Assembly: GCA_945861415.1 (NCBI GenBank)
Contig: CAMAUV010000001.1
Span: 121,194-185,193, forward strand
From: Akkermansia muciniphila
GTDB lineage: Bacteria > Verrucomicrobiota > Verrucomicrobiia > Verrucomicrobiales > V1-33
Direction of reading: 5' to 3'
Length of the DNA: 64,000 bases
Part shown: positions 1-64,000 of the stretch, one piece after another
Layout: every line of letters begins with the position of its first letter
Numbering within the stretch: position 1 is the first letter of the stretch
Made by a program: the position numbers and the translations under genes
The notes under the pieces: generated by a model
What the model was told of the DNA's origin: nothing
Database searches by the model: none
What the model saw: the letters and a program-made list of their open reading frames with translations, nothing else

Positions 1-2
1 CG

Positions 3-2459
3 GTGTTTGTCACGCAGACGGATGCCCGCAATGACGTGAATGGCCGGGCTGGAACGAAGAAACACGACCTGAGCCAACTGCAAAACCGCGCGTTTTTGAA
101 TCGTATTACTCGTGTTCACTCCCTCGCCCCTTCGGGGGAGAGGGACGGGGTGAGGGGGCAACCGCAAGTCGACTTCATTGACCTTGAACCCCTGCCCCCT
201 CAGCATCCGAAACCGGGGCAGGCCCTGGCGACGCCGTTTGCCATTGAAGTGAGCGACGACGATCAGACGCTGGTTGTTTCGGCTGCCGCTTCCGACAAAC
301 TGTTCACGATGGATGCGAAAAGTGGTGAGGTTCTGGGGCGTATCGGCGTCGAAGCGGTTCCTCGCGGCATCGCGTTACAGCATCAGTCCGAAGGCAAACT
401 GGCTGCCGCATGGGTACTGAACGCCGTGGCCAACACGGTCAGCCTGGTGGACCTCACCGATCGCACGGCACCTCGCGTCGTGTCCATTGTCACGCTGGAC
501 GACCCGACTCATCCGGCGGTCAAGCGTGGCCGGATGGCGTTTGAAACGGCAGCAGCTTCGTCCACGGGAACATTCTCTTGCGCGAGTTGCCATCCGGACG
601 GGCACACTGACCAACTGCTGTGGGTTTTGAAAACACCAATCGTGACTGGCGGCGACCAGATCATGCCGCGTTCGACGATGCCCGTGCGAGGACTGCGCGA
701 TACCGAACCGTATCACTGGGACGGAATTCCAGGCGATCCATACGGAGGCAACAACAGCGCTCACGTTTACACCAGCGTCGAACCGAATTCGGTGAAAGGT
801 GATGCCGCCAGCAGCGTCCGGCATCTGATTGATGGCGGACTGGCATCCACGATGGCATTTATCGATGAGTCGTTCACCAATGATGAACAGAAAGTCGGAC
901 GACTCACTGCCGCACAGCGAGACGACATGGCAACGTTTCTGTTGGCCGTGCCGTTCCCGCCAGCTCAGCGTCGCCCGTACACCAGCGAGGTCACTCAGCG
1001 CGCCCGCGACGGTTTTCAATTGTTTCACATCGACGGCGATAATGATCCATCCAAGCCAAAGCCCAACGTTTGTGGCGATTGTCACCGAATGCCGCATCTG
1101 GTCAGCACGAACACGCCCGGTATTGGTATGGATGCACCAACATGGCGAGGTGCCTATGATCGATTTCTGATCTTGCCTCAGGGAAGACTGAACATTGTGG
1201 AGTTTCCGTTCTATCGCGAGGTCGCGGAGCGCGGGCAATCGGAAAAGGAGATATGGAAGTTCTCCTGGGGCGGGCGAGAGCGATTCAACCCGGTCTGGGA
1301 CATGGTGCTTGAAGGAAGCACGGGATATTCTGGAGCATTCGCGCGGCAGGTCACGTTAAACACGACTTCCGCTAAAAAGGAATTGACTGCCGATCTGCTG
1401 CGGGCGCTGGAAACCGCAGCCTCCGATGGTGGAGTCGTGCTCGAGGGTGAAGGGGTCTTCCTTGAGAAAGGAAAGGCGAATCCAGTTGAACTGCAATTCG
1501 ATAATGGAGTCTATTTAATTAAAGCTGGCGACCGCAAAGCGTTCACTCGCGAAGAACTCGTATCGCATGCTCAGATGGGGACATTCGTCGGCACGTTGAC
1601 TGGTCGGCACGGGGAAAAGGCAGATGTCGAATCACCTCAACCCGCATTGTGGACGCTGGGCACAATCCACGAACAGCGTGGGGCACAGGAGTTCCCGATT
1701 CTCCACACAGACAATCACACGATGACAATCAGCGGCCGATACTTCGACAAGTCGGCAAGCATCTACGTCGATGGCCATCGCACCAAAGGCTCCATCGAAG
1801 TGACAGGCGGTGAGCAGGATAAAGTGCTCATTACCCTGGATGAGTTACCCAAAGACGGCATGCACCTGATTCAGGTTCAAGCGAAGAATGGTCTGTTCAG
1901 CAACGACTTCATCTTCCACGTTGCCCGAGATGCCGATGCTGCATTGGCGTTAAAGCAAAGTATCGCCGATTCCCAGGTCGATGTTCAAGACGCCCTAGCC
2001 ATTGCAATCGAAAAGGGCGACGTAGCGGAAGTGAGCAAGCGACTCGCAAATCGCCCGCGCGGCATCAATGATCAGCGACCGTCAACAGGTTCAACGCCAC
2101 TCGGTGACGCCGCGTTTCATGGCCACCTGGAGATCGTCAAACTGCTGCTCGACCGCAATGCCGACGTGGACGCAACAAACCGCGACGGCAACACCCCCTT
2201 GATCGTGGCCGCGTTCATGTGCCGCACGGATGTCGTCCAATATCTGCTCGAAAAGGGTGCGTCACCAACACAGAAGAACCACCGAGGCGAGACTGCGATC
2301 GACGTTGTCTCAGGGGACTGGAACGACGATCTCGCCGGCCTCTACATGGGCATCGGCGACGCGACCGGCACTAAAGTGGATCTCGACCAAATCAAACAGG
2401 AACGCCCAAAGATCGCGAAGTTGTTGCGAGAGAATGAGTCGAAAAACCAAACCCCGTGA
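3..2459 (+). CDS. Exported multidomain protein, 5' end open at the window edge: beta-propeller-like repeats, two CxxCH haem-c motifs, Ig-like region, C-terminal ankyrin repeats
   Basis: An 818-codon ORF runs from the window edge. It carries CASCH and CGDCH motifs. The C-terminal stretches GSTPLGDAAFHGHLEIVKLLLDRNADVDATNRDGNTPLIVAA and VVQYLLEKGASPTQKNHRGETAIDV fit the ankyrin repeat consensus. The true start is unknown (see the hairpin at 121-158). Confidence 0.7.
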   Translation: MFVTQTDARNDVNGRAGTKKHDLSQLQNRAFLNRITRVHSLAPSGERDGVRGQPQVDFIDLEPLPPQHPKPGQALATPFAIEVSDDDQTLVVSAAASDKLFTMDAKSGEVLGRIGVEAVPRGIALQHQSEGKLAAAWVLNAVANTVSLVDLTDRTAPRVVSIVTLDDPTHPAVKRGRMAFETAAASSTGTFSCASCHPDGHTDQLLWVLKTPIVTGGDQIMPRSTMPVRGLRDTEPYHWDGIPGDPYGGNNSAHVYTSVEPNSVKGDAASSVRHLIDGGLASTMAFIDESFTNDEQKVGRLTAAQRDDMATFLLAVPFPPAQRRPYTSEVTQRARDGFQLFHIDGDNDPSKPKPNVCGDCHRMPHLVSTNTPGIGMDAPTWRGAYDRFLILPQGRLNIVEFPFYREVAERGQSEKEIWKFSWGGRERFNPVWDMVLEGSTGYSGAFARQVTLNTTSAKKELTADLLRALETAASDGGVVLEGEGVFLEKGKANPVELQFDNGVYLIKAGDRKAFTREELVSHAQMGTFVGTLTGRHGEKADVESPQPALWTLGTIHEQRGAQEFPILHTDNHTMTISGRYFDKSASIYVDGHRTKGSIEVTGGEQDKVLITLDELPKDGMHLIQVQAKNGLFSNDFIFHVARDADAALALKQSIADSQVDVQDALAIAIEKGDVAEVSKRLANRPRGINDQRPSTGSTPLGDAAFHGHLEIVKLLLDRNADVDATNRDGNTPLIVAAFMCRTDVVQYLLEKGASPTQKNHRGETAIDVVSGDWNDDLAGLYMGIGDATGTKVDLDQIKQERPKIAKLLRENESKNQTP
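121..158. repeat. GC-rich hairpin-forming element (CCCTCGCCCC-TTCG-GGGGAGAGGG followed by GGGGTGAGGGGG)
   Basis: Read directly from the sequence. The C-rich arm is 121-130, the TTCG loop 131-134, and the G-rich arm 135-144 (9/10 complementary). A second G-rich arm at 147-158 can pair alternatively. The element lies inside ORF 3..2459 and translates as SLAPSGERDGVRG. Confidence 0.45.
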
Positions 2460-3042
2460 AATGAGGCTGATCCGCTTGCGGCGAAACCAACCAACTAATC
2501 ACTGTTTCGCTACACGTTGATTTCATTTCAGCTGCCAGATTCGCGTTCCATGAACCGATTCTCCACATCGAGCATCGGTTGTCACGACCGACGGGGGAAA
2601 CGAAGTCGGCTTAACTGCGTCGGTCCGACACACGACCGGAGCAGTTTGCAAAGATCCGTTTTCTAGCGTGGGGTATGGGTCGTTGTTAGAATGGCGACCA
2701 TTGAGAGTCTGGATCGGATCCCGGCTCATACCATCTGGGAAAAGTCGGCTTGTACGGGCTGCCAACGTACCCATGCAAACGCTGGGCGGCAGCGTGCGAG
2801 CCATAGGCGAGCATGAGAATGAAGGCAACCGAGTTGAGGTGGAGACGATTGCTCAAGATATGGATGCGCGGCATAATCGGCATGAAACGATGACGGACGC
2901 GGCGGCGCCACAATTGCAATACCCCCATCCGCCGCCTTCCCGCTGTCAGACGCTAGCGGTATCCGGATTCCTCGCCTGGGAGGTGCAAATTGTGGGCCTC
3001 CGCGTGAGCTCGGTTATATTTCTGAACTGAGAGAGAAACGCC

Positions 3043-4170
3043 ATGAATTCACTCGAGTCGAGACGCCAGTTCATCGGCAATGGCATCGTCGCCGGCGCAG
3101 GTGCGTTGGGAGTCGCGATCATCAGCGGCAAACGTGGGGTGGCGGATGATGAGCGACGAACAGAACTAGGCTCCGGGATAAAGAGAGTCATTCTTGAAAG
3201 TGCCGATAGGATTTATACCTCGAGAGGCAAAGAGCTGCAGTATAACTCCTTCACGGACATCGACGTCTGGCGCGGCAAATACTACGTCGTCTTCCGCCAG
3301 GCCGTGAAGCACCACCCGTCAAGGAGCCGATTGGTCTTGCTGGAGTCTACCGACCTCAAAAAGTGGGACGAAAAGGTCGTACTCGACCGACCCGAGCTGG
3401 ACGATCGGGATCCGAAGTTGCTATCGACTCCCGACCGGCTGATCCTCTACACCACGCCGTTTCCGCACGACACCGAGGTCCTGTACACCGAAGACGGCAC
3501 CCATTGGAGCGAGCCGGCCGACGCCTATTCGGACGATGTCGGTGATCAGTGCTGGCGGCCCAAGGCCTGGATGGGCAGCTACTACATGGCCTGCGATTAC
3601 GACAACGATCGCGTCGATCTACTAAAGTCCGACGACGGTTTGAGCTGGAGATACGCATCGACGATTATGCGCGGCAGCAAGTACGCTCCGACCGAAACAG
3701 CCATCACCTTCCTCAAGGATGGCCGGTGCCTGGCGGTGACACGGGGCAACACGAACAGCACCTGCGATCCGGTGTTTTCGATAGCGAACCCGCCTTACAC
3801 ATCGTGGTCGTATGGCCATGGCGACAAGTATTTTTCCGGACCGGCAGTAGAACGAATCGGAGATTCGGTCATCGTGGTTTCGAGAACGGTAATCGGCCCG
3901 GAAAAAGGACAGTGGGACTTTCCACGTGACCCTGAGATCCCAGACGACGATGGTCAACGCACGGCAGTTCACCGATTCGACGTGGAGACGATGTCTCTCG
4001 GACCGCCGATTCTGCTGCTGACAGAGACGAGCGGCGACAGCTCTTATCCCGGCATCCTGCCGATCGGCGAGGGCCGTGCGCTGATATCGTGGCACTACGG
4101 CAACCGTCATTGGGGTACGCCCGGCCCGAACGACATCTGGCTCGCTCAGATAAGAATTGTTGAGCCGTAA
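3043..4170 (+). CDS. Tat-signal BNR/Asp-box beta-propeller protein (sialidase-like fold)
   Basis: The N-terminal SRRQFIGNGIVAGAGALGVA is a twin-arginine signal. There are three Asp-box-like motifs (STDLKKW, TEDGTHW, SDDGLSW). It has an ATG start after a purine-rich leader. Confidence 0.75.
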   Translation: MNSLESRRQFIGNGIVAGAGALGVAIISGKRGVADDERRTELGSGIKRVILESADRIYTSRGKELQYNSFTDIDVWRGKYYVVFRQAVKHHPSRSRLVLLESTDLKKWDEKVVLDRPELDDRDPKLLSTPDRLILYTTPFPHDTEVLYTEDGTHWSEPADAYSDDVGDQCWRPKAWMGSYYMACDYDNDRVDLLKSDDGLSWRYASTIMRGSKYAPTETAITFLKDGRCLAVTRGNTNSTCDPVFSIANPPYTSWSYGHGDKYFSGPAVERIGDSVIVVSRTVIGPEKGQWDFPRDPEIPDDDGQRTAVHRFDVETMSLGPPILLLTETSGDSSYPGILPIGEGRALISWHYGNRHWGTPGPNDIWLAQIRIVEP

Positions 4171-4489
4171 CTTCTTCGGGGGAACTGCTCGGATAAACTC
4201 GATCATCAAAAGAAACACACCTCCAATGGCGAAGACCAAAAACAGGACGAGACCAAGGACGACCGAGACCGGTTTGGCGTACGGCCTTTTCAATCGAAAA
4301 ATCGGGAAGCTGATGGCGGCACTCAGCGACGCTGCCGCAGCAGCGATGATCGCCGGAGTCAGGAGAAATTCCATGAGATTCCTTCAGTCATTGAATTGGT
4401 GAAACACAGAGTCACGGAGGTCACACAGGAAGAGGCCAAACGAAACTCTCTGTGTGCTTCGTGCCTCTGAGTACGTAGCGATGCACTGC

Positions 4490-4786
4490 TCATTCCGCCG
4501 GCTCCTGGTTTGATTGATTGCTTTCCCGCAGCCGTCTTCGCCAGGCATCGATGGCCAGTACAACGCCGATCACCAGGCAGGCCAGCCATTGCAGGGCCGG
4601 CACGATGAACAGTTCCATCCTCTGGTGGCGGTGCCGCATGTAGTCCGGCCCGCGGGGACTTTCGGCCAGCGCCGTGCGGTAGCCGCTCGCTTCAGCCGCC
4701 AGCGATAGCATCGCCAAGCACTCCTCGGCTGCATTGGCCGCAGTCCGGTCCTGGCTTGGGTGGTTAGGTTTGGGAGACCAGTTCAC
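4490..4786 (-). CDS. Hypothetical small protein with a C-terminal transmembrane helix
   Basis: A 98-codon ORF in an otherwise unassigned gap. It has a hydrophobic stretch LQWLACLVIGVVLAI followed by a basic tail. I recognise no family. Confidence 0.25.
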   Translation of the reverse strand: MNWSPKPNHPSQDRTAANAAEECLAMLSLAAEASGYRTALAESPRGPDYMRHRHQRMELFIVPALQWLACLVIGVVLAIDAWRRRLRESNQSNQEPAE

Positions 4787-5090
4787 CTGCGTCTATTGCG
4801 ATTGGCGTGGAGAAGTAGAAGGGCGATCTGTGCATCGACCAACTCCATGCCGCAGGCGGGGCTGCAACGATCAGAGACACTACACCACATAACTCAAATA
4901 CCAAACCCGCCCGAACCCGGCCGGTGAGAGGTTTTTCGGCGTCATGGGCACTACCGTGATTAAGCTACGGATCTATCCGGGCGTAGTCCTCAATATGGAG
5001 GAAATGATGCCCGCATCCCCGTGCGAGGGCAAATTCGCTAGGTAAGAAATTTCAGTTCCGGAACCGTCGATCCGCCAGGTGCACTACCTT

Positions 5091-5257
5091 GCATTCTCTT
5101 AATACATGAAAGCCGGGCCGGGGCTGCTCCTTATAACTGGTGTGCATTCCCGATCATGAAGTATTTTTCTCTCATCACTTTCACCAGAGTTGCAATCATT
5201 CGCATTCGTTGTGCATTCGTATCACGACTCGACCGTCGAGAAGGGCGCGTAGGTTGA
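5091..5257 (+). pseudogene. Relic copy of the promoter-proximal region and first ~18 codons of the PSCyt/DUF1553 gene found intact at 48286
   Basis: Positions 5091-5208 align by eye with 48221-48338, with a 33/33 identical core (5139-5171 versus 48269-48301). The ATG at 5156 sits at the same offset as the ATG at 48286. The reading frame MKYFSLITFTRVAII... stops after 33 codons (TGA 5255-5257). Confidence 0.6.
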
Positions 5258-5335
5258 CACGTGTAGCCCTCGCTGCTGAAATGTCTCGCCAGATAGAAAA
5301 CTGCCGGCCGATTGTCCTGCAATCTAAAACACCAG

Positions 5336-6484
5336 ATGAACCCGAAAACCATCATCCACACCAACCTGTCTCTGCTGGCCGCCTGCGGTCTGGCGCTCGC
5401 CGCTGAAACTCCCCCGGAAGGCGATCTGAAACCATTCCTAGGCGAGCCAAAGATGGAGAAGCAGCAGGTCTATCGCAATGATCGGTTTCCCACCGTGGCT
5501 GTCGCCAAAGATGGCACAGTGATGGCGGTCTGGAACGGCGTGAAGGTGCGGCGCAGTGAGGATGGCGGAGCGACTTGGGGGCCTGAAATCATGGTCGGAC
5601 CGGGCTTCATGGGCGGTGGCGTCACGGTGAACGAAGCCAACGGCGACATCTTCGCCTTTGTGAGTGCGGCCCACCCGCCGACTACCGACAGGGTTTACCG
5701 CAGCCGGGATCATGGCAAGACATGGTCGGTCATGGACGCGGTGATCAAGCCAGACAGCAAAGGCAACAAGCCCGAGATGCACATGAATGATCACGGCATC
5801 ACCCTGATGCGCGGTGCCCACAAAGGCCGGATCATCCGTCCCTCCCGCTTTTATGCCAAGCGCAACCACCACAGCGAGTGGCCAAACCATTACACCAACG
5901 CCATCTACAGCGACGATGGCGGCAAGACATGGCTAACCAGCGAACCCTTTCCCGCCAATGGCACCGGCGAAGCCACGATTGCTGAGCTGTCCGACGGACG
6001 GATCTATTATAATACCCGCCGGCACTGGGTGCCCGAGGGAATGGACAACTCCACGCGTTGGACCGCCATTAGCGATGACGGAGGAGTCACGTGGAAGGAT
6101 TTGGTCATGTGCAAGGATCTGCCGGATGGCCCGCGCGATACCGGTTATGGATTGATGGGTGGCCTCGGGCGGTTGCCGGTCAAGGACAGGGACATTCTCA
6201 TCTTCAGCAACGTCGAGAGCGTCGCTGGCCGCCGCAATGGCACGGTCTGGGCCAGTTTCGACGGCGGCAAGACTTGGCCGCTAAAGCGCCTCGTCACCGA
6301 AGGCGCCTTTGCCTACTCCTCCCTCGACGTGGGACGTCCCGGCACGAAGAGCGAGGGCTGGATTTACCTGTTCTCTGAGGGTGCTGGCGGGGAAATGTGG
6401 AGGTTCAACCTAAGCTGGCTCCTCGCGGGAACGAAAACTGGCAGCGGAGAAGTGCCAAAGTGGGTTGTAGAGCCAGCCGAATAG
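5336..6484 (+). CDS. Exo-alpha-sialidase-like (GH33-type) BNR-repeat protein with signal peptide
   Basis: It has five canonical Asp boxes: SEDGGATW, SRDHGKTW, SDDGGKTW, SDDGGVTW, SFDGGKTW. The N-terminal MNPKTIIHTNLSLLAACGLALA looks like a signal peptide. I prefer the ATG at 5336 to the TTG at 5312. Confidence 0.85.
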   Translation: MNPKTIIHTNLSLLAACGLALAAETPPEGDLKPFLGEPKMEKQQVYRNDRFPTVAVAKDGTVMAVWNGVKVRRSEDGGATWGPEIMVGPGFMGGGVTVNEANGDIFAFVSAAHPPTTDRVYRSRDHGKTWSVMDAVIKPDSKGNKPEMHMNDHGITLMRGAHKGRIIRPSRFYAKRNHHSEWPNHYTNAIYSDDGGKTWLTSEPFPANGTGEATIAELSDGRIYYNTRRHWVPEGMDNSTRWTAISDDGGVTWKDLVMCKDLPDGPRDTGYGLMGGLGRLPVKDRDILIFSNVESVAGRRNGTVWASFDGGKTWPLKRLVTEGAFAYSSLDVGRPGTKSEGWIYLFSEGAGGEMWRFNLSWLLAGTKTGSGEVPKWVVEPAE

Positions 6485-6533
6485 CGACCGGGCATTTTCC
6501 AAAATCTGCCCCGTGAATCCTTTCATACGTAAA

Positions 6534-6546
6534 TTTTTTTTTTTTT
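6534..6546. repeat. T13 homopolymer tract in the sialidase/MoxR intergenic region
   Basis: Counted directly: 13 consecutive T residues, within the most AT-rich stretch of the window (about 6530-6683). Confidence 0.9.
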
Positions 6547-6683
6547 GCGTGCTTACGACCGATTGATTTGAGAAAGATCAACGTTCGAACTGTTCACAAC
6601 AGGAGCACTATTCTCTCATCATTCCACAAGACCACTGGCTAACGCCAAGAAACACTAACAACTCAACTATAGTCCAGCAACCT

Positions 6684-7766
6684 ATGTCACAACAATCCAC
6701 CAGCACCTCCGAAGCCAACTGGCAGCCTGAACTCAGCGACGTCGAAGCGGTCAAGAAATTGAAACAGGCCCGGGAGAATATCACCTTGGAACTGCGGAAG
6801 GCAATTGTCGGTATGGACCAAGTCATTGACGAGGTCCTCATCGCGATCTTTTCCCGCGGTCACGCTTTGCTCGAGGGTGTGCCCGGACTGGCCAAGACGC
6901 TGCTGGTGAGTTCTATTGCGAAGACGATTTCGCTTACGTTCAAACGCATCCAGTTCACACCAGACCTGATGCCGTCCGACATCACGGGCAGCGAACTGCT
7001 GCAGGATGATGCGGCCACCGGCGCCCGGCGCTTCATGTTCAGCAAGGGGCCGATCTTCGCTAACATTGTACTGGCCGACGAGATCAACCGGACTCCGCCC
7101 AAGACGCAGGCGGCCCTGCTGGAGGCCATGCAGGAAAAAATGGTTTCTGCCCGCGGCGAAGACTTTGAACTCGATCTCCCGTTTTTTGTGCTCGCGACTC
7201 AGAACCCTCTCGAGCAGGAGGGAACCTACCCACTTCCTGAGGCGCAGCTGGACCGCTTCATGTTCAAGATCAACGTCGGCTATCCGAGCCGCAGGGAGGA
7301 GATCGACATCATGCGCAGCGTAACTGGCGGCCAGCGTCCGGCACTTACCAATGTGCTCGGCAAAGCGGACATTATTACGCTGCAGAATCTGGTGTCACGC
7401 GTTCCGGTGGCTGATCATATCTTTGAATACGTTGCTACCCTAGTGCGGGCCACCCGCCCGTCGGAGGAGCAGGCCCCGGGCTTCGTCCGGAACTTCGTTT
7501 CTTGGGGTTGCGGGCCACGCGCCTGTCTGAATCTCATCACCGGTGCGAAGGCACGCGCCATTCTGCACGGTCGTTTCAACGTGTCTGTGGAGGACGTTCA
7601 AGCCCTCGCTGTTCCCGTGTTGCGCCACCGTATGGGCCTCAACTTCGCGGCCCAGTCCGAGGGGGTGGATGCCGAGCACGTGGCGAACCGCCTGTTGAGG
7701 GAAATTCCCAGCGACGAATCGCTTTACAAGTGGAACGGGAGCGCCCCGGTCGGAGCCAGTGCCTGA
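6684..7766 (+). CDS. moxR: MoxR-family AAA+ ATPase
   Basis: It has Walker A LLEGVPGLAKT and Walker B IVLADEINR, then TPPKTQAALLEAMQE and ATQNPLEQEGTYPLPEAQLDRF, which are typical of MoxR/AAA_3 proteins. Confidence 0.92.
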   Translation: MSQQSTSTSEANWQPELSDVEAVKKLKQARENITLELRKAIVGMDQVIDEVLIAIFSRGHALLEGVPGLAKTLLVSSIAKTISLTFKRIQFTPDLMPSDITGSELLQDDAATGARRFMFSKGPIFANIVLADEINRTPPKTQAALLEAMQEKMVSARGEDFELDLPFFVLATQNPLEQEGTYPLPEAQLDRFMFKINVGYPSRREEIDIMRSVTGGQRPALTNVLGKADIITLQNLVSRVPVADHIFEYVATLVRATRPSEEQAPGFVRNFVSWGCGPRACLNLITGAKARAILHGRFNVSVEDVQALAVPVLRHRMGLNFAAQSEGVDAEHVANRLLREIPSDESLYKWNGSAPVGASA

Positions 7767-7817
7767 TCAATACCGGCAGCCCGCATTTTGAGGATGCGAT
7801 GCCAGACCCAATGAATC

Positions 7818-8759
7818 ATGGACACTAAAACCGTTCCGCCATCCGCCGCACCCAAGGCGCGCGGCAAGGCTCAGTATCTCGATCCGGCCATTCTCAGCAA
7901 AATCGGCTCGCTTGAAGTGGTCGCGCGGCAGTTAGTGGAGGGCGTGCGCATCGGTCAGCACAAAAGCCCGATTCGTGGTGTCAGCAGTGAGTTCAGCGCC
8001 TATCGCCAGTATACACAGGGCGACGAAACCCGACACATTGACTGGAAAGCCTACGCTCGCTCCGACCGCTATTACATCAAACTCTTCGATGCGGAGACGA
8101 ACTTCGTCTGCAACATGTTGCTCGACGCCAGCAAGTCGATGACTTACTCGTCCGGGAAGATTTCAAAGATCGAGTATGCCAAGTATCTGGCCGCCAGTCT
8201 GGCCTACTTGGTTGTAGATCAGGGGGACTCTGCGGGAGCAGCCATCTTCGACGGCAAGCTGCAGAAATACATCGAGCCGAAATGTAGCAAGCAGGTGCTG
8301 CATGACATCTCGACCGAACTTGAAAAGATCGTTCCGGAGCCGCGAACCAATGTAGGTTCCATTCTGCACGATTTCGCCCACCGCATGAAACGGCGGGGCT
8401 TCGTGATGATTTTTTCGGACCTGTTTGACAACACCGAGGAATTCATCGCCGGTCTCAACCACCTTCGCTTCGGCGGGCACAACGTGGTGCTGTTCCACGT
8501 TCTGGATCCGTATGAGATCGAGTTTCCGCTCAGCGGAATGTGGAAGTTCCTCGGGCTGGAAGGCGAGGGTGAGGTTATCACCCAGCCGTCCCGTGTGCGG
8601 GCCAACTATTTGAAGGAACTCGAGGAGTTCGTGGGTGGAATCCGCAAGGCCTGCGCCAAGGCGCAGGTGGATTACGTCCTCGTTAATACTGCCGATCCTG
8701 TCGAGCACACCATTTCCAACTATCTTCTCCAGCGCTCCGCGCTGGCAAAGTCCCGCTGA
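7818..8759 (+). CDS. DUF58 domain protein (VWA-like partner of MoxR)
   Basis: The motif YRQYTQGDETRHIDWKAYARSDRYYIKLFDAE matches the DUF58 signature as I recall it. It sits directly downstream of MoxR, as is usual. Confidence 0.88.
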   Translation: MDTKTVPPSAAPKARGKAQYLDPAILSKIGSLEVVARQLVEGVRIGQHKSPIRGVSSEFSAYRQYTQGDETRHIDWKAYARSDRYYIKLFDAETNFVCNMLLDASKSMTYSSGKISKIEYAKYLAASLAYLVVDQGDSAGAAIFDGKLQKYIEPKCSKQVLHDISTELEKIVPEPRTNVGSILHDFAHRMKRRGFVMIFSDLFDNTEEFIAGLNHLRFGGHNVVLFHVLDPYEIEFPLSGMWKFLGLEGEGEVITQPSRVRANYLKELEEFVGGIRKACAKAQVDYVLVNTADPVEHTISNYLLQRSALAKSR

Positions 8760-10627
8760 TGAGTTCCCATCCGATCAAGCCGGCCCTCGTCCTCGCGCTC
8801 TCTGCTCTCGCGGCGGGATTGCCGACCCGGGCAGCAGATGAGGCTAGTTCGGGCAATCATCCCGTGCTGAAGCGGGCTCTTGCAGAGCATCCCACGGCGG
8901 ATGCCGATGGCAATGGCACCCTCACGCTGGCGGAATACGATATCCTGCAGAAGAAACCGCTGGTGCAACCACCGCCTGCCGAGGCCGGCAAGCCGCCCGT
9001 CGCTCCCCTGCTGCCCCTTTTGCCCGTCCTGCCAAACGGTGAAGTGATCGTGTGCGAGTTTGAGGATCCCAATTGGATCTTAAAATCGGCGGGCTGGACC
9101 AATGAGGGTCCCGCCTTCCAAGGCGACCTCGCCGGAGGGACCCGCGGCATGAGACGGCGGGTCGGTTCGTTTCAGGGAGCGGTTTTTCTCACCACCCAAG
9201 GCAAATCCGAGGCCGAGACCGGCCGGGTTGTCTCGCCGAATTTTCCGCTCGAACTCGATTTCCTCGCCGTGACCATGAGCGGCGGCAGGTTTCCGCAGCG
9301 GGTTGGAGTGAATTTATGGATCGGCGAGGAACTGGTTCGCAGCGTCACAGGAAATAACGACGACTATTTTGAGACAGTGGCGCTGGATGTTCGCGAATTT
9401 CGCGGACGAATGGCACGGGTGGAATTGATCGACCAGCACTCCGGCATCTGGGGCCACCTCAATCTGGATCGCATCGTCCTCACTGCCAATCCCCGTGAGG
9501 CCCGCCGTATTGACTCGCGTCCGCCACCTCCTGCGCCTCTTCCCGGGCTTGCCCTCACCACCACCGGACGCCAGGCTGGCGCTCTCATTGTCACGGATGG
9601 TAAGCTTACTTCCGCTCAGGCACCGGTCGCTGCGGAGAGCCTTCTGCTAGCCATCAACGCGCAGGATTCCGTAACGGAGGTGGCATCCGGCACGCCACCA
9701 CACAGCGCCGTGCAGTTGATTAGCGGTGAAGTCTGGCACGCCCAGATTCTCGGCCTCGAGGGGAAAACCCTTTCCATCAACAGTCCGCTCATCGGCCCGC
9801 GAAAAGTGCCGTTCGAAGGCATTGCGAGCATCGAATTTCAATCCGCCGACGCCGCTGCTCCCCGCGAACCGGGACACCTCTACCGCACCGGTGCGGAGCC
9901 GATTCCCGGCACGCTGGTGTGGATTCGCGACAAAGACATCGCCGTGGACTGCCCGCTCGGCGTCATTCCGCTGGAACGCCCGACCGTCGAGCGTTACGTC
10001 GTCGCCAAGCCCAAGCCTGCGGAGCTGTCTGACGCGGATGTGGTCGGAGTCGTAGGTGGGGGATTACTGCGGGGAAAAGTCACCTTCGCTGGAAACCAGC
10101 TCGTCGTGACCCACGGCATCCTTGGCGAACTCAAACTGGACTGGAAAACTGTCGGCTACCTGCGCCGCACCAAACCTGGCCTCGACTGGCTGGAAGACTT
10201 GGCGATGACGGTGGAGCAGCGTGACCCGCTCACATTGCCGCCGCCACCGCCCCAATGGACCGAGGGCGACGGCGACAGCCACCTTCGAGCCCTTCGCATC
10301 ATGCCGGAAAGCGTGGCCCGCTTCACCTTGAAATCCGAGGCTGGAAGCAAGCTGCAACTGCGGGCCGAAATCGTTCCCGTGCTCAGCTGCCGCGCTGCGA
10401 TGAAAGTCACCGTCCTAGCCGGCGATACCCCCGTCTGGAATCAAACCATCCCATCGGGCAGCGCTCCCGTGCCCCTTTCCGTCGAACTCTCTGCCGCAAC
10501 GCAGTTCGCCCTCAAAGTCGAGTTCGCCGGCCCTCTTGCATTTCCCTGCGGCATCGAGCTGCGCGACCCGCTGGTATTGAACCTCGCTCAACTCACCACC
10601 GAGCCGCAACGCACCCAACCAAACTGA
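8759..10627 (+). CDS. Secreted protein with a canonical EF-hand loop, a jelly-roll (concanavalin-like) domain and a tentative C-terminal NPCBM-like beta-sandwich
   Basis: Signal peptide: MSSHPIKPALVLALSALAAGLPTRA. EF-hand loop: DADGNGTLTLAE. The stretch GRVVSPNFPLELDFLAVTMSGGRFPQRVGVNLWIGEELV...IDQHSGIWGHLNLDRIVL resembles a beta-sandwich module common in PVC exported proteins. The start overlaps the DUF58 stop (TGATG). Confidence 0.75.
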   Translation: MSSHPIKPALVLALSALAAGLPTRAADEASSGNHPVLKRALAEHPTADADGNGTLTLAEYDILQKKPLVQPPPAEAGKPPVAPLLPLLPVLPNGEVIVCEFEDPNWILKSAGWTNEGPAFQGDLAGGTRGMRRRVGSFQGAVFLTTQGKSEAETGRVVSPNFPLELDFLAVTMSGGRFPQRVGVNLWIGEELVRSVTGNNDDYFETVALDVREFRGRMARVELIDQHSGIWGHLNLDRIVLTANPREARRIDSRPPPPAPLPGLALTTTGRQAGALIVTDGKLTSAQAPVAAESLLLAINAQDSVTEVASGTPPHSAVQLISGEVWHAQILGLEGKTLSINSPLIGPRKVPFEGIASIEFQSADAAAPREPGHLYRTGAEPIPGTLVWIRDKDIAVDCPLGVIPLERPTVERYVVAKPKPAELSDADVVGVVGGGLLRGKVTFAGNQLVVTHGILGELKLDWKTVGYLRRTKPGLDWLEDLAMTVEQRDPLTLPPPPPQWTEGDGDSHLRALRIMPESVARFTLKSEAGSKLQLRAEIVPVLSCRAAMKVTVLAGDTPVWNQTIPSGSAPVPLSVELSAATQFALKVEFAGPLAFPCGIELRDPLVLNLAQLTTEPQRTQPN

Positions 10628-10634
10628 TTATCTG

Positions 10635-12839
10635 ATGGGCTCACTGAATTCATTTGCCCTCTGGGGCTATCTTGGACTGGCTGGCATCGCCGTCCCGATC
10701 ATCATCCACCTGCTTTACCGGAAACACCGCAAGGAAACCCCCTGGGCCGCCATGGAGTTGTTGCGCCGGGCACTCGTGATTCGTTCCGGCCAGGTTAAGC
10801 TGGAGGATTATCTGATCCTCTTTCTGCGCTGCCTTGCGCTGGCCCTGCTGGCGTTCGCACTGCTGCGGCCAATCATGAACCCGGACGCCAACAGTTTGCT
10901 TGGCGAAAAGAAGGTCGGGATGATTATCGGGATTGATGCCTCTTACAGCATGAGCCACGGTGAGCAATCGCGGTTCGAGCGTGCCCTCGATAAGGCGCGG
11001 GACATCGTCAAAACCGCGCGGGAAGGCGACCCCGTCACCATCGTCCTGATGAGCAATCGCCCGCAGGTGTTGTTGCGCGGTGCGGGTTACGTCCCGTCGC
11101 AGGTCGAGGAACTCCTCGGATCCAAAGCCACGGCGACGCCCTATCGCCTCGGCCTCGAACGCAATCTTGATCTTCTCAACGAACTGGCCGACGAACTCAA
11201 GACGGCCGGTAAGGAGGTCTTCCTCGTTAGCGATTCGCAGGAACTTGACTGGGTTAATCTTTCCCCGACTGCCCGCGCCTCGTTCGAGCGCCTCACGAAG
11301 AGCGCCAGCGTGTATGCGATTCCGAGCGGCTCGGACGGCGAGGAAAACTTCACGCTGGAGCGCCTGACCTACTCGTCCGGATCACTGCGCCAGTCGGGTT
11401 CAGCTCGTTTTACCGCCATGGTGCGCAACACCGGTCGACGCGTAGCCGATGGCGGCTCCGTTGAATTTTTTGTCGGCAACGAACTCAGCAAACGGCTCGC
11501 CGTCGGTTCGCTCGAACCCGGCCAGGCACGCGGTTTGGATTTCTTTGCTTCGTTCGACAAACCCGGCGACATCCAGATCAAGGCGCAGCTCAGCCCTGAC
11601 GATCTCGTGGCCGACAACGTTCGCCATGCCATGGCCCACATCAGCTCCAGCGTCCGCGTTCTTTGCGTGGAAGGCGGCTCCGCTGGCGGGGCCGACGACC
11701 GCATGGGCGGCTACTACGCCGTCCGTGCCCTGCGCCTCAAGGACCGTGGGGACGACAGCCCAATCAAGGTCAACCAGATCGAGGCCCCCGACCTCGCGGT
11801 CGAACAACTCGGTGACTACGACGTGGTCCTGCTCGCTAACGTGCCGGACCTTTCTCCGGAAACCGTGGAGCGACTGCGGAAATTCGTGCAGCGAGGCGGC
11901 GGCCTGATCGTCTTTGCCGGCGATCGCGTGGATGCTGCGCAATACAACGAGCGTTTCGGCAAAGGCGCTGACGCATTGCTGCCAGCTGTCATCGGCAAAG
12001 TCGCCACCTACAGCGGCGATGCGACAGGCTGGAGCATCGGGCCGCCGAAATCCGATCACCTTCTGGCTGGGGTTGTTTCACGTCTCGACGAGAAGCTGCT
12101 GGATAGTGCACGGTTCAGTAAAATCACGGCCGTCGAGCCGGCACCGGGCAGCGAGACGATCCTTTCGCTCGCTGAAACGAACGCTCCCTTGCTGCTGGCC
12201 CGCAATTTCGGCGCAGGATCAGTCCTCCTTTTCACCACTTCTGCGGATAGGACATGGAGTGAACTAGCCGTTCATCCGCTTTATGCCATGCTTTTGCAGC
12301 AGGCCGTCACCAATCTGACCAGCCGCCCCGACGCGCTGCAATTCACAGCGGGAGAAGACGCCAAGCTAAGTGTAGCCGGCCGCCAAGTCGGCGAAAACGT
12401 CGCGCTCACCAAGCCCGGTGGCGAGGCCTCTGCCATCCGCGTCACTCAGGACCGCGACCAGACCGTGGCCGACATCGGGTTTGATGTTCCCGGCATCTAC
12501 CAGATCGCAGCCGAGGGACAAAAGCCGGCCGTGGCCGTGGCCGCCAACGTGGACGCCCGGGAATCCAATGTGACCGTGCTTGATGCCGGAGCGGTCGAAA
12601 ACCTCCTCAGCCCCATCGGAGTCAAAGTGCTCGGCAAAGAAGGCGACCTTGCCTCCGTCATCGAGAAAAACCGTCGCGGCCGCGAAATCTCGATGTTCCT
12701 GCTTTGGCTCGCGACCGGCGTCTTTATTCTGCAAAGTCTCCTTGCCCGCTATTTCACCAACAAAATTTCCCGCGAAGAGGTCCCCGATCTCACCGCCGCA
12801 CTGCAAAAGAGCAGGGTCGCGGCCGCCCGGCGGATCTAA
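10635..12839 (+). CDS. BatA-type protein: N-terminal double-TM 'aerotolerance regulator' domain, VWA domain and C-terminal TM anchor
   Basis: The N-terminus GLAGIAVPIIIHLLYRK...LALALLAFALLRP is the BatA N-terminal double-TM signature. The MIDAS-like motif is GIDASYSMS. The C-terminal helix is ISMFLLWLATGVFILQSLL. Confidence 0.85.
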   Translation: MGSLNSFALWGYLGLAGIAVPIIIHLLYRKHRKETPWAAMELLRRALVIRSGQVKLEDYLILFLRCLALALLAFALLRPIMNPDANSLLGEKKVGMIIGIDASYSMSHGEQSRFERALDKARDIVKTAREGDPVTIVLMSNRPQVLLRGAGYVPSQVEELLGSKATATPYRLGLERNLDLLNELADELKTAGKEVFLVSDSQELDWVNLSPTARASFERLTKSASVYAIPSGSDGEENFTLERLTYSSGSLRQSGSARFTAMVRNTGRRVADGGSVEFFVGNELSKRLAVGSLEPGQARGLDFFASFDKPGDIQIKAQLSPDDLVADNVRHAMAHISSSVRVLCVEGGSAGGADDRMGGYYAVRALRLKDRGDDSPIKVNQIEAPDLAVEQLGDYDVVLLANVPDLSPETVERLRKFVQRGGGLIVFAGDRVDAAQYNERFGKGADALLPAVIGKVATYSGDATGWSIGPPKSDHLLAGVVSRLDEKLLDSARFSKITAVEPAPGSETILSLAETNAPLLLARNFGAGSVLLFTTSADRTWSELAVHPLYAMLLQQAVTNLTSRPDALQFTAGEDAKLSVAGRQVGENVALTKPGGEASAIRVTQDRDQTVADIGFDVPGIYQIAAEGQKPAVAVAANVDARESNVTVLDAGAVENLLSPIGVKVLGKEGDLASVIEKNRRGREISMFLLWLATGVFILQSLLARYFTNKISREEVPDLTAALQKSRVAAARRI

Positions 12840-12860
12840 GCTCCAACCCATCGAATTTGC

Positions 12861-15218
12861 ATGCTCAAGAAACTACTGGCGCTCGATTCCTCTCAGGACG
12901 TTGACCGGGTTGACCTCGCCTTCCGCGGCGGATGGGAACTCGCTCTGGTGTTGATCGCTGTCGCTGTCGCCTTCGCGATCTACCTTTACCGCTCCGAACG
13001 TCACCTCGCCAAGGGCCGCCGCATGGTGATGATGATCTGTCAGGCCACCGCCCTGCTCGGCCTTATCGTCATTCTGCTGCAGCCTTATGCGATCATCCGC
13101 ATGACCAAGGAATTTAAGCGGACGTTCCTTATGATGCTGGATACATCCCGCAGCATGGCTTTCAAAGATCCGCGCAGCACTCCACCACAGTTCGAGGAAG
13201 CCGCAAAAGCGCTCAACAAGGTGCCGCTGACGGCCCCCATGCCGACGGAAAATGCTGCCGATCTCCAGCAAAGCCTGAGCGCCGCCACCCGTGTGGATTT
13301 GGCCCGCGGCGTTCTGAAACATCCCGAGATGAAGCTCGTCGAGAAGCTTCGCAAAAATTACGACGTACGCTTCTTCACCTTTGACGGACAGGTTCGTCCC
13401 GAGGAAGAGCCCTCCATCCTCGAACGCGAGGCCACCGGTGATTCCTCGCAGATCGGTTCCGCCATTGAAGAGGCGGTAGGTCGCTTTTCTGGGCAGCCAG
13501 TGGCTGGGGCCATGGTGTTCAGCGATTTTGCATGGATGGAAGGAAAAGATCCACTCCGCGTGGCCCGCCAGATGAAGGAGCGCGGCATCCCGCTTTATTC
13601 AGCAGCTATCGGCCTGCCTTCGCCGCCGGATATCAAGCTCAGCGGAGTCGTTGCTCCGGAAGTTGTCTTCAAAGGCGACAGCGTTCCACTGCGCGTAAAA
13701 GTCGAGTCCCGCGGCTACCAAGGACGCACCGTGGAAGTGCAACTCACGATCGATGGCGAGCAGGGCTCCACGCAGCAGGTTCAGCTCAAGGACGGCGTGC
13801 AATACGAAGAGATGACCTTCATCCCCCAGAAGGAGTCGGGCACCATCAAGCTGAATTTCCAGATCGCCGCCGTGGCCGGTGAAGCCACCGACCTGAACAA
13901 CCAGACCAGCCACGAGGTCCGCATCCTCAGCGAGAAGATCAAAGTCCTCTACGTCGAGGGCCTGCCGCGCTGGGAATTCCGCTATTTGCGCTGGGTGCTG
14001 CTGCGCGACCCGCGACTGGACGTGAAGTTTCTCATGACGCAGGGCGACCCCACCCTCGCCGGCTCTTCGCCGCGTCACATCGGCCGGTTCCCGCAAGATC
14101 CGGCGGAGGCGCTTAAATACGACCTCATCATCATCGGCGATGTGCCCGCCTCCTATTTCAACGCCGCCCAGACCGAGCTTATCCAGCAGCTAGTCAAGGA
14201 ACGCGGCGGATCGCTCCTCATGATCGCCGGTCCCATGGCAGCGCCGTCCACTTATCGCGAAACCCCGCTCGCCGAAATCCTGCCGGTTAACATCGGCTCC
14301 ACCGGCTTTCATAACGCGGCCGCCACCGACTCGCCCGAAGTGACGCCCGCCGGACGCGAGAGCCTTGCCACTTCGCTCTCCGTCTCCCCTGAGGTCAGTG
14401 CCCGTGTCTGGTCCAACATTAAGCCCATGTACACCCTGCCGCAGCTTGAAGGGCCAAAGGCCGGCGCCACGGTCCTGCTCCGCTTGCCGAAAGCGAGCGA
14501 GGAACTGCCCGACTATCCTCTCGTGGCATGGCACCGCTACGGTAGCGGCAAGGCGATGTTCGTTGCCACCGAGGATCTCTGGCGCATGCGGCTGGAGGTC
14601 GGCGACCGCTTCCACGCCCGGTTCTGGGGTCAGACCATCCAATTCCTGACGCTCTCGCGGCTGCTTGGGCAGAATAAGCAGATCACCCTCGAAACCGACC
14701 GCGGCTCCTACAGCACCGGCGAGCAGGTCCGCATCTTTGCCAATGTCCTGACCGAATCCTTCGAGCCCGTGTCGCAGCCGTCCTACGATGTGACCCTCGA
14801 GGCGAAAGGCGAGACGGACACCGCTACCACCATCGAGTTGAGCCCCGTTCCTGAGACCCCCGGCCTTTTCTCCGGGACTCATCTCGCGGGCAAGGATGGC
14901 AGCTACGTGCTCCGCACTCCCCCCGCCGATGCCGAAATCTCGAACCAGACCGGCTTCAAGATCGCCACCCAGGCCATGGAGGACCGCGAAACCGCCATGC
15001 AGCCTGATGTGGCGCGGCAGGTTGCGGAACTGTCCGGTGGCCGGGAACTGCTCCTCACCAGCCTTGGCGACTTCCCGGACAGCCTAGGCGAAGAAAAGAA
15101 ACTCACCAGCGTAGTGCGTCTCGAGAAAGATCTCTGGGACGTACCTGTCTGGTTCCTCATCGTCGTTGCGTTCGCCGGTCTGGAGTGGTATCTCAGACGC
15201 AAGGAAAACCTCGTATAA
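12861..15218 (+). CDS. Bitopic membrane VWA-domain protein with a GATase1/ThuA-fold-like domain
   Basis: The N-terminal TM region is LALVLIAVAVAFAIYLY...LLGLIVILLQP. The MIDAS-like motif is MLDTSRSMAF. It also has KVLYVEGLPRWEFRYLRWVLLRD...DLIIIGDV. The C-terminal TM helix is VPVWFLIVVAFAGLEWYL. Confidence 0.8.
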   Translation: MLKKLLALDSSQDVDRVDLAFRGGWELALVLIAVAVAFAIYLYRSERHLAKGRRMVMMICQATALLGLIVILLQPYAIIRMTKEFKRTFLMMLDTSRSMAFKDPRSTPPQFEEAAKALNKVPLTAPMPTENAADLQQSLSAATRVDLARGVLKHPEMKLVEKLRKNYDVRFFTFDGQVRPEEEPSILEREATGDSSQIGSAIEEAVGRFSGQPVAGAMVFSDFAWMEGKDPLRVARQMKERGIPLYSAAIGLPSPPDIKLSGVVAPEVVFKGDSVPLRVKVESRGYQGRTVEVQLTIDGEQGSTQQVQLKDGVQYEEMTFIPQKESGTIKLNFQIAAVAGEATDLNNQTSHEVRILSEKIKVLYVEGLPRWEFRYLRWVLLRDPRLDVKFLMTQGDPTLAGSSPRHIGRFPQDPAEALKYDLIIIGDVPASYFNAAQTELIQQLVKERGGSLLMIAGPMAAPSTYRETPLAEILPVNIGSTGFHNAAATDSPEVTPAGRESLATSLSVSPEVSARVWSNIKPMYTLPQLEGPKAGATVLLRLPKASEELPDYPLVAWHRYGSGKAMFVATEDLWRMRLEVGDRFHARFWGQTIQFLTLSRLLGQNKQITLETDRGSYSTGEQVRIFANVLTESFEPVSQPSYDVTLEAKGETDTATTIELSPVPETPGLFSGTHLAGKDGSYVLRTPPADAEISNQTGFKIATQAMEDRETAMQPDVARQVAELSGGRELLLTSLGDFPDSLGEEKKLTSVVRLEKDLWDVPVWFLIVVAFAGLEWYLRRKENLV

Positions 15219-15228
15219 CAGCTGACCA

Positions 15229-16881
15229 ATGGACGCAAACCAACATAATTCCATTGAGCAGAAGCTGCGCTGGGCGTGGAGCAGGGAGCGCACTTTCATT
15301 CACATTCGCGGTGCGTTCCGCGTTTTGATCTGGCTACTCGTTCTGCTCGCCATCGGCTTCCTCATTGACTGGGGTCTCTTCACCCAAGCCGGACTACGGG
15401 CCAATCTGGGTATCCCGCTGTTAGTAGTCAGCGCCATTATCCTCTGCTGGGCCATTTGGCATGAGTGGCTGCGGCACCTCAAGCCGTTCGATCCCGTCCA
15501 CGTCTCGCTGGCAGTCGAAAAACGCCATTCCGGGATGAACTCCCTGCTCGTCTCCTACGCCCAGTTGGATCCCTCCAAAGCAGACAAGGCCACCGTCTCC
15601 TCCGAATTGATCGGGGCCATGCGGGATCAGGCTGTCACGCAGGCGCGTCCTCTGGATTTTCGGGAAATCGTTGATTTTGGCCAGATCAAGAAACTCCTCG
15701 TCGTCGGGGGTGGCTTGTTCGCAGTATTCGCCGCCCTCTCCATCCGCTGGAGCGATCACGTCGGCGTCTTCTTCCAGCGCCTTGCAGGCTCCAACGCCCG
15801 TTACCCCACACAGACGCAGATTAAGAGCGTTTCTGGAGACCTGACGGTGCGCGCTGGCGACTCTGCCATTCTCCGCACCACAGCCGGCGGCGTCCTGCCA
15901 CCAGAGGGCCGCCTTTTCACCCGGCCTGCCGGGAGTGACTCTCCGTGGAAGGAATTGCCGATGAAGACGGAAGCTGACCCCGCTAACTACGAGCGCGAGG
16001 TCAAGGGCTTGACCAGAGATCTCAGCTACTATGTGCGTGTCGGCGACGACACCAGCGAGGAGCACGTTGTTCGTGTCATCAACGCTCCACAGATTGTGGA
16101 AACGCAGGTTGCTCTCGAATTCCCCGCCTATCTGTCCAAGACCGCCGGAACGAGCGACCAGCTCAACCTCGAAGTTCCGGAGGGAACTAAATTAATTTGG
16201 AATCTGACCTGCAATCCGCCGGTGAAACGTTGCGAGGTCATCGCCGGGGAGCGCACTTTTGATGCCAAACTCGACGAGAGCGGCACTAAGCTCGGCTTTG
16301 AACTTACTGCCCAGGATGCCATCAAATACACCTTCCGCTGGACCGAGCGGGAGAAGGAGTTCAAGTATGACGACGTGCAATATGCTGTCAAAATAGTGTC
16401 GGACGCCTTGCCGGAAGTGGAACTCCTGCGCCCTTCCATGAACGGACTGGCCACCGTGAAGAAGACCCTCAAAATCACCGCCAAGGCCAGTGACGACCAC
16501 GGTCTCGAAAAAGCCTGGCTGCTCTACTCCATCAATGCCGGGAAGGAGGAGCGCGTCGAGATTCACGATTTCAAAGCAGCGGCCGGCCAGGAGTTCACCT
16601 ACGAGTGGAAGCTCAGCACAGCTATCCCCGACCTGAAACCATCGGCGCAAGTGGCCATCGCCATCGAAGTCGCCGACCTCCATCCGGACAAAGCCACCCA
16701 CAAGCGCCGCTCCTCGACACGAGTCCTCTCCATTGTCGAACCCCAAGCCTATCTCGAGTGGTACCGTGCGGAACTCGCGGCCCAGACCGATGAATTGAAA
16801 CGTTCCCGCGACTCCGAAATGGCCTCTTCTACCCAAGTCAAAGGCATTAAAGCCCAGGAAAGCGACCAAAAGCCAAAATGA
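15229..16881 (+). CDS. Three-TM membrane protein with Ig-like repeats (DUF4175-like N-terminal half, tentative)
   Basis: It has hydrophobic helices at about aa 28-50, 60-80 and 165-185. The segment PEVELLRPS...ITAKASDDHGLEKAWLLY resembles what I recall from DUF4175-type proteins. The family name is from recollection only. Confidence 0.7.
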   Translation: MDANQHNSIEQKLRWAWSRERTFIHIRGAFRVLIWLLVLLAIGFLIDWGLFTQAGLRANLGIPLLVVSAIILCWAIWHEWLRHLKPFDPVHVSLAVEKRHSGMNSLLVSYAQLDPSKADKATVSSELIGAMRDQAVTQARPLDFREIVDFGQIKKLLVVGGGLFAVFAALSIRWSDHVGVFFQRLAGSNARYPTQTQIKSVSGDLTVRAGDSAILRTTAGGVLPPEGRLFTRPAGSDSPWKELPMKTEADPANYEREVKGLTRDLSYYVRVGDDTSEEHVVRVINAPQIVETQVALEFPAYLSKTAGTSDQLNLEVPEGTKLIWNLTCNPPVKRCEVIAGERTFDAKLDESGTKLGFELTAQDAIKYTFRWTEREKEFKYDDVQYAVKIVSDALPEVELLRPSMNGLATVKKTLKITAKASDDHGLEKAWLLYSINAGKEERVEIHDFKAAAGQEFTYEWKLSTAIPDLKPSAQVAIAIEVADLHPDKATHKRRSSTRVLSIVEPQAYLEWYRAELAAQTDELKRSRDSEMASSTQVKGIKAQESDQKPK

Positions 16882-18626
16882 GATCTTCCATGAAACGATT
16901 CCATCACCATTTCCGGTTCCTGCTGATCGCATTGGCCTTGCCCGCCCTGCTGGCCGCGTCTGTCCGAGCCCAGGACCCGGCCGCGCCTGCCGCGACACCC
17001 GCAGCCGCGCCTGCAGCTGCCGCGACACCCGCACCCGTCGAGGTGAATGGCGGGGACGACATTCTGCTCACCGGCCAGCGGTTGCTCAATGAAGAGCGCC
17101 GCCAATTGGATGTCTCCCGCCGCCTGACGGGCGTCCATCGCCGTTTCGGCACACTGCTCGAAGACATTCAATCCAACGAACTCACAGAGGAAGGCGGAGC
17201 CACGACGCTCGTCACTACCGGAAACGCCATCGCCACCCTCCGCAATGGACGTGTGCCCATCGCCACAGAGCAACTCCGCCAAGCCCGGGGCGACCTCGGA
17301 AAAGCCCTGCCGCATATTGACGGTGCCTACAAGGAGATCACGGCCATCGTCGACGACCTTAACAAGATCATCGTGGGAGCCAGCACCATTCTGGCCGACG
17401 ACCGCCTGCTGAAGGAAATTCGCGAGATCATCAAGGAGGAGGAATTCCTGCGCCGCCAGACCGCCGAGTGGGGCAAAAAACTCATCATCAATCCCGAGGC
17501 CGGCAACCTTGACCAGGGGCGGGTTTCACGGGCTCAGCAGGTGGTCGTTGATCGCTACGTGCCATTTTTCGATATGCTGACCACAGCCCGTAAGCAGGCG
17601 ACGGACCCCACAACAGCTAGCCGTTTGGGCAAGGCCGAACTTGCGCTGACCGAGAGTAAACCCGAGGCCAGACTGGCCGCGGCCATTGATCAGATTACGC
17701 AGAGCCAGGCGATCGGAGCGGTGGGCGAACAAGACCAGGCCATCGAGGCCCTGCGGAAAGCGGAGAAAATTCTCGCAGAGGAAGCCGCGTCCGACCTCGT
17801 GACCGAACTGGCCCGCATTTTGGCCGCCGAAAAAGACCTCCATCAGGACACAACCCAAGCGGAAGTCGCGGCGTTCCAAGCAGAAAAGTCGTATTTCGAA
17901 GCCCGCCAGATCGGAATCGGCAAGATGCTCGAAACCGCTATCACGAATTTCGTCCCCAGCCTCGCCGGCACTTCCGCGACACCACCGCCGCCTCCCGCGC
18001 CGACATTCACCACGCCCGTTTCCGCCGCACTCACTGCATCAATTACCGAAGCGACCAAAGCAATTGCTGTGGCCGTCACCGAATTGAATGCCGGTAAACA
18101 GCCTGAGTCGATAGCCGCAGAACTCGCCGTCATCGCGGCCCTCGAGAAAGCCCTCGCACAAGCGAGAGCGGAACTTGGGACCGAGGTGCCTCCCGTCGAG
18201 GCTGGCGACATCAGCCTCGCAGATATCGGCACAGGCAGCGAAGGATCGGAATCGTTCGGGGAAGGAGCTGAATCGTTTGGCGAAGCATCTGATTCGTTCG
18301 CCGAGGGCCAAGGCGAGGGGCAGGGGCAAGGCCAAGGGCAAGGCCAAGGGCAGGGAGAGGGCGAGGGGCAGGGACAAGGGCAGGGGAAAAAAAGCGGCAG
18401 AGGACAACCCACTCCGTTCGCCGGTGACCCCAAGGATCTCGAAGAAAGCTATGCCGATGGGACCACGAAAATTGACGGGCGGGGATCAGAAGTAAAGCGC
18501 ACTCGTCAGTCGCTCGACGCACTCTCGCGGCGCCAGCGTTCCGCAGCCATCCAAAACTTCGTCCAGCAACTGCCGCCAGAATTCCGGCAGCAAGTCGCCG
18601 AATACTACGAATCTCTCGCCGAATGA
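16878..18626 (+). CDS. Secreted coiled-coil / low-complexity protein (DUF4175-like C-terminal half, tentative)
   Basis: An ATGA overlap joins it to the upstream gene. The signal peptide is MKRFHHHFRFLLIALALPALLAASVRAQ. It contains a Pro/Ala-rich tract, long helical Ala/Glu/Leu-rich regions, an acidic ESFGEG x3 repeat plus a (GQ/GE)n run, and the basic C-terminus RRQRSAAIQNFVQQLPPEFRQQVAEYYESLAE. Confidence 0.75.
   Translation: MRSSMKRFHHHFRFLLIALALPALLAASVRAQDPAAPAATPAAAPAAAATPAPVEVNGGDDILLTGQRLLNEERRQLDVSRRLTGVHRRFGTLLEDIQSNELTEEGGATTLVTTGNAIATLRNGRVPIATEQLRQARGDLGKALPHIDGAYKEITAIVDDLNKIIVGASTILADDRLLKEIREIIKEEEFLRRQTAEWGKKLIINPEAGNLDQGRVSRAQQVVVDRYVPFFDMLTTARKQATDPTTASRLGKAELALTESKPEARLAAAIDQITQSQAIGAVGEQDQAIEALRKAEKILAEEAASDLVTELARILAAEKDLHQDTTQAEVAAFQAEKSYFEARQIGIGKMLETAITNFVPSLAGTSATPPPPPAPTFTTPVSAALTASITEATKAIAVAVTELNAGKQPESIAAELAVIAALEKALAQARAELGTEVPPVEAGDISLADIGTGSEGSESFGEGAESFGEASDSFAEGQGEGQGQGQGQGQGQGEGEGQGQGQGKKSGRGQPTPFAGDPKDLEESYADGTTKIDGRGSEVKRTRQSLDALSRRQRSAAIQNFVQQLPPEFRQQVAEYYESLAE
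18303..18385 (+). repeat. Hexanucleotide (GGNSAR)n microsatellite encoding EGQGEGQGQGQGQGQGQGEGEGQGQGQG
   Basis: Read directly from the sequence. About 14 tandem 6-nt units lie inside CDS 16878..18626, preceded by three imperfect 21-24-nt repeats (18238-18302) encoding ESFGEG-like units. Confidence 0.85.
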
Positions 18627-19681
18627 AACTTTTTCGCATTACCAATATTTATGTCGCGACGTTGTTGGTCGCGACTTTCCTGACCGCCTCACTTCAACCC
18701 GCCAAGGCCCAGGACGGACCCGCCGGAGAGCAGATCGTGGGCGTGGCTCGCCTGACTCCGGAAGTCCGCGCCTCCATTACCAAGGGCCTCGACTATCTCG
18801 CCAAGGAGGGCGTGCAGAAAGCCGATGGAAGCTGGGGCAGCGGACAATATGACGTAGCGGAGACGTCCCTCGGCCTTATGGCTTTCATGCTCAAAGGCCA
18901 CGTCCCGGGCCGTGGCGGTCGCTACGGCGTGGTCATGGAAAACGCCATTACCTACCTCATCAACAAAGGCCGCAGCCAGCGGGGCTTTCTGGGCACTCCC
19001 AACAACCACGCGGGCATGTATGAGCACGGACTCGCCGTCCTCGCCCTGTCCGAAGCGTGGGGTCAAAGCAAGAACCCCGCCGTCGGCACCGCCCTGCGAG
19101 CCGGAGTGGACATTATACTTCGCGCCCAAAACTATCAGGGTGGCTGGCGTTACACCCCTGAGCCCACGGACGCCGATCTTTCCATGACCGTCATGCAACT
19201 GGTGGCGCTCAACTCTGCACGTGAGTCCGGCATCCAGGTGCCGGATACCACCATGGAAAAGGCCACCAAATACGTGATCTCTTGCCAAGACGAAAGCAGT
19301 GGAGGATTCCGCTACATGCCGGGGAACGGCGAAGTCGGCTTTGCCCGCAGCGCCGCTGGCGTTATGTCCCTCATCATGACAGGCCAGCGCAACCACAAGT
19401 CCACCCAGCGAGGGCTGGCATTCTTGAAGGCCTATCCCGACAAGAAGTTCGAAAAAGGCTACCCGCGGTTTCACTACGCCCACTACTACGCCATCCAGGC
19501 CATGTATCAGGCGGGCGAAGCGGACTTCCAGGCATGGTATCCCAAAATCGCTGCCACTGTCGTCTCCATGCAGGCCCCGGATGGAAGCTGGAGCGGCGAA
19601 GGTGGCGCAGCCTATGCCACCGGCGCCTCCATCCTCATTATCGGCGTGCCCTACCGCTTCCTGCCGATCTACCAGCGCTAG
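18623..19681 (+). CDS. Secreted prenyltransferase/squalene-oxidase-repeat (alpha/alpha-toroid) protein
   Basis: An ATGA overlap joins it to the upstream gene, and it has a signal peptide. It carries four QxxxGxW-type repeats (QKADGSWG, QNYQGGWRY, QDESSGGFRY, QAPDGSWSG), as in terpenoid-cyclase/prenyltransferase-fold proteins. Confidence 0.8.
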   Translation: MKLFRITNIYVATLLVATFLTASLQPAKAQDGPAGEQIVGVARLTPEVRASITKGLDYLAKEGVQKADGSWGSGQYDVAETSLGLMAFMLKGHVPGRGGRYGVVMENAITYLINKGRSQRGFLGTPNNHAGMYEHGLAVLALSEAWGQSKNPAVGTALRAGVDIILRAQNYQGGWRYTPEPTDADLSMTVMQLVALNSARESGIQVPDTTMEKATKYVISCQDESSGGFRYMPGNGEVGFARSAAGVMSLIMTGQRNHKSTQRGLAFLKAYPDKKFEKGYPRFHYAHYYAIQAMYQAGEADFQAWYPKIAATVVSMQAPDGSWSGEGGAAYATGASILIIGVPYRFLPIYQR

Positions 19682-19705
19682 CGCGGCTCGCCGGGCAGAT
19701 TGACT

Positions 19706-21682
19706 ATGCATTTCCGCCTTAAACTAATTCTGCTCGCCCTCCCGCTGGCGGGCCCCGCCCTCTCCTTCGCTGCGGATGCTCCTGTTCCCGCAGCCCCCGC
19801 TCCCGCCGTAGCGCCAGTGCCTGCCCCAACAGGAGTCGGCCGCATGCTTCAGCAGCTTGAATCTGGCGACTGGATCCTTCAGGCGGAGGCCCTGCATTAT
19901 TTTGCGAAACATCGCGTCATGGACGGTGCCCGGGCGACCGGTGCTCTGCTGGCCAATGAAAAGGCGGGCCCGTGGATTCGGGGACGCGCACTCGTGACGC
20001 TGTCGGCACTGGAAAACAAGGTGCCCGCGGAATTCGAGAAATGGCTCTCCCACGCCAAGCCGGAACTCCGCGCTGCCGCCGCCGAGGTGCTGGAAGTGCA
20101 GGGTGGCGATCAGGCTGCCGCGTGGCTGCAAACTCTGCTCAAGGACGCGGACGAAACCGTCCGCTATCAGGCCGCCGCGACCCACGCCCGGCGCTCGAAA
20201 GAAGCCGCATGGGCGGTGGTCGATCCGCTTACTGCCGAGGGAACCAGAAGTCCGGCCCGCCTCGCCGCAAGGGCACTCGCGTGGACTGGAACCGATGCGG
20301 CCCTGCAGCGCCTCGGCGTTCTCATGGCCAAGCCCGATCAGCTTTCGAAATGCCTTCAGGGCATTCGCGATATCCTGTCGCCCAAAATCGTTCCGCTCAT
20401 CCTCGCGGCCCGTGCGGTCCTGCCGGATGGCGAGGAGCGGCTGCATGGACTCATCCTCACCGACCTCCAGCTCCGCGACAAAAAGGATCTGGTCGCCGGG
20501 CTGGGCAAATTCATCGAGGCCGGCGGCGACCAGAACATTCGCACCGCGGCGCGAGTCATGACGCTGCTCGCGCCGGCACCCGAACTGGGCGAGCCGCTGC
20601 GCAACGCCCTGACGAAGGTCATGGACACCAAAACCATCGAGGCGGGTATGATCGCCCTCGGCATTCCCGCCATCGAGCCGGCGCGGCACCTCGAATTTTT
20701 CACGAAGCAGCTCGGACACGCCGATCCCGCCATCCGAGCCCTCGCCATCCGCTGCCTTGCGCACTGTGAGGGAGTGAATCTTTTCGAAATCCTGCATCCC
20801 AAGATGGCTGATGAGAATGTCCCGGTGGTCACTGCAGCGCTCGGTGCCCTTTTGCGCAGTCCGCCAGCCAACGCTCCGCGAGGCACTCTCGTCACCTATC
20901 TCCAAGCGCCAATCGGCAGCGCCGACAATACTGTCCGCGCCCTCGCGAATGAAGTGCTGGCCCATGCCGGAAGTTCCGACGACTACCAACCCGCCCTAGC
21001 CACCCTCTCTGGCCTGTTGAAAGGAAAAGACGATAACCTGCGTAGCTCCGCCGCGAAGGCCCTAGGAGAACTGGCCCCGTCCGGCGAAATCGGGGACTTG
21101 GTCTCCATGCAAGGCTACTTGGCCAAATGGACGATCATCGGCACCTTTCTCAACGACGACAAGAACAGCGGATTTCAGGAAGTTTTTCCGCCGGAAAAGG
21201 CCATCGATTTCGAGGCTAAATATCAGGCCAAATTCGTGTGGGCCGGAGTGCAGGGTGGAGTGGAGGGTGCCGGCGACGCCAAGCCTATCGACCGTGAGGT
21301 CGCGTGGACCAAGGTGAGCGTGGATCAGGCCGATGGCCGTCTGCTCATGGCTGCGAATCTCCCACCTCCCGGTTCGCTTTCCGTCGGTTATGCGGTCGCT
21401 GATGCGGCGTTGGAAAAGGAGCGCGAAGTCACGCTCACCATCGACGGCGACGACGGCTTCCGTGTTTGGCTCAACGGCGCGGTGATCGCGGAGCAAATGG
21501 CCACACCGGATCCCAAGACCAAGCTCACCGTAGCTAGCGTGCCCGGCCTCAAAGTGAAGCTCAAGCAGGGCTCCAACCGTTTCCTAGTCAAGTCCTCCAA
21601 CATCACCGGTCCTTGGTGGGTGCGCGTCCGGGCCACGGATGCCGACGGCAATCCCTTGGATTTACGGGCTCCCAAGCAATGA
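19706..21682 (+). CDS. Secreted HEAT-repeat protein with a C-terminal PA14/jelly-roll-like beta-sandwich
   Basis: The signal peptide is MHFRLKLILLALPLAGPALSFA. It has multiple HEAT/PBS-lyase-like repeats (for example PELRAAAAEVLEV...DADETVRYQAAATHARR). The C-terminal segment TIDGDDGFRVWLNGAVIAE...GSNRFLVKSSN resembles PA14-type sandwiches. Confidence 0.78.
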   Translation: MHFRLKLILLALPLAGPALSFAADAPVPAAPAPAVAPVPAPTGVGRMLQQLESGDWILQAEALHYFAKHRVMDGARATGALLANEKAGPWIRGRALVTLSALENKVPAEFEKWLSHAKPELRAAAAEVLEVQGGDQAAAWLQTLLKDADETVRYQAAATHARRSKEAAWAVVDPLTAEGTRSPARLAARALAWTGTDAALQRLGVLMAKPDQLSKCLQGIRDILSPKIVPLILAARAVLPDGEERLHGLILTDLQLRDKKDLVAGLGKFIEAGGDQNIRTAARVMTLLAPAPELGEPLRNALTKVMDTKTIEAGMIALGIPAIEPARHLEFFTKQLGHADPAIRALAIRCLAHCEGVNLFEILHPKMADENVPVVTAALGALLRSPPANAPRGTLVTYLQAPIGSADNTVRALANEVLAHAGSSDDYQPALATLSGLLKGKDDNLRSSAAKALGELAPSGEIGDLVSMQGYLAKWTIIGTFLNDDKNSGFQEVFPPEKAIDFEAKYQAKFVWAGVQGGVEGAGDAKPIDREVAWTKVSVDQADGRLLMAANLPPPGSLSVGYAVADAALEKEREVTLTIDGDDGFRVWLNGAVIAEQMATPDPKTKLTVASVPGLKVKLKQGSNRFLVKSSNITGPWWVRVRATDADGNPLDLRAPKQ

Positions 21683-24600
21683 GCCCGCGAGGTCCTATCC
21701 GGGTTTGTCTGGCCCTTTTTTTCGGAGCCCTCGCTGCATCGGCGGAATCGCCCCCCACTGACCGGCGCTGGGAGCAGGCACAGAAGGCTTACGCCGAGGG
21801 ATTCAGCGACGAGGGACACCACCTGCTCAAAGCCCTCGTCGCCGAGCACCCCGGCGATCTTGATCTCGCTGCGGCCTGCTACGAAAAGATCTTTGCCCAA
21901 GAATACCGCATTCTGCCAAAGCATGTGCCGTTCAAGCTTTTGGGCGAGCCCATGCACAGCCCTTGGCATGCCACCAATCACTACACAGGGGTCAATTCCA
22001 ACATGGAGATCCCGCCCGCCGTAGAACGCCTGATGGCGCTTGAGCGGCTTGGCGGAGTTTCCGCTCATACGGCCCTTCTTCGCACTGCCGGCGGAGCCTC
22101 CGTCGAAGGCGGCCTCAGCCGGCGAGCCTATCTCGAACTAAGCGACATGCTCACCCGCATGAGCCGCGAAAACCCTCGCGACCCGTTCTGGCGGATGATG
22201 GAGGCATACGCTCTCCGCGGGATGAATCGCCCCGAGGCCGGGAGGCTCATTGATGAACTCCGGCGGGAAATCGATCTCGACCATACCGACGATGGGCTGC
22301 GCAGCGACTGGATGGTGGCCGCGAGGATGTTCGATGAGGGCTTTCCCCCACGCGGCAAAAGGAAGGTTCTCCTGCCGGAGGGTAGTCCACTCCCTCTCCT
22401 GGCACCGGTCAATCCTGACGATCCCGACGACCCATGGAGCAAGGTCGCGGATCGCTCCCCAAAAGATATTCCCGGCGAGGTGGACCGGCTCATCGTGCTT
22501 GCTTCCGGTTCTAGGGATTTACTGATGTGGGCGGATACGGATAGCGGCGGCGTTCATCCCGCCCGCGCCCTTGATTACCACCTGCTCAGCAAACCTGCCC
22601 CCGAACTCGACCCCCTGCGTAAGATTCAGGAAAAAACGTTCTCCCCCGAAGCTCAGTCCGCCGCCCGCACCGAGGCCGACATCCTCAAAGTAACCCGCCG
22701 CTTCGCATGGGCGCGCCCCGCTCAGGTGCTTCTGCTGAAAATCGCCAGCGAGGCGCTCTGGGACGGGCGTTTCGAATCTGCATGGCGCAGCTTTCAGGAA
22801 GTCCTTCTCCACACCGCTGACCCCGCGCTCCGCGAAGCTGCCCAAGTCGGTCTCTGGACCGCCCATGGACTCTCCGGCGGAGCAGCGGAAGTGCTCGCGC
22901 AACCCGCCGCCTTCGAGCCTGAGAAGACCTACCCGTGGATGGGTCGTCCGACCAAGGGCTCGGCAATTCGCGCTATCCTTCAGGCTATGGTTCGGCCCGC
23001 ACCGACGGTCGTCGCTTCTTCGCTCAAGGATGTCCGCCCGCACGTCCTGAACCTCCCGCCGGTGACTCCGTGGGTGATGAATACCCACGCGGCTGGGGAC
23101 TTGACCCTCGATCTTCAGGTGGTCGATAAAAAGGTCCTGGTCACCGGGCGCAACCTTCTCGCCGCCTACGACGCTGCCAAACCCGATGCCCCGTTGTGGG
23201 CTCATGTGCAGCATTTCAGCTCCCCGCCCAATAATAACCGGTCACCCTACCCCGGCTACTTCCGCGGGCTCATTGAGGACGGGACACTTTTTACGCGCTG
23301 GGGCATGTCTGAAATGCCGAGCGGTCTGGCCGCTTTCAGCCTTGCCGCCGGCGATTCGTTGTGGGCGGCCCTCGACGCGATACCCAAAGGTTTCAGCGGG
23401 GAAAATCTCCGACAAATAGGCATCATGCCTATCTGCGATCCAGTCCGTGCCGACGGCAGATTGTTCTACCTGCAAATGAGCACTGTCAGCCCGGCGGTGA
23501 ACGGAGGCACTCCCAACGTCAGCCTCGTTTGCTTCGACCCCGGCGCCGTTCAGCCCCGTTGGGCGACTACGATCTTGGAGCCTATCGCGGTGGAGCGCCA
23601 GCACTTCCAGCACAACTACAACACATTCGCCTACGGCAACGCGGTCGCCGTCCATCGTGGCGCGGTCTACAGCTGCACGAATGCTGGTTACATCATCCGC
23701 TCCGATGTGCGCGACGGCCGCGTCGAATGGACCCACAAGTATCCCATTATTGGCGGCGATAGTCAGTCTTTCGGCAGCGCCCCTATCATCGCCGGCAACA
23801 ATGTCATCTGCCTGACCCGCAATGGCGAGCGCGTCTTCGCCCTCGACCAACGCACGGGTTTTGTTGCATGGGAGAATGTCATGATCCGCACCTTCGAGGT
23901 GCTAGGCCTCTGGCAGGACACCCTCGTGGTGCGTGGGCCTACCCACATCGCCGGGCTCGATGTCGCTACCGGAAACGGCCGGTGGATCCGGAATCTAACG
24001 GGGCGCACCCTCAACCGCGGCCAGCTCCTCGCCGATTCCGTCTATATCGGACAGTCCGACGCCCTGCAGCGGCTCGACGCCCGCACCGGCGAGCTGCTCG
24101 AAAGCCGGCCATGGGCGCTCCAGCCCGAACGCGCCCTCAGTTTCATCATCTCCGGCCAGGACCTTTACATCGCCACGGATCGGCCCGCCGCCGACCCCCG
24201 CCAAAATGTGGGCCAGCTTCTCAGCCCGGAAGTGGCTTCTTCCGCCCAGCCGCTCAAGCTACCCCTCAAGCGCGCATGGTCGCTCCTGCGCCCCGATGCC
24301 TCGCTCATGCTCCCGCCCGCCGGAGTCAACTCCGGCACCGCCTATGTCTTTGGCGACGGCCTCATTGAGTGTCTCGAAGTCAACGAACGCGGTGGCATCC
24401 GCTGGCGCCGCTTTCTTGATCTCAACACCAACCAACTCACACGCCACTTCGTCGGCCAGACTGGCGAGATGCTCGTGCTCATGGAAAAGGGCGGTTCATA
24501 CGAGAAGCCCCCGCGTGCCCTCGCCCTCGACACCAAAACCGGCGCGACGATTTGGGAGACGACCATCCCTCCCTGGCACGACCCGCCACCCTCCGTGTGC

Positions 24601-25449
24601 GGCTTCCTGATGATTTTCGCCAGTCACGCCCATCACCTTGGAGGCGGAGCGACCACCTTCGACCTCACCACAGGAAAGCAACTTTGGCGACGCTTCATTC
24701 GCAGCCCCGCCCCTCCGATAGCCTTGGGGGACAGCTCCCGTTTGCAGCTTCTCACCAGCCTTTGGACGCCGAGACCCACGCGTGTGACCCTCAACGCGCA
24801 AACCGGCCACACTATCCCGGATGCCCCGGATAAACCTGCATGGCCGCCCCTGCTTCACAACGTCCACAACAAACAGGGAGCATTCGTCTATCTCCTCCCT
24901 CCGGTGGGAGAGTCGGCGATTTTCCGGGAACAGGCTCACGTTGTGGACCATGTCCCCGGGTCCGGCGCTCCCTACTACCTCATCCGGCCGCGCGACGGTA
25001 ATGACAAGACCACCATGGGCGTCTATCGCGCCGACGACCCGTCCTACTTTTTCAAACTCACGAGCGATAACGTCATGTTCGAGGGCGACTACGCCATCAC
25101 CATCCAGGGAAAAATCGAGATCGCCGACCTCAAAGCCAAACGCCTGCTGCCTCTCCCTGCGGACGAAAAGGCACCCATCCACCAGCAGGGACTTCTCTGC
25201 CGCATCGGCCCCGATCGTTTACTCAAAATCATCGACAAGGGCGGCGGGAAGAATCTCGTCTTCATCATAGATCTCCCAAGCGGGACCGTGACCGAGGGGG
25301 AACTCGAAAATCCCGGTCAGACCGAGCAAATCGCCACGTCACGCTACCTCAACCTCAATCCCCATAACAGGCCGTTTCTTCCGACGTTCGACCGCGTCTT
25401 TCTGGCCTACGACAACACCAACATTACCGCGTGGGTCGCGGCCCTCTAG
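21679..25449 (+). CDS. Giant exported protein, paralogue 1: N-terminal helical (TPR-like) region plus PQQ/BamB-like beta-propeller repeats
   Basis: The ATG at 21679 overlaps the upstream stop (ATGA) and gives the signal peptide MSPRGPIRVCLALFFGALAASA. It has repeated 'ALDQRTGFVAWEN', 'GLDVATGNGRWIRN' and 'LDARTGELLESRPW' motifs typical of PQQ-like propeller blades. I read the supplied ORF start at 21613 as an artefactual extension. Confidence 0.82.
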   Translation: MSPRGPIRVCLALFFGALAASAESPPTDRRWEQAQKAYAEGFSDEGHHLLKALVAEHPGDLDLAAACYEKIFAQEYRILPKHVPFKLLGEPMHSPWHATNHYTGVNSNMEIPPAVERLMALERLGGVSAHTALLRTAGGASVEGGLSRRAYLELSDMLTRMSRENPRDPFWRMMEAYALRGMNRPEAGRLIDELRREIDLDHTDDGLRSDWMVAARMFDEGFPPRGKRKVLLPEGSPLPLLAPVNPDDPDDPWSKVADRSPKDIPGEVDRLIVLASGSRDLLMWADTDSGGVHPARALDYHLLSKPAPELDPLRKIQEKTFSPEAQSAARTEADILKVTRRFAWARPAQVLLLKIASEALWDGRFESAWRSFQEVLLHTADPALREAAQVGLWTAHGLSGGAAEVLAQPAAFEPEKTYPWMGRPTKGSAIRAILQAMVRPAPTVVASSLKDVRPHVLNLPPVTPWVMNTHAAGDLTLDLQVVDKKVLVTGRNLLAAYDAAKPDAPLWAHVQHFSSPPNNNRSPYPGYFRGLIEDGTLFTRWGMSEMPSGLAAFSLAAGDSLWAALDAIPKGFSGENLRQIGIMPICDPVRADGRLFYLQMSTVSPAVNGGTPNVSLVCFDPGAVQPRWATTILEPIAVERQHFQHNYNTFAYGNAVAVHRGAVYSCTNAGYIIRSDVRDGRVEWTHKYPIIGGDSQSFGSAPIIAGNNVICLTRNGERVFALDQRTGFVAWENVMIRTFEVLGLWQDTLVVRGPTHIAGLDVATGNGRWIRNLTGRTLNRGQLLADSVYIGQSDALQRLDARTGELLESRPWALQPERALSFIISGQDLYIATDRPAADPRQNVGQLLSPEVASSAQPLKLPLKRAWSLLRPDASLMLPPAGVNSGTAYVFGDGLIECLEVNERGGIRWRRFLDLNTNQLTRHFVGQTGEMLVLMEKGGSYEKPPRALALDTKTGATIWETTIPPWHDPPPSVCGFLMIFASHAHHLGGGATTFDLTTGKQLWRRFIRSPAPPIALGDSSRLQLLTSLWTPRPTRVTLNAQTGHTIPDAPDKPAWPPLLHNVHNKQGAFVYLLPPVGESAIFREQAHVVDHVPGSGAPYYLIRPRDGNDKTTMGVYRADDPSYFFKLTSDNVMFEGDYAITIQGKIEIADLKAKRLLPLPADEKAPIHQQGLLCRIGPDRLLKIIDKGGGKNLVFIIDLPSGTVTEGELENPGQTEQIATSRYLNLNPHNRPFLPTFDRVFLAYDNTNITAWVAAL

Positions 25450-25452
25450 CAG

Positions 25453-28400
25453 ATGAAAAGTCCGATCCTCCTCACTCTCGCCCTGTTCCTTGGAGCCCTC
25501 CCTGCGCCAGCGAATCCACCCACTGACGACGCCCGCTGGGCCAACGCGCTCAAGGCTTACGGGAAAGGTCAGCGCGAGCAGGGCCACCGCTTGCTCGCCG
25601 CCCTCACCGCCGAGCATCCAGGCGATCTCGATCTCGCCGCCGCCTGCTACGGGAAAATCCTCGCCAGCGAAAACCTCCCGTCCGTGAAGACCCCGGTGCT
25701 CACCGACCGTCCCTGGATCACCCTTGGCACGGAACGCCTGCTGGCCCTCGAACGCCTCGGTGCCCACTCCGCAAACACATCCATCTTCCGTTCCGCCGCC
25801 GCCGCTGCGAGTCAGCACGAGGTTGCAAAAAACCGCTACCTCGACGCCCATGAAACGATCTCCCGTCTGCGCTCCGAGAATGACCACGATCTTTTCTGGC
25901 GCATGATCGAAGTCCGCATCCTCCGCAGCATGGGCCTGCCCGAAGCCGAAGCACGCGTCTCCGAACTCAGGCGGGACTATGATCCTGACCATTCCGATCC
26001 TGACAAACGCGCTGATTGGGAATGGATCGCCACAGAAATCACCCCGCCCGGTGGTCCTCCTCTGGTCGGTCGTCCCGCCGGGGCCCGGCCACCCCTGCGC
26101 CTACCCGTTACCGTCCCGGTCGCGCCCACGGGCAGCCCGATCAGTCTGCTGGCACCCGAAGATCCCGAAGGCCGCTGGCGGGTCATCACCGAACCGTCCC
26201 CCAAAGGAGGCGTTGGCGCCGTGGATCGCTTCCTCGGCTACGCTTACGCTGCCGCTGAAGGGGTGCCGTGGAGCGGTGGTCGCGGTCTGCTCGATTCCAG
26301 CCGGGCGATTGACCTGCACCTCCTCAGTAAACCCGCCGCCGAACTCGAAGCCCTGCGCCAGGAGCAGGAAAAGCAATTCTCCCGCGAAGCCCAGACCGCA
26401 GCCCGCAGCGAAGCGGGCATCCTCAAAGCAAGCCGCCGCTTCCCATGGTCGCGGTCGGCCCAGGCGCTTCTCCTGAAACTCGCCGGCGAGGCGCTTTGGG
26501 ACGGACGCTCCGAGTCCGCATGGCGCAGCTTTCAGGAAGTGCTCGTCCATACCACCGACCCTGCACTCCGCGAGGCCGCGCAGACGGGCCTCTGGACCGC
26601 TCAGGCCCTCTCCGGCGGAGCTGCGGAAGTGCTCGCGCAACCCGCCGCTTTCGAGCCTGGCAAGACCTATCAATGGATGGGGCGTCAGGCCAAAGGTGAG
26701 GAAATTCGCGCCGCCCTGCAGGCCACAGTCCGGCCCGCGACTTCGGTCGCTGCGCCTGCGCTTTCGGCCGTCCGTCCGCGTGTGCTCCAACTCCCGCCAG
26801 TGGCACCGTGGACCATGAGTGTGGGCTTCAGCGTCGATCTCCAGGTGGTTGGGAATAGAGTCGTGGCCAGTGCCCGAAACGTCATCGCCGCCTACGACGC
26901 CGCCAATCCCGGCGCTCCGCTGTGGACCCATTCGCAACAACGTTCCACCGCCAACTCCCACTGGCCATGCTACTACCGCAGTCTCATTGAAGAAAGCACG
27001 ATTTTCACGCGCTGGAGCGTCACCGACTTGCCCAGCGGTCTGGCCGCCTTTGACCTCGCCAGCGGTGATCCGTTGTGGACTGCGCTGAGTGAAATCCCCC
27101 GGCCCAAACGTTTCAGCCCTGTAAAAAAGCAACCGGTGCGCTTCTCCGTGCCGGCGGGCGATCCGATCCGCGCCGATGGCCAGCTCTTCTACCTGCAATG
27201 GGACTCCATCCATGAGCTCCACTCCAAGCAAGGCACGAACGTGAACCTCGTGTGCTTCGATCCTGGCACCGGCGAGCCCCGCTGGACGACCACAGTCAAC
27301 GATCACCGGTTTGCAGGAGATTTCCGCGGCCCCACAGCCGCCATCTACGGAAACTCCGTCACCGCGCATCGCGGAGCGGTCTATAGCTGCACGAACACCG
27401 GGCAGATTGTTCGTTCGGACGTTCGTGACGGTCGCATCGAATGGTCCCATAACTATCGCCACCACCCCACCAACGCGGAGTTTCTCGGCACCGCCCCCAT
27501 CGTCGCCGGCAGCAATGTGATCTGCCTTCCCCGCGATTCGGGAATCGTCATCGCTCTCGACCAGCGCACCGGCTTTCCCGTCTGGGAAAATCCCCTCATC
27601 CGCGCCGCCGAGGCGCTGGGCATCTGGCAGGACACCCTCGTGCTGCGCGGTGTGGCCACCCTCGCCGGGCTCGATCTCGCCACAGGAAAGACCCGGTGGT
27701 CCCGGAATCTGACCGGGCGCACTCTCGACCGCTCGCAGCTCATCGCAGACTCCATCTACCTCGGCGAGGCCGACTCCCTCCTACGGCTCGACGCCCGCAC
27801 CGGCGAATTGCTCGAAACCCGCCCGTGGGCGCTCCAGTCCGAACGCGCCCTCACGTTCACCCTCGCCGGCCAAGACCTCTACGTCGTCTCAGACCGCCCC
27901 GCCGACGACCCCCGGCAGAAAACCGGCCAACCTCTCGGCCCAGAACTCGCCTCGTCACCGCTCCCGTTCAAGCTGCCCATGCAGCGCGCATGGTCACTCT
28001 CGCGCCCTGAGGCCACCCTCGCCGTCCCGCCTGCCGGAGTAAGCCCCGGCACTGCTTACGTCATCAGCGATGGCCTCATCGAGTGCCTTGATGTCGTCAA
28101 ACGCGGTGCCATCCGCTGGCGACGATTCCTCAATGCCAGCGGCCCCGCAGTATTCTTCGCCGGCGACACACTCATTCTGCGGGAAAAGGAAGTCCCACAT
28201 CTCCCGTCCGCCCGCGTCCTCGCCATCGATTCAAAGACTGGAGTGACACTCTGGGAAGCACCCGTGCCCATCAACCACCAGCACGTCTTTCACTTCGGCA
28301 CCCGCCTCCTTTTCCACGACGGACGTGAAAAACTCGTCGCCCTCGACCTTGCAACTGGCCAGCGGGCATGGCAGACCACTTTGATCACGGCCCATACTCA

Positions 28401-29640
28401 AAATCCCTACTGGGACGGCACTAACCTGCATCTTTTCCGCGCCCCCGCCACGGGCAATCTCGAGCACTTTACCATCGACCCCATTACTGGCGACGCGATA
28501 GCGCACCGGGATGTTGAGGCGAGGCCGCCGGGCGAAACCCCCACGGCCATCCGCGAACTCGAAGACGGCACCTACGAAATTCGCTTCGCACCCGCCACGG
28601 CCCGGTATTTCCGCGTCACCACGCTCTCCAGTTCCGGCGGGGTGGGGGACTTTGCCTCCGCTGCCGAGTTTTACCTGCTCGGTCCGGATGGCCAGCGCCT
28701 GCCGCGCGACCAGTGGACCGTAACCGCCGCTCACGAACCCAACGCCGGCCTCAGAGCCAAGCCCCGCAATACCATTGATGGCAATCCGGATTCATGGTGG
28801 CACTCCCAGTGGACCAATGGCCAGACGCCGCACCCGCACTACTTCCTTATCGACCTCGGCACCGCCCAGAACATTGCCGGATTTCAATACCTGCCGGCAA
28901 AAATTATCAACAACAACGGGCTGATCGCCGAATTCGAACTCCACGTGAGCCAAGACAAAACGGCGTGGGGCGCGCCAGTCAGCAAAGGAAGTTTTTCCGA
29001 AAACATCAGAGTCAGAACTCTCGAGACCATGGCCTCTGTCCCTTCCTTTTTCGAGGTGCGCCGCCAGCACCGCCAAGTCCCGTCCGTCTATCGCTACGGC
29101 CTCACCGGCGACGCCGTTCCCGTGCAGGGAATCGGCAGTATCCTGCGCGTCGAAGGGCCTTACGCTCTCCTCTCCACCCGCGATAAACTCGACGCCCCGG
29201 AAACCCTCACGGTGCGCCGCGCCGACGACCCAGCCTACGTCTTCCCGCTCCCGATCAAACACGACCGGCATGGCCAGCTCCTCTTCGTCGGCGACTACGC
29301 CATCACCCATCAGGGCAAACTCGAAATCGTCGACTTGAAATCCAAGCGCCAGGTAGCCGTCCCCGGGGACGAAAAAGCCCCCATCCACCAGGGAGGTTTC
29401 CTCTGCCGCCTCGGCGCGGATCGTTTGCTCAAAATCGTCAACCATGAGGGGAAGCAACTCGCCTTCACCATCGACCTCCAGAGCGGCACCGTGAGCGATG
29501 GCGTCCTGGCAAACCAGACCGAACCAATCAACGAAAACCGCTACGCCCGACCCGGCGGCCAAAACCTCGCATTGACCTTCGACCAAACCTTCCTCGTCTG
29601 CGACAACTCCGCCATCAGCGCATGGGTCGCCGCACCATAG
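25453..29640 (+). CDS. Giant exported protein, paralogue 2: same architecture as paralogue 1 plus an inserted F5/8 type C (discoidin)-like module
   Basis: The signal peptide is MKSPILLTLALFLGALPAPA. It is collinear with paralogue 1 from the N-terminus (PPTDxRW..AEHPGDLDLAAACY) to the C-terminus (I(S/T)AWVAA). The insert TIDGNPDSWWHSQW...HYFLIDLG..IAGFQYLPA...IAEFELHVSQDKTAWG fits the discoidin consensus. Confidence 0.85.
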   Translation: MKSPILLTLALFLGALPAPANPPTDDARWANALKAYGKGQREQGHRLLAALTAEHPGDLDLAAACYGKILASENLPSVKTPVLTDRPWITLGTERLLALERLGAHSANTSIFRSAAAAASQHEVAKNRYLDAHETISRLRSENDHDLFWRMIEVRILRSMGLPEAEARVSELRRDYDPDHSDPDKRADWEWIATEITPPGGPPLVGRPAGARPPLRLPVTVPVAPTGSPISLLAPEDPEGRWRVITEPSPKGGVGAVDRFLGYAYAAAEGVPWSGGRGLLDSSRAIDLHLLSKPAAELEALRQEQEKQFSREAQTAARSEAGILKASRRFPWSRSAQALLLKLAGEALWDGRSESAWRSFQEVLVHTTDPALREAAQTGLWTAQALSGGAAEVLAQPAAFEPGKTYQWMGRQAKGEEIRAALQATVRPATSVAAPALSAVRPRVLQLPPVAPWTMSVGFSVDLQVVGNRVVASARNVIAAYDAANPGAPLWTHSQQRSTANSHWPCYYRSLIEESTIFTRWSVTDLPSGLAAFDLASGDPLWTALSEIPRPKRFSPVKKQPVRFSVPAGDPIRADGQLFYLQWDSIHELHSKQGTNVNLVCFDPGTGEPRWTTTVNDHRFAGDFRGPTAAIYGNSVTAHRGAVYSCTNTGQIVRSDVRDGRIEWSHNYRHHPTNAEFLGTAPIVAGSNVICLPRDSGIVIALDQRTGFPVWENPLIRAAEALGIWQDTLVLRGVATLAGLDLATGKTRWSRNLTGRTLDRSQLIADSIYLGEADSLLRLDARTGELLETRPWALQSERALTFTLAGQDLYVVSDRPADDPRQKTGQPLGPELASSPLPFKLPMQRAWSLSRPEATLAVPPAGVSPGTAYVISDGLIECLDVVKRGAIRWRRFLNASGPAVFFAGDTLILREKEVPHLPSARVLAIDSKTGVTLWEAPVPINHQHVFHFGTRLLFHDGREKLVALDLATGQRAWQTTLITAHTQNPYWDGTNLHLFRAPATGNLEHFTIDPITGDAIAHRDVEARPPGETPTAIRELEDGTYEIRFAPATARYFRVTTLSSSGGVGDFASAAEFYLLGPDGQRLPRDQWTVTAAHEPNAGLRAKPRNTIDGNPDSWWHSQWTNGQTPHPHYFLIDLGTAQNIAGFQYLPAKIINNNGLIAEFELHVSQDKTAWGAPVSKGSFSENIRVRTLETMASVPSFFEVRRQHRQVPSVYRYGLTGDAVPVQGIGSILRVEGPYALLSTRDKLDAPETLTVRRADDPAYVFPLPIKHDRHGQLLFVGDYAITHQGKLEIVDLKSKRQVAVPGDEKAPIHQGGFLCRLGADRLLKIVNHEGKQLAFTIDLQSGTVSDGVLANQTEPINENRYARPGGQNLALTFDQTFLVCDNSAISAWVAAP

Positions 29641-29718
29641 TGGTGTTGCCACATCAGTCGCCACCAACTCAATTCCCTCCAACTCTCCATCAATCAAACC
29701 GGATCATCATCAGCCACC

Positions 29719-32502
29719 ATGAAAGCACCCTCGCTCATCACTCTCTTCCTCGCCCTGTTCCTCGCGGTCTCCGCTGCGGCGCCTGCCGATGGCCCTATCC
29801 GTGTGCTTTTTCTCGGTCACGAGAGCAAACACCACCCCAGCGGCGATTATGCTCCCATCCTGATGAAGGAGTTCGGCCGTGACGGGATCTACTTCGACTA
29901 CTACACCAAACCCGACTGCCTGAACGCCGACACGCTCAGTCACTACGACGCCCTGATGCTCTACGCCAATCACGGCCATATCAAGCTTGAGCAGCTCGCG
30001 GCGCTGACAAATTTCATCGAAAGCGGGCACGGTTTCCTGCCGATCCATTGCGCCAGTGCCTGCTTTGGAAACAGCCCGCAGTTCATCGCGCTGGTCGGCG
30101 GCCGTTTCAAATCTCATGGCGACGGGGTCTTCAAAGCTACGATCGTAGACAAGGAACACCCGATCATGCAGGGGATAAACGAGTACGAGACGTGGGACGA
30201 AACCTACGTGCATGACCAGTTGAACGAGACCGGCCGAAAGATGCTGGCCATCCGTGTGGAGGGCGAACACAAGGAACCATGGACCTGGGTGCGCGAGCAG
30301 GGCAAAGGCCGCGTCTTTTACACGGCCAGCGGCCACGACGACAAGACGTGGAAGAATCCCGATTTTCAGAAAATGCTCCGCAACGCCATCGTCTGGTCAG
30401 TCGGAGACAAGGCGAAGGCCAGGTGGGAGGCGTTTCTGGCGCAGCGCGAGCCGGAGAAGCGCGAGGTGAGTCCGCACGTGGCCAACTACGAGAAACGGCC
30501 CGAGCCACTGACCTTCCAGCAACCGATGACGGTGAAGGGCAGCATGGAGCGGACGCAAGTTCCCGCGGATATGATGCTGCAGCTCTTTGCCAGCGAACCG
30601 GAAATCCGCAAGCCGATCGCGTTTACCTGGGATGAACGCGGGCGGCTCTGGGTTTGCGAAACGAGCGACTATCCCCACGGCGCGAAACCTGATGACGGCC
30701 TTGGGAGTGACAGCGTCCGCATCTGCGAGGACACGAACGGAGATGGCAAGGCGGATAAGTTCACGGTCTTTGCCGACAAGCTGAATATCCCGACAGGCTT
30801 GGTCTTCGCGAGCGGGGGAATCATCGTCAGCCAGCCGCCACGCTTCCTTTTCCTCAAGGATACGGATGGCGACGACAAGGCGGATGTGCGGCAGGAAATC
30901 ATGACCGGCTGGGGCATTGGCGACACTCACGCGCAAGCCAGCAGCCTGCACTATGGCTACGACAACTGGCTCTACGGCTGCGTGGGTTACTCGGGTTACA
31001 GAGGGAAGGTCGGCGATGTGGAGAAGCGCTTCGGCATGGGCACCTACCGCTTCAAAGCCGATGGGAGCGCACTGGAGTTTCTGCATCAGTTCACCAATAA
31101 CTCATGGGCTCACGGCATGAACGCCGCCGGGGATCAATTCGGCGGCACCGCCAACGGCGCGCCGATCTTTTACGGCGGCATCCCGGCGACGATTTTGCCG
31201 CCCGGCGTCAAGGGCATGACCGCGAAGAAAATCAACATCGTTGGTGCCGCGCATACCGTCACTCCAAACTATCGCCAGGTGGACGCGATGGGTGGCTACA
31301 CGGCGGCCGCGGGAAGCGCCTTTACCTACAGCGCGAACCTGCCGCCCAGAATGCAGGGCATGTCTCTGGTCACCGAGCCGACGATGAAGCTGGTCGCCCT
31401 CATGGACGTGCGCCCCAGTGGCGCTGGCTACGCCGCCCATGACGGGTTCAATATTCTGGCGAGCAGCGATGAATGGCTGTCGCCGGTTTTCGCCGAGGTC
31501 GGCCCGGACGGCGCAGTCTGGATCGCAGATTTCCAGAATTTCATCATCCAGCACAACCCCACACCCAGTGCCGGGCGCGGTGGCTACGACGCCAAAACGG
31601 GGCCCGGTGGCGCGCACGAGAATCCGCTGCGCGATCACGAGCGCGGTCGCATTTACCGCATCGTGTGGAAGAACGCGAAGGCTCCCGCCCTCGCCAGCCT
31701 CAAAGGTGCGTCGCCCGATGACCTCGTGAAGGCGCTGGGCAACGACAACCAGTTCTGGCGGCTCAAAGCCCAGCAGATGCTGGTCGAGGGCAAGTTGGCG
31801 ACTGCGGCGGATTCCTTGAAGAAAACTGTCATCGCCAACGATCCTAGCATCGCCGCCATCCACGCTCTCTGGACATTGCACGGGCTGGGTCAGCTCGACG
31901 AAGCCACCCACCGGATCGCTCTGTCGGCAAAGAGTCCGGAGTTGCGCCGCAACGCCATCCGGGCGCTGGATTCCGACGCCAAAGCGCAGGCTCTGCTCTT
32001 CGGATCGGGCACCATCAGCGACGCCAATTTGATCACCCGTCTGGCGGCCTACGTGAAACTGGCCCAATTCCCGACCACGCCGGAACTCACCACCCTCGCC
32101 TCCCGCCTCGGCACCGATCCGGACGTGGCGAAAGATGAGTGGCTCAAGGAAGCCGCCCGCATTCTCGGTCTGAAACACGGCGCCCCCGCAGCGGCTGCCC
32201 CCGAGGAGCCAGTAGCGGCCGGAGACACAAAGCGCGGCGAAGAGATATTCTTGAAGCATCCCACGGCCGCTTGCACCCTCTGCCATGCCCTCGGCGGCAA
32301 AGGCAGCACCGTGGGCCCGGCGCTAGATGGAATTGCCAAGCGCAAGGATGCTGCCTACCTCAAGGAAAGCCTGCTTGAACCAGGCAAGACACTCGCGGAA
32401 GGCTTCCAGCAATTGGGCGCATCCCCGATGCCTCCGATGGGCCTCATCCTGAAACCGCAGGAAATCGCCGACATCGAAGCCTTCCTGCAAACCTTGAAAT
32501 AA
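29719..32502 (+). CDS. ThuA-like domain + sGDH-like 'membrane-bound dehydrogenase' propeller + HEAT region + C-terminal cytochrome c domain (Pirellula/Verrucomicrobium type)
   Basis: It has a signal peptide. The ThuA hallmarks are GGRFKSHG and EQGKGRVFYTASGHD. The propeller segments include WDERGRLWVCETSDYPH and DTNGDGKADK. The C-terminal haem site is CTLCHALGGKGSTVGPALDG. Confidence 0.85.
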   Translation: MKAPSLITLFLALFLAVSAAAPADGPIRVLFLGHESKHHPSGDYAPILMKEFGRDGIYFDYYTKPDCLNADTLSHYDALMLYANHGHIKLEQLAALTNFIESGHGFLPIHCASACFGNSPQFIALVGGRFKSHGDGVFKATIVDKEHPIMQGINEYETWDETYVHDQLNETGRKMLAIRVEGEHKEPWTWVREQGKGRVFYTASGHDDKTWKNPDFQKMLRNAIVWSVGDKAKARWEAFLAQREPEKREVSPHVANYEKRPEPLTFQQPMTVKGSMERTQVPADMMLQLFASEPEIRKPIAFTWDERGRLWVCETSDYPHGAKPDDGLGSDSVRICEDTNGDGKADKFTVFADKLNIPTGLVFASGGIIVSQPPRFLFLKDTDGDDKADVRQEIMTGWGIGDTHAQASSLHYGYDNWLYGCVGYSGYRGKVGDVEKRFGMGTYRFKADGSALEFLHQFTNNSWAHGMNAAGDQFGGTANGAPIFYGGIPATILPPGVKGMTAKKINIVGAAHTVTPNYRQVDAMGGYTAAAGSAFTYSANLPPRMQGMSLVTEPTMKLVALMDVRPSGAGYAAHDGFNILASSDEWLSPVFAEVGPDGAVWIADFQNFIIQHNPTPSAGRGGYDAKTGPGGAHENPLRDHERGRIYRIVWKNAKAPALASLKGASPDDLVKALGNDNQFWRLKAQQMLVEGKLATAADSLKKTVIANDPSIAAIHALWTLHGLGQLDEATHRIALSAKSPELRRNAIRALDSDAKAQALLFGSGTISDANLITRLAAYVKLAQFPTTPELTTLASRLGTDPDVAKDEWLKEAARILGLKHGAPAAAAPEEPVAAGDTKRGEEIFLKHPTAACTLCHALGGKGSTVGPALDGIAKRKDAAYLKESLLEPGKTLAEGFQQLGASPMPPMGLILKPQEIADIEAFLQTLK

Positions 32503-32535
32503 CCAGCTTATCTCATCGTCGCTCTGCGCCCGATC

Positions 32536-33567
32536 ATGCTCATGAAACATACCAATTACACACTGATCCTGCTCGTCGCGATGCTGACGATGATTTGCAC
32601 CACCGTCACTCACGCAGTGGATGCCCCGCCTAAGGAAGGCCAGACGGTGACGACGGAAGGCAAGCTTGAAGCCAGCGTGGCCATCGGCGGCGAATCGACC
32701 GGCTGGATGCTCAAGAAAGGCAAGGGTGACAAAGCATCTTCCATCGACGTGGATATGAGCGCCATGGACAAGGCCGATACCTTCGACGGCAAACAGATCA
32801 CAATCACCGGCACCGTGTACCTGAAGAAATACGTGGAACGGGGCGAAGTCTGGATCCTCAAAGCCGCGGTGGTTAAAGCAGCGACCGCCAGCGCCGCCAA
32901 GCCCGTGCACCTGTTTATCCTCTCAGGTCAGTCGAACATGGCCGGGATGAAACCCGAAGCGGGATTCGTGCCGGAGGCGAGCAAGCTGTTCGCCGATGGC
33001 GAGGTCGTCTATGTGAAAGTAGCGAGCGGCGGCGTGCCGATCCGTCTGTGGGTCGAATCGTGGAACGAGATCGCCAAAAAGCACGGACTCACTGCGATGT
33101 CGGATGGCGCTAAGTACTACAAGCCTATCCTAGAACAGGTCGCAGCCAAGCTCAACGGCCGCACCCTTAGCACGATCACGTTCTGCTGGATGCAGGGTGA
33201 ACGGGACGCTAGAGAAGGACTCCAAGCCGCACACGAAGACGCACTAAAGCAGCTTATTTCCGGCCTTCGTCGGGACCTCCGGCATCCAGAGATGAATTTC
33301 GTGATCGGCCGCCTCAGCGACTTCGATAATCCAGGCTACTCCGGCTGGCAGTCTGTGCGGGAAACACAGGTGAAGGTCGCCAATGGGGACCCTCGTGGAG
33401 CCTGGGTGGACTGCGATGACTTGAACAACCTGACCAAAGACGACAAAACAACGAACGACCTGCACTACACCGCCGACGGTTACAAGGTGCTGGGCGAGCG
33501 CTTCGCCCGGCAGGCCAAACTGATCATCGACGGCAAAAAGCCAGCAGCGGACGGCCGCCCGCAGTGA
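32536..33567 (+). CDS. Sialate O-acetylesterase-like (SASA/DUF303, SGNH-related) carbohydrate esterase with an extra N-terminal domain
   Basis: The motif HLFILSGQSNMAGM is the GQSNM signature of the SASA family. It has an N-terminal signal/anchor and an unassigned domain of about 100 aa. Confidence 0.8.
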   Translation: MLMKHTNYTLILLVAMLTMICTTVTHAVDAPPKEGQTVTTEGKLEASVAIGGESTGWMLKKGKGDKASSIDVDMSAMDKADTFDGKQITITGTVYLKKYVERGEVWILKAAVVKAATASAAKPVHLFILSGQSNMAGMKPEAGFVPEASKLFADGEVVYVKVASGGVPIRLWVESWNEIAKKHGLTAMSDGAKYYKPILEQVAAKLNGRTLSTITFCWMQGERDAREGLQAAHEDALKQLISGLRRDLRHPEMNFVIGRLSDFDNPGYSGWQSVRETQVKVANGDPRGAWVDCDDLNNLTKDDKTTNDLHYTADGYKVLGERFARQAKLIIDGKKPAADGRPQ

Positions 33568-33617
33568 CAGACACGCCACGGCGGGACACCGAAGCAGGTT
33601 GGGGAGACCTTACCACC

Positions 33618-34406
33618 ATGAACCAAAAGCTTAAAACAATCATGAAACCACTGAATATACTGCGCTCTGTCCTACTGACATTCCTTAGTCTGACGGCCCC
33701 CGCCCTTGACGCCGCCGAGCCTGCCGCGGAGGCCAAGCCCGCGGCACAAGGAAAGCACGCCTCCTCAATTCCCGCCCCCCGCGTTGAAAAGTGGTGGTTT
33801 GCTCTTCAGGCGGAAAGGATCGGCGATATGGCGGAGAAGGACATCGACCTGCTGATGATCGGCGACTCAATCACCCACGGTTTCGACTCCGTGGGCGCCA
33901 AATACTGGAAGGAAGTTTTTGAGCCACGGAAGGCGCTCAACCTCGGGGCCGGTGGCGATCTCACCCAGCATGTCCTCTGGCGGCTAGAGCATTTGCCAAA
34001 ACCCAAGAAGGACCCGAAAGGCGCCGTCCTCCTCATCGGCACGAATAACATCGGCTGGGGCAGCGACACCCCGAAACAGGCCGCCGACGGGATCCAGACC
34101 ATCGTCCAAAAACTACAGCAGCTCTATCCCACGACCAGAATTCTCGTCCTCGCCGTCTTTCCCAGAAGAGTTAATCCAGACCATCCGCACCGCAAACAAA
34201 TAAACGAGATTAACTCCCTTCTTCCCGACCTGCTCAAGGACTTGAAAAATGTCAGCCTACTGGACATCGGCCCGAAGTTTCTCGACGAAAAGGGCATCCT
34301 CGCTAAAGAGATCGCGCCGGACACGACCCATCTGAGCGAAAAAGGCTTTGAAATCTGGACGAGGGCTCTCGAACCGGAACTGAAGAAACTGCTGGGGGAG
34401 CAGTAA
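33618..34406 (+). CDS. GDSL/SGNH hydrolase (lipase/acylhydrolase family)
   Basis: It has block I LLMIGDSITHGF, block III LLIGTNNIG and a C-terminal DTTHLSEKG (DxxH). I prefer the start at ATG 33618, which gives the signal peptide MNQKLKTIMKPLNILRSVLLTFLSLTAPALDA, to the GTG at 33564. Confidence 0.82.
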   Translation: MNQKLKTIMKPLNILRSVLLTFLSLTAPALDAAEPAAEAKPAAQGKHASSIPAPRVEKWWFALQAERIGDMAEKDIDLLMIGDSITHGFDSVGAKYWKEVFEPRKALNLGAGGDLTQHVLWRLEHLPKPKKDPKGAVLLIGTNNIGWGSDTPKQAADGIQTIVQKLQQLYPTTRILVLAVFPRRVNPDHPHRKQINEINSLLPDLLKDLKNVSLLDIGPKFLDEKGILAKEIAPDTTHLSEKGFEIWTRALEPELKKLLGEQ

Positions 34407-34534
34407 CGAACATCAGACCGATGCAAGGCGTCAGCTTGGTGACTGTTTTCCTCGGCCGCTTGCGGGTAAATGGCAGGGCGGATCTCGTATTGAACGTTAC
34501 TTTCTCCCAGCCACATCCAACATAATAGCATTGA

Positions 34535-35416
34535 ATGAATTCCTTTTTTCTAATTACAGCCTTTCTTTTAATCAGCTTTTCCACTTCAACGATGGGGGCG
34601 GATTCGTTCTCCCCGAATGAAATCGAAAAGATTCTGAGTAGCACCCGCCAAGCTGATGCCAAGATTTCTGCGCCGCGTTCGATTCTCGTCTGTTGGTCAA
34701 AGCCGGACCACGGTAAAGGCATCCATGCCTACCAAGAGTTTGCCGAAATGATGAACGGGTTACTGAACAAGGTAAATAAAATTGAAGCCAAAGCGGTAGA
34801 AGGATTTCCTTCATCCGAGCAATGGGCCAAGGCCGATCTTGTGATTTTTTATCTCACGCAGAACCAACTTTCGGACGCAGAATATACTTTACTCGATTCT
34901 CACCTAAGACAAGGCAAATCAGTGATCGTGCTGCACCAGGGATTGGTTCAACAAAAAAACATTGATCGGTGGGCGAACCGCATCGGCTACGCTTATTCCT
35001 GGGACAAGGCCGACGAATCCAAATGGGGGCCAATGGACGGGACCATCACTTTGGATGCTTCCCACCAGATCTTTTCCGGCTTTCCTGCAAGCTTTCGTCT
35101 CAAGGACGAACTCTATTGGAATCTTAAAAAAGGTGACCGAGGGAAGATCACTATCTTGGGCGAGACCGGAACGCCAGGCGATGCCAAATCTGAGAAAATA
35201 TGGCCAGTGTTTTGGACCGTGGAGCATCCGGCGCAGGGCGGGGCCGAAGAGGCCCGGGTGTTCTGCTCGGTTGTCGGACACATTGATGATCTCCACGATG
35301 CGCCTTACTTTCGAACGATTCTCTTGCGTGCTGTCTCGTGGTGTCTGCGCGAACCATTTTCCACGTTCGAGACGCTGGTCACAGATGGAATTTCGATTCA
35401 TAAACCGAAGCAGTAG
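34535..35416 (+). CDS. ThuA-like domain protein (AT-rich compositional outlier)
   Basis: It has a signal peptide. The motifs ILVCWSKPDHGKGIHAY, DLVIFYL, GKSVIVLHQG, WPVFWTVEH and FCSVVGH resemble the ThuA family. Sampled 60-nt lines within it have 42-47% GC. Confidence 0.75.
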   Translation: MNSFFLITAFLLISFSTSTMGADSFSPNEIEKILSSTRQADAKISAPRSILVCWSKPDHGKGIHAYQEFAEMMNGLLNKVNKIEAKAVEGFPSSEQWAKADLVIFYLTQNQLSDAEYTLLDSHLRQGKSVIVLHQGLVQQKNIDRWANRIGYAYSWDKADESKWGPMDGTITLDASHQIFSGFPASFRLKDELYWNLKKGDRGKITILGETGTPGDAKSEKIWPVFWTVEHPAQGGAEEARVFCSVVGHIDDLHDAPYFRTILLRAVSWCLREPFSTFETLVTDGISIHKPKQ

Positions 35417-35589
35417 ATTCCTATCTTCGAATGTCGAGGCTGTGCCCTAACTGCCGTGTGCCTGACTCGCTGAAATGAGATGAGCATGAGAACGAACCCC
35501 CCGACTGAACTCAAGGCTCTCCAGCCCACGAAGCCCGGCAGCGGGTCTCGGCTAGTCGTCGCAGGCGAACTGGAGCAGTAGTTGAACGA

Positions 35590-35780
35590 TGCGCCTCTTG
35601 AGCCCGCGGTGCTCGCTCCGCCGAAAGTGTTACCACTGGTGACACAATTGCTTCCCGCCGCCGATAGCGTGTTCAAGGACACCTACCTGCTCGATTTTCT
35701 CGATTGCCGGAGGGCTATTTCGAAGATGATCTTCGACTCTGGCTCGTGAGCAACCTCAAGCGGTTCCAAATCCAATTCCA
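35590..35780 (+). pseudogene. Relic of a YhcG/DUF1016-type PDDEXK nuclease gene (about 60 codons, frameshifted, both ends missing)
   Basis: Translation gives ...VFKDTYLLDFLD, then a frame shift near 35712, then LPEGYFEDDLRLWLVSNLKRFQI. This matches the conserved KDPYvLeFLgL..(Y)sE.dLe..L...l..FLlELG block that I recall from DUF1016 proteins. There is no upstream or downstream remainder. Confidence 0.45.
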
Positions 35781-38402
35781 ATGCGCCAACTTTCAAAGCT
35801 CGGACTGCTCCTGAACGGAGCGTTGGTCCTCATGGCCGCGCTCAGTGCCCGCTCGGCGGAGGTCTTTGATCCGGCGCGACTGGAGCGCGAGGTGCTGGCG
35901 GCGGGCTTGCATGATCCGTTGCAGATCGACGCGCTGCCTAATGGCGACGTGCTCATCGCGGAAATGCAGGGCACGCTCAAGCGGTGGCGAGCGGCGACGC
36001 GGGATGTGGTCGAGGTGGGTCGTGTGTCGGTGACGGTATCTGTCGAACTGGGGCTCATCGGCGTGGCGGCGGCGGGCGACTTTGCGCAGAGCGGAAATGT
36101 GTTCCTGTTTTTCTGCCCGGCGGAGAAGCGCGACTCGCTGCGGCTGGCGAGGTTCATGATCGGCGCGGATGGACGGCTCGATCTTGCGTCGGAAAAGGTG
36201 TTGCTCGAATACCCGATCGAATTCGGCGGCGCGATCCACATGGGCGGCGGGCTGTTCTTTGACAAAGCGAGGGGCCATCTGATCCTCGGCACGGGCGACA
36301 ATTCGCCACCGATTCCCGGTCCGGCGGTGGATATTTCCCCGGACGGCTTGCTGCGCGATGCATTCCGGTCGAGCGGCAACTCGCAGGACTTGCGTGGGAA
36401 AATCCTGCGCATTCGTCCGCGCGCCGACGGCGGCTACGACATCCCGCCCGGCAATCTTTTCACCGACCCCGCGCAGGGCCGCCCGGAGATTTTCGCGATG
36501 GGTGTTCGCAATGGCTTTCACGCGTCGGTCGATCCGAAGACGGGCTGGATCGCTTGGGGCGACGTGGGGCCGAATACCGAGCCCGGGAGCGGTTCGGTGG
36601 GCTACGATGAATTCAACCTCGCGACGAAGGCGGGGAATTTCGGCCACCCGATGTTCACCGGGCTGAACGAGGCGTATCGGTCGCTCGGCGCGGACGGGAA
36701 GCCCGGCGAACTCTTCGACGCCGCGCGTCCGCTCAACCACTCGCCGCGCAACACCGGCTTGAAAGAGCTGCCGCCTGCACAGCCCGCGCTGCTGTGGTAT
36801 CCGACGACCGCGTCGAAGGATTTTCCCGAACTCGGCAGCGGCGCACGTTCCGCGATGGCCGGGCCGTTCCATCATTTCGACGCGGCGGTGAAGTCCGACC
36901 TCAAACTGCCGGAACATTTCGACGGCGCGCTTTTCATTTACGAATGGACGCGCAACTGGATCAAAGTCGTGCGGCTCACGGCGGAGGGAAAACTGGCCGG
37001 CATCGAGCCTTTTGCGCCGCAGTTTGTCTTCCGCAAGCCGATGGACATCAAGTTCGCGCCGGACCACACGATGTTCGTCCTCGAGTACGGCGACAAATGG
37101 CACGACAACACCGACGGGCAGTTGCTACGCCTGAGCTACCGGCGCGGGAATCGTCCGCCCGTGGCCGCGCTCGCCGCGTCCCCGCTCGCGGGTAAGCAGC
37201 CGCTGGAGGTGCGCTTCGACGCCGGCGCCTCGCGCGACACCGATGGCGATGCGCTCAAGTTTGCGTGGGATTTTGGCGGCGGCAAGACGTCGTCCGAAAC
37301 CGCGCCGCGCTTCACTTTCACCGAACCCGGTCAGCACACCGCCGCGCTGAAGGTCACCGATGCCGCAGGCGCGGTGAGCGAAAAGCGCACCGTTATCACC
37401 GTGGGCAATGCCGCACCACTGGTGGAAATCCTCGCGCCGCCGAACGGCGGATTTTTCGACCCCGGTCAGGCGGTGAATTTCGAAGTGCGCGCCACCGATG
37501 CCGAGGACGGCAACATCGCCCCGGAGCGCGTCACCGTGCAGGGCGTGTATCGCGCGGCGCGCAGTGGTGATGCCGTCCATCCCGGCCTCGCCATGATGCA
37601 GCGCACGACGTGTTTCGCCTGCCACACCGTGCGGGAGAAATCGGCGGGACCGTCGTATTTAGAGATCGCCCGCAAATATCAAAACGACGCGCCCGCCCGA
37701 GAAAAGCTGGCGGCGAAAATCATCTCCGGCGGCGGCGGCGTGTGGGGTCCGCAGATCATCATGCCGCCGCATCCGCAGCACACGCTCGGAGAAACGCAGC
37801 TCATGACGGACTGGATCCTCGGCCTCGCGCGTTCGCCCGAAGCGGCGGCGGTAACCGGCCTGACCGGCACGCTCAAGACCACCGCGGGCGGCGAGCGGCA
37901 GGACGGCGGCGTATTTGTCATCGCCGCCGCCTGTCAGGACAACGGTGCCGCCGGACTTCCGCCCCTGCGCGGCAGCGCCGAGCACATCCTGCACGCCCGC
38001 AAACGCAAAGCCGCCCTGCACGACGCATCGCAGGGAGTCGAGGTCGTGGATTTCATGGAAGGCGGCCACGGCCTCGTGGCGCGGCTGACGCACGGTGGAT
38101 GGCTGAAATTTTTCACGGTCAATCTCGCCGGTATCGAAAGCCTCACGCTCCGTCTCCAACCGTTCGCCGCTGTCGCGCTTGAAGTGCGCGCGGGTTCGCC
38201 GCAAGGCCCGCTCGTGGCGCAGACCGGCCCGCTCGACGCGGCGGGCGGATTCCGCGAAGTCACCATTCCCGTGACCGACCCCGGCGGCGTGAACGATCTC
38301 GTCTTCCTCGCCCGTACCGAGCCCGCGCAAAAAAGCAGTGTGCTCGACTTGAACTGGGTGCACTTTGTAAAAAAGAAAACACCAGCCACCACCAGTCCCT
38401 AA
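35781..38402 (+). CDS. PQQ-type soluble sugar (glucose/sorbosone) dehydrogenase-like propeller + PKD domain + cytochrome c domain + C-terminal CBM-like domain
   Basis: It has a signal peptide. The sGDH-like segments are GLIGVAAAGDF and GTGDNSPP. The PKD domain reads PLEVRFDAGASRDTDGDALKFAWDFGGG. The haem site is CFACHTVREKSAGPSY. The C-terminal beta-sandwich ends LDLNWVHFVKK. Confidence 0.85.
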   Translation: MRQLSKLGLLLNGALVLMAALSARSAEVFDPARLEREVLAAGLHDPLQIDALPNGDVLIAEMQGTLKRWRAATRDVVEVGRVSVTVSVELGLIGVAAAGDFAQSGNVFLFFCPAEKRDSLRLARFMIGADGRLDLASEKVLLEYPIEFGGAIHMGGGLFFDKARGHLILGTGDNSPPIPGPAVDISPDGLLRDAFRSSGNSQDLRGKILRIRPRADGGYDIPPGNLFTDPAQGRPEIFAMGVRNGFHASVDPKTGWIAWGDVGPNTEPGSGSVGYDEFNLATKAGNFGHPMFTGLNEAYRSLGADGKPGELFDAARPLNHSPRNTGLKELPPAQPALLWYPTTASKDFPELGSGARSAMAGPFHHFDAAVKSDLKLPEHFDGALFIYEWTRNWIKVVRLTAEGKLAGIEPFAPQFVFRKPMDIKFAPDHTMFVLEYGDKWHDNTDGQLLRLSYRRGNRPPVAALAASPLAGKQPLEVRFDAGASRDTDGDALKFAWDFGGGKTSSETAPRFTFTEPGQHTAALKVTDAAGAVSEKRTVITVGNAAPLVEILAPPNGGFFDPGQAVNFEVRATDAEDGNIAPERVTVQGVYRAARSGDAVHPGLAMMQRTTCFACHTVREKSAGPSYLEIARKYQNDAPAREKLAAKIISGGGGVWGPQIIMPPHPQHTLGETQLMTDWILGLARSPEAAAVTGLTGTLKTTAGGERQDGGVFVIAAACQDNGAAGLPPLRGSAEHILHARKRKAALHDASQGVEVVDFMEGGHGLVARLTHGGWLKFFTVNLAGIESLTLRLQPFAAVALEVRAGSPQGPLVAQTGPLDAAGGFREVTIPVTDPGGVNDLVFLARTEPAQKSSVLDLNWVHFVKKKTPATTSP

Positions 38403-38425
38403 CCACTATAAAATCATTCCAACTC

Positions 38426-39349
38426 ATGAAAAAATTCACTCTCGCCATTCCCCTCGCCGCCGTTCTTTTCAGTGCGTTGGCGGAACAGCCTCCCGTAATT
38501 TCACCACCACCGGCCGTCGTGCCCGTGGACATCACCAAGCCGTGGCCCAGCCCGGAAGTGGTGCAGCGCATCAAGATGCCTCCGCCGCGCTCGAAGAAGG
38601 AAGTCGAGCCGATGCTCGCCGCCCTGCCGCCGATGACCGATGCGGAAAAGCAGCGCTCCTTCCACATCGTCCTTTGCGCCGCAGATAAGGATCCGGGGCA
38701 CAATGGCCCGGGCTTTCACGACTATCCCATCTGGCGCGAACGCTGGACGAAAATCCTCGCCGGGGTTCCTGCCGTCACCACCGAGCCCGCGGACAAATGG
38801 CCGACCGAGGAGCAATTAAAGAAGGCCGATGTCATCGCATTTTTCCACCACAACCCCGCCTGGACCGCAGCCAAGGGGCCGGAGCTGGATGCCTATCTCG
38901 CGCGCGGCGGCGGTCTGGTCTTTCTGCATTTTTCCATCAACGGAAACAAAGAACCCCAACCGCTCGCCGAGCGCATCGGCCGCTCGTGGACCGGCAACAA
39001 ATGGCTGCGCGGCGACATGAACCTGAAATTCAGCGCACACGAAATCACCAAGGGACTTCCCGAATCCGACATCCGCCCCGAGGAGCCATACTGGAAGCTT
39101 CTCGGCGAAGCCGCAGGCACCACCACCATAGCCGCCATGGATGCCGACGGCGCCGCGCAGCCGCAAGCATGGAGTGTCGAGCGCGGCGGCGGCCGCATCT
39201 TCGTCTATCTCCCCTGCCACTTCACCTGGACCCACGACGACCCGCTCTTCCGCGTTCTCGCCTACCGCGGCCTCTGTTGGACGGCCAAACGCCCACTCAA
39301 CCGGCTCGACGCGGCGATCTTCACCGGGGCGAGGGTCAGCGAGCCGTAG
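38426..39349 (+). CDS. ThuA-like domain protein, secreted
   Basis: It has a signal peptide. The motifs FHIVLCAADKDPGHNGPGFHDY, ADVIAFFHH, GGGLVFLHFS and ERGGGRIFVYLPCH are ThuA-like. Confidence 0.78.
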   Translation: MKKFTLAIPLAAVLFSALAEQPPVISPPPAVVPVDITKPWPSPEVVQRIKMPPPRSKKEVEPMLAALPPMTDAEKQRSFHIVLCAADKDPGHNGPGFHDYPIWRERWTKILAGVPAVTTEPADKWPTEEQLKKADVIAFFHHNPAWTAAKGPELDAYLARGGGLVFLHFSINGNKEPQPLAERIGRSWTGNKWLRGDMNLKFSAHEITKGLPESDIRPEEPYWKLLGEAAGTTTIAAMDADGAAQPQAWSVERGGGRIFVYLPCHFTWTHDDPLFRVLAYRGLCWTAKRPLNRLDAAIFTGARVSEP

Positions 39350-39360
39350 ACATATTTGAA

Positions 39361-39379
39361 ATTCGAAATTCGAACTTCG
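39361..39379. repeat. Left copy of a 19-nt direct repeat (ATTCGAAATTCGAACTTCG) flanking the esterase gene
   Basis: It is 17/19 identical to 40330-40348 (ATTCAAGATTCGAACTTCG). It contains tandem palindromic TTCGAA cores. Confidence 0.7.
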
Positions 39380-39389
39380 CCAGTTCACC

Positions 39390-40322
39390 ATGAAACATAC
39401 CATCAAATTCATCCCCCTCCTGCTCGGCGCGCTGGCCGTCACGACCGCCATCGCTGAGGAGCCGAAGAAAGACGATCCCCAACCCATCCTCGACCGCCTG
39501 CCGAAAGAGGCCATCATCGAGAGGGACATCGTCTATGCCACCAATGGCGACCGCCAGATGCTGCTCGACGTCTATCGTCTCCCGTCGGACAAGCCGCTGC
39601 CGCTGGTCATCTGGATTTATGGCGGGGCCTGGGACTGGGGCTCGAAGGATCGCTCGAATCCGATCATCGGTCTCGTGGCGCGCGGCTATGCCGTTTCGTC
39701 GATCAGCTACACCAAGAGCCGGGAGGAAATCTTTCCCGCCGTGATCAACGACTGTCGCGCGGCGGTGAGTTTTCTGCGCTTCAACGCCGCTCGCTACAAT
39801 CTCGATCCCAACCGCTTTGGCGCGGCTGGCGAATCATCCGGCGGACATCTGACGGCCCTGCTGGGGACGGTGGGCGACACGGAGGAGTTCACCAACCACC
39901 CGATCACGAAAAAAGCCTCGTCCGCCCTGCAAGCCGTCAGCCCATGGTGCGGTCCGACGGACTTTTTGAAACTCAATGACGTCAAGTGCGCCCAGGATTA
40001 TTCCAGGAAACATTCAGCACCTTCCCGCCTGCTGGGCGCACCGATCAAGGAAGTCCCCGAAAAATGTCGGCAGGCCAATCCCATCACCTACATCAGCAAG
40101 AGCGACCCGCCATTCTTCATCGTTCACGGCGACCAGGATTTCGCCGTTCCCCTTAACCAAAGCGAGCTGCTCCACGCGGCGCTTCAGCAGGCCGGCGTGC
40201 CCTCGGCTCTTCATGTGGTCAAAGGCGGCGACCACGGCTTTTCCAAAGTTGAAACAACCAGAGACCAGGTCGTCGATAAGGTCGCGGAATTTTTCGATGG
40301 GCAGTTTAAGAAGGAGAAATAG
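39390..40322 (+). CDS. Alpha/beta-hydrolase esterase, secreted
   Basis: It has a signal peptide, an oxyanion-type IWIYGGAW, the nucleophile elbow GESSGGH, and the C-terminal FFIVHGDQDFAV ... GGDHGF. Confidence 0.85.
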   Translation: MKHTIKFIPLLLGALAVTTAIAEEPKKDDPQPILDRLPKEAIIERDIVYATNGDRQMLLDVYRLPSDKPLPLVIWIYGGAWDWGSKDRSNPIIGLVARGYAVSSISYTKSREEIFPAVINDCRAAVSFLRFNAARYNLDPNRFGAAGESSGGHLTALLGTVGDTEEFTNHPITKKASSALQAVSPWCGPTDFLKLNDVKCAQDYSRKHSAPSRLLGAPIKEVPEKCRQANPITYISKSDPPFFIVHGDQDFAVPLNQSELLHAALQQAGVPSALHVVKGGDHGFSKVETTRDQVVDKVAEFFDGQFKKEK

Positions 40323-40329
40323 AGTTAGG

Positions 40330-40348
40330 ATTCAAGATTCGAACTTCG
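40330..40348. repeat. Right copy of the 19-nt direct repeat flanking the esterase gene
   Basis: See 39361-39379. It is followed by tandem CACTTCT units (40355-40372). Confidence 0.7.
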
Positions 40349-40387
40349 AGTTACTCACTTCTCACTTCTCACCTCGCCTCCCCGGTC

Positions 40388-41413
40388 CTACTTCTTCGCC
40401 TTCCTAGCATAAGCCGCCACTTCCCTGGCTGCTCTCGTTTCCTCTCCCGGCTTGCCGAGAAAACCGAGATCAGTGAACCACTCGATGTAGCGGTCATACC
40501 ACTTGGCGTAAGGTATGGCATGGGGCGCGGTGTTCCGTTTCACCCCATGCCCGCCGCGTCCGTAGATGTGCATCTCCAAGTTCGGCACATCCTCCTTCAG
40601 CATCGCGTTAAAATAGTCCACCGCCCAGATCGCGTGCGCTTTGTCGCCCGTCCCCGCACACGCGAGGAAGCTCGGCGGCACATTCCCCGGGATCGCTGTC
40701 TCCGGTGCCTGGGTGAACGGTGTCGGTCCCGGATAAATGATGCCAACGAAGTCCGGACGGGCCGAAAACTTTGAGAGCTGATCATTCGGATCATTGTTCT
40801 TCCTAGCAAACTCCTCGAAGAGCAACGCCGCCGGTGCAGCCAGCTCCGCCCCCGCCGAGAATCCGATGATGCCAATCTTGTTCGGGTCCAGTTCCCATTC
40901 CGCGGCTTTTGAGCGGACGAGACGAATGGCCTGCTGCGCATCATTGACCGCATCCCTAGCCGCGTCGTAACCGTCCCCGGCCAGACGATTGCGCAGGATG
41001 AAGGTCGAGATTCCGAGCTTGTCGTTCGGTTCCACGTAATCCGTGCCATCGGATCCCACCCACAAAATAGTGTGGCCTCCGCCGGGAATGAGGATCATGG
41101 TCGCGCCATTCAGCGTGCGGTCCTTCGCGAGATGCACCTCGAGGGACGGATTGTGGACATTGACCACTGTGCGAATGATCGCGCCCTTGCCGCCGGCGTG
41201 AGTGTTGTATTTCTCCGCCTCGTGGATGCGCTCTCTCTTGAGCAGCGGCGAGTCCGGTGGATACAGCGGGAGGATCGTGCCCCCGGCCTTGATCACCTGC
41301 GGCTGGAATGGGCCGTCGGCGGGCTTTCTCTCCTCCACGGGCGCAGCCGTCTGTGCGACCACCAGTCCGGTGAACGCAGTCAGAGCAACGAAAGTCAGTA
41401 AAGTCGTTTTCAT
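40388..41413 (-). CDS. Alpha/beta-hydrolase esterase, secreted
   Basis: A start at ATG 41413 gives the signal peptide MKTTLLTFVALTAFTGLVVAQ. It has MILIPGGGH and the nucleophile elbow GFSAGAE. The supplied ORF (to 41707) extends through a repeat element and into the upstream gene. Confidence 0.85.
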   Translation of the reverse strand: MKTTLLTFVALTAFTGLVVAQTAAPVEERKPADGPFQPQVIKAGGTILPLYPPDSPLLKRERIHEAEKYNTHAGGKGAIIRTVVNVHNPSLEVHLAKDRTLNGATMILIPGGGHTILWVGSDGTDYVEPNDKLGISTFILRNRLAGDGYDAARDAVNDAQQAIRLVRSKAAEWELDPNKIGIIGFSAGAELAAPAALLFEEFARKNNDPNDQLSKFSARPDFVGIIYPGPTPFTQAPETAIPGNVPPSFLACAGTGDKAHAIWAVDYFNAMLKEDVPNLEMHIYGRGGHGVKRNTAPHAIPYAKWYDRYIEWFTDLGFLGKPGEETRAAREVAAYARKAKK

Positions 41414-41431
41414 ATCTGCCAGTAAATTCCA

Positions 41432-41490
41432 TTCGCGCCCGCCGCACCGTAGACGATCACAACCGGGACGGGCGTCGGGGAGTGAGGGGG
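41432..41490 (-). repeat. Copy A of a 55-75-nt conserved element (sense: CACTCCCCGACGCCCGTCCC..TG(A)(Y)CGT.T.CGGTGCGGCGGGCGCGAA)
   Basis: Aligned by eye with copies at 42815-42870, 46869-46927 and 47103-47178. It ends 18 nt before the start codon at 41413 and begins about 25 nt after the stop of the upstream gene. Confidence 0.8.
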
Positions 41491-41514
41491 TCTGGTGTCG
41501 TGTCGGGCTTGCGG

Positions 41515-42783
41515 CTATCCCGGCGTCTTCACGCGGATGTTGTGAAAGCGCACTTCCTTCCACGGCCAGTGCGCCTGGAGGCCGATGCCTCCGCTGTCCG
41601 GAAACTTCGGATCGACCTCCTGAATCGGGTAGCGGTCCACCGTCATGCGTCCATTGAGCCAGACGGAGACGACGTTGTTTTCCACGCGCACGTCGAGGTA
41701 GTTCCATTGGCCGGGCGGATTATCCATCCGCACGGCTGGACGCACGGCCTTGCCGAGATCCTGGATGTTCTTCTGCGCGGGCACATACGTATGCAACACA
41801 CCCCACAGGCCACTGCCCCACTTGTGCTCCCAAATGTCCGCCTGCCAAGGATGCACGCCGCGCAGATAGATGCCGGAGTTGATGTTGCCCGGGTCGGGAT
41901 CGGCGAACATGAACTCGAGGCGCAGGCGATAATTCGCGAAGTCCTTCTTCCTCGTCACGATGCTCGGCCCCGGTCCCTTGAAGGTCCACTGCAAGCCCTC
42001 GCGCACCCAGTGCTGCTCCATCGGGCCGTTGCCGCCGAAGCCGGGATAGACCTCCCATTCGGCGACATCCATAAGGCTGCGGTAGCTGAGTTCCCGGACG
42101 CGCAGGTTGCGCAATTCGAGCGGGCCCTGGAACACGCGGAAGCCGAGGTAGCCGCATCGGGGGACGTAGTCATTGCACGTCCACGCCTGCTGGCCGTTGC
42201 AGGTGAGTGTGATGACGTTCTTCTCGGCCAGCACTCGCCAGGTGTTCCATTCGCCGACCGGCTTCTGCAATGCCGGCACGGCCTTCCGCGCCTTGCCCTG
42301 GCCCCCGATCATCCCCGTGGCACTGGCGTTGTATTCGCCCTCGCTGCGGTCATTCTCCTGCGGGCCGCCTTCGAGTCCCTTCGCGATGCGCATCGGTGCC
42401 GCATCGAGCAGGCGTCCGCTGTGGACGTAGAAGTCCGCGTCATAGCTCTCCGAGGTCACGCGCCACTCAAACTCAAACTCAAACGCTTCGTATTCCCACT
42501 GCGACGCAAGGATGGCCTTCGCATCGCCCGCGCCGATGATGACGCCGTTCTCGACCTTCCATGCCGCGGGCGGCTGTTTGGCCATCGCGGCACTGTCGCC
42601 AAATCGCCATCCGGTGAAATCACGACCATTGAAGAGCGAAACGAACTCGCCGGATGCCGTCGCGACTGGTTTTGCCCCCTCATCGGCAGCCGAAGCCGGA
42701 TGGAGGGGCCAGGCGAGCGCCAGAAGCGCAATGAGGTTGATGGAACTGCGGAGGAAGTGGCGGCGGGTGAGTTGGGTGGTCAT
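41515..42783 (-). CDS. Tat-signal protein with two DUF1080 (3-keto-disaccharide hydrolase family) domains
   Basis: The Tat signal is MTTQLTRRHFLRSSINLIALLALA. It has two repeats of the LFNGRDFTGWRF...WKVENGVIIG / ...GGIGLQAHW..VRFHNIRVK pattern typical of DUF1080. Confidence 0.85.
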   Translation of the reverse strand: MTTQLTRRHFLRSSINLIALLALAWPLHPASAADEGAKPVATASGEFVSLFNGRDFTGWRFGDSAAMAKQPPAAWKVENGVIIGAGDAKAILASQWEYEAFEFEFEWRVTSESYDADFYVHSGRLLDAAPMRIAKGLEGGPQENDRSEGEYNASATGMIGGQGKARKAVPALQKPVGEWNTWRVLAEKNVITLTCNGQQAWTCNDYVPRCGYLGFRVFQGPLELRNLRVRELSYRSLMDVAEWEVYPGFGGNGPMEQHWVREGLQWTFKGPGPSIVTRKKDFANYRLRLEFMFADPDPGNINSGIYLRGVHPWQADIWEHKWGSGLWGVLHTYVPAQKNIQDLGKAVRPAVRMDNPPGQWNYLDVRVENNVVSVWLNGRMTVDRYPIQEVDPKFPDSGGIGLQAHWPWKEVRFHNIRVKTPG

Positions 42784-42814
42784 AAACTGCTGGGAATTTT
42801 CTGCTCGGGATTTG

Positions 42815-42870
42815 CTTTCGCGCCCGCCGCACCGGAAACGGTCAGAACGGGGACGGGCGTCGGGGAGTGA
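42815..42870 (-). repeat. Copy B of the conserved element
   Basis: The plus strand reads ctttcgcgcccgccgcaccggaaacggtcagaacggggacgggcgtcggggagtga. It ends 33 nt before the start codon at 42783. Confidence 0.8.
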
Positions 42871-42966
42871 AGTTTGTTGTCGAGTGCCATGCGGGGGAGG
42901 TCATTTATTTTTGCTTCGCTGCTGAGTTGCTTCGCGCTCCCCTTCTCCAAACCGGAGCTATCCCGC

Positions 42967-44373
42967 TCAGACGTTGGCGAGGCGGCCGGTGGAGTCGCCG
43001 AAGCGTTCGAGAGTTTTCAATCCGACGCGGTCGGCCATGCTGAGGAAGAGGTTGGTGACGGGCTGGGTGCCGTGATCCACATGGCGGCCGGGCTTGAGGG
43101 TGCCGCCGGCGCCGCCGGCGAGGAGGATGGGGAGATTGGCGTGGGTGTGGAGGTTGCCGTCGGCGCAACCGCTGCCGTAGAGGATCTGGGAGTTGTGGAG
43201 CAGCGAGTGGCCGTCGAGGTCGGGCGTGTCGGCCATCTTTTTGAGAAACTTGGCGAACTGCGCGGCATACCAGTGCTCGATCTTGGCGACTTTGGCCACG
43301 AGTTCGGGCTTGTTCTGGTGGTGGGAAATGTCGTGGTGGCCTTCGGGGACGCCGATTTCGCTGAAGGAGCGGTTCGTGCCGTCGGCGGCGGTCATGAAGC
43401 TGATGACGCGGGTGGAGTCGGTCTGGAAGGCGAGCAGCATCAAGTCGTACATGAGTCCGACGTATTCGCCGTATTCGATGGGGATGCCGGCGGGTGTGTC
43501 CACGCCGGGATCTTTTGGCAGGCCGAGGCGCTCGGCTTTCTGGATGCGGACTTCGAGTTCGCGCACGCCGGTAAGGTATTGGTCGAGTTTCTCCTGATCG
43601 CGCGCGCTGAGCTTGGTCTTCATGGCGCGGGCGTCGTCGCGGATAAAGTCGAGGATGGACCGCTGCTGCTGCTGGCGTGCGAGGAGCAATGCTTCGCGCT
43701 GGCCGGCGGTGCCGGTGCCAAAGAGCCGCTCGAAGAGGAGGCGTGGGTTGCCCTCGGTCGAGAGGGGCGTGTTCGTCGCGGTCCAAGAGAGGTGGTATTG
43801 GTAGGCGCAGGCGTAGCGGTCGTCGCAGTATATTTTGCGGATCGACAGTGAGTCGGAGGCGATCTGGAGGGAGGGGAAACGGGTGAGGTGCCCGATCTCG
43901 CGCGCGATGAGCTGGTCGATGGAGATGCCGTTGCGGATGTCTTTCTCGCTTTTGCGCAGGCGGGTGCCGGTGAGAAAGGTGCCGGTGGCGCGCGCGTGAT
44001 CGCCGCCGCCGTCATTGCCGCTCTCGTGGACGGCTTCGGCGGCCTGATGCCCCAGCCCGCGGATCACCTGCAAGTGCTGCTTGCTGGCTGCGAGTGGTTC
44101 CAGCGTGGGGCTGAGGGCGAAATCACTACCGGTAGTCGCGGGCCACCACGAGGCGGGGATGGCGCCATTGGGAAAATAGACAAACGCCGTGCGGAGCGGG
44201 CGGCCGGTGGCGGTCACGCCGAGCTGGCCGGCGCTGGCTTCCGCGCCCAGCAGGCGGGTTGGGAAAAGGGACTCCATCGCGGGCAGTGCGAGCGAGACTC
44301 CGAAGCCGCGGAGAAAACTGCGGCGGCTGACATCTAGGTGCTGCTGGGCGGCGCGGGTTGCGGGCGTGGTCAT
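42967..44373 (-). CDS. DUF1552 domain protein (Tat signal), partner of the upstream PSD-type protein
   Basis: A start at ATG 44373 gives MTTPATRAAQQHLDVSRRSFLRGFGVSLALPAMESL, the typical DUF1552 N-terminus. It lies 19 nt downstream of the stop of the 822-aa gene. Confidence 0.88.
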   Translation of the reverse strand: MTTPATRAAQQHLDVSRRSFLRGFGVSLALPAMESLFPTRLLGAEASAGQLGVTATGRPLRTAFVYFPNGAIPASWWPATTGSDFALSPTLEPLAASKQHLQVIRGLGHQAAEAVHESGNDGGGDHARATGTFLTGTRLRKSEKDIRNGISIDQLIAREIGHLTRFPSLQIASDSLSIRKIYCDDRYACAYQYHLSWTATNTPLSTEGNPRLLFERLFGTGTAGQREALLLARQQQQRSILDFIRDDARAMKTKLSARDQEKLDQYLTGVRELEVRIQKAERLGLPKDPGVDTPAGIPIEYGEYVGLMYDLMLLAFQTDSTRVISFMTAADGTNRSFSEIGVPEGHHDISHHQNKPELVAKVAKIEHWYAAQFAKFLKKMADTPDLDGHSLLHNSQILYGSGCADGNLHTHANLPILLAGGAGGTLKPGRHVDHGTQPVTNLFLSMADRVGLKTLERFGDSTGRLANV

Positions 44374-44392
44374 CGGGATTGGTGGTGTGGAG

Positions 44393-46861
44393 TTATTGCG
44401 GGGCGACGTTAGCCGGTGGGCCGCCCGCGTCACCCGGTTTGTGGCGGCGTTTTTGAAAAGGAGCGGATTCGATGATGCCAAACAGCAGGGCGTGAAACCG
44501 GCCCTCCTCCTTTTGGATGCGGGCAACGATGGCGTCCACGGTGGTGATGTCGGAGGGTTCGAGGCCGCGGCCGATCGCGTAGGTGAGCATTTTTTCCGTC
44601 AGGCAACGGTGGAAATCCTCGCGGCGCTCGACGGCGAGCACGCGCTTCAGCTCGCGCATGTCGGCAAACTTCTCACCGGTGACGAGCTTGCCGGAAGGGT
44701 CGATCTTCTGGCTGTGCTCCTCCTGGCGAAACAACCCGAGGGCGTTGAAATTTTCCAGCGCCAGCCCGAGGGGATCCATGCGGTCGTGGCAGGAGGCGCA
44801 GGCGGCTTTCTCGCGATGGACGGCGAGCGATTCGCGCAGGGTCGGCTGGCGGTCGGTGGTGGTGGCGGTTTTGGCGGCCACGTCCAGGTCGGGAATGTCG
44901 GGCGGCGGCGGCGGCACGGGTGTGCCGAGGATGTTGTTGAGGACAAACAGGCCGCGTTTCACGGGCGAGGTGCGGGTGGGGTTCGAGGTCACGGCCAACA
45001 CCGTGCCGTGGGTGAGGACGCCGCCGCGCGGGTGGTCCGGCGGGAGCTGCACGAGCCGCAGTTCATCGCCGGCGATGTCGGGGATGCCGTAGTGCGAGGC
45101 GAGGCGGGCGTTGAGGAAGGTGTAGTTGCTGTCGATGAACTCGGTGAGCGGGTGATTCTCCCGCACGATGTGGGCGAAGTAGGCCTCGGTCTCCTGCCGC
45201 ATCGCCAGCCGCAGCTCCGGCGTGAGAGCGCCCGGCGGGCCGCCGCGACCGCCCTTCACGGGCACACCGGGCACGGCCTCGCGCGCGAGCACCGCTTGTG
45301 CATTGATGGTCACGCCGGGGATCTCGCGGGCTCCCAGCCATTGACCGGCGAAGTTTGCCACCAGCGCGGCGGAACGCGCATCGGCCAGCATCCGCCGCAC
45401 CTGCGCGTCCAGCCCGGCGCGCAGCTTGCCCGCGGCCGCGAGCGTGAGCAGTTCCTCGTCCGGCATCGTGGACCAGAGGAAATACGAGAGCCGCGAAGCC
45501 AGCGCAAACTCGTCCACCAGCGGGTCGGTATCGCCGGGCTTGAGCGCCTCGACGCCCTCGTCGCGAAACAGAAAACGCGGTGAGGCGAGCACCGCCACCA
45601 TCGCGTGGGCGATGCCGGCCTCGAAAGTCTGGCCGGGAGTTTTGTCCACGCTTTGCGCCAGCCCGGCCAGCCGCTCGAGCGTGGCCTCCTCCACCGGATG
45701 CCGGTAGGCCCGGGCCGCAAATTTGCCGAGCAGTTCACGCGCGTAGGCCGCGCGCTCCTTCGGGTCGGACGGGACGGACTCGGGGAAAAATTTCGTATAA
45801 TCTTTCGGCGCGATCCAGTGCTCAGGCTCCAGCGGCCCGCGCACCGTCAGTCCCTCGATCCGCAGACGCATTGCGCGCGTTTGCGGCTGGGCCGGCTCCA
45901 GCGGTACGACCTCAAAGGTCAGCACGTTCGCGCCCGCCTTCAGCACGCGTTCGAACTCCAGGGCAAACAGCCGGTTGTATTCGCTGCTGAACTCGCGCTC
46001 GAGCACCACGTCGCCGTCCACCTTGATGATGAAACGGCACTTGTTGTAATCGAAAATGTCGTCCGGGCCGCGATCCGTCGCCGTGACGTTGAGCGTGAGG
46101 CGGTGCTTCCCGGATCTCTCCACCTGGAGCGCGTGAGTGGGCGCAGCCGCTTTGTAGTATGACAGGATGAGCTGGCCCGCCTTGCTTATCATCGAGGGCT
46201 CGTTTCCGGTGGACAGCGCGCGGGCGTCGAGCTGCTTTTCCATCGGGATGCGCGGAACCGTGGGCACTGCCTGCTCCACGATGGCGCGGGCAGCGTTCAC
46301 ATATTTCTCCAGCAGCAACGGCGACATCGTCAGCGCATCCGCGATGTTGTCGAAGCCGAAGCCCGAGTCGTCGCTCGGAAATTCTTTCGTCGTATTGAAG
46401 TCCACGCCAATCAGGTCGCGGATGGTGTTGCGATACTCGGCGCGGTTGAGGCGGCGAAGGGTCACGCGGCCCGGATCTGGCCGGGCCGGGTCGAGGCCGA
46501 GCGCGCCGGCCTTGATCCAGTGGACGAGGCGCGCGGCGTCATCCGCCGGGAGGCGCGGCCCGCGGGCGGGCATCAGGCCGGCCTGCACGTTTTTCAGCAC
46601 AGCCACCCAGACGTCGGTCCTGGCGAGCATTTCCTTGTCCGGGCCGAGCTGGTCAAAGGCGAGCTTGCCTTTGCTCTCGCCGTCGCCGTGACAGTCGTAG
46701 CAATGCTTCTCCAGCAGCGGTTTGATGTTCTTGTGAAAATCCTCCGCCACCGCCGCCGCCGGAGCGGTCCCCGCGGCGGCCGGGCTCTCCGCCCGCGCCA
46801 AGCCGACACACGCGCAGACGAACACGGAAAACGAAAGGAGGCCCCGGAAAATCACTGCCAT
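44393..46861 (-). CDS. PSCyt3/PSD-type giant (DUF1587/DUF1592/DUF1595/DUF1588/DUF1585 architecture)
   Basis: A start at ATG 46861 gives the signal peptide MAVIFRGLLSFSVFVCACVGLARA. It has CYDCHGDGESKGK, RLNRAEYRNTIRDLIGVDF, TSPVKRGLFVLNNILG and CASCHDRMDPLGLALENF. The supplied ORF start at 47068 runs through repeat copy C. Confidence 0.88.
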   Translation of the reverse strand: MAVIFRGLLSFSVFVCACVGLARAESPAAAGTAPAAAVAEDFHKNIKPLLEKHCYDCHGDGESKGKLAFDQLGPDKEMLARTDVWVAVLKNVQAGLMPARGPRLPADDAARLVHWIKAGALGLDPARPDPGRVTLRRLNRAEYRNTIRDLIGVDFNTTKEFPSDDSGFGFDNIADALTMSPLLLEKYVNAARAIVEQAVPTVPRIPMEKQLDARALSTGNEPSMISKAGQLILSYYKAAAPTHALQVERSGKHRLTLNVTATDRGPDDIFDYNKCRFIIKVDGDVVLEREFSSEYNRLFALEFERVLKAGANVLTFEVVPLEPAQPQTRAMRLRIEGLTVRGPLEPEHWIAPKDYTKFFPESVPSDPKERAAYARELLGKFAARAYRHPVEEATLERLAGLAQSVDKTPGQTFEAGIAHAMVAVLASPRFLFRDEGVEALKPGDTDPLVDEFALASRLSYFLWSTMPDEELLTLAAAGKLRAGLDAQVRRMLADARSAALVANFAGQWLGAREIPGVTINAQAVLAREAVPGVPVKGGRGGPPGALTPELRLAMRQETEAYFAHIVRENHPLTEFIDSNYTFLNARLASHYGIPDIAGDELRLVQLPPDHPRGGVLTHGTVLAVTSNPTRTSPVKRGLFVLNNILGTPVPPPPPDIPDLDVAAKTATTTDRQPTLRESLAVHREKAACASCHDRMDPLGLALENFNALGLFRQEEHSQKIDPSGKLVTGEKFADMRELKRVLAVERREDFHRCLTEKMLTYAIGRGLEPSDITTVDAIVARIQKEEGRFHALLFGIIESAPFQKRRHKPGDAGGPPANVAPQ

Positions 46862-46868
46862 GAAATTG

Positions 46869-46927
46869 CTTTCGCGCGCGCCGCACCGGAAACGGTCAGA
46901 AATGGGACGGGCACCGGGGAGTGCGGG
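46869..46927 (-). repeat. Copy C of the conserved element
   Basis: The plus strand reads ctttcgcgcgcgccgcaccggaaacggtcagaaatgggacgggcaccggggagtgcggg. It ends 9 nt before the start codon at 46861. Confidence 0.8.
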
Positions 46928-47102
46928 CTGAACGATGATGAAAGAAGAATCAGTGAAGCGTTCCGCGCTGCTTTGAAAGTAGGACTTGCGGAGGCGAGGC
47001 TCGGTTGTGGCGAGATTCATGCGTTGCGGTGAAGTGCGCGAACATGGCCGTCGACTCTGCTTTGCCAAGCACTATTCGGAAGCGGTTTTCTCTGCCGCAG
47101 TG

Positions 47103-47178
47103 CTTTCGCGCCCGCCGCGCCGGAAACGGTCAGAGCGGAAACGGTCGGAGCGGGGTCGGGCGTCGGGGAGTGAGAGGG
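47103..47178 (-). repeat. Copy D of the conserved element (orphan, with an internal 15-nt duplication)
   Basis: The plus strand reads ctttcgcgcccgccgcgcc-ggaaacggtcagagc-ggaaacggtcggagc-ggggtcgggcgtcggggagtgagaggg. It lies about 240 nt upstream of copy C, with no gene start directly after it. Confidence 0.75.
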
Positions 47179-47454
47179 TCTGATACACCTGAAACGGCGA
47201 ATTGATGTGCATGTCAATCCGCGTCATTCAGTTCTTCGTCTTCTTGAACCTAGGCAGCACCGGCGCGCCGCCGGGATACGGAACGGGATCAAAGGTCTCG
47301 CCGCGCCTGCTAGGCACGCGGGAGTCGTCCGTCGCCGTCAACCCGGCGATCAGTTATTCGCTGAGTTTCTTGAGGGTGTCGGCATACTCGAGATTGTCAG
47401 CCGCGCTGTTTAGCTGGCCCGGGTCTTTGCAGGAGTCTAAAATTTCTCAACTGC

Positions 47455-47487
47455 CATGAAACTGCTTTCTGGACGCTCCGCGGTTCA
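47455..47487. repeat. 33-nt direct repeat, copy a (catgaaactgctttctggacgctccgcggttca)
   Basis: It is 29/33 identical to 47809-47841. The two copies bracket the SGNH fragment ORF. Confidence 0.7.
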
Positions 47488-47493
47488 TCGAAG

Positions 47494-47805
47494 TTATCTG
47501 GTGATCGGAAGAGCTTTTGTGACGGCATCCACGCATTCATCGCTGAGGATCCGATAGGCAGCCGCAGTCCAGTGGAACTTGTCCTTGCCGCCGCGCGCGA
47601 GTTCCAGCTTGTCCACGAGTAGCGCGTATAAATTGCTCACCGGCAGGCCGCACTCGGCCATGACTTTCGCGGCCATGTAGTTGTGCTCGATGGTGGTGCC
47701 GTTGATGACGGGATCGAGTTTCTTCACCTCACCTTCGAGCAGAACGGGCGTGGTGCTGGCCCACAAGAGGCGTGCACTGGTCTGCTTCATGCGCGTGATG
47801 AGCAT
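47494..47805 (-). pseudogene. C-terminal half of an SGNH/GDSL hydrolase (N-terminal catalytic half missing)
   Basis: The 103 codons begin MLITRMKQTSARLLWASTTPV...NLYALLV...FHWTAAAYRILSDECV. These match blocks III-V of PVC-type SGNH hydrolases as I recall them. There is no GDS block and no signal peptide. Confidence 0.5.
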
Positions 47806-47808
47806 TGA

Positions 47809-47841
47809 CAGGAAATTACTTTCTGGACGCTCCGTGGTTCA
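47809..47841. repeat. 33-nt direct repeat, copy b (caggaaattactttctggacgctccgtggttca)
   Basis: See 47455-47487. Confidence 0.7.
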
Positions 47842-48007
47842 GCGGCTTGATGTAGGTGGCGAGATCGATTGAACGGTTGGCCGTGGGCAGCATTTCGCGC
47901 GACGCAGGATGCCCGGCCGCCGGAGCGGTGGCAGACACCGCTGCCAGGGCTAGGGAAAGGGAGAGGTGCGGGAAATCGAGATGCATGGAGAGATGAAAGA
48001 TTGGCAT
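47816..48007 (-). pseudogene. Signal-peptide-bearing 63-codon stub, possibly the N-terminal remnant of the disrupted hydrolase gene
   Basis: MPIFHLSMHLDFPHLSLSLALAAVSATAPAAG looks like a signal peptide. The ORF ends inside repeat copy b, immediately upstream of the SGNH fragment. Confidence 0.3.
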
Positions 48008-48285
48008 GATTGCTCCGGTTGCGCAACATGGACCACCGAGCGGGTTGCGCAGGCAGACCAAGCCAACCGCCAGCCCCGCAGTGAACTGCGACAAGCCCGC
48101 CAATTCAAGGAAGTGACCACCACGGCGATGTCAAGGAAGGCATGGTCACTGGAAGCATCGCGTCTCAACTTCTGGTTGTTTCAGCCCCCGAAACAGTTTA
48201 TCTGCCAGACAAACTTTCCGGCATTCTCTCAATACTTGAAAGTCAGGCCTAGGCAGATGCGTGCCACAGGTGTGCATTCCCGATC

Positions 48286-51200
48286 ATGAAGTATTTTTCT
48301 CCCATCGCTTTCACTAGGGCCGCAATCATCAGCCTCGGGTGCGCCGCGTTCCTTTCTTTACCCCGTTTGCAGGCAGATGAGGCTCCGGTGCAGCCTTCGA
48401 CGAATGATCTGGCGTTCTTCGAGACCAAAGTCCGCCCGGTATTGGCTGGGAAATGTTATGAGTGCCATTCGGCTGCGGCGCAGCAGAAAGGAAAGCTCAA
48501 GGCGGGGCTCTATGTTGACAGCCGGGAGGGATTGATGGCTGGTGGGGATAGCGGCCCCGCATTGCTGCCCGGAAAACCTCAGGAAAGCCTGCTCATCAAG
48601 GTCCTCAGGCATGAGATCAAAGACGCGGAAATGCCTCCCAAAGGCAAGCTGGATGACAGCGCCATTGCTGACCTCGCGAAGTGGATTGAAATGGGGGCAC
48701 CGGATCCCCGGGTGGCGGCGGTAACGGTCGCCGGTAGCAGGCGGATCATCGATGCAGTCGAGGGCAGAAAATGGTGGGCGTTTCAGCCTCTGGTCCAGCC
48801 TCCCGTGCCCGATGTGAAAAATAAGTCCCTTGTCAGGACTCCGGTAGATGCCTTCATCCTCGCAAAGCAGGAGGCTGCAGGTCTAGTGGCAAATGCCACC
48901 GCCAGTCCGGAGAAACTGCTGCGCCGCGCGACCTTCGGCCTCACCGGCCTTGCCCCAACGATGGAGGAACGTGAGGCATTCCTCAAGGACACCTCGCCAG
49001 ACGCCTTTGCCCGGCTCATCGACCGGCTGCTGGGAAGCCCGCGTTATGGCGAGCGCTGGGGGCGTCACTGGCTGGATGTGGTACGCTTCGCTGAGAGCGG
49101 CGGCTATGAGTTCGATGGCTTCCGCCCGGGGGCTTATCACTATCGCGATTGGGTCATCAGGGCCTTCAATGCGGACATGCCCTTTGACGAATTCGTCAGG
49201 ATGCAGCTCGCCGGAGACAAACTCAAACCTGATGAATTTGATGGTGCGGCGGCGGTGGGGTTCCTCGTGGCGGGTCCGTATCCGGGCCAGACCACGGTGA
49301 AGACTGAGGAGAAAATCCGCTATGACCAGCTGGACGACATGGTCTCGACCATCGGCAGCGGCATGCTCGGAGTCACCATGGCCTGCGCCCGCTGCCATGA
49401 TCACAAGCATGACCCGCTCTTCCAGCGCGACTATTACGGTATCGCGGCAGCGCTGGCGACGACGGAGCATGACGCCGCGAAACGCAACTCCAGCGGCGCT
49501 GAAACGCAGCACGCGCTGGAGCAGCACAAGCAAGCCGGTGTCTCTCTGGCGGCAGCGCTAAAAAAATACGAGACCGAAGGGTTTTCCCGGCGATTCGAGG
49601 AGTGGCGGAAGACGAGCCTGCCGCAGTTCAGCGCGGCCACGCCATGGCAGATCGTCGATGTGCGCAGTGTTTCCGCCAAAAGTGCCATCCTTGTTTCCGA
49701 CGCCGAAGGCCAGGTGCATTATGCCGGAAACAAAACGAACGACGACCTTTACACCGTGAAGGCGGTGACCTTTCAGAAAGGCGTGCGGGCCTTCCGGCTG
49801 GATGCCTTGAGTGATTCTTCGCTGCCGGCCAAAGGTCCGGGCTTGTCGGATAACGGAAACTTTGTGCTCGCGGATCTCAAAATAATTGCCCGGCCGCTCG
49901 ACACAAAAAACAACGCGCCGCCTGTACCTGTAAAACTCAAGCCTGTAGCGGCAACCTTTGAACAGGCCGGCTATCCACTCGCTTCCAGTCTGGATGCGAA
50001 TGACACCTCCGGCTGGGCGGTGGCTCCGGAAATGGGCAAGGATCACGCCGCAGTTTTTGCCGTCGATGGCGCGACCGTTGGCTTTGACGGAGGCACGGAG
50101 TTCGAGTTCCAGTTGCGCTTCACCGGCTACTTCGGCCTTGGCAGGATGGGGCTCGCCTTCTGCAATGGCGCTGAAGAGGCGAAGCTGGGAGATGCTAAGG
50201 AATTGCAGCATTTGCGGGAAATCCAGACGCTGGCTGCGGTCAGCGACGGCCTGACCCTAGAAGCAAATCGCCTAGGACTGCTGCGCTGGTTCAGCCACTT
50301 TGATGCGCACACGAAAGCGTTGCTTGATGCCGTGTCGCAGCATGAACGCAAACGACCGGTGCCGGAGCCGACGGAGATCTATACCACGCGGGACGGTGGC
50401 CGGGATGTCCATTTCCTGCGCCGCGGAGAAGTGGACCGCAAGGAGGGCAGGATGAGCCCGGGATTTATCCAGGTGCTCATGCCTTCCGGAGATGCAGAGA
50501 AGCGATGGACCACGGCCGCAGAACTGGAGAAACCCGCGCCGCATCCCAGAGTAAGTCTGGCGAACTGGATGACGGATTTGGAGGCCGGCGCTGGTTCGCT
50601 TCTGGCACGGGTCATGGTGAACCGTGTTTGGCGACAGCATTTCGGCCGCGGCCTCGTGCCCTCCAGCAACGACTTCGGCTCCCAGGGGGCGAAGCCCGCG
50701 AATCCCGCCCTGCTCGACTGGCTGGCATTGGAACTCATGCGGAATGGCTGGCACCTCAAGCCCATCCACCGGGTTATCATGTCGAGTGCCGTTTACATGC
50801 AGTCGGGTGAGGTGAATCCCGCGAACGTGAGGGCCGATCCTGACAACGATCTGTGGTCGCAGCGTCCCGCCCGCCGGCTCGAGGCGGAAGCTATCCGCGA
50901 CGAACTGCTCCAGATCGGCGGGAAGCTGGATGAGAAAATGTTCGGACCCTCTGAAGCGAACTATGAGAGCGGGCGTCGCAGTGTCTATCTGCGGGTGAAG
51001 CGCAGTGAGCTGATTCCTTTCCTGACGATGTTCGATGCGCCGGAGCCCGCGCAAAGTGTCGGTGACCGCGGAACCACCACCGTGCCGACTCAGGCCCTAG
51101 CCAGCATCAATTCCAATTTCATGTGGGATATCGCAGGGCGGTTGGCTGACCGCGTCCAGGCCACACAACCGGCGAGTATCGAGGTCGCCATTGCCCGGAC

Positions 51201-51372
51201 CTACGAACTAGTCCTGTGCCGGCAGCCGACGGACAGTGAGATCCAGCGTATGAAAACCTTCATCGATGAGCAGACGCGGTTGTTGGGAAACAAGCCCGAC
51301 TCGCCCGCGCAGGCCATGCGGGAGTTCTGTCTTGCCATGCTTTGCCTCAATGAATTCATCTACGTTGACTAG
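48286..51372 (+). CDS. PSCyt1/PSCyt2/PSD1 giant (planctomycete cytochrome C + DUF1549 + DUF1553)
   Basis: It has a signal peptide. The key motifs are CYECHSAAAQQKGKLKAGL, RRATFGLTGLAPTMEEREAFL (DUF1549) and CARCHDHKHDPLFQRDYY (DUF1553). Confidence 0.9.
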   Translation: MKYFSPIAFTRAAIISLGCAAFLSLPRLQADEAPVQPSTNDLAFFETKVRPVLAGKCYECHSAAAQQKGKLKAGLYVDSREGLMAGGDSGPALLPGKPQESLLIKVLRHEIKDAEMPPKGKLDDSAIADLAKWIEMGAPDPRVAAVTVAGSRRIIDAVEGRKWWAFQPLVQPPVPDVKNKSLVRTPVDAFILAKQEAAGLVANATASPEKLLRRATFGLTGLAPTMEEREAFLKDTSPDAFARLIDRLLGSPRYGERWGRHWLDVVRFAESGGYEFDGFRPGAYHYRDWVIRAFNADMPFDEFVRMQLAGDKLKPDEFDGAAAVGFLVAGPYPGQTTVKTEEKIRYDQLDDMVSTIGSGMLGVTMACARCHDHKHDPLFQRDYYGIAAALATTEHDAAKRNSSGAETQHALEQHKQAGVSLAAALKKYETEGFSRRFEEWRKTSLPQFSAATPWQIVDVRSVSAKSAILVSDAEGQVHYAGNKTNDDLYTVKAVTFQKGVRAFRLDALSDSSLPAKGPGLSDNGNFVLADLKIIARPLDTKNNAPPVPVKLKPVAATFEQAGYPLASSLDANDTSGWAVAPEMGKDHAAVFAVDGATVGFDGGTEFEFQLRFTGYFGLGRMGLAFCNGAEEAKLGDAKELQHLREIQTLAAVSDGLTLEANRLGLLRWFSHFDAHTKALLDAVSQHERKRPVPEPTEIYTTRDGGRDVHFLRRGEVDRKEGRMSPGFIQVLMPSGDAEKRWTTAAELEKPAPHPRVSLANWMTDLEAGAGSLLARVMVNRVWRQHFGRGLVPSSNDFGSQGAKPANPALLDWLALELMRNGWHLKPIHRVIMSSAVYMQSGEVNPANVRADPDNDLWSQRPARRLEAEAIRDELLQIGGKLDEKMFGPSEANYESGRRSVYLRVKRSELIPFLTMFDAPEPAQSVGDRGTTTVPTQALASINSNFMWDIAGRLADRVQATQPASIEVAIARTYELVLCRQPTDSEIQRMKTFIDEQTRLLGNKPDSPAQAMREFCLAMLCLNEFIYVD

Positions 51373-51405
51373 CCCGAAGTCTTCCCGCCACTGCCCCCCA
51401 TTCCC

Positions 51406-52857
51406 ATGTTTGACCACCACCGAAACGGAGATCTCGCCCTGCCGACCCGGCGCCAGTTTTTGCAGCGTTCCGGGCTTGGATTCGGGTCGCTGGCGCTGGC
51501 GTCCATGCTCCACCGGCAGACCGGAAGTGCCGCCACAGCCGTGGATCCGCTGGCCTTGCGCCCGCCATTGTTCGCTCCGCGGGCTAAAGCGGTGATCTGG
51601 CTGTTCATGACCGGCGCTCCCTCGCATGTGGACACATGGGACTATAAACCGGAACTCCAGAAGCGCTCCGGGCAACCGCTTCCGGGCAGTGATGCCAAGA
51701 CCGGCTTTTTCACGACCAGTGGCAAAATCCTCGCCTCGCCCTTCGGCTGGAAGCAGCATGGCCAGTCTGGCACATGGGTTTCTGATATCTTCCCGCATCT
51801 GTCCCGGCACGTGGATGACATGGCCTTCATCCACTCCATGCATCTGAAGGCTAACAACCACGCCCCAGCCTCCATGGAACTCATGTGCGGAGCGACCCAG
51901 CCCGGTCACCCCAGCGCCGGAGCATGGATCACTTATGGTCTCGGTACGGAAAATCAGAACCTACCGTCCTTTGTGGTCATGCACGAAACCCGCCCGCGCG
52001 GCGATGATCAGATTTGGTCCGCCGGCTTCCTGCCCAAGACCTTCCAGGCCCTGACACTGGACGCACGGCGCAATGGAACGATCGACAACCTTGTTCGCCA
52101 GCAGGTTCAGAGTGATCCCCAGCAGCGATCGTCGCTCGACCTGCTGCGCGAGATGAATCAGCAGCATGCGCAGCAACGGCCCACCCAGGCCGACCTCGCC
52201 GCAAGGATCAATTCCTTCGAACTCGCCTATCGCATGCAGATGGCGGCCCCTGAAGCCCTGGACGTGAATCAGGAGAGCGATGCCACGAAAAAACTCTACG
52301 GTCTCGACAATAAGGACTGCGGGGTCTTCGCCCGTCAGTGCCTCACGGCGCGGCGGTTGGTGGAGCGGGGCGTCCGTTTTGTCCAAATCTTTGCAGGCAA
52401 GAACACAGGCGGCGACGGCGCGGTCAATGACGTGCCGTGGGACGGCCATGACAACATTGAGACAAATCACCGCACCTGTGCCGCAGCAACGGATCAGCCC
52501 GCTGCAGCTCTGCTGAAGGATCTTAGTGCCCGCGGGCTCCTGAACGACACCCTCGTCATCTGGGGCGGCGAATTCGGTCGCACTTCCGATTCCCAGGGCA
52601 GCCTCGGCCGCGATCACAATCCCAACGGCTTTACCATCTGGATGGCCGGCGGCGGCGTCAAAGGTGGCGTCCACTACGGCAGCACTGATGAATTCGGCTA
52701 CAAGGCCGTGGAAAACAAAGTCCGCGTCAACGACCTCCACGCCACCCTCCTGCACCTCCTGGGACTGGATCATGAGAAGCTAACCTACCGGAACAACGGA
52801 CGCGACTACCGCCTTACGGATCTTGGCGGAAACGTCATCAGGGAAATCCTTGCTTAG
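51406..52857 (+). CDS. DUF1501 (sulfatase-fold) protein with Tat signal, partner of the DUF1553 gene
   Basis: The Tat signal is TRRQFLQRSGLGFGSLALASML. The motifs VIWLFMTGAPSHVDTWDYKP, VPWDGHDN and WGGEFGRT are typical of DUF1501. Confidence 0.9.
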   Translation: MFDHHRNGDLALPTRRQFLQRSGLGFGSLALASMLHRQTGSAATAVDPLALRPPLFAPRAKAVIWLFMTGAPSHVDTWDYKPELQKRSGQPLPGSDAKTGFFTTSGKILASPFGWKQHGQSGTWVSDIFPHLSRHVDDMAFIHSMHLKANNHAPASMELMCGATQPGHPSAGAWITYGLGTENQNLPSFVVMHETRPRGDDQIWSAGFLPKTFQALTLDARRNGTIDNLVRQQVQSDPQQRSSLDLLREMNQQHAQQRPTQADLAARINSFELAYRMQMAAPEALDVNQESDATKKLYGLDNKDCGVFARQCLTARRLVERGVRFVQIFAGKNTGGDGAVNDVPWDGHDNIETNHRTCAAATDQPAAALLKDLSARGLLNDTLVIWGGEFGRTSDSQGSLGRDHNPNGFTIWMAGGGVKGGVHYGSTDEFGYKAVENKVRVNDLHATLLHLLGLDHEKLTYRNNGRDYRLTDLGGNVIREILA

Positions 52858-53265
52858 GTGTTCAGGGAGAAGTGAAGGCGATGAAAGCGGCCGTCGCGCC
52901 ACAGACATTTCCAGCAATCGCGCTGACTGCGCACGCCATGCTGCGGACTGGGCTGCGCCGCAGATGCCAAATCCGCCGACTTCCGCCGCCTTACGAGGGC
53001 AGCCTTCGCCCGCGCCCCCGGGATTCGTATCAGCGTCTGCGTGGCCGCACTGCCGCGCGGCAAAATTTCATTCTCTCACGGGCGTCTACGCCTTGAACGA
53101 CTGAAGATTCTTCGTCAGCAGCGCCATCACATCCGCTTTGCCGGCGGCTCGGCTGCACGCCGCCGATACACTCCCGCTGTAACCCCGGCAGCATCCTGGT
53201 CCGCCGTTAGCAGAACTGGCCTTTGAAGGTTGGTTTCCCGGTTCAATCCGTAAGAAAGAACTTGC

Positions 53266-53279
53266 AACGGTATACCGTT
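53266..53279. promoter_or_regulatory. Perfect 14-bp palindrome AACGGTATACCGTT, candidate GntR-family operator
   Basis: Read directly from the sequence. It is its own reverse complement and ends 25 nt upstream of the GntR start codon. Its core GT-AT-AC fits the general GntR/FadR GT-N-AC operator pattern. Confidence 0.5.
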
Positions 53280-53304
53280 TGGTTGTGCATATCGGAATTC
53301 CGTC

Positions 53305-53997
53305 ATGAAAGTACTGCCTTCATCAAAGCAACGATCCGACCACGCTTTAGCGGTCCTGCGCAGTCGCATCATTGATGGAGTCCTTGAGCCTGGTGCACTG
53401 CTTGCGGAGTCGGCGGCTGCGCGGGAGCTTGGCGTTAGTCGTGTGCCGGTGCGGGAGGCTTTATTTGCCCTAGAGCGCGATGGATTGGTGGAATTCAGCG
53501 GGTCAGGGCGGGCTTACGTGAAAGAGCTTTCGCCGCATGATTTTGAGGAACTACATGTGCTGCGTATAGCGATGGAGCCGGTGGCGGCCCGCCTGGCGGC
53601 CCCGGCGCTCCGGAAGGATGCTTCCGCACTGGAGAAAAACATCGAGGCCACGAGCAAGGTATCGTCGCTGATCAGGGTGACGCATCTGGATCTTGATTTT
53701 CATGACATCATACTGGAGGCGTGCGGCAATGCGCGGCTTTTGAAGCTCTGGCGCTCCATTCGCGGTGAACTGGAGCTTTGGCTCGGCCGTTTGCATCGCT
53801 CTAGGCAAGTCCAGACGCGCGGCACTCGGGCGGAGACCGTCAGGAGCCACCAGAGGCTGGCAGATGCCTTCCGAACCAAATCCCCCGCGGAATGCGAGTG
53901 TCTCATGCGCCAGCACATCCTCTGCTGGCGCGAATGGCTACCAACGATGGAGGTGCAGGCGAAATCTGTGGAAACTCCTATCTGCTGCCCCCCCTGA
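53305..53997 (+). CDS. GntR-family transcriptional regulator (FadR/FCD subfamily)
   Basis: The winged-HTH region is LAESAAARELGVSRVPVREALFALERDGLV. The helical C-terminal FCD-like domain carries His/Asp ligand positions (DLDFHDIILE). Confidence 0.88.
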   Translation: MKVLPSSKQRSDHALAVLRSRIIDGVLEPGALLAESAAARELGVSRVPVREALFALERDGLVEFSGSGRAYVKELSPHDFEELHVLRIAMEPVAARLAAPALRKDASALEKNIEATSKVSSLIRVTHLDLDFHDIILEACGNARLLKLWRSIRGELELWLGRLHRSRQVQTRGTRAETVRSHQRLADAFRTKSPAECECLMRQHILCWREWLPTMEVQAKSVETPICCPP

Positions 53998-54033
53998 ATC
54001 TGCTGGAGGCCCAATCTGAATCCGAATCCAACC

Positions 54034-55008
54034 ATGCCTACCATCGCCATCACCGACTACACCTTCCCCGATCTCAGCATGGAGGAGGGCATTTTTCGAC
54101 CTGCGGGCATCGAGGTTGTTTCCTGCAAAGAAAAGCTTTCGCCCGCTGAGCTTGCCGAACTAGTGCGTAATGCCGATGCGGTGATCACGCAGTTTGCGCC
54201 CGTGAACGCCCAGGTCGTGAACGCCATGACCAAAGCCAAAGCCATCGTTCGCTACGGCATCGGCTACGACAATGTGGACTGCGCCGCCGCCCGTGAGCGC
54301 GGCATCCCGGTGTGCAATATCCCGGACTACTGCATCGATGAAGTCGCGGACCACACGCTTGCCTTCATCCTCGCCACCACTCGCCAGGTCGTGCCGAATG
54401 CATTGCACTTGCGCGAGGGCCAGTGGGGGCTCGCCACGCCGGTGAGCGCGATGTCCGCGCTGAAGCAGCTCACCATCGGCATCTTGGGCTTCGGACGCAT
54501 CGGACGCGAAGTCGTGAAGCGGCTGCTGGCGTTCAAGGCCCGCGTGCTGGTGTTTGATCCGGTCGTGGCAGCCGATGAGATCATTAAAGCAGGCGCAGTG
54601 GCCGCGGCTTCGTTTGATGAGTTGCTCGCGCAAAGCGACATCGTCTCGCCGCATTGCCCAGTAACTCCGCAGACGAAGCAGCTCTTCAATGCCGCGACCT
54701 TCGCGAAGATGAAAACAGGGTCCATCTTCATCAACGCAGGCCGTGGCGATCTCGCCGACAGCGCCGCCGTCACTGCCGCCCTGCAATCCGGTCATCTCGC
54801 GGGTGCCGCGCTCGACGTCTTCGATCCAGAACCGGTCCCTGCTGACCATCCCATCCGGAAGATGCCCAACGTCATCCTCGCCGCGCACATCGCTTCCGTG
54901 AGTCCACCAGCGGTGAAAACCCTGCGCGAAACCGCCGCCCGCATCGCACTGATGGCCGTTCGCGGCGAGCCGCTGCCAAATATCGTCAACGGCGTGACCA
55001 CCGCATGA
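54034..55008 (+). CDS. D-isomer-specific 2-hydroxyacid dehydrogenase family protein (NAD-binding)
   Basis: It has the Rossmann motif GILGFGRIGREV and the catalytic-region motifs FINAGRGDL and AALDVFDPEP...ILAAHIAS. Confidence 0.88.
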   Translation: MPTIAITDYTFPDLSMEEGIFRPAGIEVVSCKEKLSPAELAELVRNADAVITQFAPVNAQVVNAMTKAKAIVRYGIGYDNVDCAAARERGIPVCNIPDYCIDEVADHTLAFILATTRQVVPNALHLREGQWGLATPVSAMSALKQLTIGILGFGRIGREVVKRLLAFKARVLVFDPVVAADEIIKAGAVAAASFDELLAQSDIVSPHCPVTPQTKQLFNAATFAKMKTGSIFINAGRGDLADSAAVTAALQSGHLAGAALDVFDPEPVPADHPIRKMPNVILAAHIASVSPPAVKTLRETAARIALMAVRGEPLPNIVNGVTTA

Positions 55009-55038
55009 ACACTTTGATCACCACCACTCCAACCAACC

Positions 55039-56082
55039 ATGACCACCCGTCGTTCATTCCTCACTTCCATCAGTTCCCTCGCCGCCTCACCACTGCTGGC
55101 GCGTGATTTCGGCCCCGGTGCCGCGCCGGTGCGTTATCCCGAGCCGGATGTCATCGCGCTCGATAAGGCATTCGAGAAATACAGGATCGGCTCCGCGCCC
55201 ATCGAGAGGCTGCACACCGGAATGTATTGGGCGGAAGGGCCTGCGTGGAGCGGCTGGGGGCAGTATCTCGTGTACAGCGACATCCCGAACAACGTGCAGC
55301 ATCGCTGGCTGCAGGATGACGGCGAAGTCACGACGATCCACAAGCCCGCCGGTCACAGCAACGGCAACACCTTTGACCGGGAGGGCCGGCAGATCTCGTT
55401 CGAGCACGGCAACCGGCGCGTGGTTCGCTACGAGCCCGACGACACCATCACCGTCCTCGCGGAAAAGTTCGACAGCAAACCCTTCAACGCACCGAATGAC
55501 GGCGCGGTGCATCCCGATGGCAGCGTTTGGTTCACCGACCCCGGCTACGGCAGCCTCGGCAACTACGAGGGCAACAAAGGCGACCTCTTGCTCAAAGAAG
55601 CGGTCTATCGCATCGACCCGGGCGGCAAGGTGGAGAAGGTCACGGATGAAATCTTCAAGCCCAACGGCCTCTGTTTCTCGCCGGACTACAAGAAAGTCTA
55701 TGTAGCCGACACCGGTGCCTCACACTACCCCGCGGCACCGAAGAACATCAAAGTCTGGGACATTGATGGTGCGAAACTGAAGAACGGCCGCGAGTTTGCC
55801 TCCATGAAAATGGACCTCAAAGGCAAAGAGGTCGCCGGACTCGCTGACGGCATTCGTTGCGACAAGGACGGCAACATCTGGGCCGGCATGGGCTGGGTGG
55901 GCGAAGGCTACGACGGTGTCCACATCTTCGCTCCGGAAGGCAAGCGCATCGGCCAGATCGTGCTGCCCGAAGTGTGCAGCAACGTCTGCTTCGGCGGACC
56001 GCGCCGGAACCGCCTCTTCATGACTGCGAGCCGCAGTCTGTATGCCGTGCATGTCGAGGCCATCGGTGCACATTGGTGCTGA
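55039..56082 (+). CDS. SMP-30/gluconolactonase/LRE-like lactonase with Tat signal
   Basis: The Tat signal is MTTRRSFLTSISSLAASPLLA. The motifs AEGPAWSG, SNGNTFDREGR, PNDGAVHPDGSVWFTDP and PNGLCFSPD are typical of the six-bladed lactonase family. Confidence 0.88.
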   Translation: MTTRRSFLTSISSLAASPLLARDFGPGAAPVRYPEPDVIALDKAFEKYRIGSAPIERLHTGMYWAEGPAWSGWGQYLVYSDIPNNVQHRWLQDDGEVTTIHKPAGHSNGNTFDREGRQISFEHGNRRVVRYEPDDTITVLAEKFDSKPFNAPNDGAVHPDGSVWFTDPGYGSLGNYEGNKGDLLLKEAVYRIDPGGKVEKVTDEIFKPNGLCFSPDYKKVYVADTGASHYPAAPKNIKVWDIDGAKLKNGREFASMKMDLKGKEVAGLADGIRCDKDGNIWAGMGWVGEGYDGVHIFAPEGKRIGQIVLPEVCSNVCFGGPRRNRLFMTASRSLYAVHVEAIGAHWC

Positions 56083-56118
56083 AAACCGCCGCCTGAACCC
56101 AGGCCAACCACGCCGGAC

Positions 56119-57612
56119 ATGAATGCACGCATCGTTGAAGCCGCCGACATTGTGCTTATCGGCAGCGGCATCATGTCCGCGACTCTGGCCGTGATGCTCA
56201 AGTGGCTCGATCCGCAGCTGCGGATCCAGATGGTTGAGATCACGAGTGAACTCGCGCAGGAAGCCTCGGACGGCTGGAACAACGCGGGCACGGGTCACGC
56301 GGGCATTTGTGAACTTAGCTATACCCCGGCGCGCGATGAAAGAGGTGGCGTGCCCATCTGCCGGGCGCTGCGCATATTTGAGCAGTTCGAGCACTCGAAA
56401 CAGTTCTGGGGATCCGTGGCTGCCGCTGGCATTGTGGGAGCGCCGGCGGATTTCATTCACGCGGTGCCACACATTTGTTTCGTCAAGGGAGCAGAGGATG
56501 TGGACTTTCTGCAGGCCCGCCACGCGGCGATGCTGGAGCATCACTTCTTTCGCGGCATGACACTGACCACGGACTCATCGGTCATTCACCAATGGGCACC
56601 GCTGGTGATGGAAGGCCGCGATCCCGGCCCGGTGGCGGCTACGACAGGCGATGGCACCGAGGTGGACTACGGACTGCTGGCCCGCCGCTTGTGTGGCTGG
56701 CTGGCGCAGCAGGAGCACTGCGGCATCGCCTCCGGATGGAAGGTGGCGAGCCTAAAGCGCAGCGTTGGTGAATGGCACCTCACGATGAAATGCCAGACCA
56801 CTGGCGAAAAGCGCCGGCAGCGTGCGAATTTCGTCTTCGTCGGCGCGGGCGGTGGCAGCCTGCCTTTGCTGCAATCGACCGGTCTCGCAGAAGTGGCGGG
56901 TCTTGCCGGTTTTCCCATCGGCGGCCAGTGGCTGGCGTGCGATGAGCCTTCGATCTGCTCGCGGCACGAAGCGAAGGTTTACGGTGCCACGCCGCGCTCA
57001 TCGCCCAGCCTCGGCGCGGGGCATCTCGATGTGCGGCGACTCAATGGCCAGCGCCTGCTTCTCTTCGGTCCGTTTGCCTCATGGACGACGCGTTTCCTCA
57101 AACACGGACGCTGGAGCGATCTCCCGCTCTCGATTCGTCCGAACAATCTCGGCGCGCTGCTGCAAACCGGCGCGCGCAACCTCCCGCTGGTGAAGTATCT
57201 CTTCACCCAGGGTTTGCAAGGCATGGCGGACCGCATGGAGGCCGTGCGTGCATTCTATCCCAACGCCTGTTCCGAAAACTGGCGGGTCGTGCAGGCGGGC
57301 ATTCGCGTCCAGACCATCAAGAAGCAGGATCGCGGCGCGCTGTCTTTCGACACCGAAGTGTTCTCCTCCGCGGACCGCTCGGTCTCGGCACTGCTTGGCG
57401 CTTCACCGGGCGCATCGGTTTCGGTCAATATCGCGCTCGAAGTCGTCCAGACCTGCCTGCCGCACCTGCTCGCCAGCTCTGAAGGCCAGGAACGCATGAG
57501 GCAGATGATCCCCACCTATGCCCACGACCTGAAGCAGCCCTCCAATGCGACCCTGTTCGAGAAAACCACCCGCGAGGCCGCAGAGAGGCTGCAACTCACT
57601 TTCAAACCATGA
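56119..57612 (+). CDS. mqo: Malate:quinone oxidoreductase-like FAD enzyme
   Basis: It has the N-terminal dinucleotide fold DIVLIGSGIMSATLA. The motif NNAGTGHAGICELSYTP and the length of about 500 aa match Mqo. Confidence 0.85.
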   Translation: MNARIVEAADIVLIGSGIMSATLAVMLKWLDPQLRIQMVEITSELAQEASDGWNNAGTGHAGICELSYTPARDERGGVPICRALRIFEQFEHSKQFWGSVAAAGIVGAPADFIHAVPHICFVKGAEDVDFLQARHAAMLEHHFFRGMTLTTDSSVIHQWAPLVMEGRDPGPVAATTGDGTEVDYGLLARRLCGWLAQQEHCGIASGWKVASLKRSVGEWHLTMKCQTTGEKRRQRANFVFVGAGGGSLPLLQSTGLAEVAGLAGFPIGGQWLACDEPSICSRHEAKVYGATPRSSPSLGAGHLDVRRLNGQRLLLFGPFASWTTRFLKHGRWSDLPLSIRPNNLGALLQTGARNLPLVKYLFTQGLQGMADRMEAVRAFYPNACSENWRVVQAGIRVQTIKKQDRGALSFDTEVFSSADRSVSALLGASPGASVSVNIALEVVQTCLPHLLASSEGQERMRQMIPTYAHDLKQPSNATLFEKTTREAAERLQLTFKP

Positions 57613-58376
57613 TCCGCCTCACCGACAAAGTTGCCCTCGTTACCGGAGCCGGTTCCGGCATCGGCGCCGCCATCGCCGAGTGCTTCGCGCAGGCCGGGGC
57701 GCTCGTTTTCGCCACCGACCGCGACGAAGCCGCCGCGCAACAAACCACAGCGCGGATTCGCGAGGCGGGCCATCGTGCAGAATCTCTCGCGCTCGATGTC
57801 AACGAGGAGGTGTCCTGCCTTGTCGCCGTGCGTACAGTCAATGAGAAATGCGGATGCTGCGATGTGCTCGTCAACAACGCGGGGGTCGGGCATGTCGGCA
57901 CCATTTTGACCACCAAGCCCGAAGATCTGGAAAGGCTATGGAAGGTCAATGTGCTCGGCATGTATCACCTCTCGCGTGCTGTGCTGCCGGGCATGATCGA
58001 GCGAGGCATCGGCTCTATCGTCAACATCGCCTCCATCGCCGGACTCATGGGCATGGAGGCGCGCTTCGCCTACACGACGACCAAGCACGCCGTCGTCGGC
58101 CTGACCCGTGCGATGGCCATGGACCACGGCACCACGGGCGTGCGCATCAATTGCATCTGCCCGGGCCGCGTCCGCACGCCGTTCGTGGATGCCATGCTGC
58201 GCCAGTATGAGAACCCCGGCGACTATCTCCGCCAGATGGAGGCTCCCCACGCCATGAAACGCATGGCCGCGCCCTCCGAGATCGCCTCCGCCGCGCTCTA
58301 TCTCGCCAGCGACGCGGCGTCCTTTGTCACCGGCAGCGCCATGACCGTGGATGGCGGCTACACCACCGGAAAATAG
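57609..58376 (+). CDS. Short-chain dehydrogenase/reductase (SDR)
   Basis: An ATGA overlap joins it to mqo. It has TGAGSGIGAAIA (TGxxxGxG), NNAG and YTTTKHAV (YxxxK). Confidence 0.9.
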   Translation: MIRLTDKVALVTGAGSGIGAAIAECFAQAGALVFATDRDEAAAQQTTARIREAGHRAESLALDVNEEVSCLVAVRTVNEKCGCCDVLVNNAGVGHVGTILTTKPEDLERLWKVNVLGMYHLSRAVLPGMIERGIGSIVNIASIAGLMGMEARFAYTTTKHAVVGLTRAMAMDHGTTGVRINCICPGRVRTPFVDAMLRQYENPGDYLRQMEAPHAMKRMAAPSEIASAALYLASDAASFVTGSAMTVDGGYTTGK

Positions 58377-58412
58377 AAACCACGCCTTTCACACCCTCAC
58401 CCACAACCAACC

Positions 58413-59216
58413 ATGCGCATCATCCGCCACCAGACCATCGACGGTTCCATCCACCACGCAGCCCTTCAGCCTGACGGCACCGCCCGCCGCATTGAGGGCG
58501 ACATTCCTGGCGACTTCCGCGTCATTGATGAAGTCGTCGCGCCGGGCAAGCTCCTCTCGCCGCTGCAGCCGACCGCCATTTTTTGCATCGGCCTGAACTA
58601 CCGGAAACACGCCGAGGAAAGCAACGCCGCCATCCCGCAGTATCCGGTGCTCTTCATGAAATCGCCGGGCGCGGTGCAGAATCCCGGCGATGACATTGTC
58701 CTGCCACGCCATCTCGCCAGCGATGAAGTGGACTACGAGTGCGAACTCGCCGTCGTCATCGGCAAGGCCTGCAAGAACGTCTCCAGGGCCGATGCGCTCG
58801 ACTATGTGCTCGGCTACACCTGTGCCAACGACGTGAGCGCCCGCGACTGGCAGATCAAGCGTGGTGGCAGCCAGTGGTGCCGCGGGAAGACTTTCGACAC
58901 CTTCGCCCCGCTGGGCCCCTGCCTCGTGTTGAAGGATGAGATCCCCAATCCCAACACGCTGCGCATCCAGACCATCCTCAATGGCAAAACCATGCAGGAC
59001 TGGAACACGAACGACATGATTTTCGACGTGCCCGCGCTCATCGAGTTCCTCAGTGGCAGTACCACACTTCTGCCCGGCACCGTGATCCTCACAGGCACTC
59101 CCCAGGGTGTCGGTGCGGCCATGAAACCGCCCGTCTTCCTCCAACCCGGTGACACCGTGACCATTGACATCGAAAAGATTGGCGCACTCACCAATCCCGT
59201 CGTGGCGGAAGAATAA
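58413..59216 (+). CDS. Fumarylacetoacetate hydrolase (FAH) family protein
   Basis: The motifs [24 protein letters not shown] and GTPQGVG are typical of FAH-family hydrolases/decarboxylases. Confidence 0.88.
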
Positions 59217-59290
59217 CACCCAAACTCCAGCACTCCATAAAAACGAATCTCATCCTCCTGCTCGCCTTCACCGCCACCGCGCGGGCCCAG

Positions 59291-60931
59291 GTGCCTGCGG
59301 AGCATGTCCACGACCTGTCGCTGCCCGTTTCGCCGGAATGGCCGTGTGTGTGGCCGCTGGGTATGATGCAGCACATCACCATCCCGCGATTCACCTTTGG
59401 CCCAGGGGCTTTTCACCGCGAAACCGTCGTGCTCGACGAACACACTGGCACGCAGTGGGACGCGCCTGCGCATTTTGTGCCGCCGCCGGATTCCGGACTG
59501 CCCGGCGCGGGGCCGATGGGCCTCATTACCGGTGAAAAAGTGCCGGCGTGGCAGTTTGTGGGCGAAGCCTGTGTCATCGACGTCACCGCACATCGTGACG
59601 ACGCGCCGGGCGGCTCCAGCTTTCTCATCCGCCCCGGGCATGTGAAGGCATGGGAGGAAAAACACCGTCCGCTGCGTGCTGGCGATGTCGTGCTCTTCCG
59701 CAGCGACTACACGGACACTTACTACCAGCCGCTCAATCGCGGCGGCGTGCGTTTCGTCGTCCGTCCGCTCACCAAACTCGCGCCCGCGTGGCCCGCGCCC
59801 TCTCCCGAGACGATGAAATACCTCGGCGAAAAGGGCATCATGTCCGCCGGACTGGACGGAGCCAGCATGGGCCCGCTGCCGGACCTCGCCGTGGCCACGC
59901 ATCAGGCGGGCGGAGCGTTTGGCATGATCTGGATCGAGTGCGGCACCAACTTCAAAGCCCTGCCACCGACTGGCGCTTTCTACGCATTGCTGCCTGCCAA
60001 ACACGCGGGCGGCTCAGGCGGTGAGGCGCGGGTGCTCGCCATCACCGAACCAAAACTCGCCACCGAGCTCATCGCCGCCGCGCGTGCCAAACGCGTCACA
60101 GATGTCTCCGTCACGCTCGACAACAACCTGCCCGTGACCTGGCAAGGACACGGCCCGGGCGAGGAGGCGCAGCGCTACCTCGCCGAGCCGCTCAATCAGT
60201 TTGAAAAACCGCGTGGCCCCTACATGGCGTGGACGCACACCTTCGACAGCCAGGTGGGCACGCATGTCGTCACGCCGGCCTTCACCTTGCCGCCACCGGG
60301 CTTCGATGCGGAAAAGTTCGCGCCGGAAATCCGCCAACTGCGTGACGAGTTCGAGAAAAAGCACGGCCCACTCGGCCACAGCAGCGACACCATCGACAAA
60401 CTGCCGCTGAACAGGATGATCGGTGCGGCCCGCGTCATCGATGTGAGCAGCCTCCGCGGCAGCACCAAAGAAGCGGCCAGGCCCGCCTCCCCGTTCATCA
60501 CCGCGCAGCATGTGCTCGATCATGAAAAAGCGCACGGCCCCATCGCTGCGGGCGAGATCGTGCTCTTCCGCACCGGCTACACGGATGCGAAGTTCAAGCC
60601 GCTCCCCGATGCCCCCGCCCAGGACGAGTGCTTCGCCGCGCCGCTCGCAGGCAAGTCCGAAGGCTGGCCCGCGCTCTCGCCTGAAGCCATCGTGGTGCTC
60701 GCCGGACGCGGGGTGCGCTGCGCCGGGATCGATGCACCCACCGCCGGCGGCGTGGAGCGCGATGCATCGCTCATGACATACTGGGCCGCGGCCAGGAACA
60801 ACGTGCTGCTCGTCGAGTTTCTCATCGGTCTGGGCACCGTCCCGGAAAAGGGCGCGTGGTTCCTTTTCGCCCCCATCAAAATCGAAGGCATCCGCAGCGG
60901 CCACGGCCGGGCGCTCGTGATGCAACCCTGA
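59291..60931 (+). CDS. Tandem 'putative cyclase' (kynurenine-formamidase-like) domain protein, probably secreted, with an uncertain start
   Basis: The first domain has the metal motif HTGTQWDAPAH. The second domain is degenerate at the same position (QVGTHVVTPAF). In-frame upstream codons 59237-59290 read IKTNLILLLAFTATARAQ, a signal peptide whose first codon is ATA. The conservative coordinates use the GTG at 59291. Confidence 0.75.
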   Translation: MPAEHVHDLSLPVSPEWPCVWPLGMMQHITIPRFTFGPGAFHRETVVLDEHTGTQWDAPAHFVPPPDSGLPGAGPMGLITGEKVPAWQFVGEACVIDVTAHRDDAPGGSSFLIRPGHVKAWEEKHRPLRAGDVVLFRSDYTDTYYQPLNRGGVRFVVRPLTKLAPAWPAPSPETMKYLGEKGIMSAGLDGASMGPLPDLAVATHQAGGAFGMIWIECGTNFKALPPTGAFYALLPAKHAGGSGGEARVLAITEPKLATELIAAARAKRVTDVSVTLDNNLPVTWQGHGPGEEAQRYLAEPLNQFEKPRGPYMAWTHTFDSQVGTHVVTPAFTLPPPGFDAEKFAPEIRQLRDEFEKKHGPLGHSSDTIDKLPLNRMIGAARVIDVSSLRGSTKEAARPASPFITAQHVLDHEKAHGPIAAGEIVLFRTGYTDAKFKPLPDAPAQDECFAAPLAGKSEGWPALSPEAIVVLAGRGVRCAGIDAPTAGGVERDASLMTYWAAARNNVLLVEFLIGLGTVPEKGAWFLFAPIKIEGIRSGHGRALVMQP

Positions 60932-60942
60932 ACATCCACCAC

Positions 60943-62241
60943 ATGAGCCCCGCGCTTTCCGAACCCACCGCCGTCAATGTCCCCGCCCTGCGCCGCAAAG
61001 TCGCATGGCGCATTCTGCCGCTGGTTATCGTCCTCTACATCATCTCCTACCTCGACCGGGCGAACGTGGCCTTTGCCAAACTACGCATGGGCGAGGCGCT
61101 CGGTTTTTCCGAGGCGGTGTTCGGTTTTGGCATCGGCGTGTTTTTCATCGGCTACCTGATCCTGGAGATTCCCGGCGCATTGCTCGTCGAGCGATGGAGC
61201 GCGCGGAAGTGGTTTGCGCGCATCCTCATCACCTGGGGTTTCATTTCGGCGGGAATGGCGTTCGTGAAGACACCGGAACAGTTTTACTGGATGCGCTTCC
61301 TGCTCGGCGTGGCGGAGGCAGGGTTCTTTCCCGGCATCATCGTCTATTTCTCGCACTGGTTCGTGCAGCGCGAGCGTTCGCGGGCGCTGTCCTGGCTGCT
61401 GATCGCGGTGCCGTTCAGTCTCGCGTTTGGCGCGCCGGTTTCCTCGCTGCTGCTCGATGTGAAATGGTTCACGCTCGATGGGTGGCAGTGGCTATTTATC
61501 GTGGAGGGGTTGCCTGCGGTGCTTCTCGGCATCCTCGTGCTCCTTTGCTTCACAGATCGGCCGCGCGATGCCAAATGGCTCACCCAGGCCGAGCGCGATC
61601 ATCTCGAGGGCGAACTCGCCGCCGAGGCCGCCGCCAAGGATGCCACCGGCAAGATCTCCGCGTGGCAGGCCCTGCGTCTGCCAATGGTATGGCTGCTTGT
61701 GGTTGCCGTCATGATTGGCAATAGCGGCGGCTACGCGCTCACCTTCTGGCTGCCCACCACGGTGAAGAATCTCTCCGGCGGATCCGATCAGATGACGCTG
61801 TTTTACAGCGGTCTCTACTACTCCTGCGGAATCGTTAGCGTGCTCGTCTCCGGCTACACCGCCGACCGGACCGGCGACCGCAAATGGCACGCCGCCGGGG
61901 GCATGATGATGACCGGCATTCTCCTCCTCTGCAGCACGATTCCCGGCCAGAGTTTTGGCACGCAGATGATCTGGCTGTGCTTCACCGCGCTGGCCGCCTT
62001 CTCGTGGATCGCACCATTCTGGACGCTTCCCTCGCTCACGCTTACCGCCACAGCCGCCGCTGCTGCCACGGGCCTCATCAACATGGGTGCCAACCTCGCC
62101 GGCTATGCGGGCAATCACGTCACCGGTTGGCTCCGCACCAATGGCTACAACGAGATGCAGTGCCTCCATTTCCTGGCTGCCTGCTTTATCACCGGCGGCA
62201 TCCTCCTCACCTTCCTGCGTCTCAAACCCAAAACCGCCTGA
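60943..62241 (+). CDS. MFS transporter (anion:cation symporter-like, sugar-acid type)
   Basis: A start at ATG 60943 gives MSPALSEP...ILPLVIVLYIISYLDRANVAFAKL, the typical ACS-type N-terminus. It has about 12 hydrophobic segments. Confidence 0.88.
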   Translation: MSPALSEPTAVNVPALRRKVAWRILPLVIVLYIISYLDRANVAFAKLRMGEALGFSEAVFGFGIGVFFIGYLILEIPGALLVERWSARKWFARILITWGFISAGMAFVKTPEQFYWMRFLLGVAEAGFFPGIIVYFSHWFVQRERSRALSWLLIAVPFSLAFGAPVSSLLLDVKWFTLDGWQWLFIVEGLPAVLLGILVLLCFTDRPRDAKWLTQAERDHLEGELAAEAAAKDATGKISAWQALRLPMVWLLVVAVMIGNSGGYALTFWLPTTVKNLSGGSDQMTLFYSGLYYSCGIVSVLVSGYTADRTGDRKWHAAGGMMMTGILLLCSTIPGQSFGTQMIWLCFTALAAFSWIAPFWTLPSLTLTATAAAAATGLINMGANLAGYAGNHVTGWLRTNGYNEMQCLHFLAACFITGGILLTFLRLKPKTA

Positions 62242-62258
62242 ATCTTCGACGCCACTTC

Positions 62259-64000
62259 ATGAGTTCTTCAGTCAAAACCGCACCCCTTGCGCTTTACCGC
62301 ACCATGCTCACCATCCGCATGGTGGAGGAGCGGCTCGCGAAATCCCACCAGCGCGGCCTCATCCAGGGGGCGTGCCATACGTATGTTGGCCAGGAAGCCA
62401 TCGCCACGGCCGTGTGCGCGCATTTGACTCAGGACGATTCCGTTTTCAGCACGCATCGCGGCCACGGTCATGCGCTCGCAAAAGGCATGGAGCCGCGCCA
62501 GCTCATCGCGGAACTCTATGGGCGCGGGACCGGCTGCTCGCGCGGTCGCGGCGGCTCGATGCATCTGTTTTCACCCGGGATCGGCATGATGGGCACCAGC
62601 GGCATCGTCGGCCCCTGCATTCTGCAAGCCACCGGAGCGGGCTACAGCTCGCTCATCATGAAAACAGGTCATCTCGGCATCGCCTTCTTCGGCGATGGAG
62701 CGGTAAATAATGGTGCATTTCACGAAGGTCTGAATATGGCTAGCATCTGGAAGCTGCCAGTGCTCTTCGTGTGCGAGAACAACCAGTTTGCCACCGAGGT
62801 ACCATTCTCGACGGTCGCTGGCAATCCCAGTATCGCAGCCCGTGGCGCGGCGTATGGAATCACAAGTATCGAACTCGACGGCAACGACGTGCTCGCCATC
62901 GAAGCCGCCGCTAGCGAAGCCGTGAAGCGCGCCCGCAATGGCGAAGGCCCCACGCTGCTCGAATGCAAAACCTACCGCACCCGCGCTCACGCCGAGGGCA
63001 TGGGCGACTTCACCTACCGCACGCGTGAAGACGTCGAGCAGTGGAAAACGCGCTGCCCCATCGCGCGGCTAAAAAAGCATCTGCTCGATCAAAAACTCGC
63101 CAATGAAACCGAACTCAGTACCATAGAGCAGGAGGTCGCCACGCTCACCGAAGCCGCACATGAGTTTGCCGAAAAGAGCGCCTATCCCACCGCCGAAAGC
63201 GCCACCACCCACGTCTATGCCGCGCCGCGCCCCGGGCCTCCGCGCGATGTGCCTTTAGCAAATGCCAACACCCGCGAGCTGACCTTCATGAAAGCTACAC
63301 TCGAGGCCCTGACCGAAGAGATGGCCCGCAATCCTAAAATTTTCGTGCTCGGCGAAGGCATCGGCGTGCGCGGCGGCAACTTCGCCACGACCAGCGGCTT
63401 GTTTGCGATTCACGGCCCCGAGCGCCTGCGCGATACGCCTATTTGCGAACGCGGTTTTGTTGGACTCGCAGGAGGCGCAGCGATGACCGGGACACGGCCT
63501 GTGGTGGACTTCATGTTTGCCGACTTCGTGCTGGATGGTGTGGGCGAAATCATCAACCAAATTGCCAAGATGCAATACATGAGCAGCGGCCGGCTGAAGA
63601 TGCCCGTGCTGCTTCGCGGCTGCATCGGCATCGGGCACAACGCTGCCACACATCATAGCGGCAACTATTACTCGATGTATGCACACTTCCCAGGCCTGCG
63701 CGTCGTAGTGCCATCTTCACCGCGCGATGCCAAGGGCTTGCTCAAAACTGCGCTCACTTGCGACGACCCCGTGCTCTTCCTCGAACACCGCGAACTGATG
63801 ACCGTGAAAGGCCTAGTGCCGGTGGAGGAATACTTCATTGATTTTGGTCAGGCTGCCATCGTCCGCGAAGGCCGCGACATCACCGTCGTCGCGCTCGCGC
63901 TCATGGTTCACACGACACTCACGGCGTGCGAGACTCTCGCCAAAGAAGGCATCGACGTCGAACTCATCGACCCGCGCACCGTCGCGCCGCTCGATATGGA
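62259..64000 (+). CDS. Fused 2-oxoacid dehydrogenase E1 component, alpha and beta subunits in one ORF (3' end beyond the window)
   Basis: This is my own translation from ATG 62259, because the ORF is not in the supplied track. The alpha part has the TPP motif GDGAVNNGAFHEGLNMASIWKLPVLFVCENNQFA. The frame stays open through 63240-63300 (PRDVPLANANTRELTFMKA). The beta part has PERLRDTPICERGFVGLAGGAAMTG and continues to position 64000. Confidence 0.85.
   Translation, partial: MSSSVKTAPLALYRTMLTIRMVEERLAKSHQRGLIQGACHTYVGQEAIATAVCAHLTQDDSVFSTHRGHGHALAKGMEPRQLIAELYGRGTGCSRGRGGSMHLFSPGIGMMGTSGIVGPCILQATGAGYSSLIMKTGHLGIAFFGDGAVNNGAFHEGLNMASIWKLPVLFVCENNQFATEVPFSTVAGNPSIAARGAAYGITSIELDGNDVLAIEAAASEAVKRARNGEGPTLLECKTYRTRAHAEGMGDFTYRTREDVEQWKTRCPIARLKKHLLDQKLANETELSTIEQEVATLTEAAHEFAEKSAYPTAESATTHVYAAPRPGPPRDVPLANANTRELTFMKATLEALTEEMARNPKIFVLGEGIGVRGGNFATTSGLFAIHGPERLRDTPICERGFVGLAGGAAMTGTRPVVDFMFADFVLDGVGEIINQIAKMQYMSSGRLKMPVLLRGCIGIGHNAATHHSGNYYSMYAHFPGLRVVVPSSPRDAKGLLKTALTCDDPVLFLEHRELMTVKGLVPVEEYFIDFGQAAIVREGRDITVVALALMVHTTLTACETLAKEGIDVELIDPRTVAPLDM

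Follow-up and report, generated by a model that had tools for sequence, protein, structure and literature searches.

The window analysed here, the whole 64-kb stretch of DNA presented above, contains many genes for glycan processing (BNR, SASA, CBM6 and ThuA). Between positions 6684 and 29640 it carries eleven intact open reading frames (ORFs) on one strand, which form an operon-like unit of about 23 kb preceded by an AT-rich leader:

6485..6683, no strand assigned: leader upstream of g1, 199 nt, AT-rich, with a T14 run
6684..7766, plus strand: g1, MoxR-type AAA+ ATPase, predicted cytoplasmic, 360 aa (AAA_3, AAA_lid_2)
7818..8759, plus strand: g2, DUF58 protein, VWA-like adaptor, predicted cytoplasmic, 313 aa (DUF58, 1e-41)
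8759..10627, plus strand: g3, secreted EF-hand/jelly-roll protein, 622 aa (signal peptide, AF2 model, Foldseek)
10635..12839, plus strand: g4, BatA-type inner-membrane protein (BatA, VWA_2, CARDB, DUF4350/DUF7408)
12861..15218, plus strand: g5, second inner-membrane protein with a MIDAS motif (DTSRS at residue 94) and a GATase1-like domain
15229..16881, plus strand: g6, DUF4175-like protein with three transmembrane (TM) segments (DUF4175 32.6 bits, cut-off 27.3)
16878..18626, plus strand: g7, secreted Ala/Glu-rich helical protein (signal peptide, composition, (GQ)n tract)
18623..19681, plus strand: g8, secreted single-domain (alpha/alpha)6 toroid, 352 aa (AF2, Foldseek, repeats)
19706..21682, plus strand: g9, secreted HEAT-repeat protein (HEAT_2, 4.6e-19)
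21679..25449, plus strand: g10, giant secreted protein with a helical N-terminus and a PQQ-repeat propeller (PQQ_2, 2.3e-20)
25453..29640, plus strand: g11, giant secreted protein (PQQ_2, 3.1e-36; F5_F8_type_C, 7e-13)

From g1 to g11 the junctions measure 51, -1, 7, 21, 10, -4, -4, 24, -4 and 3 nt, with start and stop codons overlapping as TGATG at 8757-8761 and as ATGA at 16878, 18623 and 21679; all ten values, like the coordinates of the ORFs, match the initial annotation. The AT-rich gap of about 200 nt that it placed before the array measures 199 nt, with a GC content of 42% compared with 62% for the operon. This leader is likely to be the promoter region of the array. It holds a single, weak sigma-70-like site (6593-6622); promoter-like sites were no commoner than chance in a scan across the region, and the leader matched no Rfam family.

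Pfam and TIGRFAM profile searches, motifs and models agreed with almost all of the domains that had been assigned to these ORFs. Two proteins, g1 and g2, are predicted to be cytoplasmic; g4 and g5, with their MIDAS motifs, and g6 are predicted to sit in the inner membrane with large domains toward the periplasm; and Sec signal peptides were found on g3, g7, g8, g9 and the giant. The first gene encodes a MoxR-proper type AAA+ ATPase (AAA_3, 204.9 bits against a cut-off of 27, 4.6e-61; AAA_lid_2, 59.7 bits) with intact Walker A (GVPGLAKT) and Walker B (IVLADE) motifs. The DUF58 gene begins 51 nt 3' of it, a pairing repeated in loci L083-L086, and its product has the MIDAS motif DASKS at residue 103, one of three DxSxS motifs in the array, with no TM segment and 55-66% identity across phyla. 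In g4 (PF07584, 47.2 bits; TIGR02226, 59.6 bits; VWA_2, 33.2 bits), an N-terminal double TM segment is predicted to be followed by periplasmic VWA, CARDB/Ig and GATase1-like domains and a C-terminal TM segment, with orientation taken from the positive-inside count and DASYS at residue 101. The MoxR ATPase, the DUF58 protein and the BatA-type VWA protein with DASYS, all named in the initial annotation, were thus each recovered by profile and motif. The GATase1-like region is common to g4 and g5; in g5 the match is weak (GATase1_like, 22.8 bits, under the cut-off). The earlier description of g5 was right about this domain and DTSRS, whereas 'bitopic' does not strictly apply, as two N-terminal TM segments precede a 712-aa domain predicted to be periplasmic.

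From TM segments and charge distribution, g6 is predicted to expose a loop of 79 aa to the cytoplasm and its Ig-like C-terminal domain to the periplasm; it also matches Big_7 weakly. The proposal that g6 and g7 are together DUF4175-like holds for g6 at 32.6 bits but not for g7, in which DUF4175 was undetectable and no Pfam match was found. A DUF4175 module is nonetheless present across the pair, with g6 past the cut-off and the low-complexity part supplied by g7, which had no HMM match. The C-terminal 66 aa of g7 (517-582) are conserved (45-79% across loci).

Among the exported proteins, g3 had no Pfam match. Its AF2 model (pLDDT 82) contains two jelly-roll (CBM-like) domains and small beta repeats, with Foldseek matches to jelly-rolls of CBM51, reelin, EngBF and BcsB, and its EF-hand loop, D48-x-D-x-N-G-x-L-x-x-x-E59, is kept in the alignment; signal peptide, loop and model all agree with its earlier description as a secreted EF-hand/jelly-roll protein. 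The toroid call for g8 was likewise sustained by its AF2 model (pLDDT 88, pTM 0.84), which aligns in Foldseek at a TM of ~0.6 with AprG, MstE, single-domain SHC-like proteins and GH76. Its four repeats, described before as QxxxGxW, are seen as QxxxGxW/F, and the C-terminal PYRxLPIYQR is invariant. With 57-61% identity between phyla, g8 is the best conserved of the exported components, and relatives occur as C-terminal domains of ECF sigma factors (39-40% identity) and of a BlaR1-type M56 protein (33% identity). Profile matches to SQHop_cyclase and Prenyltrans are weak, and we rejected a class II terpene cyclase or squalene-hopene cyclase: g8 is without DxDD, is a single toroid rather than a two-domain beta-gamma protein, carries a Sec signal peptide and scores 30 bits against TIGR01787 (cut-off 322) and 18 against TIGR01507 (cut-off 431). 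For g9, the HEAT_2 match bears out the HEAT assignment; PDB matches are AlphaRep/HEAT proteins, the ATG at 19706 yields a signal peptide, and the C-terminal domain, a putative beta-sandwich in the initial annotation, spans ~190 aa.

The giants g10 and g11 are paralogues (51% identity over 1063 aa), and the PQQ_2 matches of both, with BamB matches of the g11 blades, support their description as helical proteins with PQQ/BamB-like propellers. In g11, the helical N-terminus is followed by the PQQ-repeat propeller, in which the blade motif xDxxxGxxxW occurs at least 9 times (residues 481-975), a CBM32 (F5/8 type C) that is absent from g10 and matches the CBMs of galactose oxidase and sialidase, and, at the C-terminus, a further conserved domain. 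A quinoprotein or PQQ methanol/alcohol dehydrogenase was rejected (TIGR03075, 19.9 and 21.5 bits; cut-off, 480), and no stretch of the giants qualified for PF01011, so that the similarity lies at blade level only. The domain order is the reverse of that in PVC membrane-coat-like proteins, in which an N-terminal beta-propeller precedes an alpha-solenoid: in g10 and g11 a helical N-terminus of ~480 aa precedes the PQQ blades (~481-975), and a signal peptide is present.

A synteny scan across 80 genomes, with the toroid g8 as query and only assessable loci counted, found g8 accompanied by g4, g5 and g6 without exception (31/31, 34/34 and 39/39 loci, respectively), by g3 in 28 of 29, by g7 in 44 of 46, by g9 in 67 of 71 and by the giant in 51 of 57. 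In the reciprocal scan of metagenomes with the giant as query, the HEAT and toroid genes lay 5' of it in 28 of the 30 loci that could be assessed, and the giant was almost never found apart from them. Across PVC classes, DUF58, BatA and VWA genes share synteny with homologues of genes 6-11, and the earlier grouping of these genes withstood the test from both directions. The order is kept in Verrucomicrobiales, Opitutia, Kiritimatiellia, Lentisphaerae, Planctomycetia, Phycisphaerae, Tepidisphaerales and Brocadiia, and MoxR opens the array in distant Planctomycetota and one JGI contig (L083-L086), while the flanking genes, including those 5' of MoxR, vary among genomes. Ten gene families in one order across several phyla are thus a conserved unit. 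The 'eleven-gene' operon of the initial annotation is correct for this window, but the conserved unit has ten genes, the giant being duplicated in this lineage: g10 is present in L004, L005, L008 and L124 and missing from the closest genome, L003, and from most other lineages. On sequence comparison, the g10/g11 pair is a local, lineage-specific duplication. Conservation is highest for DUF58 and the toroid and lowest for the giant, the copy number of which differs among close relatives. The giant and HEAT genes are missing or relocated in L070 and L078-L082; in some Phycisphaerae (L078-L080) the array stops at the toroid, with both absent nearby.

Part of the array extends beyond the PVC superphylum. 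In the locus inspected, that of Gemmatirosa (non-PVC, L087), a DUF4175-like protein (DUF4175, 26 bits, just under the cut-off) follows MoxR-DUF58-BatA, and alphaproteobacteria have a gene order of the RL3499-RL3502 type with a DUF4175/TIGR02302 protein. Both share with the present array MoxR, DUF58, a BatA-N/VWA/GATase1-like protein, a second VWA/GATase1-like protein and a DUF4175-like low-complexity protein, corresponding to g1, g2 and g4-g7; the PVC form differs in that the DUF4175 equivalent is split into g6 and g7, and in the addition of g3, the toroid, the HEAT protein and the giant. Genes g1, g2 and g4-g7 are thus a core shared outside the PVC bacteria, and this MoxR/DUF58/2TM-VWA/DUF4175-like core is an already known kind of module. 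The initial annotation had regarded genes 6-11 as an extension beyond Bat; this stands for g8, g9 and the giant but not for g6, which has a DUF4175-like counterpart in Gemmatirosa, nor, going by its place and build, for g7. Because the DUF4175-like part also occurs there, the lineage-specific secreted set is g3, g8, g9 and the giant. This set appears to be undescribed: no paper describing the locus was found in the literature searched, as the earlier claim of novelty had anticipated.

Our preferred reading, to which we give a probability a little short of even, is that the array is one envelope system inherited as a unit in the PVC superphylum and, by analogy with MxaRSACKL, a MoxR/VWA machine for the maturation of dedicated periplasmic clients. 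It draws on the synteny in both directions, on the intact Walker and MIDAS motifs and on the predicted topology. MxaR-MxaS-MxaA-MxaC-MxaK-MxaL is the accessory system for PQQ methanol dehydrogenase and is needed for Ca2+ insertion (PMC12276312). Compared by that description, it likewise encodes a MoxR AAA+ protein, a DUF58/VWA protein and further membrane VWA proteins together, it is the sole MoxR/DUF58/VWA set with a defined periplasmic client, and its target is a periplasmic propeller of PQQ-type repeats, such as the array also has. By contrast, the array is without methanol dehydrogenase, MxaJ, MxaI and cytochrome cL; its propeller protein, a giant of 1250-1400 aa that does not resemble an enzyme, has a helical N-terminus and CBM32; and the toroid, HEAT, EF-hand/jelly-roll and DUF4175-like members are extra. 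NorQ/NorD, RavA/ViaA and CbbQ/CbbO, in which, according to excerpts of the literature, an AAA+ hexamer and a VWA/MIDAS adaptor remodel a dedicated target or insert a metal, differ in having cytoplasmic or membrane enzyme targets and no periplasmic partner set.

In the proposed mechanism, the MoxR hexamer and DUF58 would contact g6 at its cytoplasmic loop of 79 residues, and g4 and g5 at their short basic loops and tails on the cytoplasmic side. Remodelling powered by ATP would be relayed to the periplasmic parts of these three proteins (VWA/MIDAS, Ig and GATase1-like domains), and these parts might then either supply the exported partners with a metal, most likely Ca2+, or fold or assemble them. 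The putative partners are g3, with its EF-hand and jelly-rolls, the toroid g8, the HEAT protein g9 and the PQQ-repeat giant, which carries a glycan-binding CBM32. Such a scheme would follow that of MxaR/S/A/C/K/L, which serve Ca2+ insertion into a periplasmic PQQ propeller methanol dehydrogenase, and the parallels here are the PQQ-type blades of the co-conserved giant and the EF-hand loop kept in g3. The giant would not be the sole client, because the L078-L080 arrays end at the toroid; the conservation pattern fits the toroid as a hub at least as well as a client. The end product would most likely be a glycan-contacting periplasmic or outer-envelope complex for envelope upkeep. An envelope role of the core is in keeping with the envelope-integrity defects reported for mutants of the R. 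leguminosarum genes and with a MoxR gene and a TIGR02302 gene among the CenR binding sites listed for R. sphaeroides (PMC9275681). The initial annotation had inferred a chaperone-type module for a large envelope complex, which agrees with the topology predicted here and with Mxa as a precedent, and we infer the same.

The ten proteins could instead form a permanent scaffold from the inner membrane to the periplasm, and perhaps the outer membrane, that serves envelope integrity or shape, with MoxR only assembling or regulating it and no separate client. We consider this possible but rather unlikely. Mutations in the related genes of R. leguminosarum are reported to cause envelope-integrity defects (an excerpt of PMC5700661; title of Vanderlinde 2011), g6 and the long helical low-complexity region of g7 could bridge the periplasm, gene order and content are tightly retained, and the toroid is conserved like DUF58, as expected of a structural hub. 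A scaffold is harder to reconcile with an array that nowhere encodes an outer-membrane beta-barrel or lipoprotein anchor, and in which the giant and HEAT genes are at times absent or located elsewhere and copies of the giant vary between near relatives. It appears unlikely that the system captures, takes up or senses glycans, with the CBM-bearing exported proteins and the toroid binding external or own envelope polysaccharide and the membrane module coupling this to import or a signal. The conserved array lacks a transporter, a TonB-dependent receptor, a glycoside hydrolase and a signalling output domain, g10 has no CBM, the flanking genes vary by genome, and the core module occurs in bacteria without any of these CBM proteins. 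What speaks for glycans is the strong resemblance of the giant's CBM32 to galactose oxidase and sialidase CBMs, the likeness of the g3 jelly-rolls to CBM51, EngBF and BcsB, the toroid's match to sugar-acting (alpha/alpha)6 proteins (AprG with GlcNAc, GH76 and glucose epimerase), its relatives on ECF sigma factors and the BlaR1-type M56 protein, the abundance of BNR, SASA, CBM6 and ThuA genes in the window, and the accumulation of periplasmic polysaccharide by PVC bacteria (PMC13174399).

The array shares MoxR, DUF58, a BatA-type double-TM VWA protein (BatA N-terminal domain plus VWA, in Bat order) and a second membrane MIDAS protein with the moxR-DUF58-batA-batB-batC-batD-batE operon of Bacteroides and spirochaetes. 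The VWA topology predicted from signal peptides, TM segments and the positive-inside rule agrees with that of BB0173, the VWA domain of which is periplasmic by experiment (PMC5700661, in excerpt). A classical Bat-type aerotolerance or oxidative-stress operon is nevertheless very improbable: none of the 11 proteins matched BatD or the TPR families of BatC/BatE type, HEAT repeats being present instead; g4 and g5 have double the length and carry CARDB/Ig and GATase1-like domains; the array encodes five more secreted proteins; and it is retained in Ca. Brocadiia (L070). In excerpts of the sources, moreover, Bat function is undemonstrated in Leptospira (PMC3557215) and the reducing-power idea is unproven (PMC5700661). 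Least probable of all, and barely credible, is a MoxR-vWA-beta-propeller 'ternary' conflict system or a set of unrelated operons adjacent by chance. Chance adjacency is ruled out because synteny holds in both directions, with the order recurring across several phyla. Ternary systems are cytoplasmic and patchy, with variable effector domains and a variant P-loop, GXXXTAKS (Kaur et al. 2020, PMC7159879); they resemble the array in having, beside a MoxR and vWA pair, a large third protein of repeat or propeller type, and g1 exceeds the cut-off of the bpMoxR Pfam model at 40 bits. However, AAA_3 scores 205 bits, the P-loop is GVPGLAKT, the partners are all extracytoplasmic, effector domains are absent, PADLOC gave no defence match except generic HEAT, and the distribution looks vertical and phylum-spanning.

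If the maturation machine that we tentatively favour is correct, the secreted set would supply candidate clients for an ATPase/VWA 'assembly' module, the function of which has been unclear for 25 years. A bolder version, to which we give a low probability, is a PVC-specific trans-envelope machine in which the AAA+ motor, through the 2TM-VWA proteins, builds or drives a Ca2+-dependent glycan-binding propeller/toroid/HEAT complex, as the basis of 'selfish' periplasmic polysaccharide capture or of a PVC-specific envelope structure; if true, it could be the missing apparatus for either.

Eleven intact ORFs occupy the plus strand at 6684-29640 (the array; g1 to g11), and they reproduce the eleven-gene run of the initial annotation with all of its spacings: with the start codons used there, the junctions from g1 to g11 are 51, -1, 7, 21, 10, -4, -4, 24, -4 and 3 nt, including one TGATG overlap (8757-8761) and three ATGA overlaps. 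For g9 the gene caller chose a later codon, and starting at the ATG at 19706 gives the protein a clear signal peptide. The 199-nt leader 5' of g1 has 42% GC, compared with 62% in the array, and contains a T14 run; scans for consensus promoters and terminators gave no signal beyond chance level, and an Rfam scan returned no family matches. An ENA metagenome contig has a sequence identical to the window. The genes and their surroundings are as follows.

6684-29640 (+), the array:
g1, MoxR AAA+ ATPase (AAA_3, 205 bits) with a lid domain and intact Walker A and Walker B motifs
g2, DUF58 protein with the MIDAS motif DASKS and no TM segment
g3, signal peptide, canonical conserved EF-hand loop, two jelly-roll domains and small beta repeats (AF2 pLDDT 82)
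g4, BatA/TIGR02226 double-TM region, then VWA (DASYS), CARDB, GATase1-like domain and C-terminal TM segment
g5, plan like that of g4, with two TM segments, DTSRS and a GATase1-like domain
g6, three TM segments, a 79-residue predicted cytoplasmic loop and a periplasmic domain (DUF4175, 32.6 bits, barely over the cut-off of 27.3 bits)
g7, secreted, Ala/Glu-rich, with a (GQ)n tract and a conserved C-terminus
g8, secreted single (alpha/alpha)6 toroid (pLDDT 88) with four QxxxGxW/F repeats and no DxDD
g9, secreted HEAT-repeat protein
g10 and g11, secreted giants, 51% identical, each with a helical N-terminus and PQQ/BamB-type blades
29719-32502 (+), g12, ThuA-DUF7133-HEAT-cytochrome c protein of the PVC-type heme-binding kind (TIGR02604/TIGR02603), 78 nt past g11
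5312-6484, 32536-33567 and 35781-40322, glycan-related genes flanking the array (BNR/sialidase-like, SASA acetylesterase, GSDH-PKD-CBM6, ThuA-like, BD-FAE esterases)
44393-47068 (-), PSD/PSCyt3 cytochrome protein
48286-52857 (+), PSCyt1-PSCyt2-PSD1 protein followed by a DUF1501 protein

To establish which of these genes are inherited together, we started from the toroid for its position in the middle of the array. A profile-guided scan, with each species represented by one genome, returned 353 stretches encoding relatives, and neighbours were counted at the best 80 of these 353 loci, all from uncultured genomes (mostly MAGs), by searching them with every protein of the window. A neighbour was scored as present if it lay on the same strand and on the expected side, and only loci with sufficient sequence were assessed. 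On this basis the toroid was accompanied by g3 at 28 of 29 assessable loci, by g4 at 31 of 31, g5 at 34 of 34, g6 at 39 of 39, g7 at 44 of 46, g9 at 67 of 71 and a giant at 51 of 57. The loci come from Verrucomicrobiales, Opitutia/Puniceicoccaceae, Kiritimatiellia, Lentisphaerae, Planctomycetia, Phycisphaerae, Tepidisphaerales and Ca. Brocadiia. In a reciprocal scan of metagenome contigs with a giant profile, the order toroid, HEAT, giant, with the HEAT gene directly 5' of the giant, was found at 28 of 30 assessable orthologue-grade loci; of the exceptions, L126 has the toroid without the HEAT protein and L110 has neither within its 2.1 kb upstream. Between phyla, DUF58 (55-66%) and the toroid (57-61%) have the highest identity, g5, g4 and g6 are intermediate (38-50%), and g3, g7, g9 and the giant are lowest (26-36%).

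The conserved, co-inherited unit has ten genes. The proposed association of g6 to g11 with DUF58, BatA and VWA genes held in both directions, in order and across several phyla, but the number of members had to be lowered from eleven. One giant of the g11 type is the usual complement in most lineages, and some Phycisphaerae arrays end at the toroid. The second giant, g10, is confined to near relatives: it is missing from the closest genome, a Verrucomicrobiales MAG in which g8 is 91% identical (L003), and is kept in the slightly more distant L004, L005, L008 and L124, a pattern suggesting either that a recent duplication was later lost or that the copy number of the giant varies. At the left end, MoxR and DUF58 head the array in a Planctomycetota MAG and in a JGI contig, both of them more distant contexts, where the 5' neighbours (RtcB or a hypothetical protein) have no relation to the array and are read from the other strand; we therefore place the left boundary at MoxR. 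A twelfth member on the right was considered and rejected, as g12 directly follows the giant in L003 only and is absent elsewhere, bar Roseibacillus-like contigs in which weak g12-like genes (29-31% identity) lie 6-8 kb downstream. Nor are the glycan-related flanking genes conserved beside the array in other examined genomes.

In g4 and g5, which can be aligned over the GATase1-like region, the short TM1-TM2 loops contain many Lys/Arg residues (7 of 26 and 5 of 12, respectively), which predicts a periplasmic location for their 612-aa and 712-aa domains; experiments have placed the VWA domain of the Borrelia homologue BB0173 in the periplasm (PMC5700661). The two TM segments of g5 correct its initial description as a bitopic protein. 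Part of the array also occurs outside the PVC superphylum. On plasmid 1 of Gemmatirosa kalamazoonensis, a Gemmatimonadota megaplasmid (L087, 5762-26589), a VWA protein, TPR/peptidase_MA, MoxR, DUF58, BatA/VWA/GATase1-like and DUF4175-like proteins (the last of 1268 aa) are followed by two MacB/FtsX-type permeases, and g3, toroid, HEAT and giant genes are all absent from the locus. Accordingly, g1, g2 and g4 to g7 correspond to a module that is not confined to PVC bacteria, and g6 and g7, which had been counted in an uncharacterised extension, belong to this wider core. In Alphaproteobacteria it presumably corresponds to the arrangement of RL3499-RL3502 plus TIGR02302. A decayed paralogous module on plasmid pPL62-3 of Planctomyces sp. 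SH-PL62 (L088, 1-17300) carries fragmented MoxR and DUF58 genes, BatA, VWA, two hypotheticals, an NPCBM/NEW2 protein and a WD40 protein; these last two suggest that the core has repeatedly been combined with jelly-roll and propeller partners.

Among the added proteins, g3 has no family match; Foldseek matches to its AF2 model are carbohydrate-binding jelly-rolls. Of the two giants, g11 alone contains a CBM32 domain (F5/8 type C), which strongly matches the CBMs of galactose oxidase and sialidase; g11 also has at least nine xDxxxGxxxW blade motifs. Judging by the CBM32 and the CBM-like jelly-rolls, the putative ligand of the secreted parts is a glycan. Foldseek did not tell isoprenoid-acting from sugar-acting toroids as relatives of g8, with TM-scores of only ~0.6 throughout, and a role as an active terpene cyclase was unsupported, as the DxDD motif is absent and membership tests did not place g8 among these enzymes. 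Relatives of the toroid with 31-40% identity to g8 occur as fusion partners of ECF sigma factors, of a BlaR1-type M56 peptidase domain and of PD40 propeller proteins (P0328, P0356, P0410, P0319, P0359 and P0367), which suggests that the toroid recurrently serves as a periplasmic or extracytoplasmic ligand-binding module. The helical N-termini of the giants belong to no detectable family, g7 had no HMM matches, and relaxed Pfam scans found no credible match for g7, for the N- and C-termini of the giants or for the C-terminus of g9.

We compared the array with systems already described. It has the defining features of the MoxR/DUF58/BatA-VWA module and of its DUF4175-containing MoxR variant, but lacks the BatD and TPR proteins of the Bat operons of Bacteroides and spirochaetes, and the dehydrogenase client of Mxa, the accessory system of PQQ methanol dehydrogenase. 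The MoxR-vWA-YebA/transglutaminase degradation system (PMC3495828) does not apply, because its TGL protein is absent here, and a conflict or defence system was rejected: the P-loop variant, effector domains, PADLOC defence-system matches and patchy distribution of such systems were all absent. Two loci with similar descriptions proved to be different. The 'conserved PVC genetic module' of Kamneva et al. (2012) is the DUF1501/PSCyt pair, which in this window lies ~19 kb 3' of the array and is unrelated to it, and the 'periplasmic complex' of Akkermansia MUL1/MUL2 refers to a Sus-like locus and a type IV pilus locus. The array was not found described in the full-text literature searched, in which subscription journals are thinly covered, so that absence is not proof. 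We regard it as a candidate PVC-wide extended MoxR/VWA envelope system, its added secreted members being candidate clients or partners.

How such a system might work is suggested by its layout. By prediction, two of the proteins are cytoplasmic, three sit in the inner membrane and five families are secreted; all are co-inherited, and the parts look functional, with intact ATPase motifs and three MIDAS motifs. MoxR and DUF58 would engage the cytoplasmic loops or tails of the membrane proteins g4, g5 and g6, whose periplasmic MIDAS, Ig and GATase1-like domains would in turn mature or assemble the secreted partners. The earlier proposal of a module dedicated to assembling an envelope complex agrees with the predicted compartments and with the Mxa precedent; the mechanism is one that we infer. 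A role for the core in envelope upkeep is what two other bacteria point to: envelope-integrity defects are reported for related core genes of Rhizobium (PMC5700661), and a MoxR gene and a TIGR02302 gene are listed among the binding sites of Rhodobacter CenR (PMC9275681). The Mxa proteins are needed for Ca2+ insertion into methanol dehydrogenase, and the defect is restored by Ca2+ in vitro (PMC12276312). By analogy, the conserved EF-hand of g3 and the giant with its PQQ-type blades would fit a Ca2+-linked variant of the Mxa logic; against an Mxa-like client role, the giant is not a quinoprotein dehydrogenase and is dispensable in some lineages.

Few bacterial clusters without an agreed function are as widespread as the MoxR-DUF58-VWA ('Bat-like') operons, the one well-defined case being Mxa, with an identifiable periplasmic client, and PVC envelope biology is actively debated. 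The array is a ~20-kb unit conserved across several PVC phyla. Specialists will not find it startling, yet its fixed set of co-inherited candidate clients or partners makes concretely testable the long-open question of what such modules target.

Two features of the assemblies bear on how the loci are read. Some single MAGs carry the array on two contigs (L015/L023, L006/L007 and L021/L024, with 99.3%, 90% and 82% nucleotide identity); these second copies are probably strain mixtures within bins and not paralogues. At loci L010-L047, many MAG contigs begin or stop within g7, just 5' of the toroid gene, and it is probably the low-complexity (GQ)n/(GE)n tract of g7 (aa ~470-505, window 18280-18390) that breaks short-read assemblies there.

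Follow-up and report, generated by a model that had tools for sequence, protein, structure and literature searches.

Old tandem paralogues with a predicted helical solenoid and two β-propellers close a conserved, Bat-linked gene module in Verrucomicrobia

The window, a 64,000-nucleotide stretch of DNA, comes from a freshwater Verrucomicrobia genome; all positions below are those of the window, and all features lie on the forward strand. The operon opens with a MoxR AAA+ ATPase (6684–7766; AAA_3 E=5e-61, canonical Walker A) and a cytoplasmic DUF58 protein (7818–8759), followed by the 622-residue secreted protein unk622 (8759–10627), a protein whose BatA-N/TIGR02226 double-transmembrane anchor leads into a VWA domain, its MIDAS motif (DASYS) intact (10635–12839), a membrane protein that has two transmembrane helices at its N-terminus and a GATase1-like (PF07090) domain (12861–15218), a DUF4175-like membrane protein with 2–3 transmembrane segments (15229–16881) and unk582, a secreted protein of 582 aa that matches no family (16878–18626). 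Next come a secreted α/α-toroid protein with QW repeats of the prenyltransferase/squalene-cyclase type (18623–19681), whose conservation is the highest in the module, and a HEAT-repeat protein (19706–21682, listed as an ORF from TTG 19700), directly upstream of two giant genes, A (21679–25449, 1256 aa) and B (25453–29640, 1395 aa).

From DUF58 through B the intergenic gaps are only −4 to +21 nt: the ATG of A overlaps the HEAT stop codon (ATGA), and only 3 nt separate the stop of A from the start of B. The mechanical ORF of A opens at TTG 21613, while its orthologues begin at ATG 21679. Judged by eye, A, B, HEAT, toroid, unk582 and unk622 have signal-peptide-like N-termini, and the BatA/VWA, GATase1-like and DUF4175-like proteins carry transmembrane anchors; the products of the module are thus all predicted to be exported or membrane-anchored. 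Contigs assembled from metatranscriptomes match the operon, reaching A and B only in part and with thin coverage; one RNA contig spans the A/B junction and none crosses the HEAT/A junction.

The preliminary description of this DNA had reported two adjacent, collinear giant ORFs, and both are present. By sequence A and B are collinear paralogues whose resemblance is far beyond chance (BLASTP 540/1063 identical, 51%, E=0, with a further 87/164, 53%, from the C-terminal part). The motifs quoted for them recur in both proteins: PPTD..RW..A.KAY..G...GH.LL.AL.AEHPGDLDLAAACY at the N-terminus, HRGAVYSCTN.G.I.RSDVRDGR.EW internally and I(T/S)AWVAA at the extreme C-terminus. High identity between 22783–22942 of A and 26521–26680 of B also holds, with the count corrected from 132/160 to 133/160. 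This stretch encodes aa 369–421 of A, where conservation of the N-domain peaks (WRSFQEVL.HT.DPALREAAQ.G.WTA..LSGGAAEVLAQPAAFEP.KTY.WMG).

The proposed layout of signal peptide, helical N-terminal third and propeller body is borne out. The Sec-type signal peptides, recognized by eye, comprise aa 1–23 of A (21679–21747; MSPRGPIRVCLALFFGALAASA, followed by ES, with an AxA site and no lipobox) and aa 1–20 of B (25453–25512; MKSPILLTLALFLGALPAPA, followed by NP). The N-domain of ≈415 aa spans aa 24–437 in A (21748–22989), including a disordered insert specific to A (aa ~77–109, 21907–22005), and aa ~21–425 in B (25513–26727), with limits set by alignment to A. It is modelled as all-helical and built of helix hairpins (pLDDT 79.2 for the N-domain of A), and Foldseek places it closest to TPR superhelices (E 8e-4 to 1e-2); the sequence has no match in Pfam, NCBIfam or the PDB. 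Propeller 1 covers aa ~476–831 in A (23104–24171; 30 predicted strands, pLDDT mostly 60–87, PQQ_2 E=2e-20), with the invariant, highly charged blade motif RSDVRDGR, and approximately aa 460–811 in B by alignment to A (26830–27885; PQQ_2 E=3e-36). Propeller 2 covers aa ~875–1256 in A (24301–25446; 31 predicted strands) and aa ~855–1395 in B (28015–29637). The full-length model is only moderate (pLDDT 59.7, pTM 0.49), and blade counts and inter-domain geometry are therefore uncertain.

In B, propeller 2 is interrupted by an F5/8-type-C (discoidin, CBM32-like) domain. The insert relative to A (aa 1017–1235, 28501–29157) contains the F5_F8_type_C Pfam core (aa 1093–1184, 28729–29004; E=7e-13), and the profile of the giant family matches the discoidin-type domains of β-galactosidase 6eon, galactose oxidase and bacterial sialidase among PDB chains (E 1e-16 to 1e-21). 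Only a linker of ~50 aa, modelled with low confidence, stands at this place in A (aa ~1047–1097), which is why B is 139 aa longer, a point that the preliminary description had missed. Distant family members carry Laminin_G_3 where B has discoidin. B represents the ancestral form, discoidin domain included; A has lost that domain.

The beta-rich body as a whole retrieves BamB, the EMC1 double propeller and tandem WD40 proteins in Foldseek, and the PQQ-dehydrogenase and BamB equivalog models score 20–57 bits against cut-offs of 285–480. Database names for the relatives (“PQQ-binding-like beta-propeller,” “BamB,” “hypothetical”) are automatic. The layout thus appears to lie outside every characterised family, in agreement with the earlier statement that no characterised protein shares it.

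The tandem arrangement did not arise in assembly: a 20-kb contig obtained independently from a different lake metagenome covers 19000–31000 with 6 differences, and read depth is even across both copies in four runs. A duplication of fairly recent date, or gene conversion still at work and holding the copies alike, giving rise to long near-identical stretches, had been suggested from the conserved stretch. For the window pair this is refuted, and we regard it as a very improbable account of the likeness. A-type and B-type genes fall into two separate clades, each monophyletic, across at least five species-level MAGs, and A/B identity within a genome equals that across genomes in every 50-codon window. 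Identity at four-fold sites in the conserved stretch (0.56) falls within the range of other regions (0.41–0.68; random expectation 0.39), and synonymous sites between A and B are close to saturation, with dS of 0.94 for A versus B and 0.33–0.58 between orthologues. In a GENECONV-type check, run as a Sawyer-type test, the longest run for the window pair is 6 sites (p=0.80). A and B are old duplicates.

Copy-to-copy recombination does occur in relatives. The run test finds 21 matching variable sites over ~50 nt at one locus (L004, within the equivalent of 22816–22866) and 16 at another (L008), both with p<0.0005, and in relatives the codons of the signal peptide have been a site of unequal crossing-over, which has produced 1-, 2- and 3-copy arrays, seen as a one-copy fusion (L011) and as three copies (L009 and L090). 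An ancient event would also fit aa 291–440 and 641–840, where the A–B protein distance is 0.58–0.71 of the outgroup distance and dS is lower (0.61–0.68), but even there A–B dS stays above orthologue dS. The 83%-identical stretch lies under strong constraint within the N-domain, and may in addition be an ancient conversion tract older than speciation. The dN/dS analysis indicates purifying selection on both genes: orthologues of A are 68–76% identical with dN/dS of 0.36–0.42, and those of B 74–82% with 0.25–0.30. With these values and the metatranscriptome contigs, both copies look functional.

The duplication itself is ordinary; the more interesting part is the conserved envelope module to which it belongs. 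HEAT follows the toroid in 58/64 loci, and a giant-family gene follows HEAT in 40/42 informative loci, even where giant identity is as low as 26–31%, so the giant is almost always the last gene of a conserved toroid–HEAT–giant module. This trio is usually appended to a Bat-like MoxR–DUF58–BatA/VWA operon, an attachment found in Verrucomicrobiales and Opitutae, with the same order in one Opitutae MAG. The order unk622, BatA/VWA, GATase1-like, DUF4175-like, unk582, toroid, HEAT, giant recurs across marine, freshwater and sediment lineages as well as Opitutae, and the genes overlap or nearly abut.

This tight, retained order argues against an independent trio, placed behind MoxR–BatA through shared regulation only and forming no common complex with its products, which we consider unlikely. 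What speaks for such independence is a Lentisphaerae MAG in which the trio lacks the MoxR part and sits behind unrelated riboflavin genes, so that the MoxR link may be looser than the toroid/HEAT link, together with the solitary giants. Distant relatives sharing the N-domain (P0060 and P0067) have no adjoining MoxR, toroid or HEAT genes, and closer copies at three loci (L002, L018 and L021) are solitary; the family is therefore able to work outside the operon.

For A and B we put about even confidence in a non-catalytic role in the periplasm, as subunits of an envelope system that serve as scaffold or recognise glycans, and we infer their localisation, physical association with the operon products, non-enzymatic role and ligand as follows. 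Both would be exported, most likely to the periplasm. The cytoplasmic MoxR and DUF58 proteins, with the membrane-anchored VWA and GATase1-like proteins, might build or remodel an envelope complex whose periplasmic part would consist of the toroid, HEAT and solenoid–propeller proteins. The giant would offer large protein–protein docking surfaces, as the BamB and EMC1 propellers do, and its CBM32 could add a means to attach to, or recognise, a galactose-type glycan. A has lost the sugar-binding domain, and its propeller 2 and the first half of its solenoid have diverged; it therefore probably docks to the same core and binds a different partner. We count a glycan theme in favor of this role: the Laminin_G_3 of distant members, a sulfatase+F5/8C gene after the giant in 18 marine loci, and a Pel9A/chondroitinase-B-like gene after it at one further locus (L091).

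The same theme could be turned toward catalysis, with the giants as enzymes on periplasmic or extracellular glycan (a propeller lyase or hydrolase, or a PQQ-dependent sugar dehydrogenase), CBM32 targeting them and the toroid acting as a second carbohydrate-active subunit. The invariant, charged RSDVRDGR motif could be an active site, and would then count against the non-catalytic role; there are weak matches to PQQ and PQQ-dehydrogenase profiles and, for some toroid homologues, to Pec_lyase; family members have CBM32 or Laminin_G modules; and the neighbors include sulfatase, β-helix lyase-like, glycoside hydrolase and ThuA/GSDH-type genes. However, PQQ enzyme models reach only 20–22 bits against a cut-off of 480, no CAZy-type catalytic family is matched, the propellers best match the non-catalytic BamB and EMC1 in both sequence and fold, and a 415-aa solenoid with two propellers is a layout typical of scaffolds. 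An enzymatic role is thus improbable.

Among known systems, the operon recalls the Bat (Bacteroides aerotolerance) operons, which comprise MoxR, DUF58, BatA/BatB (membrane VWA proteins), BatC/BatE (TPR proteins) and BatD. It shares with them MoxR (AAA_3) in first and DUF58 in second place, a BatA-N double-transmembrane anchor with a VWA domain and intact MIDAS, distal helical-repeat proteins, and products that are exported or membrane-bound. Unlike them, the window operon has no match to BatB-, BatC-, BatD- or BatE-type proteins and has instead the GATase1-like and DUF4175-like proteins, two secreted unk proteins, toroid, HEAT and giant. The VWA domain of a Borrelia BatA-like protein faces the periplasm (PMC5700661). 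The function of the Bat system itself is unsettled, with effects on oxidative stress reported for Riemerella (PMC11834572) and no such effect for Leptospira (PMC3557215).

The third component of the MoxR–vWA–β-propeller “ternary” conflict systems (Kaur, Burroughs, Iyer, and Aravind, 2020) likewise has TPR and β-propeller regions and adjoins a MoxR–vWA pair, in Verrucomicrobia and Planctomycetes (PMC7159879). Were the operon such a defence system, with the giant as that component, the agreement in taxa and domains, the variable copy number of the giant, a MoxR above the Pfam bpMoxR cut-off (40 bits) and dN/dS of 0.3–0.4, higher than we would expect for typical bacterial proteins, would all fit. 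Yet the defining vWA–propeller fusion is absent, the VWA protein having a BatA-N anchor and CARDB/GATase-like parts; MoxR scores much higher against classical AAA_3 (205 bits), and its P-loop is the canonical GVPGLAKT rather than the variant GxxxTAKS; the giant begins with a cleavable signal peptide, not with a variable globular domain and a membrane span; and PADLOC finds nothing save a weak generic HEAT-repeat match. Membership fails on the missing fusion and the canonical P-loop, and there is little chance that the operon is a system of this kind.

BamB (YfgL), an 8-bladed PQQ-like propeller that serves as a periplasmic, non-catalytic docking platform of the BAM complex, is the best propeller match in sequence and fold. 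PVC membrane-coat-like proteins (Santarella-Mellwig et al., 2010) likewise are large and combine a β-propeller with a stacked-helix solenoid in one protein of a PVC bacterium. That A and B are BamB-like outer-membrane-protein assembly factors or coat-like proteins, as the automatic name “BamB” and these likenesses might suggest, is nevertheless the least probable reading of all. BamB has ~390 aa, one propeller and a lipid anchor, whereas A and B are 3–4 times as long, lack a lipobox, combine a 415-aa solenoid with two propellers, and score 44–57 bits against the equivalog cut-off of 285. In the membrane-coat architecture, by definition, the propeller is N-terminal and the solenoid C-terminal (PMC2799638), whereas A and B have the solenoid first, two propellers and a signal peptide; the opposite order was already pointed out in the preliminary description, and the coat link fails on this, its defining test.

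The lumenal domain of EMC1, from the ER membrane protein complex, is the top Foldseek match (~750 aligned columns) and places two PQQ-like propellers in tandem on the non-cytosolic face of a membrane complex; the TM-scores are low (0.11–0.15), and the likeness is therefore one of layout only, with EMC1 being eukaryotic, membrane-anchored and without an N-terminal solenoid or CBM. Finally, the domain of B matches the CBM32/F5/8-type-C modules of galactose oxidase, Micromonospora sialidase and Clostridium NagH/NagJ (E 1e-10 to 1e-21), and differs from these in its setting: in B the predicted module sits within a propeller of an apparently non-catalytic protein.

In the window, gene A runs on the plus strand from an ATG at 21679 to a stop codon at 25449 (1256 aa), and gene B, whose first codon lies 3 nt past the stop of A, occupies 25453–29640 of the same strand (1395 aa). 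The ATG of A shares bases with the TGA that ends the upstream gene (ATGA); because of this overlap, together with the use of the same start codon in the orthologues, 21679 is the best start for A. The two adjacent frames are collinear, as the preliminary description had it: BLASTP aligns them with 540 of 1063 residues identical (51%, E = 0) and, at the C-terminus, with a further 87 of 164 (53%), and every motif quoted there is present. The 160-nt stretch previously aligned by hand is indeed highly similar, although a recount gives 133 identical positions instead of 132. The difference in length, for which no cause had been offered, is due to an F5/8-type-C (discoidin) domain at aa ~1017–1235 of B (Pfam E = 7e-13), where A has a linker of about 50 aa. 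Misassembly does not explain the tandem: 19000–31000 is also spanned by a 20-kb contig of another lake metagenome, with six differences from the window, and contig depth is even across A and B in four runs. Over 24001–30000, from the last part of A through the whole of B, GC skew is −0.14 to −0.22, compared with −0.05 to −0.10 over the rest of the operon, possibly a matter of the codon or amino-acid usage of the two genes.

Both N-termini, read by eye, have a short basic stretch, a hydrophobic core of 12–14 residues and an AxA-type site, with predicted cleavage between ASA and ES in A and between APA and NP in B, and neither has a Cys at +1 or a lipobox, in keeping with the signal peptides proposed earlier. 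The N-terminal domain that follows is all-α in a model built from a 27-sequence alignment including distant relatives (mean pLDDT 79), with about 20 helices arranged as hairpins, two small β-hairpins and, at aa ~77–109, a predicted disordered insert present in A only. Foldseek matches it to generic TPR superhelices only (LGN/Pins, consensus TPR, PEX5, APC subunits; E 8e-4 to 1e-2, TM 0.2–0.25), while its sequence profile has no match in the PDB even at E = 10, and none in Pfam or NCBIfam. “TPR-like solenoid” is therefore a fair label, in agreement with the helical N-terminal part described before, and a specific homologue cannot be named. An exhaustive profile search, clustered at 50% identity, gives 207 clusters for this domain at E ≤ 1e-3, 152 of them at E ≤ 1e-10, and most of the best 150 are 1200–2500 aa long. 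The members that were scanned carry PQQ_2 propellers C-terminal to the solenoid, one of them with Laminin_G_3 replacing the discoidin domain. The solenoid domain is the mark of a PVC protein family of at least 200 clusters, 1200–2500 aa in length, which has neither a Pfam model nor a structure.

The remainder of A, modelled as aa 57–1256, gives only a moderate model (pLDDT 59.7), in which two β-rich regions, aa ~476–831 with 30 predicted strands and aa ~875–1256 with 31, are separated by a linker of low confidence; each region would correspond to roughly 7–8 blades. Structure prediction thus yields a helical domain followed by two β-rich regions, and the PQQ/BamB-type blades first seen by eye are supported by PQQ_2 (BamB type) sequence matches, at E = 2e-20 in A and 3e-36 in B, and by fold matches to tandem WD40 proteins, BamB and the double propeller of EMC1. 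At 49.2 bits (PF00754, cut-off 28.2), the B-specific discoidin domain belongs to its family, and it resembles F5/8C (CBM32-type) domains of β-galactosidase, galactose oxidase, bacterial sialidase and NagH/NagJ chains in the PDB (E 1e-10 to 1e-21). What is new here is modest: an uncharacterised solenoid–double-propeller–lectin family, whose N-terminal domain had previously not been modelled.

The likeness of A and B had been taken as a sign of fairly recent duplication or of ongoing gene conversion, a reading that is very improbable for this window. A word-indexed database search, with A and then with a family alignment, returned only 18 true relatives, too few for the distribution of the family, which was taken from the exhaustive profile search and two contig scans. 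The 18 divide into an A-type group (1252–1257 aa, 68–76% identical to A) and a B-type group (1385–1412 aa) with the discoidin domain. When 22 copies from genome and metagenome loci are placed in a neighbour-joining tree, the A-type genes form one clade and the B-type genes its sister clade, while single-copy genes with a discoidin domain from marine Roseibacillus-type MAGs fall outside both. The duplication had therefore taken place before at least five freshwater MAG lineages of species rank diverged, and, since the outgroup single copies have the discoidin domain, the B form is ancestral and A has lost it.

The nucleotide data agree. In every 50-codon window, A/B identity within a genome equals that between genomes, and in the conserved stretch it is 0.80–0.84 within the window genome and 0.78–0.83 across genomes. 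Four-fold degenerate sites match at 0.56 in aa 291–430 and at 0.41–0.68 in other regions, with 0.39 from base composition alone. The A–B dS (NG86) is 0.94 overall and 0.61–0.68 in the two best-conserved regions, where orthologue dS, at 0.34–0.54, is still below it. A Sawyer-type run test finds a longest run of only 6 matching variable sites between A and B (p = 0.80). Taken together, cross-genome identity, four-fold sites, dS and the run test show that the similarity reflects constraint and not recent homogenisation. Both genes are under purifying selection, not very strong, with a dN/dS of 0.36–0.42 for A and 0.25–0.30 for B. Relative to the outgroup, the A–B protein distance is 0.58–0.71 in aa 291–440 and 641–840 and ~0.9–1.0 in most other regions; the low values may stem from ancient, pre-speciation conversion or from uneven divergence after duplication, two causes that are not separable here.

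Short conversion tracts between A and B are present in two related MAGs. One of these loci, L004 (A at 819–4589, B at 4593–8816), shows 21 consecutive matching variable sites over ~50 nt (p < 0.0005), equivalent to 22816–22866 of the window and within the same conserved region, with A-type bases in its B gene; the other, L008, has a 16-site run (p < 0.0005) equivalent to 23181–23210. Cross-genome controls for the test gave runs of 7–10, and by the same test the window genome has no such tract.

Copy number does change among the relatives. The closest relative of the window, L011, whose operon proteins are 81–92% identical, has a single gene at this place, of which the first ~14 codons are A-type (MSARSH…, over the stop of the upstream HEAT-repeat gene) and the remainder B-type (L011:9960–10110). 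Two other loci have three copies, A, A′ and B (L009:8500–8700; L090:5880–14992), and in both the additional A-type gene starts with B-type codons (MK.PIL…) and has an intergenic spacer of the A-to-B type. The single A-5′/B-body fusion and the extra B-5′/A-body fusion are the expected reciprocal products of unequal crossing-over, for which a conserved stretch of ~15–20 nt encoding the hydrophobic core of the signal peptide is the candidate site. In the three-copy locus L090, the interval between the HEAT-repeat gene and the first copy (5901–6095) holds an A-type start remnant (ATGAGTGCGCGAGG…) followed by ~190 nt of non-coding sequence with a perfect 18-nt inverted repeat, GGCGACATTCCTGTCGCC … GGCGACAGGAATGTCGCC; the non-coding part may represent a structured element or a short insertion. 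A distant lineage has its own tandem pair (L078:13202–20949), 65% identical to each other and 29% to A/B, whose duplication is independent of that of A and B; the single copy of another locus, L082, is 82% identical to one member of this pair. A single copy is the norm for the family, and a second one is found in 3 of the 31 loci with enough sequence past the first, with the window, L004, L009 and L090 in addition.

The observations in the preliminary description and its structural interpretation therefore hold, and its evolutionary interpretation fails for this window. A and B go back to an old and quite ordinary tandem duplication, in which one copy lost a domain, at a locus where unequal crossing-over alters copy number. 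The pair makes a clean, small case of tandem-array dynamics: an old duplication, the loss of a domain from one copy, and one to three copies in relatives.

A and B are the last of eleven tightly packed plus-strand genes (6684–29640), with a gap of 51 nt after moxR and gaps of −4 to +21 nt thereafter. The first encodes MoxR (AAA_3 E = 5e-61, Walker A GVPGLAKT), followed by a DUF58 protein, a secreted 622-aa protein without a family, a VWA protein with a BatA-N/TIGR02226 anchor and the MIDAS motif DASYS (10635–12839), a membrane protein with a GATase1-like domain, a DUF4175-like membrane protein, and a secreted 582-aa protein, again without a family. Next come a secreted α/α-toroid with the QW repeats of squalene cyclases and prenyltransferases (18623–19681) and a secreted HEAT-repeat protein (19706–21682), directly upstream of A. 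Past DUF58, all the products carry either transmembrane anchors or a signal peptide. The 622-aa and 582-aa proteins have no Pfam match at E up to 1, the only similarity of the toroid profile in the PDB is that of its QW repeats to squalene-hopene cyclase, and ten of the operon proteins gave a single weak, generic HEAT-repeat match in PADLOC. A promoter and terminator scan of 19–33 kb found nothing convincing between the genes or 3′ of B, and tRNA and Rfam scans of the 64-kb window were empty.

Four lake metatranscriptomes, available as assembled contigs, cover the operon. They contain RNA contigs matching both A and B and say little more, since depth over contigs reflects expression poorly and carried-over DNA may contribute. 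RNA contig depth is ~2–9 over the membrane-protein genes (13–20 kb) and ~0–1.5 over A, with patchy values in B; this drop along the operon (13000–29640) could reflect polarity or internal 3′ ends, as far as such a weak measure goes. One RNA contig crosses the A stop/B start (25342–25517). None of the metatranscriptome contigs crosses the HEAT/A junction, so that co-transcription there is suggested by the 4-nt overlap.

The 3′ part of the operon is conserved far beyond the window. In loci collected by a toroid-profile scan of metagenome contigs, together with species-representative genome loci, the toroid is followed by the HEAT-repeat gene in 58 of 64, and the latter by a gene of the A/B family (hereafter the giant) in 40 of 42. 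The HEAT–giant order is kept down to 26–31% giant identity, in marine (TARA), freshwater and sediment samples; the two exceptions (L048:1367–11336 and L072:640–4317) have a 349-aa ORF past the HEAT-repeat gene, and a giant was not detected downstream. At four variant loci (L024:678–5672, L083:10001–14908, L067 and L069) the toroid is followed directly by the giant, with no HEAT-repeat gene between; the giants of the first two are 1323 aa long and align with aa ~250–1007 of A only, their N-terminal part being different. An Opitutae MAG has the same gene order as the window operon. A Lentisphaerae MAG (L091:10001–17917) has toroid, HEAT and giant (1624 aa) behind riboflavin biosynthesis genes, without MoxR/BatA genes upstream, and since these neighbours are unrelated, the trio is the tighter unit. 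Two distant members of the solenoid family that were examined, one from a Phycisphaerae MAG, have no MoxR, toroid or HEAT neighbour, and three closer giant copies are solitary. The giant is fixed as the last gene of a conserved toroid–HEAT–giant module in PVC Bat-like operons. The Lentisphaerae arrangement would also fit a trio functioning on its own, apart from the MoxR genes, a reading that we consider unlikely. A literature search found no description of this operon type in PVC bacteria; we found no cultured carrier or experiment either, the named family matches being all from MAGs or metagenomes and their database names all automatic.

A glycan theme recurs around the giant gene. Directly 3′ of it, 18 marine loci encode a sulfatase–F5/8C fusion (L003:7483–9507, L013, L031–L036, L040–L046 and L061 among them), the start of which overlaps the giant stop in L003; this gene belongs to the marine Roseibacillus-type clade and is absent from the freshwater clade with the A/B duplication. 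In the Lentisphaerae locus the 3′ neighbour is a Pel9A/chondroitinase-B-like β-helix gene. Past B, the window has a run of secreted sugar-oxidation and deacetylation genes (29719–40322), which begins with a ThuA–DUF7133–cytochrome c protein (927 aa), a SASA-type acetylesterase and a GDSL hydrolase and goes on with two ThuA-like proteins, a GSDH–PKD–CBM6–cytochrome c protein (873 aa) and a BD-FAE esterase; the gene that opens the run is also found 3′ of the B-type body in L011. That the giants themselves are enzymes acting on glycans is nevertheless improbable, as they miss the quinoprotein equivalog thresholds by a wide margin. The PQQ enzyme models give only fragmentary, sub-threshold matches to A and B: TIGR03075, for PQQ-dependent dehydrogenases, gives 19.9 and 21.5 bits where 480 are required, and PF01011 scores 15.3 bits for A (cut-off 26.7) and 30.4 bits for B, as a fragment only; neither protein aligns reliably with a quinoprotein active site. 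At the other end of the window, an ORF of at least 818 aa running off its start (3–2459) combines C-terminal ankyrin repeats with a weak CCP_MauG (di-haem cytochrome c peroxidase) match, an unusual pairing in a bacterial protein.

In our preferred reading, held with about as much belief as doubt, A and B are docking proteins, exported and without catalytic activity, that make up the distal part of a Bat-like MoxR–VWA envelope system together with the toroid and the HEAT-repeat protein; we infer localisation, complex formation, lack of catalysis and ligand alike. The solenoid and propellers would supply protein–protein surfaces, and the CBM32 domain of B may serve for attachment to, or recognition of, a galactose-type glycan. 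The two proteins share a common core, the C-terminal half of the solenoid domain plus propeller 1; A has departed from B over propeller 2 and the first half of the solenoid, and no longer carries the lectin module. A probably docks to the partners of B but binds something else. A bolder and quite unlikely extension is that the trio, usually driven by the MoxR/DUF58/BatA-VWA set, is an undescribed PVC-wide periplasmic machine, a large coat- or scaffold-like solenoid–toroid–propeller assembly that organises an enlarged periplasm or outer envelope or captures polysaccharide, in which the giant would be an exchangeable lectin-bearing specificity subunit with its copy number tuned by unequal crossing-over. 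Nothing here is unexpected in kind: such folds and duplications are commonplace, and the roles of A and B are so far proposals.

Among known systems, BamB and the PVC membrane coat are extremely unlikely identities for the giants. The equivalog cut-offs for BamB are missed widely (TIGR03300, 43.5 and 56.8 bits for 285; NF008351, 29.7 and 41 bits for 423), and whereas BamB has a lipobox Cys and a single propeller in ~390 aa, A and B have no lipobox and two propellers in 1256 and 1395 aa. Membrane-coat proteins have an N-terminal β-propeller followed by a C-terminal stacked-helix (SPAH) domain (PMC2799638); the order in A and B is the reverse, with the helical part (aa 24–437) N-terminal and the propellers C-terminal. 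The MoxR–vWA–β-propeller ternary conflict system of Kaur et al. 2020 has a MoxR of the bpMoxR type, its P-loop often GxxxTAKS, and a third component in which TPR and propeller come after a variable globular domain at the N-terminus and a membrane-spanning segment (PMC7159879). A and B have a TPR-like domain and propellers, but their N-terminus is a cleavable signal peptide and their solenoid domain is conserved, not hypervariable. That the operon is such a conflict system is highly unlikely: it has no vWA–propeller fusion, the VWA protein matching BatA-N, VWA_2, CARDB and DUF7408/DUF4350 and no propeller, and its MoxR is classical (AAA_3 205 bits, bpMoxR 40 bits) with a canonical Walker A, GVPGLAKT.

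The closest likeness is to Bat-type MoxR operons, the core of which is present by Pfam and NCBIfam matches: MoxR (AAA_3), DUF58 and a BatA-N-anchored VWA protein with the MIDAS motif DASYS, at gaps of −1 to +51 nt. The operon differs in what follows, as BatB (the second VWA protein), BatC/BatE (TPR, SH3) and BatD are replaced by other proteins, and none of the nine downstream proteins matches BatB–BatE. The function of the Bat system is unsettled (PMC11834572, PMC3557215, PMC5700661). MoxR–VWA operons of this type are widespread and their mechanism is still unknown; the PVC version has an unusually rich exported part, and the toroid–HEAT–giant module that ends it, common to Verrucomicrobiales, Opitutae and Lentisphaerae, provides concrete candidate periplasmic partners.

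Follow-up and report, generated by a model that had tools for sequence, protein, structure and literature searches.

Short repeats 5′ of exported-protein genes in an Akkermansia muciniphila genome as probable miniature right ends of an IS91-family element

Four minus-strand copies of a short repeat near genes for exported proteins

The window analyzed here, a 64,000-nt stretch of an Akkermansia muciniphila assembly (contig CAMAUV010000001.1, positions 121,194 to 185,193), contains an esterase/alpha-beta hydrolase gene (40388..41413; Pfam BD-FAE and Abhydrolase_3), a DUF1080 (3keto-disac_hyd) gene with a Tat-type signal peptide (41515..42783), and a PSD/PSCyt-DUF1552 gene pair (42967..46861, with PSD/PSCyt at 44393-46861 and DUF1552 extending from 42967 to ~44390-44526), all on the minus strand. 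Canonical signal peptides begin at the annotated ATGs. Four minus-strand copies of a repeat, A to D, are found among these genes: the esterase gene is downstream of A, the DUF1080 gene lies between B and A, and the gene pair lies between C and B. The repeat unit is ~70-92 nt long and sharply bounded (YCAGACCCCCTCACTCCCCG ... GAAAGCAAATTCCTAGCAG).

Copy A (41416..41495, minus strand) is a full 80-nt miniature of the subfamily designated sf1, running from CCAGACCCCCTCACTCCCC to GAATGGAATTTACTGGCAG, and only 2 nt separate its 3′ end from the ATG (41413) of the esterase gene. Copy B (42801..42872, minus strand) also belongs to sf1, with its first ~9 nt (the CAGACCCCC box) missing or diverged; the DUF1080 / 3-keto-disaccharide hydrolase gene starts (ATG, 42783) 17 nt past its end. 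An additional terminal motif (AAAATTCCCAGCAG; 42787..42800, minus strand) directly follows the end of copy B; similar terminal-motif duplications are also present in other genomes. Copy C (46855..46931, minus strand) is an sf1 terminal module whose C-rich box lacks 3 nt, and the ATG of the PSD/PSCyt gene (46861) falls within its final bases. Contiguous with copy C is an upstream block (46932..47091, minus strand) that contains a decayed palindrome, a -35-like box (AAAACCGCTTCC..GCTTGGCAAAGC) and a conserved ATGAATCTCGCC block; together they form a ~237-nt copy (46855-47091). Copy D (47092..47183, minus strand) is an sf1 miniature that owes its extra length to a 15-nt internal duplication (TCYGACCGTTTCCGS). 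It is arranged head-to-tail with the longer C block, as are two copies 246 nt apart at locus L062.

A first-pass annotation of this DNA had reported four minus-strand copies at these positions, and a nhmmer profile built from them finds all four (E = 5e-16 to 7e-13). Its distances to the start codons were accurate to within 2 nt, and the tandem placement of D upstream of C, given as about 240 nt, measures ~235 nt. The element had been positioned correctly but delimited too narrowly: conservation extends past both sides to a unit of ~80 nt, and copy C is the tip of a longer block.

Copy number and distribution

In the 4.66-Mb genome, the profile of the four copies has only two further matches, C10:90981-91035 and C19:37128-37181 (copies E and F). 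The matches of these six sf1 copies, which are 80-96% identical to each other, are far beyond chance. Altogether the genome holds 34 copies in three subfamilies (sf1, with its six copies, sf2, and sf3), which have both termini in common and differ in their interiors. Subfamily sf2 resembles the right ends of insertion sequences (ISs) at loci L129 and L112, and sf3 those at L107 and L113, which belong to other IS lineages.

An exact-core scan of genome contigs yielded 104 matches (one spurious) at 88 loci, nearly all in Verrucomicrobiota metagenome-assembled genomes (MAGs); by this pattern scan, ~100 near-identical copies occur in MAGs of several named lineages. At the scanned loci, the units break off sharply into unrelated flanks, and some are arrayed head-to-tail in tandems with a period of 80. 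The genes downstream of the copies in other genomes are mutually unrelated.

In full-length relatives the unit ends an IS91-family element

IS91-family elements encode a Y2 HUH transposase and move by rolling-circle transposition. In full-length relatives, the repeat unit constitutes the final ~80 nt of the non-coding region that lies ~270 nt 3′ of an IS91-family transposase gene. These relatives share one order: a left palindrome, AACTGTTC-N3/4-GAACAGTT, stands directly before the start codon of a ~500-aa transposase (open frames of 494-512 aa) with Zn_Tnp_IS91 and Y2_Tnp domains; the tnpA stop is followed at ~30 nt by a conserved palindrome, then by a spacer, a C-rich box (CCCCCCAGACCCCCTCNCTCCCCG), and a terminal box (GAAAAGCAAATTCCTAKCAG) that ends the element. 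The full-length copies at L107-L111 and L132 have an identical layout and both terminal boxes. The L107 transposase (497 aa), which contains both domains, scores 183.6 bits against the NCBIfam IS91 equivalog NF033538 (cut-off, 125), and at L056 a 423-aa transposase ORF is joined to an exact sf1 end. The unit is therefore found in direct continuity with the downstream region of an IS91-family transposase gene, as the end of the element.

The same arrangement exists in the genome under study. In a decayed copy of the element on contig C10, the unit (copy E) likewise lies ~270 nt past the stop of a transposase gene, a 316-aa Y2_Tnp ORF (Pfam E = 1.3e-17; NF033538 positions 146-355). The sole transposase gene detectable in this genome is N-terminally truncated. 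In these terms, window copies A, B, and D correspond to the last 70-92 nt of the IS, and copy C with its upstream block corresponds to the last ~237 nt; the block is the internal non-coding part of the right end and is homologous to the region 3′ of tnpA at L001 and other loci. The side that carries the unit is the side named oriIS in the IS91 literature. In IS91, oriIS is located at the right end, 3′ of tnpA, and the last 82 bp are enough for transposition (PMC13181058).

Size classes, termini, and target sites

The copies fall into nested size classes of 80 nt, ~247 nt, and longer forms that include the 3′ end of tnpA, with the right terminus common to all. Among 103 instances, 84 (and 3 more cut by a contig end) begin at YCAGACCCCC (q491-524, mostly 491-492). 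Seven belong to the ~247-nt class, which is also that of the window's C block; their homology starts at q325-462 (three at q325-326), and several begin at the palindrome. The remaining class, 9/103, extends into the 3′ end of tnpA, with three instances beginning exactly at q276. Nested truncated copies with a common right terminus and discrete left ends are what one-ended transposition produces.

The putative junctions of the mini-element are YCAG at the left and CCTAGCAG at the right. Comparison of the end sequences revealed no terminal inverted repeats in the unit, its 5′ end (YCAGACCCCCTCAC) not being complementary to its 3′ end (AAATTCCTAGCAG), and a different palindrome (AACTGTTC..GAACAGTT) occupies the left end of the full-length IS. 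Target-site duplication was not detected: a direct repeat of at least 4 nt was present in 0 of 29 cleanly delimited junction pairs (shuffled mean, 0.03), a small sample that depends on the analyst's boundary calls. Most copies have YCA(G/T) at the left boundary, and the bases past the right end have a weak Y-M-R preference (Y, then C/A, then A/G). In known IS91-family members, the target tetranucleotide adjoining oriIS resembles the ter cleavage tetranucleotide (GTTC/CTTG), and oriIS regions have a subterminal palindrome. Here, the classical GTTC/CTTG was not seen adjoining the right end, GTTC being present only in the left-end palindrome of full-length ISs, and inspection of sf2 and sf3 revealed no obvious subterminal palindrome. 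An empty site was not recovered from same-genus genomes, which match only the DUF1552 gene (64-76% identity; 65-73% for the best match per genome), without a conserved neighborhood.

Taken together, these features make it very probable that the right end (oriIS side) of an IS91-family element common in Verrucomicrobiota gave rise to each copy as a miniature, non-autonomous derivative. By analogy with IS91 and IS801, a transposase acting in trans would nick at the right terminus, strand transfer would end early at an internal ter-like YCAG tetranucleotide, and the resulting short products, retaining the complete ori end, would be able to move again. An early stop of strand transfer combined with a retained ori end could explain why the 5′ boundary is sharp, why the size classes are nested, and why copies form head-to-tail arrays. 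Since the only detectable transposase is truncated and the sf1 copies are 80-96% identical, we infer that these six copies are old and now immobile. Their placement just upstream of start codons probably reflects insertions that were possible or tolerated there, and the elements are most likely transcribed together with the downstream genes, as read-through leader sequence.

RNA, regulator, and coding interpretations

The first-pass annotation had suggested a 5′-UTR regulatory RNA, which would be a structured cis-acting leader, riboswitch-like or protein binding, common to exported-protein genes. The location just 5′ of start codons would suit such a leader, and the proposed CGCCCG/CGGGCG and ACCG/CGGU stems can indeed be drawn in most sf1 copies, but compensatory changes were found at 0 of 10 consensus pairs, the inner stem is broken in the copy of a relative (G035), and RNAfold z-scores (+0.25 to +1.0 for 7 of 8 sequences, -0.11 for the other) were no better than those of shuffles. 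RNAalifold of the last 80 nt across IS lineages detected no conserved structure (two runs overall, neither covarying). A permissive Rfam scan of positions 40000-49000 (E <= 10) gave only four chance-level matches, elsewhere in the region and none of them relevant. The interiors of sf2 and sf3 differ from that of sf1, and the same sequence ends a transposon and lies in either orientation relative to genes. For practical purposes the RNA interpretation is already refuted, and we give it next to no credence. The four repeats in the window are transposon debris and not a new regulatory RNA.

The same annotation had considered a site for a dedicated regulator or ECF sigma factor, in which case the copies would be operators or promoters of a small regulon of secreted enzymes. 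ECF promoters have an AAC-containing -35 element and a CGT-type -10 element spaced by 16-17 nt and usually also lie upstream of the sigma operon itself. All sf1 copies of this genome that precede a gene are co-oriented with it, and downstream of copy F come a polysaccharide deacetylase gene, then an ECF-type sigma gene and a possible anti-sigma ORF without a Pfam match. However, a sigma gene lies near only one of the six copies, copy F is itself upstream of a different gene, and no AAC-N16-CGT-type motif was seen by inspection in the sense orientation. No sigma-70-like promoter was detected in the window copies either (0 promoter-like sites in a sigma-70-type scan of both window regions). A regulon is further at odds with ~100 occurrences across MAGs of many lineages, before unrelated genes and also at the end of a transposase gene, and with sharp transposon-like ends, arrays in tandem, and longer nested forms extending into that gene; it appears very improbable. 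Judged from the sequence, the defining motifs of integron attC sites, like those of ECF promoters, are absent, and both were rejected.

Could the unit instead be translated ahead of the signal peptides, either as extra N-terminal residues or as a coupled upstream ORF (..QTPSLPDARPxSDRFRCGGRESNF..)? One frame lacks stops in every copy and, for A, B, C, E, and F of this genome, agrees with that of the downstream ATG; the 15-nt insert of D is a whole number of codons (five); C, D, E, and two relatives have an ATG upstream in the same frame; and in genome G007 the stop of the ORF overlaps the next ATG (TGATG). Against this, the frame of copy B runs into a stop 12 codons upstream and lacks a start codon, the phases in other genomes are near random (16/9/14), and the signal peptides begin at the annotated ATGs. 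Moreover, the frame of the terminal box relative to the C-rich box differs between IS lineages (L107 versus sf1), which implies that it is the nucleotide sequence that is conserved and not a peptide. The coding interpretation, dropped on account of the phase spread, the missing start codon in copy B, and the inter-lineage frame mismatch, has very little chance of being correct.

Orientation of the elements relative to gene starts

Across the copies, it is 2.6 to 6 times as common for the right end to face a nearby gene start as for the left end to do so. In this genome, a coding-like same-strand ORF starts at -20..+80 nt of the 3′ end in 12 of 34 copies, compared with 2 of 34 for an ORF that diverges from the 5′ end (p = 0.013); for other genomes the corresponding figures are 39/101 and 15/101 (p = 0.0015). 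These values come from a symmetric ORF-start test with genes called by a crude GC3-based ORF filter. The early impression of an element just 5′ of genes therefore reflects a real statistical trend, an orientation toward nearby gene starts that is more frequent than expected by chance. Neither replication direction (GC-skew sign is mixed, 13 versus 21) nor regional gene orientation (co-oriented coding fraction, 0.52) was retained as a cause. A view of the IS91-family right ends as purely neutral relics does not predict the bias.

One way to accommodate the bias is exaptation of the transposon-derived unit as a regulatory module, with the mini-element giving an outward promoter or a favorable leader to the next gene. 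Such a role would fit the 12-versus-2 excess of ORF starts at the 3′ end, which replication direction and regional gene orientation leave unexplained. The full-length ISs at L107 and L110 contain a conserved outward TTGGCA-N16/17-TATGCT, a predicted promoter (0.1-0.2 expected from shuffles), and the oriIS region of ISCR1, with its POUT promoters, is a precedent (PMC6218425). Yet this site, ~210 nt away from the end, falls outside the 80-nt copies, and the C block retains only a decayed version of it; no gene start is found near ~60% of copies; and the interiors differ among the three subfamilies. We consider exaptation unlikely, though not negligibly so. It is also conceivable, if quite unlikely, that placement is non-random, the elements either entering, in a strand-specific manner, single-stranded DNA exposed at transcription start regions or being kept only where they serve as a portable leader or promoter. 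By either route they would come to lie no more than a few bases from start codons, always pointing the same way, and would have re-wired the 5′ ends of numerous secreted-protein genes across Verrucomicrobiota. The bias is relevant to target choice by HUH rolling-circle elements, or to their survival at the targets.

The assignment to IS91-family right ends removes a false lead, the conserved motif before exported-protein genes being transposon derived and neither a riboswitch nor a regulon signature; the motif can be expected to recur in any motif or noncoding RNA screen of Verrucomicrobiota genomes. It also delimits the right end of an IS91-family element, distinguishes several of its lineages, and describes a very short (70-80 nt) miniature form present in high copy; our literature search found no earlier description of such an element in Verrucomicrobiota. 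Because IS91/ISCR-type ends can mobilize neighboring DNA and carry outward promoters, solo ends are candidate sites of rearrangement and altered expression.

Comparison with known systems

REP/BIME sequences are short imperfect palindromes that form stable hairpins and are associated with a RAYT (Y1) transposase. The repeats described here resemble them, and classical MITEs, in being short, dispersed, mostly intergenic, and present in many copies per genome. They differ in lacking terminal inverted repeats, target duplication, and a significant hairpin, and the transposase linked to them is a Y2 enzyme of the IS91 type, neither RAYT nor a DDE enzyme. The REP/BIME class was rejected on the hairpin, no stabler than shuffles, and on the transposase, and the classical MITE class on the absence of both inverted repeats and target-site duplication. 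Of the proposed "REP-like intergenic repeat," a dispersed repeat derived from a mobile element survives; the REP type does not, the source being an IS91-family right end.

The oriIS region of ISCR1, which contains the outward promoters PCR1-1 and PCR1-2 (PMC6218425), is likewise a non-coding region of ~230-270 nt 3′ of the transposase gene, has an outward sigma-70-like promoter (predicted in our case), and often has co-oriented genes downstream. In contrast to ISCR1, the promoter-like site here is outside the 80-nt miniature unit, and the adjacent genes encode ordinary secreted or periplasmic enzymes, not resistance determinants. With IS91 and IS1294, the elements share a right end 3′ of tnpA, two dissimilar IS ends, a Zn_Tnp_IS91 plus Y2_Tnp transposase, and a left-end palindrome containing GTTC. 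The sufficient cis-acting unit of those elements is ~80 bp (PMC13181058), and the unit here is similar in size, its sufficiency being argued by analogy. The transposase is longer here (~500 aa), GTTC/CTTG does not adjoin the right end, some subfamilies have no evident subterminal palindrome, and the ends have no verified sequence similarity to published ones.

The closest parallel is with the IS801 miniatures of Pseudomonas syringae, which are 229, 360, and 679 nt long, have a common right terminus, start at a ter-like tetranucleotide, and are attributed to one-ended transposition (Bardaji et al. 2011, PMC3189936). In both systems the miniatures are continuous fragments with a common IS right terminus and discrete left ends at a short ter-like motif, have neither inverted repeats nor target duplication, and are non-autonomous, needing an IS91-family transposase in trans (for our units, presumed mobility). 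The Verrucomicrobiota units differ in being far shorter (70-92 nt) and in a bounding motif that is YCAG-like where that of IS801 is GAAC-like. Here the short form is by far the commonest (84/103 elsewhere, plus the 34 copies in this genome), there are at least three subfamilies, each like the right end of a different IS lineage, and the units are spread over MAGs of several named Verrucomicrobiota lineages.

The window copies as part of a repeat family

The four copies of a conserved element that the first-pass annotation placed ahead of minus-strand genes are miniature, solo copies of the right end of an IS91-family element. Reading of the minus strand (41300-43000 and 46700-47400) found all four where they had been described, and a profile built from them, searched against the whole source assembly (4.66 Mb, 113 contigs, 59.6% G+C), recovered each (E = 5e-16 to 7e-13) and only two more, E (C10:90981-91035) and F (C19:37128-37181). 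When flanks were aligned, the conserved sequence continued on both sides, as CAGACCCCCT upstream and AATTTCCTGGCAG downstream; copies A to D thus occupy 41416-41495, 42801-42872, 46855-46931, and 47092-47183, the last with a 15-nt internal duplication. Together, the profile search and flank alignment establish a real, specific repeat of ~80 nt.

The source genome holds 34 copies in three miniature subfamilies: that of the window (sf1, 6 copies, 80-96% mutual identity), sf2 (23), and sf3 (5). Their termini are identical and their interiors differ: the sf2 interior is similar to L129/L112 right ends and the sf3 interior to L107/L113 right ends. Constant termini with free interiors would be expected of cis-acting transposition signals. 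Three sf2 copies (C4:113199-113255, C7:57722-57775, and C37:9166-9220) all break off at one internal position (..GACGCCACCCGC), after which the same unrelated sequence, GGTAAAGTGGGCCGTCCRATGCATAGRATTTGGATTATTCGGGAT, follows in each, suggesting that another mobile element inserts at a fixed site within the mini-element.

Among 100 relatives, BLAST gave partial matches in eight genomes. An exact scan of genome contigs for the core TGACCGTTTNCNNNNNGGNGNNCGCGAAAG returned 104 matches in 88 loci, one of them spurious (L055) and more than 20 of the loci from a single MAG. Nearly all loci were Verrucomicrobiota MAGs, many from lakes, with record labels including Chthoniobacter(aceae), Verrucomicrobiaceae, Akkermansiaceae, Luteolibacter, Prosthecobacter, Pedosphaera, and 'Opitutus'. 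Compared side by side, the instances share the unit YCAGACCCCCTCACTCCCCGACGCCCGTCCCCGTTCTGACCGTTTCCGGTGCGGCGGGCGCGAAAGCAAATTCCTAGCAG between unrelated flanks. An earlier suggestion of a REP-like intergenic repeat was apt as regards dispersal but not as regards identity.

RNA structure and coding potential

A shared regulatory RNA had also been proposed. A permissive Rfam scan of window positions 40000-49000 gave no match at the copies. Folding z-scores for eight copies were +0.25 to +1.0 in seven and -0.11 in one, and therefore no copy is more stable than shuffled sequence; predicted folds also vary between copies. None of the 10 pairs that RNAalifold returned shows compensatory change, and a copy in a relative's genome (G035) carries CACCGAGG in place of CGGTGCGG, which destroys the proposed inner stem. 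These results leave the structured-RNA reading unsupported, and the regulon interpretation is likewise unsupported.

One frame of the unit lacks stops; in the source genome, the ATG downstream of copies A, B, C, E, and F lies in this frame. Translation of the unit was set aside, given that B has no possible start codon, that phases in other genomes are 16/9/14, and that the frame of the terminal box relative to the C-rich box differs between IS lineages; the in-phase pattern is unexplained and probably due to chance. A 462-aa plus-strand ORF (41482-42870), antisense to the DUF1080 gene, reaches exactly from copy A to B; the reverse complement of TCA in TCACTCC forms its stop, and it was rejected as a high-G+C antisense artifact. 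At L071 (minus strand), a second, degenerate copy lies ~74 nt downstream of the element and is read through as ..PADTRPHSDRFRGGGRGSKFLAV.. in a 188-aa ORF, showing that gene callers can absorb repeats of this kind into predicted proteins.

Linkage to an IS91-family transposase

In a subset of instances, homology extends much further upstream, into the 3' part of an ORF whose product terminates in ...EDGSILVLDFD*. Copy E lies ~270 nt downstream of this ORF (L001 3830-4780, 316 aa), a Pfam Y2_Tnp protein (E = 1.3e-17). Its match to NCBIfam NF033538 ('IS91 family transposase') covers positions 146-355, and it is therefore N-terminally truncated. No second transposase was found in the source genome at E <= 1e-10, and from this lone truncated gene and the 80-96% identity we infer that the sf1 copies there are old and immobile. 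Searching the 100 relatives with the L001 protein yielded open frames of 494-512 aa in five genomes (G018, G065, G014, G088, and G064); that of L107, with Zn_Tnp_IS91 and Y2_Tnp domains, scores 183.6 bits on NF033538 against an equivalog cutoff of 125.

The layout 3' of the gene is constant in these relatives. The palindrome CCGCTGCCAA-N8-TTGGCAACGCGG lies ~30 nt past the stop codon and is succeeded by a spacer, in which ATGAAY is conserved, by the C-rich box CCCCCCAGACCCCCTCNCTCCCCG, and, 35-50 nt on, by the terminal box GAAAAGCAAATTCCTAKCAG, beyond which homology ceases. In a Chthoniobacter MAG (L056), a 423-aa transposase ORF with an internal deletion is joined to exactly the end seen in the window subfamily. 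On the left, just 5' of the start codon, three full-length copies (L107, L108, and L111) carry the palindrome AACTGTTC-N3/4-GAACAGTT, which includes GTTC, classical for the IS91 family. Published work on the family puts terIS on the left and oriIS on the right, past tnpA, and reports that the terminal 82 bp of IS91, together with the neighboring tetranucleotide, are sufficient in cis (PMC13181058).

Right ends of different lineages, a solo sf2 copy (C65:12635-12702) and a full-length IS in G088 (L110 ~2794), each directly precede apparently homologous genes (N-termini ..IRNILKHLT.. and ..FRNTLKHLAL..); either sites of this type were hit repeatedly, or the two share an old insertion.

Size classes and junctions

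When mapped to the copy E right end, 103 instances fell into an 80-nt class (84, plus 3 cut by a contig end), with homology starting mostly within 1-2 nt of YCAGACCCCC; a ~247-nt class (7), starting from the palindrome in several; and a longer class with the tnpA 3' end (9), starting inside tnpA, at the same base in three. At the 5' junction, random sequence gives way to Y-C-A-G/T ahead of ACCCCC; at the 3' junction, CAG is followed by a preference for Y, C/A, A/G. No flanking direct repeats of at least 4 nt were found. In many copies, among them copy B (42787-42800) and those at C21:60266, C21:62597, L053, L068, L070, L075, and L097, the 3' junction is followed either by the terminal motif AAATTCCNAGCAG once more or by (CAGA)n, CAGC, or CAGCAG in short tandem arrays, a pattern consistent with slippage or with nicking of the end more than once.

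In the window, D, of the 80-nt class, adjoins a copy of ~237 nt (46855-47091) that belongs to the ~247-nt class and has C as its tip, and L062 shows the same arrangement. It is mirrored by a full-length IS end in G064 (L111 ~2690-2865), where an 87-nt terminal unit is doubled, and by a solo array (L042 683-842) of an 80-nt unit twice, head-to-tail, with period 80.

Position relative to genes

In other genomes, 89 of 101 instances are intergenic by a crude GC3-based gene filter. A symmetric test compared coding-like same-strand ORFs starting -20 to +80 nt from the 3' end with ORFs diverging at equal distance from the 5' end. Among the 34 source-genome copies, 12 faced the 3' end and 2 diverged (P = 0.013); among the 101 elsewhere, the counts were 39 and 15 (P = 0.0015). 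Since the bias follows neither replication direction nor regional gene orientation, the described placement immediately 5' of genes holds as a real tendency of the family, although ~60% of copies lack such a neighbor and not every copy is independent of the others. Of all the observations, this bias alone might reward experimental work. At L002 2612-5238, a polysaccharide deacetylase/Rha78A-Ig gene lies behind copy F. Next on that gene's strand come a sigma-70 gene of ECF type (3140-3661) and an ORF of 173 aa (2612-3133) that resembles an anti-sigma factor and had no Pfam match; a DUF1501-like gene lies upstream.

A promoter scan found no sigma-70-like promoter in the window copies. Full-length ISs have a conserved, outward, sigma-70-like candidate, TTGGCA-N16/17-TATGCT (L107 334-362, minus strand; L110 2563-2590, plus strand; the equivalent place in others). 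It overlaps the 3' arm of the palindrome that closely follows the transposase stop, with the ATGAAY ~30 nt further; read on the other strand in L107, this palindrome and the T-run after it score as a terminator. Because it is ~210 nt from the IS end, the promoter-like site lies outside the miniature unit, and it has decayed in the longer stretch ending in copy C.

Comparison with known elements

The outward predicted site is reminiscent of the POUT promoters of the ISCR1 oriIS region (PMC6218425). The size classes and junctions follow the same pattern as the reported IS801 miniatures of 229, 360, and 679 nt, which share a common right terminus, start at a ter-like tetranucleotide, and originate by one-ended transposition (PMC3189936). 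This kind of object is already known; what is new is the lineage and the unusually short, abundant form.
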